Source: SAR324 cluster bacterium (GTDB taxonomy: Bacteria > SAR324 > XYD2-FULL-50-16). Taken from it: DNA of 53,541 bases. Under the pieces are notes generated by a model that was not told the origin of the DNA, made no database searches, and worked only from the letters and a program-made list of their open reading frames with translations. Every line of letters starts with the position of its first letter. Positions within the stretch are counted from its first letter, which is position 1. Positions 1-53,541 of this stretch are shown one piece after another. Location: the NCBI GenBank assembly GCA_033791585.1, contig JASJGK010000145.1, positions 1-53,541 on the forward strand, written 5' to 3'. Position numbers and translations under genes: made by a program.

Positions 1-115
1 CTTGCTCATGTTGCTCATTAATTTTCTGTTCATTCAAAGCGCCAACAGAAGCTTCCTTAGGAGTTTCTTGTGTTGGCTGCTCTGCCTTTTTTGTTTTTTT
101 TTGTACCGCTTTCAT
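1..115 (-). CDS. 5' end of an unidentified CDS running off the window (MKAVQKKTKKAEQPTQETPKEASVGALNEQKINEQHEQ...)
   Basis: ATG at 113-115 on the minus strand opens a frame with no stop down to position 1. It is absent from the ORF track because it is truncated. No family recognised and the SD is weak. Confidence 0.3.
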   Translation of the reverse strand, partial: MKAVQKKTKKAEQPTQETPKEASVGALNEQKINEQHEQ

Positions 116-315
116 CTTTTGATTTTATTGTGTTTTTAACAACAATCTAACATTCAACCCCTGTCTCTGCAATAAGAAAAGGTAGTTTAATGATTGATTT
201 TTCTAGGATTTTTTTCCTTTAATGTTGATTCCTTTGAGTGGAAAATATGATATTTAAATTGAGATTGACCAGAACCTCGTGACAAAGTTACAAATAAAGT
301 AAAAATTGAGTACTT

Positions 316-1731
316 ATGAAATTATTGAAAATTTTTCTTATTGCCGTAACTACCTTTACGCTCGTTGCCTGTTCAGAGTCTTCCAATCTAACTGTGCCTT
401 CTACGATTGAACACAAGGATTTTTTAAGCAAAGCTAAGGGCGGTGATGCATACTATCAAGGTGTCTGGGGTGGAATTTTACGTCGAGGGGAAGGTCTTAA
501 AAAAGACCAAAAATTAGCCTTTACATGGTTGAAAAGATCAGCAGATAAAAAGAATCCCATCGGGCAATACAACCTTGGATTTATGTTCTTCAAAGGCCAA
601 GGGGTTAAAAAAGATACCGATAAAGGTGAAAGGTTGATTCGAGCGGCAATTCCAAAGTTGGAAGAATTGGCAGCCAGCGGTGATGCCAGAGCCCAAACAA
701 ATTTAGGTTTTTTGTTTGAAGAAGGGATAGGCGTTGCACCTGATTTAAAAAAGGCTTTTGAGCAATATACCAAAGCTAGTGAAAATGGGTTTGGCCGTGG
801 TCAAAATAACCTTGGGATTCTCTATAAGTATGCTCGAGGAGTACCAAAAGATTCAAAAAAGGCAGTTGAATTGTTTACCAGCGCTGCAAATCAGGGGTAT
901 TCTCGTAGTCAAGTTAATCTGGCACGTTCATATGAAGAAGGTGTCGGGGTCGATCGAGATATGTCTTTGGCAATCCGGTGGTACTTGATTGCTGCTAGAC
1001 AGCATGATGCTTCAGCCCAAAATCGACTCGGAAAACTTCATGAAATGGGTGAAGGTTTTCCACGGGATTTTAGTGAAGCTATGAACTGGTATCAAAAGGC
1101 GACCGAAGAGGAATACGGTCCCGCAATGATCAATTTAGCCTGGTTGTATCAGGCTGGGAAGGGAGTTAAACAAAATCCTAAAAGGGCAGCGCTTTGGTAT
1201 TTTCAAGCTATCCAAGTAGGGCATACTAAAGGGAAAAAACCTTTGCGTGCATTGTTAGAGTTTTTACAAAACAGTAAAATGTATTTAGACTTAAGTGGTG
1301 AAAATTTTAAAAATGCTGATTTAAGTAATTTAAATCTTTCCCATGCCCGACTCAAAGGGGCTAACTTAGAAGGAGCGGATTTATCATGGTCAATCTTACG
1401 TGAAACAGACTTACGATATGCAAAGCTTACTGGCGCAAAATTAGATTACAGCGATATGACAAAGGCAATCCTTAATGATGCAAACCTCAATAAGGCAAGC
1501 TTAGTTGATACGAGGCTCTTAAAGGCGCAGATGATTAGGGTGAGTTTAATAAAGGCAAAACTGGTTAAGACAGATCTTAGAAATGCAGATTTGAGTGACA
1601 GCAATCTTTCAGAAATCGTTTTAAAACTGGTTAAATTGGATGGAGCGAGATTTAGAAATGCTGAGTTTGTTCCTAAATCTATCACTTCAGGGTTGAACAA
1701 AAAAATGCTTTGGGAAAATAATAGAAGATGA
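316..1731 (+). CDS. Lipoprotein with N-terminal Sel1 (TPR-like) repeats fused to C-terminal pentapeptide repeats
   Basis: Lipobox LVAC at residues 17-20. About 7 Sel1 units with the recurring pattern A..W..KAA..G...AQ.NLG..Y..G.GV..D. The last ~150 aa are runs of A(D/N)L.x pentapeptides (NADLSNLNLSHARLKGANLEGADLS...). Confidence 0.8.
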   Translation: MKLLKIFLIAVTTFTLVACSESSNLTVPSTIEHKDFLSKAKGGDAYYQGVWGGILRRGEGLKKDQKLAFTWLKRSADKKNPIGQYNLGFMFFKGQGVKKDTDKGERLIRAAIPKLEELAASGDARAQTNLGFLFEEGIGVAPDLKKAFEQYTKASENGFGRGQNNLGILYKYARGVPKDSKKAVELFTSAANQGYSRSQVNLARSYEEGVGVDRDMSLAIRWYLIAARQHDASAQNRLGKLHEMGEGFPRDFSEAMNWYQKATEEEYGPAMINLAWLYQAGKGVKQNPKRAALWYFQAIQVGHTKGKKPLRALLEFLQNSKMYLDLSGENFKNADLSNLNLSHARLKGANLEGADLSWSILRETDLRYAKLTGAKLDYSDMTKAILNDANLNKASLVDTRLLKAQMIRVSLIKAKLVKTDLRNADLSDSNLSEIVLKLVKLDGARFRNAEFVPKSITSGLNKKMLWENNRR

Positions 1732-2045
1732 TCATTAAACGAGTGAATCGATTCTTTTTGGTGTATCTCTGTTTCTTATTAGGGATATGTCTAATTGGTA
1801 GCCAATTAGGTGCAGATTCCTTTTTTATCAATCCTCATGCTTTGTTTCTGCAACTCTATCAAGAGCTTTCTGGTGGTGTAACGGAACCCAGCTATTACTA
1901 CCTTTTTAACCAAGATAAGATTTTTCCTCACGGCACATGGGTTGCGCTAATGTTCTTAATATTGGCTCCTGTTTTGCTTACAGTGCTGATCTTAAAAATT
2001 CGTGACCGTGTGAAGGGCCGAAGGCATTTTGACATCCAAGTTTGA
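1728..2045 (+). CDS. Hypothetical small membrane/secreted protein
   Basis: ATGA stop/start overlap with the upstream gene. Hydrophobic N-terminal signal-like segment and a C-terminal TM (WVALMFLILAPVLLTVLIL). No family recognised. Confidence 0.45.
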   Translation: MIIKRVNRFFLVYLCFLLGICLIGSQLGADSFFINPHALFLQLYQELSGGVTEPSYYYLFNQDKIFPHGTWVALMFLILAPVLLTVLILKIRDRVKGRRHFDIQV

Positions 2046-2094
2046 TATTCAGGTATAGGTAACTTGCTTAGAGAGAAATAGATTTGCCAGAAGC

Positions 2095-2319
2095 CTAATC
2101 TAAAACCTGTAGCCAGCAAATGGCTGATAGCAGAACAATTCTTTCTTGGGCCTCACCGACTAGAACAACAATAAAATCGTCTCCTATTTCCAGTAGATTA
2201 CCCTCTGTTTGACTCTGGTCCATCAATGAGAACCTAATTTTGGCAATGCCTAAAAAAGGTCTTAGCTTTTCTGTAAGTTTTACAGTAAATACCCCAGCTG
2301 TTTGGATAATTTTACTCAT
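2095..2319 (-). CDS. Hypothetical protein (74 aa)
   Basis: ORF starting 5 bp downstream of the 5'-nucleotidase gene on the same strand. No motif recognised. Confidence 0.35.
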   Translation of the reverse strand: MSKIIQTAGVFTVKLTEKLRPFLGIAKIRFSLMDQSQTEGNLLEIGDDFIVVLVGEAQERIVLLSAICWLQVLD

Positions 2320-2324
2320 GCTTG

Positions 2325-3878
2325 TTAAGCCTTTATAGAAAAATTTTGATTAATTTCTAATTTTAAATGACCGACTTTTTTCAGGTTAGCAGCCATTAAT
2401 TCTGTAATTTGTGTGGGAAATTCTTCGATGACTAAATGAGGGCCATACATCTTGAAAAAACCTCCCCCTGCCCTGTAGGTGGTCAAAGCAACCTTTAACT
2501 TTTGGGAATTTTCAATATTTGCTCCATGGTATTGCAATTTCGTTACTCTTTGACCAAAATCTTTTCTAATATCCAATTCGTAATCGATCCCTTCAAAAAA
2601 ATCATAGTTATAGCTTCGTGGCCGTGTACCAGTCCATTCGGGATTCGTTTCCAGGTTTTTTATCCCCTGCTTCCCTGCAGGCAAAACGAGAAAAGTTGCA
2701 ATTTGCTCTAAAGCCGCTTTTAGAATTTCACCATTGATCTCCAACACGCAAATTGCATCATGGAAAAAATACGTAGTGAGGATATCTTGCATAGTTACTG
2801 TTTCGGGCAACCCTTCTAATTCATAATCTAAAAAGGAGCTGGCTGCAATATCAGTGTTAGTATGCTCCATCATGAGTTCATTTACCCACTGTATTAGCGG
2901 GTGTTTTTTTGTCCAAACCTGTGTCATGGGGTCGGCTACTTGGAAGCTTGGATCAGCGGTCCCAAGGATTTCGCTTAGAATTCCTTGGTTACATTCCATA
3001 TTGCCACTTAAAAGGTCTGTAATCCATGGATCAGGGGCATGAGTTGACGCGCTGATTATTTTTGGGATGAGGTGTATTTTTGAACCTGTTTGCACCTGTA
3101 TTTCAGCCCAAAATCGACCATGTGCTGCAGGTTGTAAAGCAATGGCCTTGTCAGGAGACTGAAACAGAAATTTTCTATGTTGGTGGCCTGTAAATAAAAT
3201 ATCAACTTCTGGAAACGTTTCCCAAAGCTCAATACCTTGGTTTTCTAAAATATTAGAGCAAAGTCTTTTTCCAGTGTTAGGGTCTTCTGCAAAACCACCA
3301 TGGTAACTGATAATCAAAATATCACATTGGTCACGTAAAATAGGAACCCAATGTTTGGCCGATTCTAAGACGTTGCCAAAAACAAGCCCCTTAATGTTTC
3401 GTGGTGGTTCCCATTTAGGAACAAATTCTGTGATCAAGCCCAATACGCCAATTTTCACCCCTTGCACTTCTTTAATATGGAATGGCTGAAAAAGGCTGGA
3501 CTGAGTTTCGATGATATTTGCACTAAGCCAAGGAAGAGAAGAGTGGGCTTTAATATTTTTTAATTGGTCAATCCCAAAATCAAACTCATGGTTTCCTGCC
3601 ACGAATACATCTACTCCCAAGGCCTGATGTAACAGATTTAAAGGGTGGTTTAAACTTTCCTTCCAATTTGCAGGTTCCTCCCAAAGGTCAACTAGCGGTT
3701 GCCCTTGAATAGCGTCTCCGTTGTCAATGAGGAAGTATTCAGTTTTTTTTTTCTTTAGGTTCTTAATGTAACTGCTTAAACGGTCTAACCCCTTGGCTTT
3801 TATGCTATGGTCTTGGGGGAGTTTGGATAAAAACCTTCCGTGAGCATCAGTATATTGAAGAATATTAAATTCAGCCAT
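2325..3878 (-). CDS. Bifunctional metallophosphatase / 5'-nucleotidase family protein (no signal peptide)
   Basis: Calcineurin-like metallophosphoesterase motifs DAHG, GDAIQG, GNHEFD and GHQH. C-terminal 5'-nucleotidase substrate-binding domain. 517 aa. Confidence 0.85.
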   Translation of the reverse strand: MAEFNILQYTDAHGRFLSKLPQDHSIKAKGLDRLSSYIKNLKKKKTEYFLIDNGDAIQGQPLVDLWEEPANWKESLNHPLNLLHQALGVDVFVAGNHEFDFGIDQLKNIKAHSSLPWLSANIIETQSSLFQPFHIKEVQGVKIGVLGLITEFVPKWEPPRNIKGLVFGNVLESAKHWVPILRDQCDILIISYHGGFAEDPNTGKRLCSNILENQGIELWETFPEVDILFTGHQHRKFLFQSPDKAIALQPAAHGRFWAEIQVQTGSKIHLIPKIISASTHAPDPWITDLLSGNMECNQGILSEILGTADPSFQVADPMTQVWTKKHPLIQWVNELMMEHTNTDIAASSFLDYELEGLPETVTMQDILTTYFFHDAICVLEINGEILKAALEQIATFLVLPAGKQGIKNLETNPEWTGTRPRSYNYDFFEGIDYELDIRKDFGQRVTKLQYHGANIENSQKLKVALTTYRAGGGFFKMYGPHLVIEEFPTQITELMAANLKKVGHLKLEINQNFSIKA

Positions 3879-4736
3879 TTAAGTAACCTGAGTCGGGATG
3901 TGTTCAATTAAGGCAGGGGAAACCATTTTATCTAGAATTGGTTCATCTTGATCCCAGTGGGCGAGTTCTACCTTAGGTTTAGGAGCACCATGGAAGTCGC
4001 TTCCCCCAGAAGTGATTAAACCCAACTCCTTTACGATCTTTTGGTAAACTAGAACTTGTCTTGGGTCATGCGATGAATTGAATACCTCTATCCCATCAAG
4101 TCCAAATCTTTGGAGCATTTTTAAATATTCTCTAAGTCGAAATTGATCTAACCTTAAGCTAGAAGGGTGAGCAACAATAGCCATTCCGCCTGCGGCTTTG
4201 ATGAAGCCAATTGCTTCTTCGGGAGTAAAAATCTCCTTGGTCACAAAACCTGGGGTACCCAGTCCAAGGTAGCTGCGAAAGGCCTCTTCAAAGCTTTTAA
4301 CGTACCCTTTTTTTAGGAGCAAATTGGCAATGTGAGGTCTGCCTATTCCTTTGGGTGAGTCAGAAAATTCTAGCAATTCTTCAAAATGAATATCAAGGCC
4401 AATTGCTTGCAACTTTTCAAATACTTTTTGGTTTCTGTTCTCTCTTGCTTTTTGGTAAAGTTTCAGTTTTCTTTGGAAGTCAGGGTCTTTTTCTGAAATA
4501 CCTAAGCCTAAAATATGCAGAGTGCCGCCACGATATTTTGCGCTAATTTCTACCCCTGATACTATTTGGAGATCTTGGGCTGCTGCTGCCTTTCTGGCCT
4601 CTTCAAGGCCAGCGGTAGTATCGTGATCTGTTAAGGCCAGAATCTTTACCTGAGCTTGGGTGCAACGATGCACTAACTGGCTAGGGCTTAAACTTCCATC
4701 ACTGGCAGTTGAGTGTGTATGTAGGTCGATTAGCAT
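3879..4736 (-). CDS. PHP-domain phosphoesterase (TrpH/YciV, RNase AM-like)
   Basis: N-terminus MLIDLHTHSTASDGS is the classic PHP motif I, followed by LALTDHDT. Length 285 aa. Its stop directly abuts the start codon of the downstream 5'-nucleotidase gene. Confidence 0.85.
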   Translation of the reverse strand: MLIDLHTHSTASDGSLSPSQLVHRCTQAQVKILALTDHDTTAGLEEARKAAAAQDLQIVSGVEISAKYRGGTLHILGLGISEKDPDFQRKLKLYQKARENRNQKVFEKLQAIGLDIHFEELLEFSDSPKGIGRPHIANLLLKKGYVKSFEEAFRSYLGLGTPGFVTKEIFTPEEAIGFIKAAGGMAIVAHPSSLRLDQFRLREYLKMLQRFGLDGIEVFNSSHDPRQVLVYQKIVKELGLITSGGSDFHGAPKPKVELAHWDQDEPILDKMVSPALIEHIPTQVT

Positions 4737-4873
4737 AAGTATCTGTTTTATATTTGTCTCAGCTTACGAAAATTTAGAGATTCTGCCAAGTCCACAAAAC
4801 TATTGCTTTCACCTTGGCCTTTTGGCATAGCTTTGTTAGTTTTTGGAGCAGGAAACTAATTAAAAAGGGAAAA

Positions 4874-5161
4874 ATGATTAAACATATAGTAATGTTCAAG
4901 CTGAAGATTAAGACAGAAGAAAATTTAAACCTACTAAAAGATAAGCTGGAAGCCTTGAAGGATAAAATCGACCTAGTTCAATACTTAGAAGTGGGTATTG
5001 ATATTTTAGGTAAGGAGCGGTCAATGGATTTAGTTTTGACAACCCATTTTAAAAGCGTAGAAGACTTAATCCTTTATGCGAATCACGAAGAACACTTAAA
5101 AGTATTGGAATGGATAGGGGAAAATACGAGTTTGATAAAGGCCGTAGACTTTGAGGTCTAG
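4874..5161 (+). CDS. Stress-responsive Dabb (dimeric alpha/beta barrel) domain protein
   Basis: MIKHIVMFKLK... is the typical Dabb N-terminus, and the ~95-aa size fits. I prefer the internal ATG at 4874 (preceded by aaaaaggga) to the track start at 4814. Confidence 0.7.
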   Translation: MIKHIVMFKLKIKTEENLNLLKDKLEALKDKIDLVQYLEVGIDILGKERSMDLVLTTHFKSVEDLILYANHEEHLKVLEWIGENTSLIKAVDFEV

Positions 5162-5175
5162 GCCTTAAGTTTCAA

Positions 5176-6273
5176 TTATTTGAAAAAAGCCCCTAGCCCC
5201 AAACCAAATTGGCTGGTCGTTTTATCATTGGTTGGGTTATCTGCATCAATAGTACTTGTCTGGTTATAAGCAGAGTAGAATCTGATAATGCCAATATAAT
5301 ACGTGTAACCAAAATCTAAACTTGTAAACTTGGTTGGATTATCTGACCCATCGGTAGTGGCCTGTACTGAGTAAGCAAGGGTGGCACCTGAGTTTTTTGT
5401 TGTTTTATAATCCCAAAAGAAAATTGAAGTTGTTATGTCTTCAGGGTCTCTGGCTGAGTCCAGATAAACTTGGGTAAAATCGTCGTAATTTACAGAAAAT
5501 TTCAAATCACCAAAAGGGATTTGCCAACCAATTGCATAGGCTGCGTAGTCTTCCGCACCGTGGACAGAGCCTGTTTCTGTTGCTACCGCTTTTTCGTTGG
5601 TTCGCTCAGCAATCATTGTGTAGCTTGCTGTAAATTTTTGGCCCCCTGCACTTCCTTCCCAAAAAAGAGCTTGTGCTTTTTCATCATTGGAAATTTCATT
5701 GGCACTGGTATCGCCGCTTACGGCGTGACGACCAATGATGACTCTTGCTCCTACTGACTTGATGCCCAAAGTAAAATAGTCACCATCGCCAATGGTTTCT
5801 CCAATTGCTAAAGTATTATCAATATCTTGGAGGTGTTTACCTCCGAGAGTGCTACCACCTGGCTCTTGCCTTCCTAATCTGAAGGATAGTAACTCATTTT
5901 CTAGGGTTACATAAAGGTAGCGACCGTTAACTGAGCTATCAGCTGACTGCATGTCAAAGTCAATAGTTCCTGACGTAACCCAGCCTTCAACTTTCGACTT
6001 TACAGTATAACCAAGTCTTGCGTCTGTAGTGGTATCAAAATGATTATAACTAACATCACCCTGTGAAAATGTATTTTGAATCACTGTTGAACGAATCCTT
6101 CCAAACATGGTTCCTTCTGGAGCCGAAGCTGAATCTTTTTGGCCAATTTGTTCTAATGCATTGGCATTTTCTGTCAACGGTTGTTCTTCCATTGCACTGG
6201 GGGCAATGTCTACGGCAAAAATGTCACTGGATATAAGAGTGATTACGCCTAAAATAATGAGTTTTATTTTCAT
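5176..6273 (-). CDS. Putative outer-membrane beta-barrel porin
   Basis: Signal peptide MKIKLIILGVITLISSDIFA. Alternating hydrophobic/polar beta-strand pattern rich in G/Y/T/S. Aromatic C-terminal strand (GLGLGAFFK). Confidence 0.5.
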   Translation of the reverse strand: MKIKLIILGVITLISSDIFAVDIAPSAMEEQPLTENANALEQIGQKDSASAPEGTMFGRIRSTVIQNTFSQGDVSYNHFDTTTDARLGYTVKSKVEGWVTSGTIDFDMQSADSSVNGRYLYVTLENELLSFRLGRQEPGGSTLGGKHLQDIDNTLAIGETIGDGDYFTLGIKSVGARVIIGRHAVSGDTSANEISNDEKAQALFWEGSAGGQKFTASYTMIAERTNEKAVATETGSVHGAEDYAAYAIGWQIPFGDLKFSVNYDDFTQVYLDSARDPEDITTSIFFWDYKTTKNSGATLAYSVQATTDGSDNPTKFTSLDFGYTYYIGIIRFYSAYNQTSTIDADNPTNDKTTSQFGLGLGAFFK

Positions 6274-6325
6274 TTTTTTTCTGGGTTAAATGGGTAGAAT
6301 CATTTGGTTTTTTACAGATATCAAA

Positions 6326-6362
6326 TTTTTTTACTAATTTTTACTAATTTTTACTAATTTTA
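6326..6362. repeat. Tandem 10-bp repeat TTTTTACTAA x about 3.5
   Basis: ttactaattt occurs at 6331-6340, 6341-6350 and 6351-6360 with identical flanks. It lies 55-90 bp upstream of the porin start codon. Confidence 0.9.
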
Positions 6363-6432
6363 TCGAAAAGTGCAATAAAACAAAGAAAAATGAGTAATAT
6401 TTCATATTTAAAATGCTACATTTCAATAAAGT

Positions 6433-7068
6433 CTAAATTTCAAAATCAGGCCATTCTCTCTCATGGGGAATCCTAATTCCTTGAATAAATGCTTGTCTCA
6501 AAGCCAGTTGCTTGAGCCAACGGCATAAGCTCGGTTTATCCTTTAGGGTTATCCCGACTTTTAAATGCAGGCGTATCCATGGCCAAAGGGCTATATCTGC
6601 AATGGAATAGTCCCCCGTAATAAATTCCCTATCCTTTAGTTGTAAGTCTAGAATCTTATATAGTCTCTCTGTTTCATTAACATAACGTTTAATGGCATAG
6701 TCATTTTTTTTTGGAACAGCAAATTTAAAAACATGGGCTTGGCCCTGCATAGGCCCAATTGCGGACATTTGAAACATTAGCCACTGTATACATTCGGCTT
6801 TTTGGGATGGTTTCTTGGGCAGTAACATTCCCGTCTTTTCTGCTAAATATAATAAAATAGCTCCACTTTCAAAAAGCTTAAAATCATTGAGATCATGATC
6901 AATGATAGCTGGGATTCTACCATTGGGGTTAATTTGTAAAAACCAATCTTCTTTTTGTTGGTTTTCCATTAAATTTATAAAATGTGCTTTATAGTCCAGG
7001 CCAATTTCTTCAAGCATGATTGATATTTTGTAACCGTTGGGAGTCGGACTTGAATAAAGATCAATCAC
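6433..7068 (-). CDS. Glutathione S-transferase, YfcG/Nu-class-like
   Basis: N-terminus MIDLYSSPTPNGYKISIMLEEIGLDY...NPNGRIPAIIDHD closely resembles the E. coli YfcG N-terminus as I recall it. 211 aa. Confidence 0.8.
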   Translation of the reverse strand: MIDLYSSPTPNGYKISIMLEEIGLDYKAHFINLMENQQKEDWFLQINPNGRIPAIIDHDLNDFKLFESGAILLYLAEKTGMLLPKKPSQKAECIQWLMFQMSAIGPMQGQAHVFKFAVPKKNDYAIKRYVNETERLYKILDLQLKDREFITGDYSIADIALWPWIRLHLKVGITLKDKPSLCRWLKQLALRQAFIQGIRIPHEREWPDFEI

Positions 7069-7520
7069 CGGGGACTTTGGGCTTGTATCGCAGCAAATAG
7101 CTTTTTAACACGATTTTTATTTACCCCCAAGTCTGACCAGCCAATCCTTGAGGCAGATCTGCAGTGAATCAACCCCTCCCTCTCTACAATTAGTAACTCT
7201 AAATCATCGGTAAACTGAAAAAAACTGCTTGTAAATTCAATGTGAAAATAATTGTTCGTTTGTTTGACTATTTTATAGTTACTGAAGGTTTTTAAGGCCT
7301 TTTCAATTGCGCTGTGAACAAAAGCAAGGTCCCCTTGAATCTTTAAGGCGGGCAAATGCTTTTCAACCGTAGAAACGCAATTTGGTTTATCTGGGCAAGC
7401 TTTTAAACTAGTAAGGTCGTAATTGTTTTCTGCCATCAAATCACTTACGAAGGGGTTGAAAAAAAGCCAAATAAAATGTAAAAAAAAGATGCGATTTTTG
7501 TTCATAGTTGTTTTTACCAC
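7065..7520 (-). CDS. DUF1499 family protein
   Basis: Signal/anchor plus the CPDKPNCVST motif typical of DUF1499. 4-bp overlap with the downstream GST gene. Confidence 0.65.
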   Translation of the reverse strand: MVKTTMNKNRIFFLHFIWLFFNPFVSDLMAENNYDLTSLKACPDKPNCVSTVEKHLPALKIQGDLAFVHSAIEKALKTFSNYKIVKQTNNYFHIEFTSSFFQFTDDLELLIVEREGLIHCRSASRIGWSDLGVNKNRVKKLFAAIQAQSPR

Positions 7521-7637
7521 GTTATGTAAAACTTGATCAAGCTAAGTGACAAATGATTGAAAAAAAAAGAATAAATTTCTAGGCAAAAGTAGGGAGAGTA
7601 GATAAACTGAGGTTCATAATTTTATTGAGTTTAATCT

Positions 7638-10600
7638 ATGAATTTTTTTAAGTCTTTACAAAATGACGATATTAAAGGCCAGCTCTTTTCTTCTCATCTA
7701 GTATTGTCTGCTATTGGGGTTGTTCTTCTAATATTGGCCTTTTTTTCTACTCTTATTATGAGAAATATTGCCATAAAGGTAGTTGAGAGTAGCCAGCCTA
7801 AAATGGAGTCAATTGATCATATTGCCAATCAATTAATGGAAGCTGATTTGACCTTGAAAAACTGGGTAAACAAAAAGGACAAAAAGCAAAAGGTGAAAGT
7901 TTTATTGATCTGGGAAGGCAAAATTTACCCAAGCTTAGCTAAATTTCAAGAGTTACTTAAAGACGAAGGCCATGTGATTCAAGATCTTTTCAACGAACTT
8001 AAAGGCAATATTGTTGAGCTTGAACGTCTCCATGTAAGGGTCGCACATGTTTCGGGTAAACCTGAAAATGAACCTGACCGTGTATTGTTCAATGAAAAAG
8101 TAACTAAAATCACCACCCAGACCAAGCAAAATTTTTCTGCTTTTAAAGCTGCAGCTCCAGGAAAATTAAAGAATGATGTAGAACATTATCTAGCTAGTTT
8201 TGGAAACAACTTTGCCTTGAGTTTAACTATTTTAGATAGCTACTTGGATCGCCAAACGGTGGATAGAAAAAGCCACTACCTTAAAACCCTGGCCCTTGGG
8301 AAAAGTTATTTGGGTAAATTAAAAAGGAAATCTCTTAATTTTAAACAAAGGAAAATACTGACGGAGATTGAAGATGATTTGGAGTCTTTTGTTCTTGCCG
8401 CCGATATTGTGACAAAAAAAAGAGAGAATCCTCAATGGAATCTGAGTAACTTTATACTCAATGTTGAAGCTCCTCCTGTACTCTATGAAATTTATGAAAT
8501 ATTAGGTGAATTGGAAGAAATTCAATCTTTAGAATTAAAATCTGATGCTGAAACTACCATTTTTATAGGTTATGCTTCATTAGGCATGACTTTCGTTTTG
8601 ATTGTTGTGATGATTGTTGCCGCATATATCCTTTCTAAAAGGAATGCAGCAAAGTTAGCCGCGCCTATTCAAGCTTTGACTCAAGCTGCAGGAAGATTTT
8701 CAGAAGGGGACTTGAAAGTAGATATTCCTGAAAATACAAAGGGAGAAGTAGGTGAGCTTACAGCTGCCTTCAACCGCATGAGAGACAGCTTATTGGGAAG
8801 TTATGGACGTTTGCAGGCTGTTTTTAATACTGTGGTGGAGGGGATAGTTATTCTCGATGAAGATGGGAAGATCTTAAATATCAACCCTTCGGTTGAAGAT
8901 ACTTTTGGCTTTACTATGCAATTTTTAGTGGGAAAACCCTTTCAGGTATTGCTCAGTGAAGACGATGATGCTGCATGGGCCACAGTTTTAGAAAAAAGAG
9001 GTGAAAAAAACAGAACACAACTCACAGAAGTTGTGGGTAAGCATTTTAGCGGAAATACCTTCCCCTTATACCTTTCGATTTCTGAGATTATACAAAAGGA
9101 CCGGACTCTTTACACAGCGGTCTTAAGGGATATTTCCCAAGAAAAAGAAATCCAAGAAGCTCTTATTGGAGCTAAAGAGAAAGCACAAAGTGCAGACCAG
9201 TTAAAAAGTGCTTTTTTGGCCAATGTAAGCCACGAAATCCGCACGCCTATGAATTCCATTATTGGTATGACCGGCCTTGCTTTGGGAACGGACCTAAAGC
9301 CTAACCAGAAACGTTATATCCAAGCGGCGAATGCTGGTGGAATTGCACTTTTAAAATTGATCAATGACATTTTAGATCTTTCAAAAATGGAAGCTGGTAA
9401 ATTAACCATCGAGACCATTGATTTTGATCTTGTTCCCTTGGCTGAGGAAGTAACCGAGCAATTTTATGCGGAGGCACAAAAAAAAGACTTGCAAATAGCT
9501 TTGGATATTGATCCTAAAATACCTTCTATTTTAGTAGGCGATCCAAATAGAATTCGGCAAGTTTTAATGAACATCTTAGGAAATGCTATTAAGTTTACTG
9601 AAGAAGGGGCAGTGAACGTAATTGTAACCCTCGAAAACCAAGTTGATGATAAAAATGTACTGCTTTTTCATATCCAAGATACAGGTATTGGTATTCCGCC
9701 TGATCGTGTCGGGTATATTTTTGATTCCTTTGTCCAGTCCGACTCTTCAACAAGCAGAAAATATGGTGGAACAGGGCTAGGAACGACCATTTCGAAAGAA
9801 CTGGTAGAGCTGATGGGTGGGAAAATATGGCTTGAAAGCGCCCTTGGGGAGGGCACTACTTTCTTTATAAGTTTGACCCTCAAAAGGGGAGCCGCAAATG
9901 AATTTGAAAGGCATAGTTCAATATTCGACGCTGGAATCGAAAACGTTTTATTAGTAGAGAGTCATATAGAATCCTCAAGGGCAATTTCAAATGTGTTGTT
10001 AAACTGGGGCTGTAATGTTTTATCTGCAAATTCTAAAGAAGAGGCAGAAGAGTGCAGTACAAATCAAAAATTCGATGCGCTAATTGTTGATGCCAGCCTT
10101 CCGGAATTCAAAAGCCTAGAGTTAGTTGCCCGTTTGAAAGAAAAAACCGAATTTAAAGACACACCTGTAGTGTTACTTTTTTCGTATCTATCCCCAAATC
10201 ACTTAAGGGATATGGAAAAGTATTCCATTAAGCACTATCTTTTTAAGCCTGTTAAGCGGGCTGAGTTAAAAAACAAATTGATAGAATTTGCTTTAGAAAA
10301 AAAGGGAAATAGCAATATTAAGTCAAACATAACAAAAATACACAAGACTAGGCCTAAAATACTTGTTGTAGAGGATGATTTGGCAACGCAGGAGTTAATT
10401 GAATATCGGCTTTCCAACCAAGACTTAACTTTTGTTATTTATGGAACAGGTGAAGAAGCTCTAACCTTTTTAAAGGAAAATACCTGCGACCTAATGCTAT
10501 TGGATTACAACCTTCCGGATTATAATGGCATGGATTTAGCTAAGAAGATCCAAGAAGGCAATTTTGATGGGGGATTTCCCATTTTCTCCATTACCGCCGC

Positions 10601-11384
10601 CGATACAAGCGAATTTGCTCAGGAGTCTTTTGATGTTGGGATAGTGGAATTTATAGAAAAACCCTTGGACTTTGATAAACTCTTCCGTCTCTTTGAAAGC
10701 TACCTGGACTTTAAAATTATTGATCATCAGTTGGAAAAAAATTCAAATGATAATCTGAAAATCGAGCTGCCTAATTTAATTCCTGGAGTTAATTTGGAAG
10801 TGGGGCTGAAACGTTGGGGAAGTGCTACTGTGTACTTAGGAGCGTTGAAAAACTTTGTTCGTCGGTTTTCTGAAAAATTGGCAGACCTTGAATCTTTGGT
10901 TGACCAGTTGGACTATCATGGGATTATGCAAATGGCCCACCTCTTTAAAGGCGCAGCAGGAAACATCAATGCTACTGAATTGTATGAAGCGGCAAAGAAA
11001 TTGGAAAAATCCTCAATTGAAGAAAATGAGCATAAGGTCATTGAGGCATGTGATCTTTTGGTTGAGTTGTTTGGGGTCTGTTCCAAATCGGTTAATGAAT
11101 TGTTGCAAAGTCACAGTGGTGAGATTATCCCAACGGAAGTTGTGGAAGTTTCCAGTGCTGAAGTATTAATTTTAATGAATGAAATTATAACGGCCTTGAA
11201 CAAAGGTGAGGGGTTGGAAGCGGAAAAATTACTTCAAGAGTATCGTGGGCAACTGATTGGTTCTTTTGAGAGAGGTTTTTTAGATCTTTTGCTGGAGGAA
11301 ATCGATGAGTTTAATCTTGAAGCAGCGGCTTCACGGTTACTTAATGTTAAGATAGAACTGCAAAAATCTATGGATGACGAGTAA
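7638..11384 (+). CDS. Hybrid sensor histidine kinase (TM sensor-HAMP-PAS-HisKA-HATPase-REC-REC-Hpt)
   Basis: Two TM segments flank a ~280-aa periplasmic region. HAMP (APIQALTQAAGRFSEGDLKV), PAS, H-box SHEIRTPMN, and N/G boxes NILGNAIKFT, DTGIGIP, GGTGLG. Two receiver domains (second: ILVVEDD...LLDYNLPDYNG). C-terminal Hpt HLFKGAAGNI. Confidence 0.9.
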   Translation: MNFFKSLQNDDIKGQLFSSHLVLSAIGVVLLILAFFSTLIMRNIAIKVVESSQPKMESIDHIANQLMEADLTLKNWVNKKDKKQKVKVLLIWEGKIYPSLAKFQELLKDEGHVIQDLFNELKGNIVELERLHVRVAHVSGKPENEPDRVLFNEKVTKITTQTKQNFSAFKAAAPGKLKNDVEHYLASFGNNFALSLTILDSYLDRQTVDRKSHYLKTLALGKSYLGKLKRKSLNFKQRKILTEIEDDLESFVLAADIVTKKRENPQWNLSNFILNVEAPPVLYEIYEILGELEEIQSLELKSDAETTIFIGYASLGMTFVLIVVMIVAAYILSKRNAAKLAAPIQALTQAAGRFSEGDLKVDIPENTKGEVGELTAAFNRMRDSLLGSYGRLQAVFNTVVEGIVILDEDGKILNINPSVEDTFGFTMQFLVGKPFQVLLSEDDDAAWATVLEKRGEKNRTQLTEVVGKHFSGNTFPLYLSISEIIQKDRTLYTAVLRDISQEKEIQEALIGAKEKAQSADQLKSAFLANVSHEIRTPMNSIIGMTGLALGTDLKPNQKRYIQAANAGGIALLKLINDILDLSKMEAGKLTIETIDFDLVPLAEEVTEQFYAEAQKKDLQIALDIDPKIPSILVGDPNRIRQVLMNILGNAIKFTEEGAVNVIVTLENQVDDKNVLLFHIQDTGIGIPPDRVGYIFDSFVQSDSSTSRKYGGTGLGTTISKELVELMGGKIWLESALGEGTTFFISLTLKRGAANEFERHSSIFDAGIENVLLVESHIESSRAISNVLLNWGCNVLSANSKEEAEECSTNQKFDALIVDASLPEFKSLELVARLKEKTEFKDTPVVLLFSYLSPNHLRDMEKYSIKHYLFKPVKRAELKNKLIEFALEKKGNSNIKSNITKIHKTRPKILVVEDDLATQELIEYRLSNQDLTFVIYGTGEEALTFLKENTCDLMLLDYNLPDYNGMDLAKKIQEGNFDGGFPIFSITAADTSEFAQESFDVGIVEFIEKPLDFDKLFRLFESYLDFKIIDHQLEKNSNDNLKIELPNLIPGVNLEVGLKRWGSATVYLGALKNFVRRFSEKLADLESLVDQLDYHGIMQMAHLFKGAAGNINATELYEAAKKLEKSSIEENEHKVIEACDLLVELFGVCSKSVNELLQSHSGEIIPTEVVEVSSAEVLILMNEIITALNKGEGLEAEKLLQEYRGQLIGSFERGFLDLLLEEIDEFNLEAAASRLLNVKIELQKSMDDE

Positions 11385-12111
11385 GGGTAAAGTGGATTGT
11401 GCCTGTTTGCTCTGGGGTTCCACTACGGGCAGACTCAAAACGGTACTGACTTAATAATTTTATCGCTATTTGCTCTAAAGCTTGGTCACCCTTGACCAAT
11501 GCAAAAATGTTGGTCACACGCCCCTCTGCAGTAACTGAAAACTGTAAAGTTATGGTAACGTCTTGCCTAATATCTAAAGGTGGGGTGAATGGCTGGTAAA
11601 TTAATTCTCTTCCTTTGGCATCACCTTCAATGACCGTTGCACTATTGCTTGTGACTGCCTTTTTTTCTGGGTTGGGTTGACCTGGGGTGAGGGCTTCTTT
11701 TTTTGAATCCTGGGGCTGATTTGAGCTTCTTTTTTGGAGTCCTGCTTCTGCAGTGACTTTTGTAGCAGGCAAATCTTTTAACAAGGGCATTTCTGCGGCC
11801 TCCCAGTTGCCTAAACTTTCAACTTCCTCTTCTGACTCGTCGTTTTGTGGAGCAGGGGACTTTGGAAAAACATCCCTTTTTTGGAGAACTTTTGTTTTAA
11901 TGGGGCTTTGGCGAGTCGAGGTCATCCCTTTAAGTTTTACAGGGGCCTGTGCTAATTCAACGGAGATGAACTTTGGTTTGAGCTTGATCTGTTTGTTGGG
12001 GTGCGCAAAAAAGAGAAATAAACTGACATGTATTCCTAAGGAAAATAGGACTAATTTGAGGATCAATTGATTGTGGTTTGGGTCTTCTCTAGTATGGGGG
12101 TTTAAATTCAT
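11368..12111 (-). CDS. TonB-like energy-transducer family protein
   Basis: N-terminal TM anchor, a Pro/Lys/Glu-rich linker, and a C-terminal ~80-aa domain with a TonB_C-like pattern (ITLQFSVTAEGRVTNI...). Convergent 17-bp overlap with the kinase 3' end. Confidence 0.55.
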   Translation of the reverse strand: MNLNPHTREDPNHNQLILKLVLFSLGIHVSLFLFFAHPNKQIKLKPKFISVELAQAPVKLKGMTSTRQSPIKTKVLQKRDVFPKSPAPQNDESEEEVESLGNWEAAEMPLLKDLPATKVTAEAGLQKRSSNQPQDSKKEALTPGQPNPEKKAVTSNSATVIEGDAKGRELIYQPFTPPLDIRQDVTITLQFSVTAEGRVTNIFALVKGDQALEQIAIKLLSQYRFESARSGTPEQTGTIHFTLTRHP

Positions 12112-12211
12112 TTTTGACTTAAAGCCTTGGCGAGGTTAGGAGAACCTACTTAAAGATCTTCAGATTAGAATCTTCAATTTAAAATATTTGAGTTAAAAGT
12201 AAGCAAAAAAA

Positions 12212-12247
12212 AAGGCAGATAGGTATAACCATCTGCCTTCTTTTTAG
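12212..12247 (-). terminator. Intrinsic terminator downstream of rpsA
   Basis: 9-bp stem AAGGCAGAT/ATCTGCCTT (12212-12220 / 12231-12239). On the minus strand it is followed by a T9 run, 20-50 nt after the rpsA stop. Confidence 0.65.
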
Positions 12248-12264
12248 ATCATCATCTAACGAAA

Positions 12265-14019
12265 TTACTCTTCGCTGTTTGAAGCTTCTTCAAGTTTCTG
12301 CACTTCTTCTTTGATGCGCATAGCTTCTTTTTCTTCTTCTTCTTTTGTACCAGTTGCCTGTCCGTCACCCTTTAGGGTTTCCATGTTGTCAGCTAGTGGT
12401 TGAACTTCACCAGAATCATCAACAGTACCTGTTACACTCAAGCCTAGACGGCGCTCGCTCATGTTAAGGTTAATAACCTTAGCCTGTACTTCGCTGTCTA
12501 AAGGGTAAAACTTAATTAAGCTTTGCTTTGATACTTCAGCATCAATTTCACTGATGTGAACTAGGCCTTCAACACCTGGCATCACTTCAACAAAAACACC
12601 AAAATCAGCAACATGAACAACTTTACCGATTACTAAATCGTCTTCGTTGATTTCGCCTTCCAAGGTTTCCCAAGGGTCAGAATCAATTTGCTTAATTCCA
12701 AGAGAAAGTCTCTGGTTATCAACATCTACATTTAAGATCTTCACTTCGATCTCATCACCTTTTGAGTAGTAATCATTGGGATTTTTTTGTCTTTGTGACC
12801 AAGACATATCAGAGATATGTACAAGTCCATCAATTCCTTCATCCAATCCAACAAAGATACCAAAATCAGTAATGTTTCTGATCTTGCCCATTACAACTGT
12901 GCCAGAAGGCTTAGTATCAGCAATTTCTTTCCAAGGGTTGTTCATGGCTTCTTTCATAGAAAGAGAAATTCTTCTTTGCTCTGTATCAATTTCTTTGATA
13001 ATAGCTTGAACTTCATCACCTAAAGCAACAACGCTAGATGGCTGACGTACTTTTTTAGTCCAGCTCATTTCACTTACGTGAATTAAACCTTCAACACCTT
13101 CTTCAATTTCAATAAAGGCACCGTAGTTAGTTAGACTAACAACTTTACCAGTAACCTCAGTTCCCATTGGGTACTTGTTGATTACGTTGTTCCAAGGGTT
13201 GGCTTGCTTCTGCTTAAGGCCAAGAGAAACCTTTTCGTCTTCAGCATCAAACTTAAGAACCATAACTTCAATTTCATCACCGATAGCATACATTTCAGAT
13301 GGGTGAACAATTCTGCCCCAAGTCATGTCAGTAATGTGTAGCAGACCATCAACGCCACCTAAGTCAACAAAGATACCGTAGTCAGTGATGTTTTTAACGT
13401 GACCGTTAATGAGTGAACCTTCCTCAAGCTGAGTTAGAGTCTTCTTACGTTGTTCTGCACGATCTACTTCTAGGATCGCTCTTCGACTAAGAACAATGTT
13501 GCCTCTCTTTGGGTTGTACTTTAAAATCTTAAAGTCAAAACGTTCATTGATAAGCTTGTCTAGGTTCCTTACAGGTCGCAAGTCAACTTGTGAGCCAGGT
13601 AAGAAAGCTTTAATGCCGATATCAACACTTAAGCCACCTTTAATTCTTGCGGTAATAACACCAGAAACTGTTCCATCTTGTTCGAAGATAGCACCAACAT
13701 CTTCCCAAACGCGAAGTTTAATCGCTTTTTCTTTAGATACAATTACTTGGCCATATTCGTCTTCGAAATGCTCAATATAGATGTCTGTATCATCACCAAT
13801 AGCAACAGTAAGTTCGCCAGTTAGGTTGTGAAATTCTTGGGTAGGTACTTGACCTTCTGACTTGTAACCAAAATCAATGGTAACAAAGTCTTTTGTAATT
13901 TTTGTAACTTTACCTTGAACGATTTCTTGCTCGTTAAGGTTTTCAAGAGTGGCAGCAATCTGACCGTCAAAGTCAAACTCTTCGTCAGAAAACTGGATAG
14001 TATAATTAGGTGTAGACAT
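12265..14019 (-). CDS. rpsA: 30S ribosomal protein S1
   Basis: 584 aa with six S1 (OB-fold) repeats with the recurring G.V......G.FV.....EGL.H.SE pattern. Acidic C-terminal tail. Confidence 0.95.
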   Translation of the reverse strand: MSTPNYTIQFSDEEFDFDGQIAATLENLNEQEIVQGKVTKITKDFVTIDFGYKSEGQVPTQEFHNLTGELTVAIGDDTDIYIEHFEDEYGQVIVSKEKAIKLRVWEDVGAIFEQDGTVSGVITARIKGGLSVDIGIKAFLPGSQVDLRPVRNLDKLINERFDFKILKYNPKRGNIVLSRRAILEVDRAEQRKKTLTQLEEGSLINGHVKNITDYGIFVDLGGVDGLLHITDMTWGRIVHPSEMYAIGDEIEVMVLKFDAEDEKVSLGLKQKQANPWNNVINKYPMGTEVTGKVVSLTNYGAFIEIEEGVEGLIHVSEMSWTKKVRQPSSVVALGDEVQAIIKEIDTEQRRISLSMKEAMNNPWKEIADTKPSGTVVMGKIRNITDFGIFVGLDEGIDGLVHISDMSWSQRQKNPNDYYSKGDEIEVKILNVDVDNQRLSLGIKQIDSDPWETLEGEINEDDLVIGKVVHVADFGVFVEVMPGVEGLVHISEIDAEVSKQSLIKFYPLDSEVQAKVINLNMSERRLGLSVTGTVDDSGEVQPLADNMETLKGDGQATGTKEEEEKEAMRIKEEVQKLEEASNSEE

Positions 14020-14150
14020 GAATAAAAGGTTATATAAGTGGTTAAGAAAGTACTGGGTTTAAGCCAATAAAAAAGGTATTTTTGCAAATGAAAAACTAAA
14101 GGTCAAGCCCTAATATAGAAAAGAATAAGAGAAATCGATAAGGCTGGTTT

Positions 14151-14179
14151 AAAGCCCTGAATTTTCGTTTCAGGGCTTT
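14151..14179 (-). other. Perfect 10-bp hairpin (AAAGCCCTGA / TCAGGGCTTT) in the long rpsA upstream region
   Basis: Seen directly. Only three U follow it on the minus strand, so it is either a weak terminator for the upstream gene or an rpsA leader structure. Confidence 0.35.
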
Positions 14180-14216
14180 GTATAAATCAAGGTAATTTAC
14201 GTTAAATAGAGGTCAT

Positions 14217-14330
14217 TTAGCGCAGTTTTTCTTTATTTTTGCGTAAAATTGCGCAACTTTTCGCAGTTTTTTGAAGCTTAGTGATAACTGTATGCAACTT
14301 TTCGCAGTTTTCTGTAAAATTTTGCACTTT
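14217..14330. repeat. Three phased copies of CGCAGTTTT at exactly 41-bp spacing (two share the 18-mer GCAACTTTTCGCAGTTTT)
   Basis: CGCAGTTTT starts at 14221, 14262 and 14303. The 18-mer is at 14253-14270 and 14294-14311. An interleaved GTAAAATT(TT)GC motif is at about 14243 and 14313. Confidence 0.85.
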
Positions 14331-14508
14331 GACTAAGCTATCTGAAAAAAATCTCAGTCCGTCGAAAACCCCCATTCGTATTTTTCCGCTATTGTAAAAA
14401 AATTGGGTAGTTTTCAAAACAAGATGTAAATTTTCAAAATTTACTCAGCTTCAAAAAAATAGTAAACAATTAGTACCCGTTTAAAAACTAGCTAATTGCT
14501 AATAAGGA

Positions 14509-14964
14509 TTAAGCAACCTTTTTGCATTCTTTGATGCATTCTTTACAAGAATCATAACAGGCTTTGCAGTTTTCATGCTTTTTGATGTGCTTTTTGCACT
14601 CTTTGGCGCAATCTTCACAGACTTTTATACAAACTTCAGCCAATGCACTCAGGTGTTTTTGGTTGCCGGCAGAATATTTCATCAATAACTGGCAAGCATC
14701 AACTGCATCTTGGGCTGTCTCAAGGCATTTTACTAAACTTAAATCTTTTTCTTTTAGAAGTAAGATGCAGTGGTCTACACATTCTGTCCCTTTGATCACG
14801 CAGTCTGCAGCAGCGGCTGAAAGTTTAGCGTTTTTTGCCATTCCGCCATGGCCCATGTGGTCCATTGACTTTGCCATCAAGGGTGTTGCGCTCGCAAGTG
14901 CGGCTGTTCCCATTGCGCCTGCGACAAATCCACGGCGAGTAATTTTGTTCATTTGGTCTTCCAT
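14509..14964 (-). CDS. Tat-exported Cys-rich four-helix-bundle metal-binding protein (DUF326 / Csp1-like)
   Basis: Twin-arginine signal ITRRGFVAGAMGTAALASATPLMA. The mature ~115 aa carry 14 Cys, many spaced i/i+3-4 and i/i+7 (CVDHC, CIKVCEDCAKEC, CKACYDSCKECIKEC). Confidence 0.65.
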   Translation of the reverse strand: MEDQMNKITRRGFVAGAMGTAALASATPLMAKSMDHMGHGGMAKNAKLSAAAADCVIKGTECVDHCILLLKEKDLSLVKCLETAQDAVDACQLLMKYSAGNQKHLSALAEVCIKVCEDCAKECKKHIKKHENCKACYDSCKECIKECKKVA

Positions 14965-15050
14965 ATGTGTCTCTTTAGATAAATTAAAATAGATCTATAT
15001 CTTAATAATTCAGTATGTTCAATCTGAAAATTTAAAGGAATAACGAATAC

Positions 15051-17009
15051 TTATATTACCTCTGCCAGAGCAAAGGTTTCAAAAGATTGTTTTTGGTCAG
15101 GGGAGCCAATGATGGCTATCATGGTGCTCTGAGAAATAATTTGCCCTGGGTCTGGGTTAGAGATAAATTCATCTTCGGTAAAGATGCCCACAACAGAAAC
15201 CCCCGTTTCGGAGCGAATAAAAAGTTCACCTAGATGCTTTCCCACCAATGGGCTGCCTAAATTTAGGCTGTACCAGGTAAGAGATAAAAAGCTGTTGGCA
15301 TTTTTTAGCCTAAGCATTTTTGAATAATGGGGGGAGCTATTGATAGCAGGCTCATAGTGATTGTGACGCAAATTATCAACGGCACTTTGGATTGTCGAAG
15401 TAGGGAATTCTAGATGCAACAACGCCTGCCTAGAAATTTCCAAACCCGCCTCTAAAGCAGGCTGAACCACCATATTAACGCCTTCGGAATAGAGGCTTTG
15501 CATTTCGTCAAAATTTTCAGCCTGCACGATAACCTGAGCCTTGGACCCCGCTTTTTTTGCATGGAGAACAACAGATTTTGTCAGCAAAATATTAGGCATG
15601 GTTACCAATATCATCTTGGCTTTTTGAACCTGAGCTGCCTCTAAAACCACAGCTTGCCCAGCGGCACCATAGATTACAGGGCAGCCTGCATCTTGGCATT
15701 TTTTAATACGCTGTTGGTTCAGCTCGATGATTACAAAAGGCACAGACAATTGCTGTAAAAGTTGGGCCACATGAAAACCCACTGTCCCGCCGCCTGCTAT
15801 GATAACGTGATCTGTTAGCCCCGATTTAGGGATGTTGATTTCCAGTAAGGTGTTTTCTTTTTGGAAACGTTTTTTAAAGGTATATAGATGTTTTGTCAGG
15901 CCCGACATCGGTGGCGTGAGGAGCATAGAAACAATAGCAATAGAAAGCACAAGAGAATACATCTCATAAGAAATGGCTTTGGATTCTAACCCCACCCGAG
16001 CCAACACAAAAGCAAACTCTCCTACCTGAAAAAGCCCTAATCCCACAGCGATTGGGATGACCTTTCCATAGCCAAAGAACTGAGTTACAAAGTAAAAAAT
16101 TAAACCCTTGCCCACGGATACAATGGTTACAACCAGTAAAATCTGAGCCCAGTTTGCCAGTAAAAATTCTGGTTTTAGTAGCATGCCCACGGAAGTAAAA
16201 AAAAGTAGCCCAAACAAATCTCGCAGGGGGATGATGTCACTAAGGGCTTGGTGGGCATATTCAGATTCACTGATCACCATGCCCGCAACGAAGGCCCCAA
16301 ATGCGAATGAAAGACCAAATAGATGGGTAGCGTAGCCCACACCTAGCCCCAGGGTCATGATGGTTAAAAGAAAAAGCTCCCTTGAATTCCACGAGGCAAC
16401 ATAAAATAAAAGTTTTGGGAAAAACCGAGTGCCCAAAAAAACCATGACCAATAAAAATATTGCAGATTTGACGGCCGCCCAGCCTAAAGCGGGCAGGCCA
16501 GATTGTGGGTCGCTCAACTGGGGCAAGATGATCATCAAAGGCACTACTGCCAGATCTTGCACAATAAGCATCCCAACCATTACCCGACTGGATAGGGTTC
16601 CCATCCAACCTTGGTTGATCAAGGTTTTTAAGATAACCATGGTGCTGGAAAGAGAAATTAAACCACCTAGCCAAACGGCGGTAATGTTATCATAGCCTAA
16701 AAATTTACCCACCCCAAAGCCAAAGGCGATGGTTAAAAGAATTTGGATTGGCGCACCAATGAGTGCAACGGATTTAACAGGTTTAAGTTCACCAAAAGAA
16801 AACTCAAGGCCTAGGGCAAATAACAATAGGGCTACACCAATTTCAGCTAATAATTCAATTTCATGGGTATCATGAACAGCGTTGAAGGCGCTTAAAAATA
16901 CTCCAGCGACAATGTAGCCAAGTATTAAAGGCTGTTTCAGTTTTTGGGCTACCAAAGCGCCTGCCATTGCGGCAATAACGATGATAATGATGTCGGCTGC
17001 AATTCCCAT
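15051..17009 (-). CDS. Monovalent cation:proton antiporter-2 (Kef-type) with RCK (TrkA-N / TrkA-C) domains
   Basis: About 390-aa multi-TM Na+/H+-exchanger domain. Rossmann motif [12 protein letters not shown]-terminal TrkA-C-like domain. 652 aa. Confidence 0.9.
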
Positions 17010-17214
17010 TTTATTTTAATTTGATGAAGGTTAGGTGGCTTTTTTATAGGTTAAGAGATTCTTAAAATCAGGGCAACGCAAATTGTGTGAATAGGGCTTT
17101 TTTTTATAATCAGTTTATTTGCTGACAAATTTTTGACGGAACCCTATTTCCGTCCTAGTATTCAGATTCCTTATATTTCAGTTTTTGCTTTTTTACAAAC
17201 TTGACACTCCCCCT

Positions 17215-17991
17215 ATGACCTCAGCCCCATTTTTGGAAACTGTCGACCCCCAAATTTGGGTTGCAGCGGTGCTTTTCTTTTTGGTCGCCTTTGCCTATTC
17301 CTCTGTGGGGTTGGGCGGCGGTTCTTCTTATACTTCACTGATGGCGATTTTAGGGTTTAATTACCTTGCTATACCCTTAATTTCTTTATCCCTAAATATA
17401 TTGGTCACGACCTTAGGAAGTTTCAATTACTTAAAAAATAGGCACGGTCGCCTGTCTTTAATTTTGCCTTTTCTGGTTACATCTATCCCCTTTTCTTATT
17501 TGGGGGGGACTTTAGAAGTTGAAAAATCTTTATTCTATCCCATTCTCTTTATTACCCTTTTCTTTGTTTTTATTCGTTTAGTGCTGTTTAAAAAAGCTGT
17601 GATATTATTTGGCATGTCTAGGCTAGGCAAGATTTTTCTGTCGCTGGGCATAGGCGCAATATTAGGTTTGGTTTCAGGCATCGTGGGTATAGGCGGTGGG
17701 ATCTACTTGGTCCCTTTAGTGGTTGTTTTTGGGCTGGGAGACGAAAAAGAGGCTGCTGCCAGTGGGGCCATCTTTATCTGGCTGAATTCAGTAGCTGGCC
17801 TTACGGCTCGGCTCCAGTATAATTCCGTAGCGTTGTATGATTATTTCCCAATGGTTTTGGCTGTAGCCTTAGGGGGGTTTTTAGGGTCTTACCTCGGAGC
17901 TGTTAAATTTTCTAGGGCGGCAATGCAAAATCTTTTAGCTTTTGTTGTCTTTGTAGCTTTGTATTTTTTAGCCCAAAAAATATTTGTTTAG
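17215..17991 (+). CDS. TauE/SafE (TSUP) family sulfite/anion exporter
   Basis: About 8 TM with an internal two-fold repeat carrying VGLGGGS and VGIGGGI motifs. I prefer the ATG at 17215 to the TTG at 17185. Confidence 0.75.
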   Translation: MTSAPFLETVDPQIWVAAVLFFLVAFAYSSVGLGGGSSYTSLMAILGFNYLAIPLISLSLNILVTTLGSFNYLKNRHGRLSLILPFLVTSIPFSYLGGTLEVEKSLFYPILFITLFFVFIRLVLFKKAVILFGMSRLGKIFLSLGIGAILGLVSGIVGIGGGIYLVPLVVVFGLGDEKEAAASGAIFIWLNSVAGLTARLQYNSVALYDYFPMVLAVALGGFLGSYLGAVKFSRAAMQNLLAFVVFVALYFLAQKIFV

Positions 17992-18127
17992 TTTGAAAAA
18001 TGTTTATTTTCAAGGGGCTATGAAAATTTCAAAATGCAAATAGGGTAAAAAAATTCACGCAACAAAGAAATTGCGGTTTTACCATAGGCCTTATAAGCTA
18101 AAAACCTATTCCTTATATATTGGGCAA

Positions 18128-20173
18128 ATGTTAAAAAGCAAAGTTCTCTTTTTTATTGTTATATTCTTCTTTGCTGGCCCCCTTTCCCAGTGCTTTGGAC
18201 AAGATTTAAGCATTAGGGGCTATGGCTCAAAGCAACCTGTTGGTTTATTTATCTACTATTTTGTAGACCCCAAAAAGGGTTTGAGCTTCCAAGAAATCCA
18301 AAGCCTTCAGGCCCAAGGTAAATTTACACTTTCCCAAAAAGAAATCCCTAATTTTGGCTTCTCAGATGCCAGAATCTGGCTGTATTTTGAAGTCGATTTA
18401 ACCAAAGCCTATGGTGATTCGTGGTTAATGGAGTTTGCCTATCCACTCATTGACCACCTCCATTACTACCATCAAACGGGCGACCATAAATTTTCCAGCT
18501 TTAAAACAGGTGACTCTCTACTTTTTACTGAGCGAGCTTTTTTAAACAAACACTTTGTTTTCCCCTTCCCAAATGGGGAGCTAAAAAAACATAGATTCTT
18601 TGTCAGCCTAGAAGGAAGAGATACACTAGAAGCGCCTATTTATTTTTGGGAGTTAGAAGACTTTTACCGTGTTGACCACAATTTACAGATGATCATGGGT
18701 GCCTATTTTGGCCTGATGTCCGTTATGATGGTCTATAACTTAATTCTTTTTTACCTAATCAGGGAAAATGTTTACCTTTACTATGTCGCTTACATATTAA
18801 GTTTTACCGCATTTACCCTGACCCTTACTGGGTACGGTTTTGAGTATCTGTGGCCTAATTTCCCCGTTTGGGCAAAAAATAGTAGGCCTATTTTTATTGG
18901 GTTTAATGTCATTTTTATTGGCCTCTTCACTTCAGATTTTTTAGAAACAGAGAAAAAGCTACCTAAGCTTTATAAAACCATGCAAATTTTAATGGTTTCG
19001 GCCCTTTTAAGTTCTGTTTTAGGGCTATTTGGCTTTTTTAAAATTTCAATTACCTGGGCTGTTTTGACAGCCGCACCTGCGGCGGGAATCGTTTTTTCCA
19101 CTGCACTCTATCGGTTTTTTCAAGGGTATTACCCTGCTCGGCTTTTTATAGCTGGCTGGAGCTTTTTTCTGATTGGAATATTCGTATATTGTTTAAAGGC
19201 CGTAGGGATTTTACAACCGACCTTTTTTGTTCGGTACGGTATGCAACTGGGTACGGTGATCGAAGTGGTTTTGTTGGCAACTGCTTTGGCCGAGCGCATC
19301 AATATTATGAAGAAGGAGCGAGAGGTCGCTTACGTCCAGCTAGGGAAATACAATGAAACTCTGGCCGCCCAAGTGGCTGTACGGACAAAAAACCTCAATG
19401 AAGCCTTGATTAATATTAAAGACAGTTTTGAGTATGCCAAAGGCATCCAAAGTGCCTTACTCCCTAGTAAAGCCATGATGGAGGAAACTTTTTCCGACTA
19501 TTTTGTGTTATGGAAACCAAAAGAACAGGTAGGCGGGGATATTTATTTGATGGAAAAATTTGAGAATGGCTGTTTGGTTGCCCTTTTTGACTGTACTGGC
19601 CACGGGGTTTCAGGTGCGATGATGACCATGATTGCAAAATCAGGTTTTTCTCACGCTATCCACCGTGGGTATCAAAATAACCCCGCTCTAATTTTAAAAG
19701 AATTAAATAATTACATTAAAACGGCTTTGAAACAAGATCACAAAGCAACTTATATAGAGTCCGATGACGGTTTAGAAGGCGGAGTTTGCTGGTTTGATTT
19801 TAAAGCCAAAAAACTCACTTTTGCTGGTGCACGCTTCCCCTTGGTTTCTATTGCAAATGGACAAATGACATTTTTGCAGGGCGACCGTCAGGCTGTCGGA
19901 TATAGAAGGTGTGATCGGGATTTTGATTTTACTAGCCACAGCCTAGATTTGAACTCTGGCGACAGATTTTACCTTTTCTCTGATGGTATTACCGAACAAG
20001 CTGGTGGAGACAAGGGCTTGCCCTTTGGTAAAAAGAGGCTCAATGCTATTTTGGAAGCGAACAAGGGGGAAACTCTGTCTTACCTGCACCAAGTTCTATT
20101 AAACGAGTTCTTTGAATATCTAGGTGAGGAAAGCCAGAGGGATGACCTGTCAGTTGTTGGTATGCAGGTTTAA
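18128..20173 (+). CDS. 7TMR-DISM receptor fused to a PP2C/SpoIIE serine phosphatase
   Basis: Signal peptide, ~170-aa extracellular 7TMR-DISMED2-like domain, 7 TM helices. C-terminal SpoIIE motifs GGDIY, DCTGHGVSGAMM, LFSDGITE. I prefer the ATG at 18128. Confidence 0.8.
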   Translation: MLKSKVLFFIVIFFFAGPLSQCFGQDLSIRGYGSKQPVGLFIYYFVDPKKGLSFQEIQSLQAQGKFTLSQKEIPNFGFSDARIWLYFEVDLTKAYGDSWLMEFAYPLIDHLHYYHQTGDHKFSSFKTGDSLLFTERAFLNKHFVFPFPNGELKKHRFFVSLEGRDTLEAPIYFWELEDFYRVDHNLQMIMGAYFGLMSVMMVYNLILFYLIRENVYLYYVAYILSFTAFTLTLTGYGFEYLWPNFPVWAKNSRPIFIGFNVIFIGLFTSDFLETEKKLPKLYKTMQILMVSALLSSVLGLFGFFKISITWAVLTAAPAAGIVFSTALYRFFQGYYPARLFIAGWSFFLIGIFVYCLKAVGILQPTFFVRYGMQLGTVIEVVLLATALAERINIMKKEREVAYVQLGKYNETLAAQVAVRTKNLNEALINIKDSFEYAKGIQSALLPSKAMMEETFSDYFVLWKPKEQVGGDIYLMEKFENGCLVALFDCTGHGVSGAMMTMIAKSGFSHAIHRGYQNNPALILKELNNYIKTALKQDHKATYIESDDGLEGGVCWFDFKAKKLTFAGARFPLVSIANGQMTFLQGDRQAVGYRRCDRDFDFTSHSLDLNSGDRFYLFSDGITEQAGGDKGLPFGKKRLNAILEANKGETLSYLHQVLLNEFFEYLGEESQRDDLSVVGMQV

Positions 20174-20323
20174 GTTCAAATTCAAAGTAAATCCATTGGT
20201 GATCTACTTTGCCTGCCTACAACAAACACTACTACTAGAGTTATTTGGGTCTCAGGTCATATTGAACATATGCCCCAAACCCAAATCAAACAATGCTATT
20301 TCAAAGATTTTAATTTAAATATT

Positions 20324-22099
20324 TTAATTCAAAGTAAATCGATTAGTGATCTCATTAAGAGATTGCGAAAGGGCATCAAACTCGGTGGCCTTGGTATTGA
20401 CAAGGGCACTGCCATTTGCTGTTTCCTTTGTTGCTAAAGCAATTTCGCTGATGTTACCAAAGACTTCGGACGAGGCTGTTTTAAGTTCTTCGGCATTTTT
20501 GGCAACGCCTCCAATTGCAGTATCCAATTCATTAATGTTCATTGCCACCTGGGAGGCAGCGCCTGACATCTCTGATACAAGTTGCGCCACTTCACCAACG
20601 GCAACGACAGATTCTTTAACATTTCCTAAAATATTTTTTGCAGAAATCGCCTGCTCCTGGGTGATAGCGTCGATCTTTTGGGATGAATCGCCAACTTGAT
20701 CAATGATGCCTGTCATCTTGGTAATGGACTCAACGGCTTTTTTTGTGTGTTCTTGGGTGCCTGCAATTTTGCCTGAAATGTTTTCAGCGGCCCCGGCACT
20801 CTGTTTTGCCAGTTCCTTAATCTCGTTGGCCACAACGGCAAACCCCTTTCCAGCATCGCCAGCACTTGCCGCTTCGATGTTTGCATTTAAAGCTAATAAA
20901 TTGGTTTGTTCTGCAATGACCTTGATCATTCCCGTTACATCGCCAATTTCTACAGCACTGGTGCTGAGTGTTTGCATGGCATTATTTACGCTGCTAGAAA
21001 GAACTCCTGCCTCATTTGCTATTTTAAAAGCGTCCGAGGCCATATGGGCCACGTTAGTGCTGTCTTTTGTGATCTTTTCAACTGAAGATTGAATGGACTC
21101 TAGATTGGCAGGCATCTCTGTGGCTGCGCTGGAAACAGAATCAATGTTTGAAGTCATCACCTCTGTGTTGCTGGCAACGGTGCTTACATTTGCGCTAACC
21201 TGGACAATTGCTGAGGCAACTGAGTCTAAATTTGCACCGATTTCCTCAGCTGCGGCGGCGATAACACCTGCTTGCACACTGACTTCTTCTGAGGAACTGC
21301 TCATCTGCGATGAGACGGCTGAAAGCTCTGAAGAGGCGGAGCTAAGAACTTTAGACTGACCTAAGAGTTGGGTCATGATCACGTTTATTTTAGCAGACAT
21401 CTCTAACATATTGGCAAAAAGCCCTTTGGGGTTCTTAGCATTTCTGGGTTTTAAGTCCCCTGAGGCAATTTCTTCAGCCAGTTTGGCCATGTCACTTGGC
21501 TCTCCGCCTAGAGTATTTATAATCTGAGAGGTAAGTACTAAAGCTGAGAGGATGCCTAAAAGGCTGCCCAGTACTAAGGTGAAAATTAATTTTTTCTCTG
21601 CCGTGGCTTTGGTTTCTTCTGCTTCGAGTTTAGCCTCAACAACTTCGGCCTGAATACTTTTGATGGTAATGCCGATGGCCTTTTCTGCTTCATCACCGAG
21701 GCCATCGATATCGTCATCCAGTTGCATTGTTAGCGTTTCTGTCATTGTACGGTTTATAACCGCAGGTATTAAAATGTTTTTGCCCATCTCGATTTCTTTT
21801 AAGATGTTGCCTATAACCAATTGGAGGTTTTTTCTTTCTAGTTCGGTGTCGGCGGCGGCAAGTAAGGTTTTTTGGTTATTGTTAATTAATTTTTCAAATT
21901 TATCTAACTCAGCCAGACGCTCGTCAGAAATCTTACCTTCATCCTTATCAATGATGATATCCATGAACAAAAGGGTTATATTTGTGAGCACATATCTCAG
22001 GTTATCCATTTCACGAAGCTGTTGGTATCTAATTTCGAGTTGTTCTGCGCTTTGCGTTAATTTGTTTTGCGTTTGGAATGAAATACCGACACTCATCAC
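20324..22099 (-). CDS. Methyl-accepting chemotaxis protein
   Basis: N-terminal TM, sensor region, second TM and HAMP. Invariant signalling hairpin [35 protein letters not shown]. Confidence 0.9.
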
Positions 22100-22558
22100 A
22101 AATAATGCGATGACGACAAAAAACCAATCAAGGTTTTTGTTCTAATTTTTAAATTGTTCATGGATACCCTTTGGCTGGCTGAAGAAACAAAGTTTAATGG
22201 CGAAATACTATTTTTATAGTATAAGATAGGAATACTTAAAGTAAAGATACAAATGCTAGAAATAAATGTAAAAAACAATATTTCTTTTACTTAGCTTGTT
22301 AGCCTAGGTTTACCCTAATTGAGTAAACTTCTTAAAGGGTTTTTTTTTATTTTTTTTAAAACTAATATAGCTTGAGTTCATAAGGACTGACTTAGTTTTT
22401 CGCCTTAACTTGACTATCCTGCCCTGAAAACTAGGTTTTTAAATCCTTTGCATCCTGAATATTACGGTGATATCCTTATGGAGCAATTTTTCAAGCGTTG
22501 AATTTTCTGCTTCTAACGCCTTTTTTTTTGGAAGATGAAACTTTTTTTAAAAAAACTA

Positions 22559-22586
22559 TTGCATTTTTATATAGGTATATTAGAAT
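22559..22586 (+). promoter_or_regulatory. Candidate sigma70 promoter of the dsr operon (TTGCAT-N16-TAGAAT)
   Basis: -35 at 22559-22564 and -10 at 22581-22586, about 60 nt upstream of the dsrC ATG. It lies inside a 548-bp AT-rich intergenic region. Confidence 0.4.
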
Positions 22587-22647
22587 ATGCCAAAAAATGA
22601 ATTTAATTTATTGATTCTTTTTTCTAACCCCTTTTTTAAGAGTAGCC

Positions 22648-22983
22648 ATGAGTATGGAAGTAAACGGAGTGACAATCGAACTAGATGATGACGGTTATTT
22701 AATTGATCGAAACCAGTGGACCGAAGAAATTGCATCAGCTCTTGCTGAAACAGAAGATGTTGTGATGACTGACAAGCATTGGGAACTAATCAAGTTTTTA
22801 CGTTCTTATTACGAAGAATACCAAATTGCACCAATGATCAAAATTTTAGCCAAAGAAATTGCTAAGCTTTATGACATTGATAAAAGAGCCGGATCAAAAA
22901 TGCTATATGAGTTGTTTCCAAGTGGACCAGCCAAGCAAGCTTGTAAGGTTGCAGGATTACCTAAGCCTACTGGCTGTGTGTAA
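22648..22983 (+). CDS. dsrC: DsrC (sulfur-carrier substrate protein of DsrAB)
   Basis: 111 aa with the TusE/DsrC fold pattern. The C-terminal arm CKVAGLPKPTGCV carries both redox cysteines (penultimate Cys and a Cys 11 residues upstream), which distinguishes DsrC from TusE/RspA-type homologues. Confidence 0.9.
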   Translation: MSMEVNGVTIELDDDGYLIDRNQWTEEIASALAETEDVVMTDKHWELIKFLRSYYEEYQIAPMIKILAKEIAKLYDIDKRAGSKMLYELFPSGPAKQACKVAGLPKPTGCV

Positions 22984-23022
22984 AATTATTTAATTAACAT
23001 AGATCACAAGATTTAAGGAGAA

Positions 23023-24210
23023 ATGATGGCAGAAAGTGAAACTCCTCTCTTAGATGAGCTTTTAAAGGGCAAATGGCCTAGCTTTATCAAAGAGATGAAA
23101 GACATGGCTGACACAAAGCCCATGGTACGTGACGTACTAAGGCAACTGGAACAGTCATACAGAGACAAAAAAACCCACTGGAAGCATGGTGGTATTGTTG
23201 GTGTTAAAGGTTACGGCGGTGGTATCATCGGTCGTTACTCTGACTCACCTGAAAAATTTCCAGGTGCGGCGCACTTTCACACTGTTAGAGTTAACCAGCC
23301 TGCTGGTTGGTTTTACAGCTCCGAAGCTCTTCGTGAACTATGTGATATATTTGAAAAATACGGTTCTGGTTTAACCAACATGCATGGTTCCACTGGTGAC
23401 ATTATTCTTCTAGGAACTACTACTGATGAATTAGAACCAATCTTTTCAGCTTTGACTGAAAAAGGCTGGGATTTAGGTGGTTCTGGTTCTGCTTTAAGAA
23501 CTCCTTCTTGCTGCGTTGGACCTGCAAGATGCGAATGGGCAATGTTCGATTGCTTAGACGTTTGTCACGAGTTGACTCACTTTTACCAAGATGAAATCCA
23601 TCGCCCTGCATTCCCTTACAAATTTAAAATTAAAGTATCTGGCTGCCCTAACGATTGTGTTTCTGCAATCGCTAGATCTGACTTTTCCATTATCGGAACT
23701 TGGAAAGATGATATCATCATCGACCAAGAAGAAATGAGAAAATACCACGCAGAAGGTAAAGACATTTTAAGAAGTGCCGTTATGCTTTGCCCAACTCGTG
23801 CTATCGAGTGGGATGGTGAAAACATTGAAATTGACAATGAAAACTGTGTTCGTTGTATGCAATGTATCAACGCATTTCCAAAGGGCTTAGCTCCAGGAAA
23901 CGTACGTGGTGCCACTATTTTACTTGGGTCAAAAGCACCAATTGTGCAGGGCGCATTATTTAGTTCTGTTTTGATTCCTTTTATGGAAATCGAAGAAGGC
24001 TATGCTGAAATCAAAGATGTTCTAGAAAGAGTTTGGGATGTTTGGGATGATCACGGCGAAAATAAAGAAAGAATCGGTGAATTAGTAGAAAGAATGGGTA
24101 AAGGTGAATTCCTTGAGCAAGTTGGAATCGAGCCTGACGTTCAGATGGTATGCCACCCAAGAGAAAATCCCTATGTATTCTATGATGAATACCTAGAAGA
24201 AGAAGATTAA
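23023..24210 (+). CDS. dsrA: Dissimilatory sulfite reductase alpha subunit
   Basis: Blocks [83 protein letters not shown]. Ferredoxin insert CPTRAI...CVRCMQCIN. The second ATG at 23026 has better SD spacing (AAGGAG at 23015-23020). Confidence 0.95.
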
Positions 24211-24234
24211 CGGAACAACTGGTTTAAGGAAAAA

Positions 24235-25308
24235 ATGAACGCTAGAAAAACAGATATCGGGTGTCCCGATTATAAGAAATTTTTACCGCCTGTTGTCCAT
24301 GCCAACTATGGCAAGTGGAAGTATCATGAGGTGTTAAAGCCTGGTGTAACTGTACACGTTGGTCACTCAGGTGATAAGTTATTTACCGTAAGAGTAGGTA
24401 GCCCACGACTTTTAAGTGTAAAATCAATCAGATTCTTCTGCGATATGGCAGATAAGTATTGTGAAGGATTTTTACGTTTTACTTCAAGAAGTAACATTGA
24501 GATGTTAACTGCTACAGAAGAAAACATCGAGCCTATGATCAAAGAGATCGAAGCTGCTGGATGGCCTGTTGGCGGAACTGCAAACTCAATCTCAAACATT
24601 ATTCACACACAAGGTTGGGTGCATTGTCACACTTCTGCAACTGATGCCTCTGGTTTGGTAAAATCAGTGATGGATGACTTGTATGATGATTTTGTTTCTC
24701 ATGGTGTCCCAGGACGTTTAAAGCTAGCTGTTGCCTGTTGTCTAAACATGTGTGGCGCTGTACACGCTTCTGATATCGCTATTTTAGGTATCCACCGTCG
24801 CCCACCAAAGGTAGACAGTGAAGCCTTAACTAACTTCTGTGAAATCCCAACAACAATTGCTGCCTGCCCAACTGGCGCGATTCGAGCTGACATCACTGAA
24901 GATGGTCAAAAGACACTAAAAATTAATGAGTCACAGTGTATGTACTGTGGTGCTTGTTACACAGCTTGCCCTAAGTTACCAATTGCTGATGCGTTAAACG
25001 ACGGTCTTTCAATTTGGGTTGGTGGTAAATGTGCAAATGCTCGTAGTATCCCTCAGTTTACAAAGATGGTAGTGCCTTGGATTCCTAACAATCCACCTCG
25101 CTGGCCTGAAGTTGTTGAAGCTGTTCGGACTATTGTAGATGTTTACAAAGAACATGGTAAACCTTGGGAGAGAATGGCTGATATGATTGATCGTATTGGT
25201 TGGGCTCGTTTCTTTAAGCTTACAGGCTTTGAGTTTACTAAGTACCATATTGACGATTATAAACTGGCTACTAAAAGCTTTAACGCATCCATGCACTTAC
25301 GTTTTTAG
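24235..25308 (+). CDS. dsrB: Dissimilatory sulfite reductase beta subunit
   Basis: 357 aa, directly after dsrA. Sulfite-reductase hemoprotein fold with Cys clusters ([18 protein letters not shown]). Ferredoxin insert CPTGAI...[12 protein letters not shown]. Confidence 0.95.
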
Positions 25309-25317
25309 GAGAACTAA

Positions 25318-25563
25318 ATGGCAGTTGAAACTCAAACAATCGCTGACGCTATGTTAGCAATGGTTGTAGAAGCAGCGGGTAAAAAAAGATATAAGCCCGG
25401 TGACTTATCCAAAGCTATGATTAAGCAATTTGGTGAAGATGTTAGCAAAAGAGACTGTAAAGACGCGATTCGTATCTTAGTTGATGGCGAAAAGTTGGTT
25501 TACACTTATTTTAACGGAACTTGGTTGGAAATTCCTCACGAGGAAGGCTCAGCTAAGTCATAA
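25318..25563 (+). CDS. dsrD: DsrD-like small winged-helix protein
   Basis: 81 aa, 9 bp after dsrB with SD AGGAG, which is the canonical dsrD position. GKKRYKPGDLSK...VSKRDCKDAIRILVDGEKLVYTYFNGTWLE parallels Desulfovibrio DsrD as I recall it (KSKFYFNDF...KQREVKKILTALVNDEVLEYWSSGSTTMY). Divergent. Confidence 0.6.
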   Translation: MAVETQTIADAMLAMVVEAAGKKRYKPGDLSKAMIKQFGEDVSKRDCKDAIRILVDGEKLVYTYFNGTWLEIPHEEGSAKS

Positions 25564-25576
25564 ACAGGTATTAGAT

Positions 25577-25942
25577 ATGTTTACAATTACTGAAAAAGCT
25601 GCAGAGCAGTTTTCAGCAGCAAAGGCTGGCATGAATGAAGAAGGCCTTGCATTAAGGCTTACCGCTCGTCGTGATCCTGTCGTTGGTATTGAATACAATA
25701 TGGGATTTGACACAGCAAAAGAGAATGATAAGAAATACAATCTCTTGGGTGTTGATTTTCTTTTGGATTCTGAAACTGATGTGAATATAGACAAAACCGT
25801 TATTGATTTTGGGCCACTTGATGGTGGCTCTGATCAATTTATTTTCTTCAACCCACAAGATGCGAAAGAAACAAGAGACGCTGCTACCTGTAGCACAACT
25901 CCTGGTTCTGACTCTTGCGGGACTGGATGCTCTTGTTCCTAA
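25577..25942 (+). CDS. HesB/IscA-like (A-type carrier fold) protein with an atypical C-terminal Cys cluster
   Basis: MFTITEKAAEQF...GLALRLTARRD...YNMGFD...DFLLDSET...IDF matches the HesB/IscA pattern, but the first conserved Cys (GCSG position) is absent. The tail is CSTTPGSDSCGTGCSCS. Start at ATG 25577. Its TAA overlaps the next ATG (TAATG at 25940-25944). Confidence 0.6.
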   Translation: MFTITEKAAEQFSAAKAGMNEEGLALRLTARRDPVVGIEYNMGFDTAKENDKKYNLLGVDFLLDSETDVNIDKTVIDFGPLDGGSDQFIFFNPQDAKETRDAATCSTTPGSDSCGTGCSCS

Positions 25943-26454
25943 TGAACCCTCAAACTCATCTGGAATCCAAAAAGTCTGAGATCGTCCTACAGTGGCGGTC
26001 TCAGGTTTTTTCTCTTTACGGAGAAGAATCCAAAAAAATCTTAAAAAGAAACAAAGCAGAGTATCTAAACCCAATGGGTGCAAGGTTTTCAACAAGCTTT
26101 GAAGAATTGTTTGAATGTGTTTTGACACGTGCAGGCAAAGACCAACTTGACCCTATCTTAGAGCAGGTAATTCGCTTTACTGCTGTTCAAGAAGGAACCC
26201 CCTCTAGCTCTTTAAATTTTTTGTTTGTCTTGAAGAAGATTGTAAATAAAGAATTGGAATCAGCTGGAATTACTGAGATTGATAGTAGCCTCAATACCTA
26301 CTTTGATCGCCTGATTAAATTCGGAATTGACCATCTTGTGGCCTCAAGAGAATTTATCGCAAAATTAAAAGTCGAAGAAATGGAGAGAAAAACCTATTCT
26401 TTGATCAAACTTCTAAATAGTCAAAAACCACCTATCCTCGAAGGAGAAGCTTGA
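25942..26454 (+). CDS. dsrT: DsrT (RsbRD N-terminal-domain protein)
   Basis: 170 aa immediately upstream of dsrM. W..QVF..Y......L.....EYLNPMG resembles the RsbRD_N/DsrT signature (F.NPVG). Translationally coupled on both sides. Confidence 0.6.
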   Translation: MNPQTHLESKKSEIVLQWRSQVFSLYGEESKKILKRNKAEYLNPMGARFSTSFEELFECVLTRAGKDQLDPILEQVIRFTAVQEGTPSSSLNFLFVLKKIVNKELESAGITEIDSSLNTYFDRLIKFGIDHLVASREFIAKLKVEEMERKTYSLIKLLNSQKPPILEGEA

Positions 26455-27527
26455 AAGTTATCGTACCCCTTATTTTAGTAGGGTTTCTCGCTCAAGTAGC
26501 ACACTTTGGAACTAGTACCTTTGGCCTTCATAGCCTTTTTGGTATCTGGATTCCCTACTTTGCTTTTATCGTATTTTTAACAGGTTTTGTTTATAAAATT
26601 TTAGATTGGGCAAAATCACCAGTACCCTTTTCTATTGTTACAACAGCTGGCCAAGCCAAGTCATTAGACTGGATTCCAGCCAACAACCTTGAAGCACCCC
26701 ATAACACCATGGGAGTCGTTCTCCGTATGGCTTTGGAAGTTTTATTTTTCCGCTCTTTATTCCGCGGGACTAAAGCACATATGTCTGAGGGACCAAGGTT
26801 AACCTATACTTCTGACAAGCTACTTTGGCTTGGCGGCATGGCCTTCCATTGGTCAATGTTAATTATTCTACTTAGACACTACCGATTTTTTATTGATCCA
26901 GTTCCAGGATTTGTAACAGCCATTGAAGCTGTTGATGGATTTTTTGAAATCATTGTCCATAGCCCTATTCACGACGTAACTCTACCGGGTCTCTTTATTA
27001 CCGACTTGTTAATTTTGGCCTCTGTTGGCTTTTTGTTATCTCGAAGGTTGTTAGACCCTAAAGTAAAGTTCATGTCTTTACTCCAAGATTATTTCCCTCT
27101 TTTCATGATTCTAGCCATTTCCATTAGTGGTATTCAAATGCGCTATTTGACTAAGGTGGATATTGTTGGTGTAAAAAACTTGATTCAGTCTATTACGCAC
27201 TTTGCGCCTGATAGCTCCATTACAGTGGGGCCTATTTTTTATGTGCATATCTTTTTAGTTTCTGTTTTTGCAATGTACTTCCCTTTTTCAAAGTTGATGC
27301 ATGCTGGTGGGGTCTTTTTTAGCCCAACAAGAAACATGAAGAACAACACTCGTGAAGTACGTCACATCAACCCTTGGAACCCTGATATTAAAATTCGGAC
27401 TTACATGGAATATGAAGATGATTACCGAGACAAAATGAAAGCTGCTGGGTTGCCTCTAGAAGTTCAGCCTGCACCAAAAGAAACAGCCCCAAAAGCTGAG
27501 CCAGTAAAGGAGAAAAAAGATGAGTAA
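26451..27527 (+). CDS. dsrM: DsrM (NarI-like dihaem b membrane subunit)
   Basis: TTG start overlapping the dsrT stop (TTGA). Multi-TM with SPVPFSIVTTAGQAKSL and EVLFFRSLFRGTK blocks typical of DsrM/HmeC. Confidence 0.85.
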   Translation: MKVIVPLILVGFLAQVAHFGTSTFGLHSLFGIWIPYFAFIVFLTGFVYKILDWAKSPVPFSIVTTAGQAKSLDWIPANNLEAPHNTMGVVLRMALEVLFFRSLFRGTKAHMSEGPRLTYTSDKLLWLGGMAFHWSMLIILLRHYRFFIDPVPGFVTAIEAVDGFFEIIVHSPIHDVTLPGLFITDLLILASVGFLLSRRLLDPKVKFMSLLQDYFPLFMILAISISGIQMRYLTKVDIVGVKNLIQSITHFAPDSSITVGPIFYVHIFLVSVFAMYFPFSKLMHAGGVFFSPTRNMKNNTREVRHINPWNPDIKIRTYMEYEDDYRDKMKAAGLPLEVQPAPKETAPKAEPVKEKKDE

Positions 27528-29157
27528 GTATGCTCCTGATCCAAAGGATATGGCCGCCGAGATGGGCGCTGATTACCTGACTAAAGATCTGAAAGGTAAA
27601 CAAGAAAACTGGATGGAAACGGTTCCCCAGTTTAAAGACGGAAACTGGTGTTATGCACCTGCTCCCGAAGTAGTTGAGTCCTTAGGTTTACCTCACGGAA
27701 GAAAGTGGAGCCCCATTGATGATGATTGGGATCTGCCGGAAAACTTTAAAGAAATAGTTCATGAAGGCATCAAAGAAAGACTAGGTAAAAACCGAGCTTT
27801 CAAGCTTTTTATGGATACTTGTGTGCGCTGTGGTGCATGTGCCGATAAATGCCATTTCTTTTTGGGTACAGGTGACGCTAAAAACATGCCTGTCATGCGT
27901 GCCGAATTGATGAGATCTGTTTATCGAGGTGATTTTACCTTGGCTGGCAAGATCATGAAAAAAATGGTCGGTGGTCGTGAACTGACTCCTGATGTTATCA
28001 AAGAATGGTATTCTTACTTTTACCAGTGTACCGAATGTAGACGTTGTAGTGTCTTTTGCCCTTATGGGATTGATACTGCTGAAATCACTATGATGGCCCG
28101 CGAAATACTAAACCTGATTGGTGTAAATCTAAATTGGATTTTAAAACCTGCAAGCGATTGTAACAGAACTGGTAACCACTTAGGGATTGAGCCTCATACC
28201 TTTGTTCAGGTTGTTGAGTCCTTGTGTGACGATATTGAAGACATTACAGGCATCACTATTGAGCCTAGCTTTAACCGTAAAGGGGCTGAAGTTTTATTTA
28301 TAACCCCATCGGGTGATGCTTTTGCTGAACCGGGTATCTACACGATGATGGGTTATATGCTGCTTTTTGAGCATATTGGTCTGGATTATACCTTTTCGAC
28401 CTATGCGAGTGAAGGTGGTAACTTTGGTCTCTTCACAGGTAATGAAGTGATGAAAAAACTCAATGCTAAGATGTACCATGAGGCCGAGCGCCTTGGGGTG
28501 AAGTTTATCATTGGTGGAGAATGTGGCCACATGTGGCGAGTTGTACACCAGTATATGGATACCATGAACGGGCCTGCACCTTTCTTAGATGTACCTGTCT
28601 CCCCGATAACGGGAACGGTATTTGAAAATGCAAAGTCCACTAAAATGGTCCACATCGCTGAATTTACAGCCGACTTAATTAAACATGGCAAGTTGAACCT
28701 TGACCCAAGTCGCAACGATCATTTTAATGTTACCTTTCACGATTCCTGTAATACTGCACGAGGTATGGGAATGCTTGAAGAACCAAGGTACATATTAAAC
28801 AATGTTTTAAATAACTTTCATGAAATGCCAGAAAAAACCATTAAGGAGCTAACATTCTGTTGTGGTTCTGGTTCGGGTTTGAATACAGAAGAATACATGG
28901 ATGTCAGGATGAGAGGCGGCTTTGCACGTGCAAGCGCTGTTGAACATGTTGCCAAAAAACACGGGGTTAATACCTTGACTGCTGTTTGCGCCATTGACCG
29001 TGTAACTTTAACGGCTGCCATGAAATATTGGGTGCCAGGTGTGCAAGTTTCTGGTCTCCATGAACTTGTTGGTAACGCCCTAATTATGGAAGGTGAAAAA
29101 GAGCGTGATGAAGACTTACGTGAAGAACCCTTGGCAGGTGTGGAGGACGACGAATGA
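27520..29157 (+). CDS. dsrK: DsrK (HdrD-like catalytic FeS subunit)
   Basis: Ferredoxin motifs CVRCGACADKC and CTECRRCSVFCP. CCG-domain cysteines (FHDSCNTARG, TFCCGSGSG). 8-bp overlap with dsrM. Confidence 0.9.
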   Translation: MSKYAPDPKDMAAEMGADYLTKDLKGKQENWMETVPQFKDGNWCYAPAPEVVESLGLPHGRKWSPIDDDWDLPENFKEIVHEGIKERLGKNRAFKLFMDTCVRCGACADKCHFFLGTGDAKNMPVMRAELMRSVYRGDFTLAGKIMKKMVGGRELTPDVIKEWYSYFYQCTECRRCSVFCPYGIDTAEITMMAREILNLIGVNLNWILKPASDCNRTGNHLGIEPHTFVQVVESLCDDIEDITGITIEPSFNRKGAEVLFITPSGDAFAEPGIYTMMGYMLLFEHIGLDYTFSTYASEGGNFGLFTGNEVMKKLNAKMYHEAERLGVKFIIGGECGHMWRVVHQYMDTMNGPAPFLDVPVSPITGTVFENAKSTKMVHIAEFTADLIKHGKLNLDPSRNDHFNVTFHDSCNTARGMGMLEEPRYILNNVLNNFHEMPEKTIKELTFCCGSGSGLNTEEYMDVRMRGGFARASAVEHVAKKHGVNTLTAVCAIDRVTLTAAMKYWVPGVQVSGLHELVGNALIMEGEKERDEDLREEPLAGVEDDE

Positions 29158-29537
29158 TTTATAATAAAGCAGTTGTAATCCCAGTCCTGATCATTTTTGT
29201 GGCCTTAATTACCTTTCCTTTTTGGAAGGGTGGTTTACCCCATAAACCAGCTCCCAAAATTGCAGTTCAGACAGATGTAAAATGTGTGGAGTCAGCGGAG
29301 TGGATGCGGGCTAACCATATGAAACTTTTAGATGAATGGCGGCATTCAGTGGTTCGTGAACAGAACCGTGAATACACTTCAACAGCGACTGGCAAGGTTT
29401 TTAATAAGAGTTTGGTTAACACCTGTCTCGATTGCCATTCGAATAAGTCAGAATTTTGTGATAGTTGCCACACTTACGCCTCTGTGAAGCTGAATTGTTT
29501 TGGCTGTCACGTAAACCCTGAGATGCTAAAAGAATGA
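29154..29537 (+). CDS. dsrJ: DsrJ (trihaem cytochrome c)
   Basis: Signal anchor plus three CxxCH motifs (CLDCH, CDSCH, CFGCH). An upstream Cys (KCVES) could be the unusual Cys haem ligand. ATGA overlap with dsrK. Confidence 0.85.
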   Translation: MIYNKAVVIPVLIIFVALITFPFWKGGLPHKPAPKIAVQTDVKCVESAEWMRANHMKLLDEWRHSVVREQNREYTSTATGKVFNKSLVNTCLDCHSNKSEFCDSCHTYASVKLNCFGCHVNPEMLKE

Positions 29538-30316
29538 AAAAGGAACGACGAGATTTTATCAAACAGGCAGGCTTTGTAGGTGCTGCTGTTGTGACAGGTG
29601 GCGCTGCTGTTGTTACTAGTGGGATTTTAGCCCCTACTACGGCGAATGCAAGCTCAGGTCACGAGGTCACTGATTCAGACCAACCTCGCTTGGGGATGGT
29701 TATTGATATGACCAAGTGTAAAGAAGAGTGCAACGATTGTAGTGATATTTGCCACTCTGTGCATAATGTTCCAGACCATGGAAATCCTAAAGACGAGATC
29801 AAATGGATCTGGAAAAATGAATATGAAAGGGTCTTTACTGATAAGTCCCACCAATATGTGTCTCAAGACTTAAAACAAAAGCCTTTCCTCACCATGTGTA
29901 ACCACTGTGACGACCCCCCTTGCGTGAAAGTATGCCCCACCAACGCTACCTTTAAACGTAACGATGGCATTGTGCAAATGGACTTTCACCGCTGTATTGG
30001 TTGCCGTTTTTGTATGGCTGGCTGCCCTTATGGTTCCAGATCTTTTAACTGGATTGAGCCGAGACCTGCAATTAAAGAAATCGATTCAAGTTTTCCAACC
30101 CGCGAAAGGGGCGTTGTGGAAAAGTGTAACTTTTGTGCAGAATTAATAGACAAGGGCGAAAAACCTGCCTGTGTCACGACCTGTAAAGAAGGCGCATTGA
30201 TATTCGGTGATTTAAACGATCCCAACTCGGAAATTCGAAAAGTCTTAGAGACAACAAAAACGATCCAACGCAAACCTGGACTCGGCACTAAGCCTAGCGT
30301 CTTTTACGTGGTATAA
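29534..30316 (+). CDS. dsrO: DsrO (Tat-exported FeS ferredoxin subunit)
   Basis: Twin-arginine signal [12 protein letters not shown]. PsrB/NrfC-like Cys clusters ([30 protein letters not shown]...CVTTC). ATGA overlap with dsrJ. Confidence 0.85.
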
Positions 30317-30321
30317 TTACA

Positions 30322-31476
30322 ATGATAGAAAAAGGATTAACAGGCAGTAAAACCTATATGACATGGCTAGGGCTTTTGGGCTCTCTCATGGCAGTGGGTG
30401 CCTATGGTTATAAACAACAACTAGACTATGGTCTAGGGATAACAGGCATGGGCCGTGATATCTCTTGGGGTATCTATGTTGCGCAGTTTACCTTTATGGT
30501 AGGCGTTGCAGCGTCAGCGGTTATGTTGGTTTTACCCTATTACCTCCACAATTTTAAAGCTTTTGCTAAGATTGTAGTTTTAGGTGAATTCCTAGCCGTT
30601 TCAGCTGTGGTTATGTGTATTTTATTTATTTTTGTGGATCTAGGTAAGCCTTCACGAATTTTAAACGTGATGCTTTACCCCACCCCACATTCCATGCTTT
30701 TTTGGGATATGTTGGTGCTCAATGGTTACTTGATTCTCAATACCCTTTGTGGGCGAGTGGTCTTAAAAGCTGAAAGGCAACAGGTTCCACCTCCGAAATG
30801 GATCAAGCCTTTTATTTTGCTTTCTATTCCCTGGGCATTTTCTATCCACACAGTAACTGCATTTTTATTTGCAGGGTTGCCTGGTCGCCACCTTTGGCTT
30901 ACAGCCATCTTGGCACCAAGGTTCTTAGCCTCAGCATTTGCGGCAGGCCCAGCTTTGCTGATTCTGTTAGCCTTGTTAGTGAAAAGAATTGCAGATTTTG
31001 ATGCGGGGAAAGCAGCCTTTGATAAATTGATTACCATCGTAACTTACGGGTCTATTGCGAATTTCTTTTTTATCGGTTTGGAATTCTTTACAGCATACTA
31101 CAGTAACATCCCTAGCCACATGCACAGCTTAGAATATTTATATTTTGGGCTAGATGGTAAAACTGCTTTAGTGCCTTTTATGTGGACCTCCACATTTTTA
31201 GGCCTTGGTGCCATTGGCTTATTCTTATACCCCAAGACACGTGATAACGAGACTTTACTGGCCATTGCCTGTGCTGGCATCTTTATTTCTCTCTGGATAG
31301 ATAAGGGCATTGGCTTAATCATCGGTGGTTTTGTCCCTAATGCGTTTGAAGAAGTGATAGAATATCAGGTTACAGGAGTAGAAATTTCCATTGTTGTGGG
31401 CATTTGGGCCACTGGTATTTTTGTCTTGTCCGTGTTATTCAAGAGTGCAATCGACATTAAAAAAATTCACGAATAG
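30322..31476 (+). CDS. dsrP: DsrP (NrfD/PsrC-like integral membrane quinone-interacting subunit)
   Basis: 384 aa with about 10 TM and an NrfD-like pattern. Last member of the dsrMKJOP order. Confidence 0.85.
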
Positions 31477-31492
31477 GACTCAATAGAGCAAT

Positions 31493-31906
31493 ATGGAATT
31501 TAGCAAAAAAGAAGTAATCTTAGCTATTAGCTTTTCCGAAAGCGTACAGTTTATGGCCAAGATGGTAAATGAACAAACCAGAGAGTTAGCCTTCGATCAC
31601 ACCCCTTATCCTGCGTCTTTTAGTGAGGATATGATTGGTGAAATCGACTTTGTTATCCAGTATTATTTCAGACAAGTCTTTAATGGTGACTTAGACCCAG
31701 AAGAACCCCTAGTAGGTGCACCTGTGTTTGATGATCCAATCGATGACTTAAACTTTAAACTGGATCACTATAAGCCTGAATTTATTTTAGAGTTGAAAAA
31801 GACTTTAGAAGTGCAGGATGCTAGAACAATGAACAACTACGCACAGGAAATGTTAAAATTTGCTGTGGAAAAGAAGAAGAAAACTTCTGAGAAAGAAACT
31901 AAATAG
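31493..31906 (+). CDS. Hypothetical acidic protein, co-transcribed with dsrP
   Basis: 137-aa ORF 16 bp after dsrP and upstream of the operon terminator. No TM, no Cys, lysine-rich tail. No family recognised. Confidence 0.5.
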   Translation: MEFSKKEVILAISFSESVQFMAKMVNEQTRELAFDHTPYPASFSEDMIGEIDFVIQYYFRQVFNGDLDPEEPLVGAPVFDDPIDDLNFKLDHYKPEFILELKKTLEVQDARTMNNYAQEMLKFAVEKKKKTSEKETK

Positions 31907-31976
31907 TTGAGTTTAGATTAGTTTAATCTAATTTAGAATAGTTTAGTTCGAAAAATTAGAAGTGAAGTGAGAGATT

Positions 31977-32004
31977 AAAAAGAGGCGAAAGCCTCTTTTT
32001 TTTT
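31977..32004. terminator. Bidirectional intrinsic terminator (dsr operon versus rhlE)
   Basis: Stem AGAGGC/GCCTCT (31981-31986 / 31991-31996) with a GAAA loop. An A-run lies upstream and a T8 run downstream. Confidence 0.75.
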
Positions 32005-32428
32005 GTCTTTTTTGCAACATGAAACTCACACTCCCCACCCAGCCAACTCGCTGCGGCACTCAGGTTCATGTTTTTTCTAAAAACTTGGGGCTTATAACCA
32101 ATAACTTCCAACTGCCCATTACCCCCAATCTGCACCAAGTGAAATATCTCTGCTACAGTTCCCCTGCCTTTTGATTAGCTATTTATTGCATTGATATTAA
32201 GCAGCAATCATCTCAATCGACCCTTTTCTAGGGGATGATGGCGCATTTGGATAGAAAAACTGGGAAAATTCGAAGCTGGTAACTGAGTTGGAAAAAGGAT
32301 TTGGACTTCAGCCAAAGATCTGACTATCGTCAAAATTGAACGGTTCAATCGTTAATATAATTGTATTGTTAGGCGATTCTCGAACTTGCGGCATCGATTT
32401 ATCAATAGTCTGTATTGCTAGGGAGCGG

Positions 32429-33712
32429 CTATTTATTCCCGTACTTTTTATGGTGGTTATTGATATTAATATTGGCTTGCTGGTGGGGCCTAGGTTTTGC
32501 CTTGGGTTGATCACCGCCTTTTTGGGTTGCTCTTTTCAAGTTGGAAATATCCAAACTTTGAAAACCTAAGGCAAGCCAGTCCACTTTATGGAGGTCGGCA
32601 GTGGGTAGAGGCACTTGGATCAAGTCCTCAATATTTTGAATCCTCTGGCTCTCTTTAGAGGTGCAAAATGTAAGTGCCACCCCCTCCTTGCCAGCTCGAC
32701 CCGTACGGCCAATACGGTGGACGTAAGCCTCGGCCTCCATGGGGGCATCATAGTTGATAACATGGCTGACTTGATCAATATCCAAACCTCTTGCGGCTAC
32801 ATCGGTGGCGATCAAAATTGTCAGCTCGCTCTTTCGAAACTCCTTCATGATCTCTGCCCGCACCTTTTGATCTACATCTCCATGGATCACTTCGCATTCG
32901 ATATTTGCATCGATCAAGTCGTCGGCAAGCCTGTCGGCTTCCATTTTGGTTCGACTGAAAACCAGGGCTTTGGTGGTTTCTTTCTGATTTAAAATTTCTA
33001 GCAGGAGGCTAAATTTTAAGGCTGGTGTGAGCTTGATCACTTGCTGCTGAATCCTCTCCACCACGCTGGATTCTGGTGTCACTTCAACCTTCACCGGATC
33101 AACCAAAAACTCATTCGCTAAGGTCAGGACGGCCTTGGGCATGGTAGCCGAGAAAAAAATATTCTGTCGATTTTTAGGTAGTAAACTGATAATATTGCGG
33201 ATGGGGCCGATAAACCCCATATCCAACATTCGATCGGCTTCATCCAGAACTAAACTTGTAACTTGGTCGAGTTTGACGTGTCCTTGGTTGATCAAGTCTT
33301 CCAAGCGGCCTGGGGTCGCCACAACGATATCAGGCCCCGCTTTAAGGGCCTTGATCTGGTTGTGGGACTTGATACCACCAAATATAATGGCAACCTTGAG
33401 GCCCGTACCCTGGCTGTAACTGCGGATATCCCTATGGATCTGGCTGGCCAGCTCCCTAGTGGGGGCAAGGATCAGGCTGCGAAATTTACCGGGGCGCATC
33501 TTCATCTTTTTTTCGCCCAATTTTTGAACAATGGGAAGGGCAAAGGCGGCCGTTTTTCCCGTGCCTGTTTGGGCTATCCCCATAAGGTCTTTCCCCTCTA
33601 ATAGAGGGCCAATGGATTGCGCCTGGATGGGGGTAGGTGTAGTGAAATTCATCTCCACAAGGTTCTCTTCCAGTTGGGTAAGGAAACCAAAGCTTTTAAA
33701 GTCGGTAGTCAT
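32429..33712 (-). CDS. rhlE: DEAD-box ATP-dependent RNA helicase (RhlE-like)
   Basis: Q-motif region, AQTGTGKT, PTRELA, LVLDEADRMLD, SAT, HRIGRTGRAG. Basic C-terminal tail. Confidence 0.9.
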   Translation of the reverse strand: MTTDFKSFGFLTQLEENLVEMNFTTPTPIQAQSIGPLLEGKDLMGIAQTGTGKTAAFALPIVQKLGEKKMKMRPGKFRSLILAPTRELASQIHRDIRSYSQGTGLKVAIIFGGIKSHNQIKALKAGPDIVVATPGRLEDLINQGHVKLDQVTSLVLDEADRMLDMGFIGPIRNIISLLPKNRQNIFFSATMPKAVLTLANEFLVDPVKVEVTPESSVVERIQQQVIKLTPALKFSLLLEILNQKETTKALVFSRTKMEADRLADDLIDANIECEVIHGDVDQKVRAEIMKEFRKSELTILIATDVAARGLDIDQVSHVINYDAPMEAEAYVHRIGRTGRAGKEGVALTFCTSKESQRIQNIEDLIQVPLPTADLHKVDWLALGFQSLDISNLKRATQKGGDQPKAKPRPHQQANININNHHKKYGNK

Positions 33713-34013
33713 AAGAGAGTAGGAGCCGAAGGCTCAAGAAATCAAGATATAGAGAAGTGTTGCTACAGGGCCAGGTTAGTTTGCTGACCCTAAATGGGAA
33801 GCTTTTAAGGTAGTCTCCACTGGCTCTAGTCAACTGGTACAGGTTCTTTTGCAACAGAGCAAGGACGAGATGCCACAAAGTAAGAACAAATTGGAAGATT
33901 ACCTCAACCTAATTTTTAAAGGCGAAATAATGCATAAAATTTGGATAGGGCAGAACCATTAAATAGATTTTACAAATCATTTTCTCAAATTTGAATGAGT
34001 TGATTTGCAATTT

Positions 34014-34042
34014 TGACAAGCTCTTGTATAAACAGTAAAATT
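34014..34042 (+). promoter_or_regulatory. Candidate sigma70 promoter (TTGACA-N17-TAAAAT) for the ABC transporter gene
   Basis: -35 at 34014-34019 and -10 at 34037-34042, 54 nt upstream of the ATG at 34096. Confidence 0.5.
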
Positions 34043-34095
34043 ACCAATTATAGATTCCCAATTCTACCATCAATCAAAAATCACCCGAAGACTAA

Positions 34096-35865
34096 ATGCC
34101 AGAAATCAACGAGCGCCCTAGCAAAAACTTAAAAATCCTTCTTTCAATCTTTAAGTTTGTACTACCCTACAAACTCAGAGTAACATTCGCAGGCATTGCC
34201 TTGGTCTGTACGGCTGGAATTTCTCTTTCACTGGGCCAGGGAATTAGAATTTTGTTTGATCAGGGATTTGTGGTGGGTACAGAAGAAAGTTTAGGCCAAG
34301 CAATTGGAATTTTATATACCATGGTATTATTGCTAGCCTGTGGAACCTTTATAAGGTTCTATCTCGTTTCTTGGATTGGGGAGCGTGTAACGGCGGATAT
34401 TAGAAATGCTGTTTTTAAGCATGTCATTGAATTGCATCCCAGTTATTTCGAAATTAACAAAAGTAGTGAGATACAATCTCGTATTACAACCGACACTACC
34501 CTGCTACAATCTCTAATTGGAACATCTGTGTCTCTGGCATTGAGAAACACCTTGATGTGTATTGGGGGGATCATTTTTCTTTTTTTCACAAATGCCAAAC
34601 TGACCATGTATGTTATGATTGCCGTTCCATTGGTGATCTTCCCTATTTTATTTTTTGGAAGAAGGGTCCGAAAATTATCAAAAAGCTCCCTCGATGAAAT
34701 TGCTCATGTAGGCTCTTTTGTGGGGGAGTCGCTTCAAAATATTAAAACGGTGCAAGGGTATAATCATCAGGAATTAGATATTCTAAAGTTTTCCGATCAA
34801 GTGGAGCTGGCATTCAAGGTTGCTATAAAAAGAATAAGCCAAAGATCATATATGACGGCAGTTGTGATGCTGCTTGTTTTTAGCGCTATTGTGTTTATGA
34901 TCTGGATGGGGGGAAAAGATGTATTGTCTGGTGGCATAACCCCGGGAGAGCTATTCGCATTCATTTTTTATTCAGTGATTGTAGGTTCCTCGGTAGGGGC
35001 TGTGAGTCAGGTGATAGGCGAATTGCAACGGGCTGCCGGTGCGACAGAAAGGCTAATGGAATTGTTACAGGCCAAAAATCTTATTTTACCTCCTGAGCAA
35101 AACAAGAAGAACTTAGATACGCATATAACAGGGGCAATTGAACTTAAGAATATCAGTTTTGCTTATTCTTCCAGACTAGAGACACCAGCTATTCAGAATT
35201 TAAGTCTATCTGTTGAAGCGGGGAAAAGCTTGGCCTTGGTCGGGCCTTCAGGGGGCGGCAAAACAACGCTTTTTGAATTACTTCTCAGGTTTTACGATGC
35301 GCAGGAAGGGGCCATTCTATTCGATAACATCAATATCAGGGATCTCGATCCAAAAAACTTGAGAAAACACATTGCAATTGTCCCCCAGCAACCTGCATTA
35401 TTCAGTGCAAATGTTTGGGAAAATATTCAATATGGAAATCCCAATGCCTCAAAGGAACAAATTCATGAAGCAGCAAAGGCCGCATATGCCACAGAATTTA
35501 TTGAGCAACTTCCAGAACAATATGACACCTACTTAGGTGAGTCGGGGGTAAGGCTTTCAGGTGGACAAAGGCAACGAATAGCCATCGCAAGGGCCATATT
35601 AAAAAATCCTGAGATACTTCTTTTGGATGAAGCAACCAGCGCATTAGACGCGCAAAGTGAGCAGATGGTACAAATGGCCTTGGATCATTTGATGGTAAAT
35701 AGAACAACCCTAATCATTGCCCACCGCCTGGCAACTGTAAAAAACGTAGACCAAATTGCTGTCATTGAGGCAGGGAATATCGTAGGCTTGGGAACCCACG
35801 AGGAATTAGTTAATAGCTCCCCACTTTATTCAAGGCTAGCAAAACTACAATTTAGAGGTGTTTAG
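34096..35865 (+). CDS. ABC transporter, fused permease/ATPase (ABCB/MsbA-type exporter)
   Basis: Six-TM N-terminal domain. Walker A GPSGGGKTT, signature LSGGQRQR, Walker B LLLDEATSALD, H-loop IIAHRL. Confidence 0.9.
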   Translation: MPEINERPSKNLKILLSIFKFVLPYKLRVTFAGIALVCTAGISLSLGQGIRILFDQGFVVGTEESLGQAIGILYTMVLLLACGTFIRFYLVSWIGERVTADIRNAVFKHVIELHPSYFEINKSSEIQSRITTDTTLLQSLIGTSVSLALRNTLMCIGGIIFLFFTNAKLTMYVMIAVPLVIFPILFFGRRVRKLSKSSLDEIAHVGSFVGESLQNIKTVQGYNHQELDILKFSDQVELAFKVAIKRISQRSYMTAVVMLLVFSAIVFMIWMGGKDVLSGGITPGELFAFIFYSVIVGSSVGAVSQVIGELQRAAGATERLMELLQAKNLILPPEQNKKNLDTHITGAIELKNISFAYSSRLETPAIQNLSLSVEAGKSLALVGPSGGGKTTLFELLLRFYDAQEGAILFDNINIRDLDPKNLRKHIAIVPQQPALFSANVWENIQYGNPNASKEQIHEAAKAAYATEFIEQLPEQYDTYLGESGVRLSGGQRQRIAIARAILKNPEILLLDEATSALDAQSEQMVQMALDHLMVNRTTLIIAHRLATVKNVDQIAVIEAGNIVGLGTHEELVNSSPLYSRLAKLQFRGV

Positions 35866-36141
35866 CCTGAGTTACCTAAAATCACCACTCAGAGCGACTT
35901 GGAAAGGGAAAATACAGAACTAACTACATGGCTGCTGTGATTTATAGGGGGGCGAACTAACTTCCCTCAGCTGGGTAGGTTGGCGCTCTTATGATAGTCA
36001 AGAGCAAAGGATTTGTATTTATTTGAAATACCAAAATTTAGGCTTTAAATTTAAACTAAAAATCAAAACTCAAATTAAGGTAAGTTACTGGTGGGTTTTT
36101 AAATCTAGGATTATGGTCCTTGTGAACGCAAAATATTGAGC

Positions 36142-36171
36142 AAAAAAAAAGAGGCGTGAGCCTCTTTTTTT
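36142..36171. terminator. Bidirectional intrinsic terminator (ABC gene versus soe/dsrEFH operon)
   Basis: Same 6-bp stem AGAGGC/GCCTCT (36150-36155 / 36160-36165) with a GTGA loop, flanked by A9 and T7 runs. Confidence 0.75.
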
Positions 36172-36240
36172 GGGTTTGTTTTAAGAACCAACTACAAATG
36201 ATAAACCACCACCAGATAAAATCCAGTGCTCAAGAAAAGA

Positions 36241-37116
36241 TTACTCTACTTGCGCCTGCATTTTAGCAAGTAAGCCTCTAGTTATTTCCACTTGGTCCAA
36301 CCAAGTTTGGCAGCTAGGCAGTTTGATCGCTTTCAGCTCATCGCTCCATTCCTTGGTTACTTCCTGCAAACCACTCAGCAAAGGGATAGCTTTACTATAA
36401 TCAATGGATGAGAAAATTAAACTAGGTAGGATCTGTGATCGTGTGCCAAAACCAAAGGGAACCTCTAACTGGTTAGCCAACTTTTTTAATCTGAATTGCG
36501 TCAAATAAAAGCCACAAAGCCCAGGGGTCAATAGATATTTCGCAATATCTTTCAAGCCTGTTTCAGGGTTTTCTAAGATCTCTTGCTCTAGCTTGGGCAA
36601 CTCAGGGGGAAAAAGCCCTGGATTTAGCTCTTTATATAGCTTTTGGCTTACATCTAGAAGATGGTTAGCTAAGTGGCTAAAAAAGAAGTTCTCTGTCTGT
36701 TTTAAGGCAATAGCAAAGATCGGTAACCAAGTTAAAACCTGAGAAGATAGAAATTGACCAGCTTCGGCCTTTCGGCCCTCTTTGAGTAGGACAATTAAAT
36801 AGGAAATTTCTGTAGCGATATGGTCAGGGGTGCCTTTTGGGTACCAGTGGCCAGCTCGATAAGCATCGTTAACATGTTCAAAAGCATCGCCGCCCATTTG
36901 ACCCAGTTCATCGAAATAAACTGAGGCATAGGGGGAAACTTCAAGACCAAGAGCCTGATAATGGTCTGCACCAAATTCGTCTCTTGGGTCATCGAATTCT
37001 TGGTATCTTTGATTCCAAGATTCGATTAGGGGGGAAGAGTCGAAATTTTCGGGAATTCGACCCTCTAAAAGTTCTGCAATAATGCAAAGTTCTTGCAACA
37101 TATTATTAGCGACCAA
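36241..37116 (-). CDS. TorD/NarJ-like molybdoenzyme chaperone domain protein with an extra C-terminal region
   Basis: The N-terminal ~140 aa have the TorD-family pattern, including PDHIATEISYLIVLL. 11-bp overlap with the upstream molybdoenzyme gene. C-terminal ~150 aa unassigned. Confidence 0.5.
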   Translation of the reverse strand: MVANNMLQELCIIAELLEGRIPENFDSSPLIESWNQRYQEFDDPRDEFGADHYQALGLEVSPYASVYFDELGQMGGDAFEHVNDAYRAGHWYPKGTPDHIATEISYLIVLLKEGRKAEAGQFLSSQVLTWLPIFAIALKQTENFFFSHLANHLLDVSQKLYKELNPGLFPPELPKLEQEILENPETGLKDIAKYLLTPGLCGFYLTQFRLKKLANQLEVPFGFGTRSQILPSLIFSSIDYSKAIPLLSGLQEVTKEWSDELKAIKLPSCQTWLDQVEITRGLLAKMQAQVE

Positions 37117-40057
37117 ATGGCTTTTCAGGAAGTACGTAGGCTTCTTTCGTTGGCTTCAATGGTCTATTATACCACATTGGCCGTCTTGTGCCATCGGGGC
37201 TATGATCGACAGCAGAACGAGTTTTAGCAACCCACTTCTGATATACTTCCATGGACTTGTTGGTGTCAACCCAAACATCTCCATAAGAATCTGTTGCCTC
37301 GGCTTTTTTTACATTAAGCGCTTTTTGGTGCCAGCAATGGGCGCCACTGACTGGGTCAGGCTGAGCTGCGTGAGTTAGATTTTGGTTTACACCAACATCT
37401 TCCCACCAAACTCGACTGGTGTCAGGGTCCCAAGACTTCCAAGGTTTACCCATTTGTTTGATTTTAAGGGTGCACTCACCGTTTTCTTTTTCTTCAATAT
37501 CAACAACCGAAGCCATACCTGAGCCAATTCCTTGGCCAGTTGCGGCTGTTCCACTGGTCTTCCAGCGGCCGAGGTGGTGAGAACAGGCAACAACACCAGG
37601 CTTAATGCCTTCTGTCACAAATGCCTTATCTACAAAGTAACCAATCTCGGTTTCTACCCTTACGAGTTCACCAGCGGCAACGCCAATTCTTTTTGCGTCA
37701 CTAGGGTGAATCCAAAGTGGATTGTTGTGGCTAATTTCATATAACCACTTACAGTTTGCACTTCTGGTGTGAATCAAAGTTGGCAGACGGAAGTTAGGTA
37801 GGAGAATCATCTCCCCCTTTTCTCGGTCTATGTGGCTTTGGTGCACGTGGGATTCTAGTTGCCAAGGAATAGTGTATTCCTTTTCAGGCCAGCCCCAGTC
37901 TTTCATAGTAGCACTGAAAAATTCTAACTTCTTTGACGGAGTATTGAACCCAACTGTTGCTACACCTTCAACCATGTTGCCTTTGACAACGCCTTTTTCA
38001 TCAACAGCTCTACCAGCTGCATCAGCATTGTATTTACCAACTAACTCAGCGGCAAAAGGCTGGTAATGATCTTTTTTCACTTCATAAACTGCATACCTGC
38101 GCATGTACTCTAAAGGAGTCAAACCTTCTTCTTTCGCCTTTTCAGGAAGCCCTGGTACAGAGTTTTCAAAAATCCACTGCCAGTACTCATTTTGAGTAAT
38201 GATTTCGCCTTCACGATAAGGGCTCATGAAGTGTTTTTTGATTCCTAAAGCACCGTCTTCATCCATTTTCACAGATAAGGCTGTCCAGAATTCTGCTTCT
38301 TCCCAGACTTCACCTGGGTTAGACTCATAGGTGTATTTAATATCAATGCCAGCTTTTTCCATGGCCACTCTACGTACAGGTTGCCTAAAAGCAATCCACT
38401 GGCCAGCGTGAGTCTCTTGACTCATTAAATCATGCCGTTCGCCTGCGTGGCCCATTGGAAGAATATAATCGGCATACCATGCTGACTCGTTCCAAGTAGG
38501 GGTTAAGGCAACGTGGCACTTCATTTTTTCTTCGTCTTGCAGAGCCTTCATCCACATAAACCCATCCGGGTTAATCCAAAGTGGGTTGTAGACACGAGTG
38601 AAGTAAACATCAATCTCGCCTCTGCCTTCTTCTAAGAAGTGAGGAAGTAAAAAGCTCATTTCATAAAATGACATTGGCCATTCATGGGGCATGTGCAATT
38701 CATTCCAAGTATCTGTGTGTGGCGGTTCGTCAAAAGGCTTAGGAACAAATTTGTTCCAACTATTGCCACTAACTCCACCTTTGTTGCCAACAGAACCAGT
38801 CAATACATTTAAAAAGAACAGGGTTCTTGCTACTTGCCAGCCACCTAAGTGAGCCATAGAAGCGGCACGCCATACGTGTGTGGAAAGTTTGCCTTCGGCT
38901 TCGCTTACGGCTATAGCCATATTCTCTAAAATCTTCGCATCAATCTGGCATTCTTTGGCAGCCATCTCAAAATTAAAGGGAGCATAGGTCGCTTTTAAAA
39001 ACTTATCAAAGGTATCATAGTCTTCTAGTAATTTCGCATCAGCGGCAATTGCCTGCTGTAGCGCTTTTAGGTCGGGAGTGTTTGCCAACTCGTTACTAGT
39101 TGAAAATTCTTTTAAAGTATCGGCCCAGTTAACCCAGTTCTTTACAAATTCTTTATCGTAAAGATCATTTTCCAGTAAATAATTGGCAATAGATAGGATC
39201 ATGGTCGGCTCACTACCTGGCCAAACTGGCGCCCAAATATCTGACTTGGATGCTGTGTTTGAAAGGCGAGGGTCAACTGTAATCAACTTGGCACCCTTCA
39301 TTTTAGCTTCAATAATTCGCTGGGCATGAGGGTTAAAATAATGACCTGTTTCTAAGTGCGAAGAAATCAATAAAATTGTCTTAGCATTAGAATAGTCGGG
39401 GCTTGGTCGATCAAAACCAGACCACTGGAAATAACCAGATCTGGCTGCAGCCGAGCAAATATTTGTGTGACTGTTGTGAGAATCCGTTCCCCAAGCCTTA
39501 ATGACTCGGTTGGTGTAATGATCTTCGCCAGGGCGACCAACATGGTAGCAAATGCCATCTTTTCGCTTCTTGCGACTTGCGGCCATTTTTTCACCGATTT
39601 CAGCTAAAGCTTCGTCCCAAGTGATGCGCTTCCATTTACCTTCACCACGTTTACCAACTCTTTTTAGAGGGTGCATGATGCGTTCTGGATCATAAATCTG
39701 GTTGTGGGTAGCTGGCCCTTTGGCGCAGTTACGGCCACGTGAACCTGGGTGCACGGGGTTTCCTTCAAATTTTCTGATCTCAAAATTTTGCTTATCTACA
39801 TAGGCTAATAAACCACAGGCAGACTCACAGTTAAAACAAACGGTAGGCACTAGCTGGTAATTTTTAGCAACTTGCTTGGGCCATGATTTAGCGTCCCATT
39901 CTGTCCAGTCATCCCAATGCTCACAGGGTGGGTGGCTGGTCATACGACCATCACCATGACGAATATGATTTAACTCTAAAGGTTTTTTATCGGAATCCAC
40001 AAAAGAGGGGACACCGTAAGCATGACCTGATGTTAGGTTTTCGTGTTTCTTGTCCAT
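37106..40057 (-). CDS. soeA: Cytoplasmic molybdopterin (bis-MGD) oxidoreductase catalytic subunit, SoeA-like (candidate sulfite:quinone oxidoreductase)
   Basis: 983 aa. N-terminal [4Fe-4S] motif CFNCESACGLL...GRNCAKG. Complex iron-sulfur molybdoenzyme (DMSO reductase family) fold. No RR/Tat signal in the first 60 aa. The size (~110 kDa) and missing signal match SoeA. High confidence for the Mo-oxidoreductase call, moderate for Soe. Confidence 0.65.
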   Translation of the reverse strand: MDKKHENLTSGHAYGVPSFVDSDKKPLELNHIRHGDGRMTSHPPCEHWDDWTEWDAKSWPKQVAKNYQLVPTVCFNCESACGLLAYVDKQNFEIRKFEGNPVHPGSRGRNCAKGPATHNQIYDPERIMHPLKRVGKRGEGKWKRITWDEALAEIGEKMAASRKKRKDGICYHVGRPGEDHYTNRVIKAWGTDSHNSHTNICSAAARSGYFQWSGFDRPSPDYSNAKTILLISSHLETGHYFNPHAQRIIEAKMKGAKLITVDPRLSNTASKSDIWAPVWPGSEPTMILSIANYLLENDLYDKEFVKNWVNWADTLKEFSTSNELANTPDLKALQQAIAADAKLLEDYDTFDKFLKATYAPFNFEMAAKECQIDAKILENMAIAVSEAEGKLSTHVWRAASMAHLGGWQVARTLFFLNVLTGSVGNKGGVSGNSWNKFVPKPFDEPPHTDTWNELHMPHEWPMSFYEMSFLLPHFLEEGRGEIDVYFTRVYNPLWINPDGFMWMKALQDEEKMKCHVALTPTWNESAWYADYILPMGHAGERHDLMSQETHAGQWIAFRQPVRRVAMEKAGIDIKYTYESNPGEVWEEAEFWTALSVKMDEDGALGIKKHFMSPYREGEIITQNEYWQWIFENSVPGLPEKAKEEGLTPLEYMRRYAVYEVKKDHYQPFAAELVGKYNADAAGRAVDEKGVVKGNMVEGVATVGFNTPSKKLEFFSATMKDWGWPEKEYTIPWQLESHVHQSHIDREKGEMILLPNFRLPTLIHTRSANCKWLYEISHNNPLWIHPSDAKRIGVAAGELVRVETEIGYFVDKAFVTEGIKPGVVACSHHLGRWKTSGTAATGQGIGSGMASVVDIEEKENGECTLKIKQMGKPWKSWDPDTSRVWWEDVGVNQNLTHAAQPDPVSGAHCWHQKALNVKKAEATDSYGDVWVDTNKSMEVYQKWVAKTRSAVDHSPDGTRRPMWYNRPLKPTKEAYVLPEKPFGR

Positions 40058-40063
40058 GGTGAT

Positions 40064-41611
40064 TTAACTGTTAGGAATATGTTGTGGAGCCATCACGAAG
40101 ATATGCTCATAAATATAAAGACCAACTAGAGCGAGCAATGCGCCAAGTGAAGGTTGCTTCAAGCCGATTAAAACGATGGGTAGAATATTACCAGCCAAGA
40201 TTGCACCACCCCAAAATAAATTCTTATATTTACCGTGGGTGATAGAATGAGCAGCAGCTTTCGCAGTGTCAGAAGCGTGATTCACGCCGAACTCACCAAG
40301 TAAAATCATCAGTAAATTGATCACAATCGCTATACTAAATCCGTGAAAAGCCATCTGTACAAAGTCAGGCTCGATTGGGGTAAATTCACCTAAAATCACC
40401 ACAAATGCACTTCCTGCCATCATAGCTTGAGTGAAGAAATGAAAAGGTAACAATGGGCTTTGCCAGAAGTCTCTACCCTCTGCCTGAGCAAAGAGATAAG
40501 CTGTGTAGATAGCAGCACCAATTGCAAGGGGGAAACCACCTAAGAAGGCAACTTCTCTGATAAGACCTAAATCCATGTCGATTAATCCTAGCAACACCGC
40601 AGTTTCAGCGGCCCACCAAGCACCTGTTAAGGTACTAAAGGAAATGAGGATGTAAGCACCACGAACCAGCCAAGATTTCCATTGTGGCTGGAATACAACC
40701 CTTAAAAATCTTTCAGGTTTCTCTAAATCCCAAACTAAAAAGACGGTTGTGAGTAGTGTAAAAGCAACAACGGCACCGCCAGCAATTACATTTGTCATTG
40801 AGTCAAGGTTAGCCATTCCGTAAATGAAGGCCATAGCCATCAACATAAAGATACCTGTGGCAATGCCCTTGGTAACTAAATAGGCTGGTACTTGCCAATG
40901 CCATGGTATGCTGTGTCTCGTGTTATAAGTTGTTTGGCACATTTGAGAACCGTCACCCATGTATAGAGTGGGGTTTTCATCGACATGTTGGTCCATGTTA
41001 GTTTCGCTTACATCAGACCATAAAAATTGTTTTGATGTACTCATGGTAACAGTTGGTGTCAAAGCAGCTTGGTGACCATCAATGTAAAATACCTTAGGTG
41101 ATGTACCCTGTTCTGGTTTTCTTACAGTCACGTTATTAGCGGCGATTGTTGTGGATATTTCTGAAGTTGGGTCGTCGATATCACCAGCAATAATTGCATG
41201 GGTAGGACAAATAACCGCACAAGCAGGCTCCATTCCACGGTCAACGCGGTGGGCACAATAGTGACACTTCTGAGCGGTTCCCGTTTCAGGGTCGATATAG
41301 ATAGAGTTATAAGGGCAGGCCTGCATACAGGACTTACAACCAATACATTGGTCAGAATTATAACCAACGATACCATCATCTCTTTGGGTCATTGCTGAAA
41401 CGGGGCAGATTTCAACACAAGGTGGGTTTGCACACTGATTACAGCGATTCACTTGGAAGTTTCTTCTCACATTGGGGAAATTTCCTACTTCCGTATATTT
41501 TACCCAAGTACGAAAGACCCCTAAAGGGACTTGGTTTTCACTTTTGCATGCAGTTGAGCAAGCATGACAACCAATACACTTTCGGTTGTCAATGACAAAG
41601 CCGTAATTCAT
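40064..41611 (-). CDS. Fusion of a four-cluster FeS subunit (SoeB/PsrB-like) with an NrfD-type membrane anchor (SoeC/PsrC-like)
   Basis: Residues 1-~200 carry CIGCHACSTAC, CNQCANPPCVEICP, CIGCKSCMQACP, CHYC...CAVICP. Residues ~235-515 are about 8 TM, NrfD-like. No signal peptide. 6 bp upstream of the Mo subunit gene. Confidence 0.7.
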   Translation of the reverse strand: MNYGFVIDNRKCIGCHACSTACKSENQVPLGVFRTWVKYTEVGNFPNVRRNFQVNRCNQCANPPCVEICPVSAMTQRDDGIVGYNSDQCIGCKSCMQACPYNSIYIDPETGTAQKCHYCAHRVDRGMEPACAVICPTHAIIAGDIDDPTSEISTTIAANNVTVRKPEQGTSPKVFYIDGHQAALTPTVTMSTSKQFLWSDVSETNMDQHVDENPTLYMGDGSQMCQTTYNTRHSIPWHWQVPAYLVTKGIATGIFMLMAMAFIYGMANLDSMTNVIAGGAVVAFTLLTTVFLVWDLEKPERFLRVVFQPQWKSWLVRGAYILISFSTLTGAWWAAETAVLLGLIDMDLGLIREVAFLGGFPLAIGAAIYTAYLFAQAEGRDFWQSPLLPFHFFTQAMMAGSAFVVILGEFTPIEPDFVQMAFHGFSIAIVINLLMILLGEFGVNHASDTAKAAAHSITHGKYKNLFWGGAILAGNILPIVLIGLKQPSLGALLALVGLYIYEHIFVMAPQHIPNS

Positions 41612-41747
41612 TGTTTCCTCTTATTTATCCCAAAGGATTTAGATTCTTTAAAGCTTGGAAAAGCTTTAAGGTTGTTTTAAAATCTTTAAATTTGTTTGAT
41701 TTTCTGCCGACTTTAAGTAAAAGAAGGCAGAAAGTTTCGGCGGTGGT

Positions 41748-41984
41748 CTATTTGCTCTGAATCCAATAAGTGAAAATTTCACCATCATCTTCAGATTTTA
41801 AAATAGGGTTTCCTGTTCGTTCAGACCAACTAGGCATATCCTTGATAGAACCCTTGTCGGTACAAACCATTCTTAGGACTTGACCCGTGGTTAATCCATC
41901 AACAGCTTTTTTAGTTTTCAAAACAGGTAGTGGGCAGCTAAGACCTTTGCAGTCTAGCTCTAGATCTACTTTAATATCATTCAT
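41748..41984 (-). CDS. tusA: TusA-family sulfur carrier
   Basis: 78 aa with DCKGLSCPLPVLKTKKA (the CPxP active-site motif). Confidence 0.85.
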   Translation of the reverse strand: MNDIKVDLELDCKGLSCPLPVLKTKKAVDGLTTGQVLRMVCTDKGSIKDMPSWSERTGNPILKSEDDGEIFTYWIQSK

Positions 41985-42008
41985 GTTCAGTTCCTTTAAT
42001 GTTAAATT

Positions 42009-42518
42009 TTAGGTAAAAAGTTGAATATCTGAATCAGCAGCGAAATCTAAAAAGTTCGCAGCACCAGCATAGTTGACTCCTTCAACAAAGTCTTCCTTTT
42101 CATAACCAAAAACGTCCATGGTCATGGTACAGGCGATCATTTCGACTCCGATATCTATACAAAGGTCACGTAATTCTGGTACAGAAGCTACACCTTTGTT
42201 CTTAAAAGTTTTCTTCATCAAGCTAGTTGAGAAAGACTCAAATCCTGGTACGTTACCCATCAAAGCATTAGGTATAGGCCAGTTGATGTTTTGAAACCAC
42301 TTTGGCCCAAAAGGCATCTTCATAGGCATAGCTGGGTTAGCTTGTGGGGCAATTATTCCTTCATAGTCTGTTCTTAAAACATCAAGACCGTAAAAGGTAT
42401 AAAAAATCTTTACTTCCATATCCATGGCTGCGGCGGCACTACCTAATATTAAAGGTGGGTAAGCCCAATCCAAGGTTCCTTGTGTTGCAATTAAAGCAAC
42501 TTTTTTTTGTCCAGACAT
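42009..42518 (-). CDS. DsrE-family sulfurtransferase (DsrE3/COG2210-like)
   Basis: 169 aa. The N-terminal VALIATQGTLDWAYPPLILG and MIACTMTMDVFG Cys motifs are typical of the soluble DsrE3-type proteins that pair with TusA. Confidence 0.65.
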   Translation of the reverse strand: MSGQKKVALIATQGTLDWAYPPLILGSAAAAMDMEVKIFYTFYGLDVLRTDYEGIIAPQANPAMPMKMPFGPKWFQNINWPIPNALMGNVPGFESFSTSLMKKTFKNKGVASVPELRDLCIDIGVEMIACTMTMDVFGYEKEDFVEGVNYAGAANFLDFAADSDIQLFT

Positions 42519-42552
42519 CGTTTCTCCCTAAAAAAACGGTTAAGTAACTAAT

Positions 42553-42846
42553 TTAAAGCCAAGAATTGACTTGATGCTTTTCTGCAAGTTCAACAAAACC
42601 AGCATAGTCGATAACTTTGACTTGATCACAAAGAACACTAATGCCCCTTGCCTTTAAGTCTGAACTTAAAGCGTAAAAGTCATTGGTTGCGGAGTGTTGA
42701 GCTAATTGACCTGAAACTTTACTTGAACATTGCGCAGCATATACACCATCTTCAATAAGTAAAATTGGGTCGCCTTCTTGTGCAAACTTAAGACAAGTGT
42801 CGAAGCTGTCTGCTGAAAAAGGGCTTTTATTAATTGTGTGTAACAT
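42553..42846 (-). CDS. dsrH: DsrH
   Basis: 97 aa. MLHTINKSPF start typical of DsrH/TusB, with a Cys at position 18 (DsrH-type). Third gene of the E-F-H order. Confidence 0.75.
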   Translation of the reverse strand: MLHTINKSPFSADSFDTCLKFAQEGDPILLIEDGVYAAQCSSKVSGQLAQHSATNDFYALSSDLKARGISVLCDQVKVIDYAGFVELAEKHQVNSWL

Positions 42847-42860
42847 ATTGGACCTTCCGA

Positions 42861-43229
42861 TTAATGATGAATTAGAACATCTTGCACAGCCATCAGCTTG
42901 CCAATGGCATCAGCTTCAAGAACCTGAACAGGAATAAAAAGATCTTCGACTTTTAGCCCACGATCTTCTAATGATTGCCTATCAACATAGATGTCTTCTA
43001 CGTCATAATCTTCTAAAACTCCAAGAGTTTTCATAAAGCCTTTGATCTGCAGCTCAGTTGTATCTTGGTCTTTCTTTAGAGAAAATATACCATCACCAAT
43101 AAAGGCCATGCTTATTTCTTGGTCATATGCGGCCATGATTAGAACCATTTCTAAACCTTCGTAGGTGTAGATTGTGCCGTGAGGTGCGGTTCTAACAATG
43201 TGCATCATTTTTTTTACGTTGTCATCCAT
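42861..43229 (-). CDS. dsrF: DsrF
   Basis: 122 aa with a DsrE/F fold and no active-site Cys, lying between dsrE and dsrH. Confidence 0.75.
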   Translation of the reverse strand: MDDNVKKMMHIVRTAPHGTIYTYEGLEMVLIMAAYDQEISMAFIGDGIFSLKKDQDTTELQIKGFMKTLGVLEDYDVEDIYVDRQSLEDRGLKVEDLFIPVQVLEADAIGKLMAVQDVLIHH

Positions 43230-43234
43230 CTACT

Positions 43235-43591
43235 TTAAGCTCCAAATGTAACTAAGCGGTCAACATCAATAGCGATATCGGTCAATTCACCGAGACCTGT
43301 GATTTCAGAGTGATCAGTCAAAAGACTATCTTCGATCCCTCTACGCTTACTTGCAGCGATGCAAGATAGGATTCTAACGCCTTTAGCGCCTAATTCAGAC
43401 CAACGGTTAGCTATATGCCTGTCGTCTTGAGGTGGGTCCATGAGTTTAGTGACGTTAATGACCCCGTCATTGTATAAAAATACAGAAGTTAAGGTGTGGC
43501 CTTTTTCCATCACTGCTTTCGCAAAGTGATACGCTGTGTCAGCTGCTTCGTGGTTATAAGGTCCTTCTTTTAATAAAATTGCAAATTTCAT
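43235..43591 (-). CDS. dsrE: DsrE
   Basis: 118 aa. MKFAILLKEGPY start, and an active-site Cys in ILSCIAASKRRG at the expected position (~Cys78). Confidence 0.8.
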   Translation of the reverse strand: MKFAILLKEGPYNHEAADTAYHFAKAVMEKGHTLTSVFLYNDGVINVTKLMDPPQDDRHIANRWSELGAKGVRILSCIAASKRRGIEDSLLTDHSEITGLGELTDIAIDVDRLVTFGA

Positions 43592-43653
43592 TGCCCCTTT
43601 TATAATATGAAGTTAAAAGAATATATAGATATGCTAAAAAACATATATGGTGG

Positions 43654-43682
43654 ATAATTGCACTTTGAACCGAGCGATGTCA
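43654..43682 (-). promoter_or_regulatory. Candidate sigma70 promoter for the dsrEFH-tusA-soe operon (TTGACA-N17-AATTAT on the minus strand)
   Basis: -35 is the reverse complement of 43677-43682 and -10 is the reverse complement of 43654-43659. About 60 nt upstream of the dsrE ATG. Confidence 0.35.
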
Positions 43683-43778
43683 AACCTTTTTATGTTGTTT
43701 TTTTACCATGTTAGGATTATTTTATAAGTCCTTGATAAAAAGGAACTTAAATATGCATATATATTACTATAATTTACT

Positions 43779-44054
43779 ATGAAAGAAAAGTTAAAAGCTT
43801 GGTTTGTCGAAAATGAAGACAGACTTGAAGAGTTAAAAGACTCAGACGCAGCCGCTCAATTCGGGCAAATTGAATTAGCAGAGTTTAAAAAACTCAAGGC
43901 CGAAATCATTATTGAAATGGTGATGGAAAATGTAACAGATATGCCAGATTTGAATTTTCACGCCCAGAAAAACCTATTTCCCTACCCTAGCTCCGAGCAA
44001 TTGCAGACAGCGAGGGAAAGGTTGGGTTTAGGTCGTGCTAAAATGAAGCACTAA
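43779..44054 (+). CDS. Hypothetical protein (91 aa), divergent from dsrE
   Basis: ORF with a charged helical composition. No family recognised. Confidence 0.4.
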   Translation: MKEKLKAWFVENEDRLEELKDSDAAAQFGQIELAEFKKLKAEIIIEMVMENVTDMPDLNFHAQKNLFPYPSSEQLQTARERLGLGRAKMKH

Positions 44055-44060
44055 CTACCT

Positions 44061-44344
44061 TAAAATATTTCGGTAGCCTTGCGGCACTAAATGCGCCTTT
44101 AGTGGCGTAAGCCTAACAACATATTTTAGAGAAAGCGCCCCAGGCAATCGAAGGTTAGAGAGACTTCTAAAGCAAGGTCAGCCTTTAGTAATATTGCTAG
44201 ACGCTTCAATGGCGACGCCTATCCTTAGCTTTAGGTTTTTCCTAAGACTGGGCTACTTATTTTGAGTATCCTTTCTTCTCCTTCTTAGTTAGTGGAAGCC
44301 TGCGGCGCTTCTCTAAAATATTTCGGTAGCCTGACGGCACTAAA
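44061..44344. repeat. Composite repeat structure: 31-bp direct repeat plus 18/19-nt inverted repeat
   Basis: Direct repeat: TAAAATATTTCGGTAGCCTTGCGGCACTAAA (44061-44091) versus TAAAATATTTCGGTAGCCTGACGGCACTAAA (44314-44344). Inverted repeat: ATATTTTAGAGAAAGCGCC (44121-44139) versus GGCGCTTCTCTAAAATAT (44304-44321). AGCCT(T)G(C/A)CGGC(A/G)C occurs three times. Confidence 0.85.
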
Positions 44345-44546
44345 GGCTGTCTATCCCCAGGGCTTTTCTTTGGGAAAAACTTAGAGCATATATTAAGGTG
44401 AAAACTCCAATTACATTTCCTTACACTAAAAGATTCTTTTTTACAGTTAGGTTTGACGGTGGATAATCAATATGTATATATTGAAATATTAAAGAGATAA
44501 TTATTCAGCCGAAGATCAGAATTCTATTTTTCAAGAGGGAAAGCCT

Positions 44547-46265
44547 GTGGGATCATTTTTACCAAAAAATTATACTTTTAACAGTTTTCAAGCTGATCTC
44601 CTGTCAGGTATTACCGTCGGAATTATCGCACTTCCCTTGGCAATGGCCTTGGCTATCGCCAGCGGGGTTCCCCCTGAACACGGACTCTATACCTCTATCT
44701 TTGCAGGGATTGTTATTGCGCTTACAGGTGGCTCTAAATTTAATGTTTCAGGCCCCACAGCCGCTTTTGTTGTCGTTTTATTGCCCATTAGCCAAAAGTT
44801 TGGCTTAGCAGGGTTGCTGACGGCGACCTTAATTGCAGGTTTGATTCTCATTTTTTTAGGTGCCGCAAAACTAGGTGGTGTGATTCGCCTTATCCCTTAC
44901 CCTGTGATTATTGGCTTTACCAGCGGGATCGGAATTGTAATCGCTGGGCTTCAAATTAAAGATTTTTTAGGTATTGAAGGGATAAACCGAGGTGGGTTTG
45001 TCAGTACAATAACCCAAATTTCCTCCTCACTAGATAGAATAAATTGGCTTGATACCAGTGTAGGTGTCGTCACTCTAGCAGTGTTATTGCTCTTCCCAAA
45101 ATTAAAACTTAAAATTCCCTCACATTTAGTCGCTGTTTTAGTAGGAACTTTGTTTGCTTATTTCCTGGTCCCAATGGGCTTTGGGGAACACGTTAAAACA
45201 ATCGGAAGCGAATTTCATTATGTAATTGATGGGGTTTCTGGTAACGGGATACCCCCTGTCCTACCTAAATTTGCCTTACCGTGGAACTGGGTTGACCCTA
45301 GCGGGAAAACGTTGGTCTGGTCGGTGCAGCTTTTTAAAGAATTATTCATGGCTGGTTTTGCCATAGCAATGTTAGGGGCTATTGAGTCTTTGCTTTGTGC
45401 GGTTGTCGCCGATGGTATGACTGGAACAAAACATAATTCCAATAAAGAATTGATTGGGCAGGGATTAGGTAACCTAGTTGCTCCCTTTTTTGGAGGCATC
45501 CCCGCAACAGCGGCATTAGCCCGAACAGCGGCAAATATACGAGCAGGTGGAAATTCTTCGGTTTCTTCCATTGTTCATGGTGTCTTTTTGCTTTTGTCTT
45601 TGGTCTTTATTGGCAAATGGTTAGCCTTTATCCCTATGGCAACCTTGGCGGCATTACTTTTTATTGTTGCTTGGAATATGGCAGAGGTAAAACACTTTAT
45701 TCGGATTGTAAAAATTGCCCCTAGGAGCGACGTTGCCGTTTTGTTAGCTTGTGTCAGCCTTACGGTTTTGGTAGATATGGTTGCAGCTGTTACTGTGGGT
45801 ATCGTTTTAGCATCTGTCCTGTTTATTCGTAGAATGTTTGAACTGACAGGGAATCAATTATCCCAAGAATACCAACCCAATGAAACTGATTTTGAAGGTG
45901 CTGAAGGTGTAGTCGTTTATGAAATTAAAGGATCTTTGTTTTTTGGGGCTGCCCAAAAAGCAATCAGCACGCTAGGGGAGATTCAAAATAAATTTCATAC
46001 ATTAATTTTAGAACTAACCCGTGTTGAAATGATCGATATGACGGGTATTGTAGCCTTAGAATCTGTATTAGCAGACCTTAGAAAAGCTAAGATAAAAGTG
46101 ATCATTTGTGGGCCTAGCCCGCAAGTTAAAGAAAGGTTTGAAGCTGCAGGAATCGTCTCTAATGCAGGGACGCTCTGTATTGTTAGTTCGATAGAACATG
46201 GGCTTGATTTAGTTGAATCTAGATCATTAGAAGCCAGTTCAGTTGAATTAGAACCAAATACCTAA
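44547..46265 (+). CDS. SulP-family anion (sulfate) permease with C-terminal STAS domain
   Basis: GTG start with SD GAGGGA. Multi-TM SLC26/SulP core (AIESLLCAVVADG, IGQGLGNLVAPFFGGIPATAALARTA). STAS domain (VVYEIKGSLFFGAA). Confidence 0.9.
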   Translation: MGSFLPKNYTFNSFQADLLSGITVGIIALPLAMALAIASGVPPEHGLYTSIFAGIVIALTGGSKFNVSGPTAAFVVVLLPISQKFGLAGLLTATLIAGLILIFLGAAKLGGVIRLIPYPVIIGFTSGIGIVIAGLQIKDFLGIEGINRGGFVSTITQISSSLDRINWLDTSVGVVTLAVLLLFPKLKLKIPSHLVAVLVGTLFAYFLVPMGFGEHVKTIGSEFHYVIDGVSGNGIPPVLPKFALPWNWVDPSGKTLVWSVQLFKELFMAGFAIAMLGAIESLLCAVVADGMTGTKHNSNKELIGQGLGNLVAPFFGGIPATAALARTAANIRAGGNSSVSSIVHGVFLLLSLVFIGKWLAFIPMATLAALLFIVAWNMAEVKHFIRIVKIAPRSDVAVLLACVSLTVLVDMVAAVTVGIVLASVLFIRRMFELTGNQLSQEYQPNETDFEGAEGVVVYEIKGSLFFGAAQKAISTLGEIQNKFHTLILELTRVEMIDMTGIVALESVLADLRKAKIKVIICGPSPQVKERFEAAGIVSNAGTLCIVSSIEHGLDLVESRSLEASSVELEPNT

Positions 46266-46330
46266 TATAAATTTTTTATCCAGAAACTGGCTCTAGACCA
46301 GATTAATCCAAAAAAATTAAAACCTAACGA

Positions 46331-48064
46331 ATGAAGATGTTAAAAAAACTATTTCCCTTTCTAGCTTGGGGCCCTTTGATGGACAGACACACCATCGGCG
46401 CTGATTTTATTGCTGGTATCACCGTTGCTTTAGTGTTGATTCCACAATCTATGGCCTATGCCCAGTTGGCGGGGTTGCCCCCCATATACGGGCTTTATGC
46501 GGCCTTAATGCCTGGGTTAATAGGCGTGCTTTGGGGCTCATCTTACCATTTAGGCACAGGGCCTGTGGCCATGACTTCTCTACTGACTATGACGACGTTA
46601 TTGCCCTTTGCTAACGGAGACGTTAATTTTGTTGGTTCAGAAAGATATATTGGCTTGGCTATTTTGTTGGCCTTTATTGTCGGTGTCGTGCGGCTTTTAG
46701 TAGGGGTCTTTAAATTGACCTTCTTTATTAATTTTTTATCCCAACCCGTTGTTAGGGGGTTTATCAACGCTGGGGCATTGATCATTGCATCCTCGCAGGT
46801 AGGTAAAATTTTTGGCGTCAAAATGCACAAAAGCGATGTCTACATTGCCGATATTTGGGATTTATTGTTACGCCTCCCCTCTGAGATCCACTTACCCACC
46901 CTAATCATCGGTGGTACTTCGTTGGTGCTATTGTGGGGTTTGAAAAAGTATACACCTAAAATCCCCTCTGCTCTTGTGGTAGTGGCATTAGGCTCGCTTG
47001 CTGTCTGGTTTCTTAACCTTGCTGACCCTAGATTAATAAATGCCGATTTTGTTGGGTTTGTTGCTGCTGACCAGAAATTTGTGAATGTTATTGGGATTAT
47101 ACCTGCAGGCTTGCCTGCTTTTCAAGCACCCATGTTTGATTTTGCTTTAATTCTGCAAATTCTCCCTGGGGCTTTTGCTGTGATGTTCATTGGTTTTATG
47201 GAGGTGACTTCAGTCACAAAGGCCATATCACCCAAATCAAAACAAAAAGTAAATCTCGACCAAGAATTGATTGGCCAAGGCCTATCAGCCATTGCAGGGA
47301 GTTTTTCTAGTTGCTACCCAACCAGTGGTAGCTTTTCCAGAACAGCATTGAACTTTTCTTCTGGTGGTAAAACTGGTTTATCTGGGGTTTTTGTAGCTCT
47401 TTTTGTTTTACTTTCCCTGTTGTTTTTAACCCCTCTCTTGATCTTTTTACCAGATGCGGTTTTGGCGGCGATCATTATTATGGCGGTAATTGGGCTAATT
47501 GACTTTAAGGCCTTTAAGCAAGCTTGGCGAGTTCATGTTTATGACGGTATTAGTGGTATCGTTACCTTTTGTGCAGCCATACTCTTTGCTCCAAATATCG
47601 TGAATGGTATTGTAATTGGTGGCTTACTAGCTTTAGCGCTACATCTATTTCGTACTATGAGCCCAAGGGTAGTGATTAAAAGCGGATTGGAAAGTGATCT
47701 GGCCCTAGAAAATGACTCACAATACCCAAATAGTTCGGCTAAGTTCCCTACGATGGAATTTGAAGGAAGAATATACTTTGCCAATACACAGCATTTCGAA
47801 AATGCAGTTCTCACCATCTTAGACCGCTTTCCCAATACGGAAAAAGTAGTGGTTTTGGCTAATGGAATTGGTGGGATTGATGCTTCTGGTGATTTGGTTC
47901 TACGTGAGCTAATCGAAACCTTACGGGGTCTGGGCAAGGATTTTATTTTTATTGGAGTCCGACCACAGGTGCAAGAAATTTTAGTTCGAGCCGACCTTTG
48001 GGACCTAATTGGCGATGAAAATTTCTTTACTGATACAGGTGCTTTTCAAGCAACCTTAAAGTAG
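46331..48064 (+). CDS. Second SulP-family anion permease with STAS domain
   Basis: SulP core (QSMAYAQLAGLPPIYGLY, ELIGQGLSAIAGSFSSCYPTSGSFSRTA). C-terminal STAS (FEGRIYFANTQHF). A divergent paralogue of the preceding gene. Confidence 0.9.
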   Translation: MKMLKKLFPFLAWGPLMDRHTIGADFIAGITVALVLIPQSMAYAQLAGLPPIYGLYAALMPGLIGVLWGSSYHLGTGPVAMTSLLTMTTLLPFANGDVNFVGSERYIGLAILLAFIVGVVRLLVGVFKLTFFINFLSQPVVRGFINAGALIIASSQVGKIFGVKMHKSDVYIADIWDLLLRLPSEIHLPTLIIGGTSLVLLWGLKKYTPKIPSALVVVALGSLAVWFLNLADPRLINADFVGFVAADQKFVNVIGIIPAGLPAFQAPMFDFALILQILPGAFAVMFIGFMEVTSVTKAISPKSKQKVNLDQELIGQGLSAIAGSFSSCYPTSGSFSRTALNFSSGGKTGLSGVFVALFVLLSLLFLTPLLIFLPDAVLAAIIIMAVIGLIDFKAFKQAWRVHVYDGISGIVTFCAAILFAPNIVNGIVIGGLLALALHLFRTMSPRVVIKSGLESDLALENDSQYPNSSAKFPTMEFEGRIYFANTQHFENAVLTILDRFPNTEKVVVLANGIGGIDASGDLVLRELIETLRGLGKDFIFIGVRPQVQEILVRADLWDLIGDENFFTDTGAFQATLK

Positions 48065-48444
48065 CTCCAAGGCTCACTTGAGTCTTTGGTCAGGTTTAAT
48101 TGACTGGTTGAACGCTGGAGGGATTGTTGTTCTTCCGGCTATTCGGCCAAGGATATAAGCTCTTTAATTGGGCCTGAGGTGAATCAGGCAATGTAATCTA
48201 GTTGTTGATGATCGGTCACCCTAAGGACTCCGCTTTACCAATGTGAAATTGTTTCTCTGAAGCTTAAGGTTGAAAGATGTTGAATCTCCTTACCCCCTAA
48301 ACCCAGCCTTAATGCGTTTGTTTCAGTGCTTATCCAAGACTTTTTTGGTGGGAGGTGCATGAAGCTTGTGGCTTTTAAGGTTGTTTTTAAATTAAACTTC
48401 TAGGCAATGAGTCAACTTTGCCTAAGCTATTCCATTCTTCTTAT

Positions 48445-49857
48445 TTACTTGGCCTCGGTGGCATCATTAGGCAAGCTGTTAAACCACTTGAGTTTCGCCT
48501 GCAGAGATACAACTGTACCAATGATCAACAGCGCAGGTGCCTGCACATCTTCACGTTCCATGGTTTCTTTTAAAGTCCCAAGAGTGGTTGTGATAACCCT
48601 CTGCTCGGGCATGGTGCCTTTTTCTACAAATGCTGCAGGCATATCACCACTAACACCCCGTTTCATTAGTTCTTGGGCAATAATAGGCGCTGTGGAAACA
48701 CCCATATAAAATACTAGAGTTTGGTTTGGCGCTGTCATAGAGTCAAAATCCAGATTCAACTCTTCACCCTTTAAATGACCTGTAATAAAACGCACCGATT
48801 GGGCGTGATCTCTGTGGGTTAAGGGGATGCCTGCATAGGCACCGCAACCAGCGGCGGCTGTTATGCCCGGTACAACTTGAAAATCGATGTTGGAAGATAA
48901 AATGGTTTCAATCTCTTCTCCGCCACGGCCAAAAATAAAGGGGTCACCGCCTTTTAGGCGTACAACTAATTTGCCCTTACTGGCTTCATCAACTAGAATC
49001 TGGTTAATGCCCTCTTGCGGGACCACATGAAAGCTAGACTTTTTACCAACATAGATTCGCTCCACTTCTCGCCTTGCAAAATCTAAAATTGCTGGGTTTA
49101 CAAGCCTATCGTAAACCAAAACATCTGCATTTTGAATCAACCGTAAAGCCCGCAAGGTCAATAGGTCTGGGTCACCAGGGCCAGCACCAACTAAGCACAC
49201 TTGACCATAATCTTTTAGATGTTCTTTTGGTGCATTCAACTCACGGATCAAGGCTTCTCTCGCTTCTGCCTCCTTGCCCCCTAAAAACATTTCAATGATG
49301 GGGCTAGCGAAAACCTTATCCCAGAATTTTTTTCGACTGGTATGAAGGTCGATACTCGCTTTGGTGGTGGAGCGAACTTCGCCCATCAACTTTGCAAGCC
49401 GTGAATATGAGTGAGGGAATAGAGTTTCTAATTTCGCCCGAACTAACCTGCTTAACCTAGGGCATTGCCCGCTGCTAGAAACGGCCATAATCAAAGGGTC
49501 ACGGTCAACGATACTAGGGAAGATAAAATTACAGAAATCAGGCTTATCAATCACGTTAACCAACATCATTTTTGCTGTTGCCAACTTATAGATAGATTCA
49601 CAAAGTTCTAAATTCTCTGAGGCAACTACAACAATATGCTTCCCTTCTAGGTCTGAGGGAGAAAATTCTCTGGCATGGTAATCAATCTTTTGTTCTTCAA
49701 CCAAGGCCTTGAATTCACCGCTAATTTGAGTGGCTATGACAGTCACATTTGCAGAGGCTCGAACGAGCAAGCTAAGCTTATTATGGGAGCCAGTATCAGA
49801 GCCTACAAGTAGAACAGGCTTACCTTTAAGGTCTAAAAAGAGGGGTAAAAATTCCAT
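48445..49857 (-). CDS. cysG: Siroheme synthase (precorrin-2 dehydrogenase/ferrochelatase + uroporphyrinogen-III C-methyltransferase)
   Basis: 470 aa. N-terminus FLPLFLDLKGKPVLLVG (CysG-B-like). C-terminal methyltransferase motifs VCLVGAGPGDPDLLTLRA and RLKGGDPFIFGRGGEE. Confidence 0.9.
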   Translation of the reverse strand: MEFLPLFLDLKGKPVLLVGSDTGSHNKLSLLVRASANVTVIATQISGEFKALVEEQKIDYHAREFSPSDLEGKHIVVVASENLELCESIYKLATAKMMLVNVIDKPDFCNFIFPSIVDRDPLIMAVSSSGQCPRLSRLVRAKLETLFPHSYSRLAKLMGEVRSTTKASIDLHTSRKKFWDKVFASPIIEMFLGGKEAEAREALIRELNAPKEHLKDYGQVCLVGAGPGDPDLLTLRALRLIQNADVLVYDRLVNPAILDFARREVERIYVGKKSSFHVVPQEGINQILVDEASKGKLVVRLKGGDPFIFGRGGEEIETILSSNIDFQVVPGITAAAGCGAYAGIPLTHRDHAQSVRFITGHLKGEELNLDFDSMTAPNQTLVFYMGVSTAPIIAQELMKRGVSGDMPAAFVEKGTMPEQRVITTTLGTLKETMEREDVQAPALLIIGTVVSLQAKLKWFNSLPNDATEAK

Positions 49858-50008
49858 GGGTTTTTTTTCCTGATTTTATAGGTGGATAGTTTAGCAATAA
49901 AAAAGTGTAAAAAACTAGCTTTTACTTGCAATCTTACTAAATATCAACCTAGAATAGGCAATTGTGATTATATGAATATTTACATTAACCTAAACTAGAA
50001 GAGTTAAG

Positions 50009-50650
50009 ATGTCAAAACGTTTAAAGTACCTTGCTGATATCCGCCCAGAAGCTGCAACAGCTTATTTTGAATTTTTAAAGCAGTCAGGCCAACACCTTGA
50101 TGATAAAACAAGGTTCTTAATTTCAGTTGTTACCAAGGTTGCCACAGGTACAACAGCAGGACTAAAGCAGTATCTACCTCACGCAATGCGTGCTGGTGCA
50201 AATGCAAACGAAATTATTGATGCTATATTGATGTCTTTTCCAGCAGCAGGCCTACCTAAGGTATTGGATGCTTTAGATGTGGTTCAAGAATTAAACCTAC
50301 CTGACTTTTTACCTGAAAACTTAAAAAAGCCTTATGAGTGGTATGAAGTTTGTGACCTAGCTAGTTTAGAAGATGAAAAAATCACAGATTTTGAGATTGA
50401 AGGCGTGCAAATGTTGGTTGTTCGTAAAGGCGAAGGCGTAACGGTTTTTGATCGTCGCTGCCCACACCTGGGCAACAAGCTCCCCTGTGAAAATGTTGAT
50501 GGCAACTTAACTTGTAAGTCTCACCAATGGGTATTTGACGCTGTAAGTGGTGAATGTGTGGAAAAGGGAACTCGAGCCATCCACACCTATGAAAGTAAAG
50601 TTGAAAATGGCAAAGTTATGGCTAATCTCTTAGTATTTGCAAAGGACTAA
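50009..50650 (+). CDS. Carboxymuconolactone decarboxylase (AhpD-like) domain fused to a Rieske [2Fe-2S] domain
   Basis: The N-terminal ~95 aa are CMD-like helices without a CxxC motif. The C-terminal domain has the Rieske motif CPH-x15-CKSH (CPHLGNKLPCENVDGNLTCKSH). Confidence 0.75.
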   Translation: MSKRLKYLADIRPEAATAYFEFLKQSGQHLDDKTRFLISVVTKVATGTTAGLKQYLPHAMRAGANANEIIDAILMSFPAAGLPKVLDALDVVQELNLPDFLPENLKKPYEWYEVCDLASLEDEKITDFEIEGVQMLVVRKGEGVTVFDRRCPHLGNKLPCENVDGNLTCKSHQWVFDAVSGECVEKGTRAIHTYESKVENGKVMANLLVFAKD

Positions 50651-50654
50651 TATT

Positions 50655-51575
50655 ATGGAATCAAAGGTAGACCACGCCAATGAAGTTGTTGAGCACCTAG
50701 CCTCCCAAGGCTATGTTGCCTCTCAAGATATCGCAACGACTGTCTTTTTAGGCATGAAGATGCAAAAGCCAATCTTGGTTGAAGGCCCTGCTGGGGTTGG
50801 GAAAACAGAATTGGCAAAGGCCTTATCCAAGGCCTTGGAAGTGGATTTGATCCATTTACAATGTTATGAAGGTTTAGATGAATCCAAAGCGATCTATGAG
50901 TGGGAATATGCAAAACAACTGCTCTACACCCAGATGCTGAAAGAAAAAATTCATGAACTGGTTTCTGATTCTAGTAATTTAAAAGACTCGATCGAAGAGC
51001 TGTCAAAGCAAGAAGACGCTTTCTTTTCAAAGCATTTTTTGCTGCCTCGGCCTCTTTTAAAATCCATTACTCTCGGGCGGCCTAACATACTGCTCATTGA
51101 TGAGATTGATAAATCAGACCCTGAATTTGAGGCCTATTTGCTGGAGGTATTGAGTTCTTTTGAGATCACAATTCCTGAACTGGGTAAAATTGAAGCGACA
51201 AGTATCCCTTTGGTTTTCCTTACTTCGAACAACTCAAGGGATCTAAGCGATGCCTTGAAGCGTCGCTGTTTACACTTATATGTAGACTTCCCAAGTAATG
51301 ATCTTGAAGCTCAGATTGTAGCTTCCAGATTCCCTGATTTAGATACAGAATTAATTGCCTCTATGGTTGATGCCATTTCTAATATCAGAACCTTAGATAT
51401 TAAAAAGAAGCCCTCTATTGCTGAGACACTTGACTGGGCTAAAGCCCTAATTAGTTTGCAGATTGGTGACATTAACCATGAGTCTTTAACTAAAACTTTA
51501 GGCGTGATTTGTAAGTACCAGTCAGATATCGAACAGGTGCATAACCAGATGGAAGAAGTCTTAAAGGATTCTTAA
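50655..51575 (+). CDS. MoxR-family AAA+ ATPase (CoxD-like)
   Basis: Walker A GPAGVGKT and Walker B LLIDEIDK. The QCYEGLDESKAIYEWEYAKQ block is typical of this MoxR subgroup. I prefer the ATG at 50655, just after the upstream stop. Confidence 0.85.
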   Translation: MESKVDHANEVVEHLASQGYVASQDIATTVFLGMKMQKPILVEGPAGVGKTELAKALSKALEVDLIHLQCYEGLDESKAIYEWEYAKQLLYTQMLKEKIHELVSDSSNLKDSIEELSKQEDAFFSKHFLLPRPLLKSITLGRPNILLIDEIDKSDPEFEAYLLEVLSSFEITIPELGKIEATSIPLVFLTSNNSRDLSDALKRRCLHLYVDFPSNDLEAQIVASRFPDLDTELIASMVDAISNIRTLDIKKKPSIAETLDWAKALISLQIGDINHESLTKTLGVICKYQSDIEQVHNQMEEVLKDS

Positions 51576-51578
51576 AAG

Positions 51579-52940
51579 ATGGTAAATCAGGTAAGAGAAT
51601 TTTGTAATCTGCTAAAGTTGAGGGGGTTAATGGTAACCCCAAATTCCCTCAATGGGGCGCTTGAAGCTTTGAGTTGGGTCGATACACTCGACCTAGATCA
51701 ATTCAAGACAGCTCTTTTGGCTAATCTTGTCCAGCATCCTTTGGATATGGATTGTTTTGAGGCGGCATTTACAGATTATTTTCTTTCCCAAAACAACATG
51801 CAACTGGAAAAGGAAGATCAATTTTTTAAAGCTAATTTAAAAGATTTTATCGACCAGGTAAAAAAGAGTGAAGAAAACTTTGACGCTGTTATTATCGGGG
51901 TTTTGGAGGGGAAAAGTAGAGGCGTAATGCAACTCTTGATTGAGGCTGAAGAGTCTTTTTTAACCCATGATGCAGAAGACCATAAAAAGGGTAAGGGTGG
52001 CCAAAAAAAGAAGAATACTTTTAAAAAACAATTAAAAATGATGATCGATCTGGCAGAAGATTTTTCTGCTCGGTCCTTCCACATGCCCCAGCAGAAACGT
52101 GAAAAGCTGGCTGAAATTATCCGCCAGCAACTAGAAGAAGCTATGGCTTTGCTAGATAATAAACCCCAGGGGCGTGATAAATTACTGCCTTGGGAAAAGG
52201 AAAATACCATTTCCACCATTAACTTTGCCCAGCTTCGTGAAGCGGATATCAGTAAGGTTAAAGAAGAAGTGAATATATTGGCCCGCAAGCTAAAAAATAA
52301 ATTGGCCCAAAAGCAAAAGAGATCGGCCAAAGGGAAGATTGATATCAAAGCCATGGTTCGCCAATCGGCAGCCTATGGCGGGGTTCCTTTTAAATTAAGA
52401 TGGAAGCAGCATAAAAAAACCAAGGGTAAGATCATTGCTATTTGTGATGTTTCTTCTTCTGTTTCTTATGCAGCACAATTTATGATTTTACTGCTTTATC
52501 TATTGCAGTCACGTTTTAGTAAGATTCGTAGCTTTGTTTTTATTCGCCAAGCCTACGAAATCACCAGTTTTTTTGAGTCTTGGCCCCTTGAGCAGGCAAT
52601 GCTTAAGGCCATTGATTCGCATAAAATTCGTATGGGCCAGCCCAGTAACTATGGTTCTAGTTTTAATTCTTTTTTAAAGGATTATGGCTCGGCCGTAACG
52701 CCTGATACCACTTTGATTATTATGGGCGATGGACAGAATAACTTTAACGCTCCGCAAATCGAAGGTTTTAAAACCCTAAGTGAGCGGGCAGCAAAGACTT
52801 ATTGGCTGAATCCTGAGGAAGAAAAATTTTGGTATAGTGCCTCCAATGTTTCAAAAGAATATAAACCCTTTTGCGACCAAATGATTGAATGCGCAACGCT
52901 AGAACAACTCGGTGAGTTCACCGAAAAACTTGTATTTTAG
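51579..52940 (+). CDS. VWA-domain protein, CoxE-like (MoxR partner)
   Basis: CoxE-type N-terminal region, a charged linker, and a C-terminal VWA with MIDAS CDVSSS. 3 bp after the MoxR gene. Confidence 0.8.
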   Translation: MVNQVREFCNLLKLRGLMVTPNSLNGALEALSWVDTLDLDQFKTALLANLVQHPLDMDCFEAAFTDYFLSQNNMQLEKEDQFFKANLKDFIDQVKKSEENFDAVIIGVLEGKSRGVMQLLIEAEESFLTHDAEDHKKGKGGQKKKNTFKKQLKMMIDLAEDFSARSFHMPQQKREKLAEIIRQQLEEAMALLDNKPQGRDKLLPWEKENTISTINFAQLREADISKVKEEVNILARKLKNKLAQKQKRSAKGKIDIKAMVRQSAAYGGVPFKLRWKQHKKTKGKIIAICDVSSSVSYAAQFMILLLYLLQSRFSKIRSFVFIRQAYEITSFFESWPLEQAMLKAIDSHKIRMGQPSNYGSSFNSFLKDYGSAVTPDTTLIIMGDGQNNFNAPQIEGFKTLSERAAKTYWLNPEEEKFWYSASNVSKEYKPFCDQMIECATLEQLGEFTEKLVF

Positions 52941-52969
52941 GTAGTTTTAAGCTATCCTAAATTTTAATA

Positions 52970-53073
52970 AAACTACTCCGATCCGAAGAGCCTAAGGCAC
53001 ACATTGCTATGGTTTTAGGGCGATAGGGTTTAAGTGGAAACGCTTTGGCCTTCCGAATTTGAAAAGGAGTTAT
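52970..53073 (+). ncRNA. Candidate Moco (molybdenum cofactor) riboswitch in the moeA leader
   Basis: ACUCC (52975-52979) can pair with the SD GGAGU (53066-53070). Internal hairpin AAGUG-GAAA-CGCUU (53032-53045) has a GNRA loop. The CUCCGA / GGCCUUCC elements resemble conserved Moco-motif segments as I recall them. Not verified by a covariance model. Confidence 0.3.
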
Positions 53074-53541
53074 ATGCTTACCTATACCCAAGCCTTAGAC
53101 TTGGTCTTGTCTGAAGTTGCGTCTTATACTGGCACATTGCCAGAGTCTAAGACTGTAGTTGAATTGCCTTTTTTAGAGGCACTAGGCCATGTATTAAAAG
53201 AAGATCTAATCGCAGATCGTGACTTCCCCCCCTTTGACCGTGTTTGTATGGATGGCTTTGCCATTAATTCAATCGATTATAAAGGCGCTGGGCAAAAGTT
53301 TGATTTGTTACCTGCCCAGATGGCTGGCGACGAACCGACCCACACAACAGCCGCAAACCAAGCAATACCCGTTATGACAGGTGCACCTATCCCAGAGGGG
53401 ATGGATGCGGTTATCATGGTGGAAAACTCTAAAAAATCGGCAGCCCAAGTTTCCTTTACCAATGATACTGTAAATTCAGGTTTGGCTATCGCCCCCCAAG
53501 GGGAAGATGCCAAGGCTGGCGATGTGAAAATAAAAAAGGGC
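53074..53541 (+). CDS. moeA: Molybdopterin molybdenumtransferase MoeA, N-terminal 156 aa (truncated by window end)
   Basis: Translated by hand: MLTYTQALDLVL...DFPPFDRVCMDGFAI...AIPVMTGAPIPEGMDAVIMVE. These are classic MoeA motifs (PPFD..MDG.A, MTGAP.P.G.DAV). The frame is open to the last base. SD AAGGAG lies 4 nt upstream of the ATG. Confidence 0.85.
   Translation, partial: MLTYTQALDLVLSEVASYTGTLPESKTVVELPFLEALGHVLKEDLIADRDFPPFDRVCMDGFAINSIDYKGAGQKFDLLPAQMAGDEPTHTTAANQAIPVMTGAPIPEGMDAVIMVENSKKSAAQVSFTNDTVNSGLAIAPQGEDAKAGDVKIKKG

Follow-up and report, generated by a model that had tools for sequence, protein, structure and literature searches.

Uncultured bacteria of the SAR324 / 'Candidatus Lambdaproteobacteria' lineage (GTDB family XYD2_FULL-50-16) carry reductive DsrAB and DsrD, a known activator of sulfite reduction, together with oxidative DsrC and DsrEFH, a set published as 'perplexing', 'chimeric' or 'mixed' (Anantharaman 2018, PMC6018805; Neukirchen and Sousa 2021 (DiSCo), PMC8477390; Diao 2023, PMC10591310; Neukirchen 2023, PMC10504309; Klier 2024, PMC11406059). 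Their DsrT is also typed as reductive, the lineage is reported to be without sat, apr and qmo, and the group falls with Chlorobia in trees of DsrN, DsrEFH, DsrMJOP, DsrC and DsrT. The rDsr system of Allochromatium vinosum comprises dsrABEFHCMKLJOPNRS, rhd-tusA-dsrE2, and soeABC. Green sulfur bacteria (Chlorobia) have dsrT and an oxidative-type DsrAB and are missing a DsrD-like gene; polysulfide-reductase-like complex 3 (PSRLC3), which has a fused BC subunit, has been inferred to oxidise sulfite. In cable bacteria, as in Desulfurivibrio alkaliphilus, reductive-lineage DsrAB accompanied by DsrD is proposed to run in reverse, sulfur oxidation being driven by a relay from TusA through a type II DsrEFH to DsrC, and sulfite would be removed via Apr/Sat/Qmo (Plum-Jensen 2026).

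The window, the whole stretch of 53,541 nucleotides analysed here, contains a genuine sulfur-metabolism cluster of an uncultured SAR324 bacterium in which 'sulfate-reducer' and 'sulfur-oxidiser' genes are mixed, in two convergent operons. The source organism, a relative of Ca. Lambdaproteobacteria, belongs to the 'mixed Dsr' group already described in SAR324: an 81-aa protein (orf81) is 100% identical to that of an NCBI 'SAR324 cluster bacterium' metagenome-assembled genome (MAG), and DsrA is 84-98% identical to that of five MAGs, two of them Ca. Lambdaproteobacteria RIFOXYD2 genomes (84% to RIFOXYD2), with the entire operon order common to all five. The window shares with the published set its lineage and operon order, the reductive-typed DsrAB/DsrD/DsrT, the oxidative-typed DsrC and DsrEFH, and the lack of sat, apr and qmo. 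Because this mixture has been published for the lineage in several papers, the locus adds an example to a kind of system already known; an earlier sequence-only reading, which had placed the combination outside the standard described architectures, overstated the case. What is added is incremental: a single contig carries both operons, a Soe-like enzyme is encoded in linkage with dsrEFH-dsrE2-tusA, and a gene previously labelled HesB-like is a dsrR homologue.

The dsr operon

Operon 1 lies on the plus strand in the order dsrC-A-B, orf81, dsrR-like, dsrT-M-K-J-O-P, orf137. For every ORF the sequence-only reading was right in gene content and coordinates, as it was in the overlapping stop/start junctions (TAATG at 25940, TTGA at 26451, ATGAGTAA at 27520, ATGA at 29154 and 29534), and the three DsrA peptide blocks that it quoted are all present. 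The substrate protein DsrC (22648..22983; PF04358 142 bits, TIGR03342 145 bits) has the C-terminal Cys-X10-Cys motif (CKVAGLPKPTGCV) and matches A. vinosum DsrC best among solved structures (1yx3, 124 bits), followed by those of A. fulgidus (104 bits) and D. vulgaris (82 bits).

The dsrA gene (23023..24210, 395 aa) and dsrB gene (24235..25308, 357 aa) score 554 bits (TIGR02064, cutoff 393) and 494 bits (TIGR02066, cutoff 342), respectively, and, as judged from sequence, their products form a siroheme sulfite reductase whose lineage is reductive or transitional. DsrA shares 55% identity with Desulfobaccales DsrA versus 44% with the oxidative rDsrA of a SUP05 phage (Lau218), and its PDB matches are to Archaeoglobus (3mm5_A, 543 bits) and Desulfovibrio (2v4j_A, 475 bits). 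The description of DsrAB as reductive-looking is thus borne out by identity and structure matches, but a robust placement of DsrA is not, since a small tree put it inside the reductive clade with 38% support. That result agrees with the reported position of the lineage 'between' reductive and oxidative types (Klier 2024, PMC11406059). The A. vinosum enzyme differs in being of the oxidative type; identity of the window DsrA to oxidative references is about 44-45%.

In the dsrD position, orf81 (25318..25563) encodes a small winged-helix protein. Its family gene is always immediately 3' of dsrB, and the family shows strong conservation, with 17 invariant columns; the 54 homologues of about 80 aa all lack a Pfam domain. 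The AF2 model (pLDDT 90.9, layout H-H-H-E-E) retrieved generic winged-helix proteins with Foldseek, and DsrD itself (1wq2/1ucr) at an E-value of about 0.03. DsrD models were not matched by Pfam, PDB or hhalign searches, and local similarity to DvH DsrD, in the right register, was weak (z=4.5). The earlier designation of this ORF as DsrD-like therefore stands for position, size and fold, and fails for a match to any DsrD model; we regard the protein as a member of a putative, divergent DsrD-like family.

The next gene (25577..25942, 121 aa, IscA fold) matches A. vinosum DsrR (2k4z_A, E-value 8.4e-15 over 96 residues) and carries a Cys-rich C-terminal tail (CSTTPGSDSCGTGCSCS). Its Fe-S_biosyn and TIGR00049 scores are both under cutoff, the HesB-like label was dropped on the strength of the DsrR match, gene callers chose the same ATG, and the gene is kept in loci L001-L005. 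It overlaps dsrT (25942..26454; PF14361 RsbRD_N, 43 bits) at the TAATG, and the 170-aa length of DsrT is also that given by gene callers. The genes dsrM, dsrK, dsrJ, dsrO and dsrP (26451..31476) encode the membrane electron-transfer complex and all score above their NCBIfam equivalog cutoffs (NF038037 470, NF045796 719, NF038038 149, NF045797 307 and NF045798 463 bits, respectively); DsrO carries a Tat signal. The operon is closed by orf137 (31493..31906), a conserved gene without a match in Pfam and NCBIfam searches that directly follows dsrP in L001-L005 (39-87% identity), and after it comes a terminator-like hairpin (31977-32000).

The relay and molybdoenzyme operon

Operon 2 lies on the minus strand in the order dsrE-F-H, dsrE2-like, tusA, soe(BC)-like, soeA-like, torD-like. 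DsrE (43235..43591; TIGR03012, 115 bits) has its active-site Cys in SCIAASKRRG, DsrF (42861..43229) scores 124 bits with TIGR03010, and DsrH (42553..42846; PF04077 101 bits, TIGR03011 109 bits) keeps its Cys in DTCLKFA. DsrE scores 124 bits against A. vinosum DsrE (2hy5_A) versus 70 against E. coli TusD, and DsrH 85 bits against A. vinosum DsrH versus 50 against E. coli TusB, which does not have the DsrH Cys. With these scores and both cysteines conserved, the three genes are genuine dsrEFH, and their identification as TusBCD was rejected. The soluble sulfur carrier of the DsrE_2 family that follows (42009..42518; PF13686, 162 bits) had been named dsrE3; it scores best as DsrE2 (NF047629 SulfCarrDsrE2, 195 bits, just below the cutoff of 210) and was renamed DsrE2-like. 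TusA (41748..41984; PF01206, 77 bits) has the Cys-Pro motif LSCPLP. Gaps in the dsrEFH-dsrE2-tusA string are 5-34 bp, and 136 bp separate it from the soe(BC)-like gene, an interval in which no terminator-like site was found on the minus strand; dsrE is preceded by a promoter-like site (43683-43654).

The soe(BC)-like gene (40064..41611) encodes a fusion of a SoeB-like four-cluster ferredoxin (Fer4_11, residues 51-144) and a SoeC-like NrfD anchor (residues 230-487), and inspection of its N-terminus revealed no Tat signal. Loci L023 and L024 have the same fusion beside a homologue of the catalytic subunit. Here the catalytic subunit, 983 aa long (37106..40057), is a SoeA-like molybdopterin oxidoreductase with Molybdop_Fe4S4, Molybdopterin and Molydop_binding domains. 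It has a CxxCxxxC motif at the N-terminus and lacks a Tat signal, and a Tat motif occurs in none of its 120 best homologues. It scores under every NCBIfam equivalog cutoff; the nearest PDB entry is PsrA (2vpw, 142 bits). A gene for a TorD/NarJ-like maturation chaperone of the molybdoenzyme (36241..37116; PF02613, 34 bits) comes next, as it also does in L001, L023 and L024. The proposal of a Soe-like sulfite dehydrogenase thus holds to the extent that the enzyme is cytoplasmic (Tat-less) and plausibly Soe-like. Its family is not confined to organisms known to oxidise sulfur, with members also in Thermomicrobium, Rhodococcus jostii and haloarchaea. A homologue in the green sulfur bacterium Chloroherpeton thalassium is 68% identical and shares the two-gene arrangement of a catalytic and a fused FeS/NrfD subunit; its equation with PSRLC3 is putative.

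As judged from these comparisons the make-up is mixed, a reductive-type DsrA appearing with oxidative-like DsrC, DsrE and DsrH and a DsrR homologue, which matches DiSCo typing and Klier 2024. The window resembles A. vinosum in that, among solved structures, DsrEFH, DsrC and DsrR of that species come closest to the window proteins, tusA and dsrE2 form a pair, and the sulfite-oxidising-type molybdoenzyme is cytoplasmic and without a Tat signal. Unlike A. vinosum, it has dsrT and the DsrD-like gene, has fused SoeB and SoeC, has dsrEFH outside the dsrAB operon, and is without dsrL, dsrN, dsrS and rhd. In both the window and L001 the dsrEFH cluster is on the dsrAB contig, 0.9-4.3 kb from the end of the dsr operon, whereas in the DsrD-encoding group of Klier 2024 (PMC11406059) dsrEFH is on a different scaffold, and that paper makes no mention of linkage with TusA, DsrE2 and a Soe-like enzyme.

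The absence of DsrL noted previously holds for the window and does not extend beyond it to close relatives, which carry DsrL-2. Within the 53 kb, tblastn with DsrL, DsrN, AprAB and QmoAB proteins of L006 gave no dsrL, dsrN, aprAB or qmoAB, and scanning the remaining large ORFs with Pfam gave neither these nor a sat-like ORF. In relatives, DsrL-2 is adjacent to dsrAB (L002) or to the soe-dsrEFH cluster (L023), and a SAR324-type dsrL-rhodanese contig was found in the same metagenome series; on this circumstantial evidence, a DsrL gene probably lies elsewhere in the genome.

Direction of sulfur flow

The locus is probably best explained by oxidation of sulfur to sulfate, with reductive-lineage DsrAB operated in reverse, in a member of the mixed-Dsr SAR324 group. 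Cytoplasmic sulfane sulfur would pass from TusA (and DsrE2) via DsrE to DsrC, and DsrAB would convert the DsrC-bound sulfur to sulfite. Electrons from this step would reach quinone through DsrMKJOP, and a cytoplasm-facing, quinone-linked Soe-like enzyme would oxidise sulfite to sulfate. The DsrD-like protein possibly leaves room for reductive running too, as sulfite reduction or disproportionation.

Several lines of evidence point in the oxidative direction. The dsrEFH, dsrE2 and tusA genes run in a single string together with the genes of a molybdoenzyme without a Tat signal. The relative TamC13-09 retains this linkage, though divergently oriented, with type III SQR, rhodaneses, YeeE-like transporters and DsrL as neighbours. 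The Chloroherpeton homologue adjoins GcvH/LplA/radical-SAM lipoylation genes, which are taken as belonging to sHdr, another cytoplasmic sulfite producer. The window has no Sat, Apr or Qmo, in line with their reported absence from the lineage. Cable bacteria provide the precedent; unlike theirs, the DsrEFH here is canonical type I, DsrC belongs to the oxidative type, and sulfite removal would be via the Soe-like enzyme and not Apr/Sat/Qmo. On the opposite side, DsrAB is nearer the reductive enzymes and the dsrD-position protein is strongly conserved. At the enzyme level, no reductive DsrAB has been demonstrated to be reversible. The reading of sister MAGs as reductive (Diao 2023, PMC10591310), the absence of dsrL from the window and the occurrence of the molybdoenzyme family outside known sulfur oxidisers also count against oxidation.

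A sulfite reducer or sulfur disproportionator, in which DsrAB and its DsrD-like activator would act reductively on sulfite derived from thiosulfate, organosulfonates or the environment, and the Soe-like enzyme, TusA and DsrEFH would detoxify sulfite or supply the oxidative half of disproportionation, seems unlikely. It would account for the reductive-like DsrA, the conservation of orf81 and a TauE/SafE sulfite-exporter-family gene at 17185-17991, and Ferreira 2022 explains the combination of DsrAB, DsrD and DsrL-2 by internally formed sulfite. However, no reductive role is known for type I DsrEFH with conserved cysteines, oxidative-type DsrC or DsrR, and the relay genes run co-linearly with those of an enzyme of sulfite-oxidising type and, in a relative, stand beside SQR, rhodaneses and YeeE-like transporters. 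Among genomes that have type I dsrEFH, just 2.4% carry reductive dsrAB, and these have been read as transitional forms.

Harder still to credit is a bidirectional pathway, in which one DsrAB/DsrC/DsrMKJOP core would run oxidatively with TusA-DsrEFH-Soe and reductively with the DsrD-like protein (and DsrL-2), depending on redox state. Both marker sets are on one contig and conserved in at least two species, their separate operons would permit independent regulation, and Klier 2024 (PMC11406059) allows for switching; yet a single DsrAB that switches direction has been demonstrated in no organism, and both gene sets may persist as an evolutionary relic. An artefact, either binning of the metagenome or a chimeric assembly (the window derives from a MAG, and DiSCo's authors named contamination as a possible cause of mixed profiles) or tusDCB genes for tRNA thiolation taken for dsrEFH, is effectively refuted: both operons are on one contiguous sequence of even GC (0.37-0.45), DsrE and the Cys-bearing DsrH are far nearer A. 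vinosum DsrEFH than E. coli TusBCD, and the adjacency is repeated in L001, an independent assembly from a different species at about 87% nucleotide identity.

Two convergent operons and their conservation

An ORF map of the window reproduced the gene list and coordinates of the sequence-only reading, and the overlapping gene junctions and three DsrA peptide blocks that it quoted were found in the sequence. The forward-strand operon opens with dsrC (22648-22983), dsrA (23023-24210; TIGR02064, 554 bits against a cutoff of 393), and dsrB (24235-25308; TIGR02066, 494 bits against a cutoff of 342). These are followed by an 81-aa ORF, orf81 (25318-25563), an IscA-like (dsrR-like) gene of IscA fold starting at ATG 25577 (25577-25942), dsrT starting at ATG 25942, and dsrM, dsrK, dsrJ, dsrO, and dsrP, each of which exceeds its NCBIfam equivalog cutoff. 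The last gene of the operon, orf137 (31493-31906, +), has no family match. On the reverse strand, dsrE, dsrF, dsrH, a DsrE_2-family gene, tusA, a fused Fer4_11 and NrfD gene, a 983-aa molybdopterin oxidoreductase, and a TorD-like gene follow in that order, with a promoter-like site upstream of dsrE. Pfam scans of the other large ORFs returned signalling proteins, transporters, ribosomal protein S1, CysG, and others.

Near-identical hairpins (AAAAAGAGGCG-loop-CGCCTCTTTTT), both strong terminators, are located at 31977-32000 (after orf137) and 36144-36171 (after the TorD-like gene). They flank the segment separating the convergent operons, as they do in the related locus L001 (about 18890-19740). 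The segment encodes a DEAD-box helicase and an ABC transporter in the window (32013-36255), whereas in L001 it spans about 0.9 kb and contains a small membrane ORF; the cargo between these repeated hairpins is thus variable.

Scanning one genome per species gave five related loci, with DsrA identities to the window of 98% (L001), 88% (L002), 86% (L003), and 84% (L004 and L005, both Candidatus Lambdaproteobacteria RIFOXYD2). The order dsrC-A-B-orf81-dsrR-T-M-K-J-O-P-orf137 is kept in all five. L001 belongs to a different species, with nucleotide identity of about 87% over the operon and 72-78% in the flanks. Protein identity between the two is uneven, at 98-100% for DsrA, DsrB, orf81, and DsrK and 80-86% for DsrT, DsrJ, and DsrO, which could mean that constraint differs greatly along the operon or that recombination occurred in the past. 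Directly 3' of dsrP in each of the five relatives is a homologue of orf137 (39-87% identity), possibly a gene of the lineage's dsr operon that has not been described before. An NCBI "SAR324 cluster bacterium" MAG encodes a hypothetical protein that matches the orf81 protein at 100% identity; the latter is also encoded on a 534,595-bp ENA contig. A DsrA search of plasmids gave no match, and the edge genes of the window had no exact match on record beyond it. Assembly chimerism was ruled out by the even GC content of the window (0.37-0.45) and by the same arrangement in L001.

Reductive-like DsrAB beside an oxidiser-type relay and a Soe-like enzyme

DsrA and DsrB both exceed their equivalog cutoffs and are nearer to reductive than to oxidative references. 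DsrA is 55% identical to a Desulfobaccales DsrA, versus 44% to the oxidative reference rDsrA of SUP05 phage Lau218 and 45% to P0299, an oxidative-looking representative with 67% identity to the Lau218 protein; tblastn to the phage rDsrA gave 40% identity (290 bits). The best solved relatives in the PDB are from A. fulgidus (543 bits) and D. vulgaris (475 bits). Both the identities and these solved enzymes uphold the earlier argument, made from DsrA motifs, that the protein looks reductive. As the representative library, clustered at 50% identity, yielded few full-length DsrA sequences, poorly labelled, only a small neighbour-joining tree (18 sequences) was built. In this tree the window clade is sister to L006 and L008, two loci of a wider DsrAB clade (93% support), and the node that unites these with the Desulfobaccales reference and leaves out the oxidative pair has only 38% support. 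Published analysis places the DsrAB of this group between the reductive and oxidative clades (Klier 2024; PMC11406059).

The accessory proteins DsrC and DsrEFH, the latter of type I, are of oxidative type. DsrC, as distinct from TusE or RspA, carries the C-terminal arm with Cys-X10-Cys, CKVAGLPKPTGCV (TIGR03342, 145 bits), and is closest to A. vinosum DsrC (124 bits versus 82-104 for DsrC of reducers). Three adjacent genes exceed the TusD/DsrE, TusC/DsrF, and TusB/DsrH cutoffs (TIGR03012, 115 bits; TIGR03010, 124 bits; and TIGR03011, 109 bits, respectively). DsrE scores 124 bits to A. vinosum DsrE versus 70 to its E. coli TusBCD counterpart, DsrH 85 versus 50, and DsrE Cys78 and DsrH Cys20 are both conserved in the alignment; TusB does not have the DsrH cysteine. 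Identity as TusBCD, with a role in tRNA thiolation, is excluded by these scores and by the retained cysteines.

Downstream, the sulfur carrier gene proposed earlier is better named DsrE2-like: called dsrE3 at first reading, it best matches DsrE2 (NF047629, 195 bits along the whole profile, just short of the cutoff of 210; PF13686, 162 bits), and dsrE2 paired with tusA is the usual oxidiser arrangement. Similarly, the gene first described as HesB-like does have the IscA fold and is more exactly a homologue of A. vinosum DsrR (PDB 2k4z_A; E 8.4e-15, residues 1-96) inside the dsr operon. The C-terminal Cys-rich tail of this protein, CSTTPGSDSCGTGCSCS (25577-25942, +), is outside the match to A. 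vinosum DsrR; homologues in L002-L005 align over approximately the first 95-96 residues only, and that of L001 over 103.

The molybdoenzyme encoded after tusA has a catalytic subunit with three molybdopterin-oxidoreductase domains (Pfam) and an N-terminal CxxCxxxC, and a single 515-aa protein in which a four-cluster FeS (B-like) part is fused to an NrfD-type (C-like) anchor. Neither protein has a Tat or Sec signal, so the active site is expected to face the cytoplasm. The 120 best homologues of the catalytic subunit (64-94% identity, about 920-1040 aa) include none with an N-terminal twin-arginine motif. Against NCBIfam, all matches of the catalytic subunit are far below cutoffs, and the nearest PDB entry is PsrA.

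We class the enzyme as putatively Soe-like from its genomic context in two other loci, L023 and L024. In the MAG TamC13-09, also the source of L003, the same enzyme is head to head with dsrEFH-dsrE2-tusA (L023), and the adjoining genes encode DsrL, a type III SQR, rhodaneses, a TauE-family protein, and YeeE-like transporters. A homologue with 68% identity is present in the green sulfur bacterium Chloroherpeton thalassium (CP001100; L024, 44-12332), where it has the same fused partner and a TorD-like chaperone and directly follows GcvH-like, LplA-like, and radical-SAM genes. Such genes, we assume, accompany the sHdr sulfur-oxidation system, and with L024 the Soe-like family has sulfur-oxidation contexts of two kinds. 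The green-sulfur PSRLC3 complex has been inferred in the literature to be a sulfite oxidase related to SoeABC; we found there no direct statement on a SoeBC fusion or on PSRLC3 together with SoeABC. Large replicons of several haloarchaea, of Thermomicrobium roseum, and of Rhodococcus jostii RHA1, organisms not known as Dsr-type sulfur oxidisers, also encode homologues of the catalytic subunit (47-54% identity), and for this reason the sulfite-oxidase reading is made with caution.

The winged-helix family at the DsrD position

At least 54 proteins, each about 80 aa long, make up the orf81 family; none has a Pfam annotation, their alignment contains 17 invariant columns, and the gene is immediately 3' of dsrB in every locus examined. 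The AlphaFold (AF2) model is a confident winged helix (pLDDT 90.9) with an H-H-H-E-E layout. Foldseek matched the model to many winged-helix proteins, among them DsrD (1wq2/1ucr; E about 0.03; TM 0.71 to 1wq2, normalised to target). Sequence comparisons were negative: Pfam, which includes DsrD as PF08679, gave no match at E<=10 for orf81 or any of 34 family members, neither phmmer of orf81 nor the family profile matched DsrD 1ucr in the PDB, NCBIfam gave no DsrD match, and hhalign of the family with DsrD returned a probability of 0.4%. A weak local alignment to D. vulgaris DsrD is in the expected register and 4.5 sd above shuffles (z=4.5). Near dsrAB, no DsrD candidate other than orf81 was found. 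The earlier label "DsrD-like" is therefore apt for position, size, and winged-helix fold and fails for the Pfam DsrD family. We file orf81 as a predicted DsrD-like protein by those three properties, not as a member of that family; the DsrD position of this lineage is occupied by a family that Pfam does not recognise, an incremental novelty.

Surveys with custom HMMs report "DsrD" in these genomes (PMC6018805; PMC10591310; PMC11406059; PMC8477390), a call that may refer to orf81. An assay of DsrD activity on DsrAB sulfite reduction is available (Ferreira 2022). The family also occurs in the wider DsrAB clade, in the order dsrA-B-orf81like-dsrN-dsrL-dsrC-dsrT-MKJOP (L006, 7613-13918; L008, 7668-13862), with aprBA and qmoAB upstream in L006, and one member is labelled Gemmatimonadetes.

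A speculative proposal, to which we give little credence at present, is that these proteins form a branch of their own among DsrD-like winged-helix proteins, one as yet without a model and confined to the "transitional" DsrAB clade (SAR324 together with loci of the L006/L008 type, dsrAB-x-dsrN-dsrL-dsrC). There they would adjust how fast, or in which direction, a two-way DsrAB works. The sublineage of the window, with the whole TusA-DsrE2-DsrEFH-Soe module beside the dsr operon and no DsrL nearby, would then be a genuine two-way Dsr user and, if so, a present-day example of an intermediate stage through which Dsr-based sulfur oxidation arose.

Direction of the pathway, precedents and neighbouring genes

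The first reading reported no dsrN, sat, aprAB, or qmo in the 53 kb, and tblastn with authentic DsrN, AprAB, and QmoAB and Pfam scans of the remaining large ORFs (sat, apr, qmo, dsrL, and dsrN) agree. Its statement that the organism lacks DsrL is true of the window, where tblastn with authentic DsrL was also negative, and does not extend beyond it, since dsrL is present in relatives and on a contig of the same assembly series, and DsrL-2 is reported in the literature for Lambdaproteobacteria and nearly all Dsr-encoding SAR324. In L002 the gene is located 3 kb upstream of dsrC, and in L023 it adjoins the soe cluster; none was found within ±10 kb of dsrA in L001, L003, L004, or L005. With the L002 DsrL as query, the 534,595-bp ENA contig gave no match, and the best candidates were from other samples or a 2.2-kb contig. 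This contig (L025, 58-2182; ENA ERZ25073493) has a SAR324-type dsrL followed by a rhodanese, with a GC content of 46% versus 41% for the window. Its DsrL is 68% identical to that of L002, and contigs encoding an identical orf81 belong to the ENA assembly series from which it was taken, making it circumstantial evidence for dsrL in the same genome.

A cytoplasmic sulfur-oxidation pathway is the most likely reading and, judged from homology and gene linkage at every step, a reasonably probable one. Sulfane sulfur would pass from TusA and DsrE2 to DsrEFH and on to DsrC, the DsrC-bound sulfur would be converted to sulfite by the transitional DsrAB with electrons delivered to quinone via DsrMKJOP, and the Soe-like enzyme would oxidise sulfite to sulfate. 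Given the DsrD-like protein, this pathway may be reversible. A reductive or disproportionating role, the direction suggested by the type of DsrAB, is unlikely, and a pathway switchable between directions seems less likely again; the physical linkage of the three modules favours an oxidative or reversible role, and reductive DsrAB has been argued to be able to run in reverse given a DsrEFH relay (Plum-Jensen 2026). Linkage also speaks against binning artefacts, and an artefactual mixture is highly improbable with both operons on one contig and the arrangement repeated in L001.

The combination was thought at first to be undescribed, a claim that fails because the mixture is already published for the lineage; nor is this a new kind of system. 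The co-occurrence of dsrEFH and dsrD in Ca. Lambdaproteobacteria, with sat, apr, and qmo absent, was termed "perplexing" (Anantharaman 2018; PMC6018805), and the gene set has been termed chimeric, with affinity to Chlorobi (Neukirchen 2023; PMC10504309). Two SAR324 XYD2_FULL-50-16 MAGs were listed as exceptions having reductive DsrAB with DsrEFH (Diao 2023; PMC10591310). Both DsrD and DsrEFH were reported in 10 of 31 SAR324 genomes, a group interpreted as a vestige of the shift towards oxidative Dsr (Klier 2024; PMC11406059), and reductive dsrAB in 2.4% of genomes with type I dsrEFH (Plum-Jensen 2026). In the window and L001, which represent a low-GC sublineage, the dsr and dsrEFH operons share a contig and are convergent, whereas the two are on separate scaffolds in the DsrD-encoding group of Klier 2024, which does not mention the link of dsrEFH-dsrE2-tusA to a Soe-like enzyme seen here. 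What is incremental here is the convergent operons on one contig, the Soe-like linkage, the DsrR homologue inside the operon, and the DsrD-position family unrecognised by Pfam.

Organisms with both Dsr marker sets are central to the open question of how sulfur oxidation arose from sulfite reduction, and to a second, whether marker genes can assign the direction of sulfur cycling in metagenomes. The window is a clean, contiguous SAR324 example in which a reductive-like DsrAB core, a full oxidiser relay, and an enzyme of the cytoplasmic sulfite-oxidising type are physically linked.

Other sulfur-related genes are present nearby. Two tandem SulP-family transporters are beside dsrE, followed by a CysG-type siroheme synthase (44547-48064, +, and 48445-49857, -). 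The first SulP gene scores as a DauA equivalog and is not clearly a sulfate permease, by which score the idea of both as sulfate exporters was ruled out. The siroheme synthase fits the siroheme demand of DsrAB. A TauE/SafE sulfite-exporter-family gene (17185-17991, +) is 47% identical to the TauE-family gene adjoining rhodanese and dsrL in L023.

Follow-up and report, generated by a model that had tools for sequence, protein, structure and literature searches.

The window analyzed here is a contig of 53,541 nucleotides from a SAR324 cluster bacterium; of its relatives that have a name, a 'Candidatus Lambdaproteobacteria' MAG is the nearest. Between positions 36241 and 43591, the contig carries 8 ORFs, all on the minus strand, the identities of which were assigned with Pfam and NCBIfam profiles, with scores judged against the curated cut-offs (Table 1). 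Read 5' to 3', the genes encode DsrE, DsrF, DsrH, a DsrE2-type carrier, TusA, a fusion of iron–sulfur (FeS) and membrane subunits, a Mo subunit, and a TorD-like chaperone. The first 7 are separated by gaps of 5, 14, 34, 24, 136, and 6 bp, confirming the closely spaced, same-strand arrangement described in the initial annotation; the 136-nt gap is at least 4 times longer than any other in the cluster. The 11-bp overlap previously reported between the last 2 genes holds with the TTG start at 37116 (291-aa chaperone) but turns into a 4-bp gap with the ATG at 37101 (286 aa), the equivalent of which is the start called in L095, an independent, near-identical contig.

Table 1. Genes and sequence features of the cluster and its surroundings (positions in the window).
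Feature	Position	Strand	Basis
dsrE	43235..43591	-	TIGR03012, 114.6 bits (cut-off 89.25); Pfam DsrE; Cys in RILSCIAASKRRG in translation
dsrF, 122 aa	42861..43229	-	TIGR03010, 124.1 bits (cut-off 94.15)
dsrH, 97 aa	42553..42846	-	TIGR03011, 109.2 bits (cut-off 49.2); Pfam DsrH
DsrE2-type sulfur carrier, 169 aa	42009..42518	-	Pfam DrsE_2, E = 1.7e-47
tusA, 78 aa	41748..41984	-	Pfam TusA, 76.6 bits; Cys-Pro-x-Pro motif (LSCPLP)
Spacer between modules, 136 nt, 2 stem-loops	41612..41747	-	Folding and motif scans
Fused FeS–membrane subunit, 515 aa	40064..41611	-	Pfam Fer4_11 and NrfD
Mo-bisPGD catalytic subunit, 983 aa	37106..40057	-	Pfam Molybdop_Fe4S4, Molybdopterin, and Molydop_binding
TorD/NarJ-like assembly chaperone	36241..37116	-	Pfam Nitrate_red_del, 33.8 bits (cut-off 22.2)
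Sigma-70-like promoter candidate 5' of dsrE	43654..43683	-	Consensus match only
Probable bidirectional terminator hairpin	36144..36171	.	Symmetrical GC stem, A-run on one side, T-run on the other
dsrC, dsrA, dsrB, IscA-like gene, dsrT, dsrM, K, J, O, P	22648..31476	+	
Two tandem SulP/STAS permeases	44547..48064	+	Pfam Sulfate_transp and STAS

DsrE/TusD, DsrF/TusC, and DsrH/TusB each exceed the curated cut-off. The 169-aa carrier, initially taken as DsrE3-like, is instead of the DsrE2 type, scoring 195.1 bits against NF047629 (SulfCarrDsrE2), slightly below the cut-off of 210, with its orthologue in the nearest relative, L001, reaching 219.9 bits. The window also contains, at a distance of only 4.3 kb, a dsrC-dsrAB-dsrT-dsrMKJOP cluster (NCBIfam scores of 554 bits for dsrA, 494 for dsrB, 470 for DsrM, 719 for DsrK, 149 for DsrJ, and 307 for DsrO; dsrP matched by NrfD/DsrP and dsrT by RsbRD_N), in which DsrC has both C-terminal Cys residues and no dsrEFH genes are present. 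The gene maps of both clusters agree with the earlier description of dsrEFH as standing apart from dsrAB and adjoining the Mo enzyme; the further claim that the relay is tied to the enzyme rather than to dsrAB is correct as to its separation from the dsrAB transcript but overlooks that both belong to the same locus. The Rhd-TusA-DsrE2/DsrEFH-DsrC relay of Allochromatium vinosum includes the same families (DsrE, F, H, DsrE2-type, TusA, and DsrC with 2 Cys) (PMC11094781), whereas here dsrEFH lie outside the dsrAB operon, joined to dsrE2-tusA and the Mo enzyme, and, unlike in A. vinosum, neither a rhodanese gene nor dsrL was found among the annotated ORFs of the window. The SulP/STAS permeases, encoded divergently from dsrE, may serve the pathway by exporting sulfate.

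The Mo subunit carries the FS0 motif C74-x2-C77-x3-C81...C111, the Cys residues of which are invariant in its family, as is Cys201, a putative Mo ligand aligning with PsrA Cys173. The initial annotation had noted the N-terminal FeS motif and the lack of a Tat signal, and both observations stand: a search revealed neither a Tat motif nor a hydrophobic N-region in the window protein or in any of 120 homologues. In the fused partner, a flexible linker (residues ~181-239) connects a PsrB/SoeB-like four-cluster ferredoxin domain (~1-180) to a PsrC/NrfD-like quinone-interacting domain with 8 transmembrane (TM) helices (240-509). As first described, 4 ferredoxin motifs (16 invariant Cys) and an NrfD-like anchor reside in one chain, all 8 TM helices being present in the AF2 model (pLDDT above 90), for which Foldseek returned PsrB at 42% identity and PsrC at TM 0.75. 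The FeS domain begins at residue 1, without a signal peptide, and K+R counts over 121 fusion sequences, at 9.3 for the even loops against 1.3 for the odd ones, give an N-in topology. The FeS domain is therefore on the cytoplasmic side, and the enzyme faces the cytoplasm, as had been proposed; however, what determines the side is that export signals are lacking and that the NrfD domain has an inverted, positive-inside topology, not, as the initial annotation held, the fusion alone.

The fusion had also been considered an architecture without precedent, which it is not. All of the best 120 homologues are fused (513-593 aa, each with Fer4_11 and NrfD), and a survey covering more than ten phyla placed a single full-length fused ORF directly 5' of the Mo gene in 65 out of 85 related loci; in most related loci, one tblastn segment spans all 515 aa. 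A 516-aa orthologue, 91% identical, is encoded on contig L095. The chance that an assembly or frameshift error joined 2 separate genes is negligible: frames are broken in a few related loci from long-read assemblies (L024, L064, L092, and L096), and B and C overlap in different frames in L013 (Caldilineae), but none of this supports an artefact in the 515-aa ORF, and the 120 fused homologues and the independent contig effectively refute it. Fusion of B and C is the rule in this very widespread family, and the cluster is accordingly a useful example rather than a new kind of system.

A literature search found no biochemically characterized member of the fused family. The characterized SoeABC enzymes have 3 subunits, and the gene order in A. 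vinosum is soeA-soeB-soeC, whereas here B and C form one polypeptide and the order is BC-A-TorD. In SoeABC, a sulfite:quinone oxidoreductase of the cytoplasm, SoeC is inverted (PMC8076601), and soe is always present in genomes with dsr or shdr (PMC6397845). Judged by the published descriptions of SoeABC from A. vinosum and Aquifex aeolicus, the 2 systems have in common a cytoplasmic, Tat-less Mo-bisPGD subunit with an N-terminal [4Fe-4S] motif (PMC8076601), a four-cluster FeS module, an inverted 8-TM NrfD-type anchor, and co-occurrence with rDsr/sHdr (PMC8076601, PMC6397845). Given that SoeC was confined to Proteobacteria, a few Clostridia, and Aquificae in a KEGG-based survey (PMC8076601), the fused family may be a separate lineage. 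PSRLC3 of green sulfur bacteria, encoded by 2 genes and predicted to oxidize sulfite in the cytoplasm (PMC5473276, PMC6338057, PMC9324843), resembles the window enzyme by description, as a two-gene, cytoplasmic, and, by inference, sulfite-oxidizing system that is not biochemically characterized. Chloroherpeton thalassium (class Chlorobia) encodes a fused-BC/Mo/TorD set (68% identity to the window in Mo and 51% in BC), but the 120 best matches to the Chloroherpeton protein belong to Chloroflexota and other groups, not to Chlorobiaceae. Among solved structures, Thermus thermophilus PsrABC (PDB 2VPW-2VPZ) comes nearest in each part and has the Cys Mo ligand in the same position; in contrast, it is a periplasmic, Tat-exported reductase of 3 chains, with the PsrC termini on the P-side (PMC8076601). 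ActB of alternative complex III is likewise part of a fused two-module complex of the iron–sulfur molybdoenzyme family, with a distribution that overlaps in many phyla (PMC6303296), but ActB faces the periplasm and joins a cofactor-less Mo-like domain to the FeS domain, whereas the window enzyme has its FeS domain joined to the membrane anchor and a Mo subunit that retains FS0 and the ligand Cys.

Among the 85 related loci, a TorD-like gene lies 3' of the Mo gene in 25, the SulP family adjoins the Mo enzyme in 18, and a persulfide dioxygenase-rhodanese is nearby in 19, and in Rhodococcus pRHL3 and Myxococcota UBA796. The rDsr relay accompanies the enzyme in the window, L001-L005, and L095, and an sHdr/LbpA/lipoate-ligase cluster does so in Chloroherpeton and 4 Chloroflexota loci. 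Genes for Sulf_transp, rhodanese, an SQR-like protein, and a CsoR/CstR-like regulator are further neighbors. Because rDsr, sHdr/LbpA, persulfide dioxygenase-rhodanese, and SulP, all recurring neighbors, produce sulfite or export sulfate, they support a cytoplasmic sulfite:quinone oxidoreductase of the Soe/PSRLC3 type, in line with the Soe-like character suggested at the outset, the resemblance to SoeABC (cytoplasmic location, lack of Tat, sulfite-linked neighbors) being one of description.

We consider it fairly probable that the locus encodes a two-module cytoplasmic sulfur-oxidation pathway, in which a sulfur-carrier relay is joined, in one operon, to an apparently inward-facing Mo enzyme performing sulfite oxidation of the Soe/PSRLC3 type, with Soe compared through its published description. 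The dsrE-dsrF-dsrH-dsrE2-tusA module corresponds to the known persulfide relay, in which sulfane sulfur is handed to DsrC and presented by it to rDsrAB, encoded nearby. The fused FeS/NrfD, Mo, and TorD-like genes would yield a membrane-anchored, two-polypeptide Mo-bisPGD enzyme most likely converting the sulfite released by rDsrAB into sulfate, with electrons predicted to flow from FS0 via the four [4Fe-4S] clusters and on to a quinone site within the inverted NrfD domain. Export of the sulfate would fall to the adjacent SulP permeases.

Some observations speak against sulfite oxidation. Most family members occur in aerobic heterotrophs without dsr or shdr nearby. Among solved structures, the Mo subunit is nearest to a reductase (PsrA, E = 1e-40), and its best partial matches in NCBIfam are reductases as well (PhsA). 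These matches, together with the PsrA-like Cys ligand and the sulfane carriers next door, would fit a cytoplasm-facing reductase of the Psr/Phs/Sre kind using quinol to reduce polysulfide, thiosulfate, or sulfane sulfur delivered by TusA/DsrE2. We regard this as very unlikely: the PsrA match is limited to ~250 N-terminal residues, the subunit reaches no NCBIfam equivalog cut-off (PhsA, 220 versus 694; TtrA, 105 versus 1750; ArrA, 119 versus 1600), characterized enzymes of this kind face the periplasm and have Tat signals (PMC8076601), and the neighbors are sulfite producers (PDO, rDsr, and sHdr) and sulfate permeases in largely aerobic heterotrophs. DsrE2-type and TusA genes, moreover, lie directly beside fused-BC/Mo in several phyla, not only in the window, L001-L005, and L095 but also in Rhodococcus pRHL3 (a DsrE2-TusA-BC-Mo operon), 2 Caldilineales MAGs, a Gemmatimonadota MAG, and a Thermomicrobium MAG; this recurrence counts against an enzyme acting on free sulfite, which would need no carrier pair. 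The pair might instead be dedicated to delivering a carrier-bound persulfide or thiosulfonate that the Mo enzyme oxidizes at the membrane, and thiosulfonate carriage is possible for DsrE3A and TusA homologues (PMC11094781). Such a substrate is nevertheless improbable, the adjacency outside the window lineage being restricted to about 7 of the 85 loci, with the DsrE2-like proteins of Rhodococcus and Caldilineales scoring far below the DsrE2 cut-off, and tusA-dsrE2 pairs being known to feed rDsr and sHdr (PMC11094781; bioRxiv 10.1101/2024.06.14.599071), which explains their presence without the Mo enzyme.

Returning to the sulfite-oxidizing pathway in one operon, its transcriptional linkage can be assessed from gene order. 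The relay and enzyme modules are divergent in the closest relatives (about 70-75% identical), whereas contig L095 repeats the entire gene order of the window; the one-direction layout is the product of a recent lineage-specific inversion of the relay module, which brought both modules into the same direction. The TTGACA and AT-rich motif found 5' of BC in L001 and L002 are missing from the window spacer, which has no similarity to that promoter region save the ribosome-binding site. Inversion of the relay and replacement of the promoter-like region of the enzyme by the spacer favor co-transcription of the 8 genes, which, with this region lost, would probably be read from the dsrE promoter. The sigma-70 consensus scan identified a promoter-like site in the cluster only upstream of dsrE (TTGACA, 18 nt, AATTAT, and a TG extension), and the AT-rich motif CATATCTATATATTC lies at 43619-43633, between this candidate and the start codon. 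With short gaps, a lone promoter-like site, and a terminator-like hairpin at the 3' end, the linkage asserted initially is plausible.

The hairpin originally seen in the tusA–FeS gap (TTTCTGCC/GGCAGAAA, 41701-41733) is indeed present, as the first of 2 stem-loops in the spacer, which folds more strongly than shuffled sequences (z = -3.68). The stem-loops may tune the relative mRNA levels of the 2 halves of the cluster, or the spacer could contain a terminator or promoter missed by simple scans. It is possible, if rather doubtful, that the modules are neighbors expressed as 2 transcripts, with the dsrE transcript stopped or attenuated at the hairpins and an enzyme promoter within 41612-41747. 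The disproportionate length of the spacer is consistent with this arrangement, as are the distinct divergent promoters of the 2 modules in the nearest relatives and the conservation in L095 of both stable hairpins (outer stem identical, loops diverged) and of the ~45 nt immediately preceding the start codon of BC, which are almost identical. However, neither hairpin is followed by a U-tract, and therefore they are not canonical terminators; no promoter-like or terminator-like site was scored on the coding (minus) strand of the spacer, where the promoter scan covered the sigma-70 consensus only; and the promoter-like motifs of L001 and L002 are gone. Downstream of the chaperone gene, the hairpin at 36144..36171 probably closes both the eight-gene cluster and a convergent ABC-transporter gene.

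The eight genes that the initial annotation had placed on the minus strand were all recovered, every ORF being confirmed and every assignment backed by Pfam and NCBIfam, with intergenic gaps of 5, 14, 34, 24, 136, and 6 bp between successive genes of the cluster. DsrE, DsrF, and DsrH exceed the NCBIfam equivalog cut-offs of TIGR03012 (TusD/DsrE), TIGR03010 (TusC/DsrF), and TIGR03011 (TusB/DsrH), respectively. The 169-aa carrier, previously described as DsrE3-like, matches instead the DsrE2 model NF047629 (195.1 bits; cut-off 210), and its orthologue (71% identical) at L001, a locus from the nearest relative, passes this cut-off with 219.9 bits; by these profile scores, the carrier appears to be DsrE2-type rather than DsrE3-like. 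The TorD-like protein, whose gene adjoins that of the Mo subunit, scores 33.8 against Pfam Nitrate_red_del (gathering score 22.2). The 11-bp overlap reported between these 2 genes holds for a TTG start of the TorD-like gene but becomes a 4-bp gap with the ATG at 37101, which corresponds to the start called in a near-identical contig.

Features of the cluster and of the surrounding sulfur-oxidation genes
Feature	Position	Strand	Basis or remark
dsrC, dsrA, dsrB, IscA-like, dsrT, dsrMKJOP	22648-31476	plus	ends 4.3 kb before the cluster under study
TauE/SafE sulfite-exporter-family protein	17185-17991	plus	
TorD-like protein	37116-36241	minus	ORF + Pfam/NCBIfam
Mo subunit, 983 aa	40057-37106	minus	ORF + Pfam/NCBIfam
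FeS/NrfD protein, 515 aa	41611-40064	minus	ORF + Pfam/NCBIfam
Hairpin in tusA-BC spacer	41701-41733		
tusA	41984-41748	minus	ORF + Pfam/NCBIfam
DsrE-family protein, 169 aa	42518-42009	minus	ORF + Pfam/NCBIfam
dsrH	42846-42553	minus	ORF + Pfam/NCBIfam
dsrF	43229-42861	minus	ORF + Pfam/NCBIfam
dsrE	43591-43235	minus	ORF + Pfam/NCBIfam
AT-rich motif	43619-43633	minus	upstream of dsrE
Putative 91-aa ORF	43779-44054	plus	divergent from dsrE; no Pfam match
34-nt direct repeat with adjacent inverted copy	44061-44094, 44095-44133, 44314-44347		91% identical
AT-rich motif	44468-44487	plus	upstream of first SulP gene
Two tandem SulP/STAS permeases	44547-46265, 46331-48064	plus	divergent from dsrE
CysG-type sirohaem synthase	48445-49857	minus	sirohaem is the DsrAB cofactor
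CMD-Rieske fusion protein, MoxR-like AAA ATPase, VWA/CoxE-like protein	50009-52940	plus	in this order

The FeS and membrane parts of the 515-aa protein (BC) form a single polypeptide, as had been proposed from the sequence. The closest homologue among the matches listed (91% identical) comes from an independent assembly, and the best 120 homologues, 513 to 593 aa in length, all (120/120) carry both Fer4_11 and NrfD domains. In most loci, one tblastn segment covers all 515 aa directly upstream of the Mo-subunit gene, and non-overlapping ORF calling recovered a full-length fused ORF in 65 of the 85 related loci compared, the others being contig ends or frameshifted assemblies. The B-C fusion is thus real. 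As the subunit is also fused in the 2 most distant non-Tat relatives placed in context (P0244 at locus L091 and P0249 at locus L094; approximately 40% identity), we conclude that this arrangement is the norm in a large and strongly conserved family. Its presumed novelty holds with respect to the characterized Soe, Psr, Phs, and Ttr enzymes, which keep B and C separate, but not within this family, where fusion is the rule. In a Caldilineae MAG (L013, 6878-8672), B and C occupy different, overlapping frames (ORFs of 290 and 382 aa), reflecting either a natural split within the fused family or an assembly frameshift.

The Mo subunit contains the Pfam domains Molybdop_Fe4S4, Molybdopterin, and Molydop_binding, and the cysteines of its N-terminal [4Fe-4S] motif, FS0 (C74, C77, C81, and C111), are invariant in the family alignment, as is Cys201, which aligns with PsrA Cys173, presumably the Mo ligand. 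The N-terminus is a hydrophilic 73-residue extension with the family motif HPDGR..YPP.E.WDDW.EWD. Neither a twin-arginine (Tat) consensus nor a hydrophobic stretch was detected at the N-termini of the window protein and its best 120 homologues (maximum N-terminal hydropathy 0.32), in keeping with the initial description of the subunit as signal-less. The subunit does not match the PhsA-, TtrA-, ArrA-, DmsA-, or PsrA-type reductases: it has no Tat signal, and the NCBIfam equivalog scores lie far under their cut-offs (PhsA, 220 against 694; DmsA/YnfE, 177 against 778; ArrA, 119 against 1600; TtrA, 105 against 1750). The NCBIfam matches of the subunit include no SoeA model and the PDB contains no close relative; the nearest solved structure is that of Thermus PsrA, with an alignment spanning only approximately 250 N-terminal residues. 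In P0244 and P0249, which keep the fused partner, the putative Mo-ligand cysteine is replaced by Asp or a gap, which may point to another chemistry or to loss of the cofactor.

In BC, the first cluster motif opens the FeS domain directly at residue 1, and none of the 16 cluster cysteines varies. Eight transmembrane (TM) segments were mapped in the anchor and are reproduced by the AlphaFold model at pLDDT above 90; pLDDT in the FeS domain is below 50, and the model is silent on the docking of the domains. Foldseek matched the FeS half to PsrB (42% identity) and the membrane half to PsrC (TM-score 0.75). Averaged over 121 family members, loops 2, 4, and 6 contain 9.3 Lys and Arg residues, against 1.3 in loops 1, 3, 5, and 7, and these positive-inside counts put the N-terminus inside. 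Together with the absence of export signals, the charge distribution places the predicted N-terminus of BC, and hence the FeS domain, in the cytoplasm. The cytoplasmic location put forward in the initial annotation thus stands on the topology analysis, but fusion is not its cause, since docking of the FeS module invariably takes place on the side from which the N-terminus of the anchor emerges.

These features invite comparison with SoeABC, a cytoplasm-facing sulfite:quinone oxidoreductase (PMC8076601) that accompanies dsr and shdr in all isolate genomes analyzed (PMC6397845). Both termini of PsrC are periplasmic (P-side) and SoeC is thought to be inverted (PMC8076601); the 8-TM NrfD/PsrC-type anchor of BC is predicted to be inverted relative to PsrC in the same way. 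The window enzyme further resembles SoeABC in its Mo-bisPGD subunit with an N-terminal [4Fe-4S] Cys motif, in the lack of export signals on the catalytic and FeS subunits, and in its co-occurrence with a cytoplasmic sulfite generator (rDsr in the window; the adjoining sHdr/LbpA in Chloroherpeton). Unlike SoeABC, in which A, B, and C are separate polypeptides, B and C constitute one ORF family-wide. The window enzyme probably works like SoeABC, which is not to say that it is SoeABC. Given that the non-Tat relatives that could be placed in context, down to 40% identity, all have a fused BC, the characterized three-subunit enzymes are either nested in the main 50% cluster or lie beyond approximately 33% identity; the characterized SoeA proteins are those of A. 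vinosum (D3RNN8) and A. aeolicus (aq_1234).

A further parallel is PSRLC3, a two-gene system of green sulfur bacteria predicted to oxidize sulfite (PMC5473276, PMC6338057, PMC9324843). The window likewise has 2 genes, one for a PsrA-like subunit and the other for a subunit supplying both the FeS and membrane parts. The fused architecture had reportedly been catalogued in green sulfur bacteria before, Frigaard and Bryant having described the second PSRLC3 gene as a B-C fusion in 2008; the open-access literature searched yielded no paper stating a SoeB-SoeC fusion. The sole green-sulfur comparison for PSRLC3 is the Mo subunit of Chloroherpeton thalassium (68% identical to that of the window), and no Chlorobiaceae protein was among the homologues listed for the window and Chloroherpeton queries, the matches listed for the latter all being Chloroflexota-like.

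A genome scan with the Mo-subunit alignment returned at least 600 rows, spanning Rhodothermales, Chloroflexota, Myxococcota, Saprospiraceae, Acidobacteriota, Thermomicrobia, Planctomycetota, and others. The best 80 loci encode Mo subunits 53% to 67% identical to that of the window and represent Rhodothermales, Caldilineae, Ardenticatenaceae, Myxococcota (including the cultured Enhygromyxa salina), Saprospiraceae, Acidobacteriota, Thermomicrobiales, Ktedonobacterales, Gemmatimonadota, Planctomycetota, KSB1, and Binatia. A KEGG-based survey recorded SoeC only in Proteobacteria, Clostridia, and Aquificae (PMC8076601) and counted none of the phyla detected here for the fused family; either KEGG orthology assignment misses the fused proteins or they form a lineage of their own. 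In view of these uncounted phyla and the size of the scan result, cytoplasmic sulfite oxidation may be much commoner among aerobic heterotrophs than current annotation suggests. The matches listed in 3 homologue searches all had at least 65% identity and generic names. An exhaustive representative search, dominated by fragments and unnamed metagenomic proteins, gave one main cluster, 60% identical to the window protein, plus a few distant clusters lacking a Tat signal; the sister clusters that have one (P0245, P0266, P0279, and P0399) share only 34% to 44% identity, and other distant relatives are frameshifted long-read assemblies. Plasmid matches at 31% to 39% identity were rejected as different enzymes or damaged genes: the Azoarcus KH32C plasmid enzyme carries a Tat signal and is encoded by B, C, and A genes that are separate, and in the Sulfurovum plasmid match the A gene is split over 2 reading frames. 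A scan of viral contigs yielded no relative.

The strongest functional evidence comes from gene context. Neighbor clustering over the 85 loci, based on non-overlapping ORFs, recovered the Mo gene in 78 loci and, following it, a TorD-like gene in 25 of the 85, and revealed recurrent neighbors, including a metallo-beta-lactamase-fold and rhodanese protein of the persulfide dioxygenase (PDO) type (19 loci), a SulP/STAS permease (18), 2 groups of Sulf_transp proteins (6 and 5), the lipoate-protein ligase of the sHdr/LbpA system (5), an SQR-like flavoprotein (5), 2 groups of rhodaneses (4 and 3), and MobA (3). In C. thalassium, the enzyme set lies directly downstream of the sHdr/LbpA cluster; on a Myxococcota contig, it is preceded by a PDO-rhodanese gene and 2 Sulf_transp genes, and in Thermomicrobium roseum by a CsoR/CstR-like regulator. 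The rDsr, sHdr, and persulfide dioxygenase systems all release sulfite in the cytoplasm, and SulP would offer a plausible exit for sulfate. Because the recurrent neighbors release cytoplasmic sulfite or permit sulfate exit, in agreement with the literature on SoeABC and PSRLC3, we consider the fused-BC enzyme a probable cytoplasm-facing, two-subunit sulfite:quinone oxidoreductase. A very large number of gene pairs, whose current names go no further than "molybdopterin-dependent oxidoreductase" and "4Fe-4S dicluster domain-containing protein," thereby gain a working annotation that is well supported.

Pairing of tusA and dsrE2 with dsr genes is already known (PMC11094781; bioRxiv 10.1101/2024.06.14.599071). 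A DsrE2-type carrier and TusA also adjoin the enzyme in at least 5 unrelated lineages (Lambdaproteobacteria-like, Actinomycetota, Chloroflexota, Gemmatimonadota, and Thermomicrobia), as in the DsrE2-like/TusA/BC/Mo/Mrp operon of Rhodococcus jostii RHA1 plasmid pRHL3, which is flanked by genes for MBL-fold hydrolases, DUF202 proteins, and ArsR regulators. Since an enzyme acting on free sulfite has no obvious need of this pair, we weighed a carrier-dependent sulfur oxidoreductase, whose substrate at the membrane would be not free sulfite but a persulfide or thiosulfonate carried by TusA or DsrE2. No such reaction type is known for Mo-bisPGD enzymes, and it would supply the function that DsrE2 still lacks; it seems improbable, and oxidation of free sulfite is the reading we prefer.

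The window is a sulfur-oxidation island, in which the organism compactly combines rDsr, the relay (dsrE-dsrF-dsrH-dsrE2-tusA), the Soe-like enzyme, sulfate permeases, and sirohaem synthase. DsrC retains its two conserved C-terminal cysteines. The dsrC-to-dsrP cluster is complete but contains no dsrEFH, dsrL, or dsrD; as noted initially, dsrEFH has left the dsrAB operon. As SulP permeases adjoin the fused-anchor Mo enzyme in related loci at the frequency reported above, the tandem pair may be a sulfate exporter dedicated to the pathway. The 34-nt repeat lies within the 490 bp of intergenic DNA that precede the first SulP gene; with an adjacent inverted copy it forms a long palindrome resembling a REP or MITE element. 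The CMD-Rieske, MoxR-like, and VWA genes look like a putative enzyme-maturation set. In the relative L002, CysG, TauE, and a CbiA/DsrN-like amidase are encoded near the relay module. In L001 (150-kb contig), positions 1-7368, before the relay module, encode a second, three-subunit Psr-like Mo enzyme, 2 Sulf_transp proteins, a multi-rhodanese protein, and an SQR-like flavoprotein together with its PF07849 partner, all of them absent from the window.

The nearest relatives, approximately 70% to 75% identical, comprise one MAG contig and several contigs whose BC protein is that of "Candidatus Lambdaproteobacteria" RIFOXYD1. In these, the relay and enzyme modules are adjacent but divergent, approximately 390 bp apart; the five-gene relay module is inverted in the window relative to them, and the co-directional layout stems from an inversion that happened recently in a single lineage. 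This inversion appears to have fused 2 divergent transcription units into one, providing a small, clean example of modular pathway assembly. An independent ENA contig (L095; 91% to 94% identical at the protein level) has exactly the co-directional order of the window. The hairpin noticed earlier between tusA and the BC gene was confirmed, and folding of the spacer is more stable than that of shuffled controls (z = -3.68); the hairpin lacks a U-tract behind it and so is not a canonical terminator. Both spacer hairpins persist in L095, where the outer stem is unchanged and the loops have diverged. Upstream of BC, the nearest relatives have a TTGACA box together with an AT-rich motif (…TATGTATATTCAAATATC); both are missing from the window spacer, which aligns to theirs only at the ribosome-binding site. 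A promoter-like site precedes dsrE, and a symmetrical terminator-like hairpin lies 3' of the TorD-like gene. This placement, the conservation in L095, and the spacer without the relatives' promoter motifs favor a single predicted transcript of 8 genes, within which the spacer hairpins could serve as a processing or stability element.

The interval 35800-44600 gave no credible Rfam match, including no Moco riboswitch, and the window contains no tRNAs. When metagenomes were scanned with a 17-nt word conserved in the spacer, 118 loci matched, none encoding a relative, and these were dismissed as chance matches. In the window, an AT-rich motif (CATATCTATATATTC / ATATGTATATATTGAAATAT) precedes dsrE as well as the first SulP gene, and motifs related to it precede each of the two divergent modules in L001 and L002 (about 9860-9930). 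It may represent a shared operator, although as a bare pattern it does not rise above chance (11 matches, with 6.4 expected when 3 mismatches are allowed).
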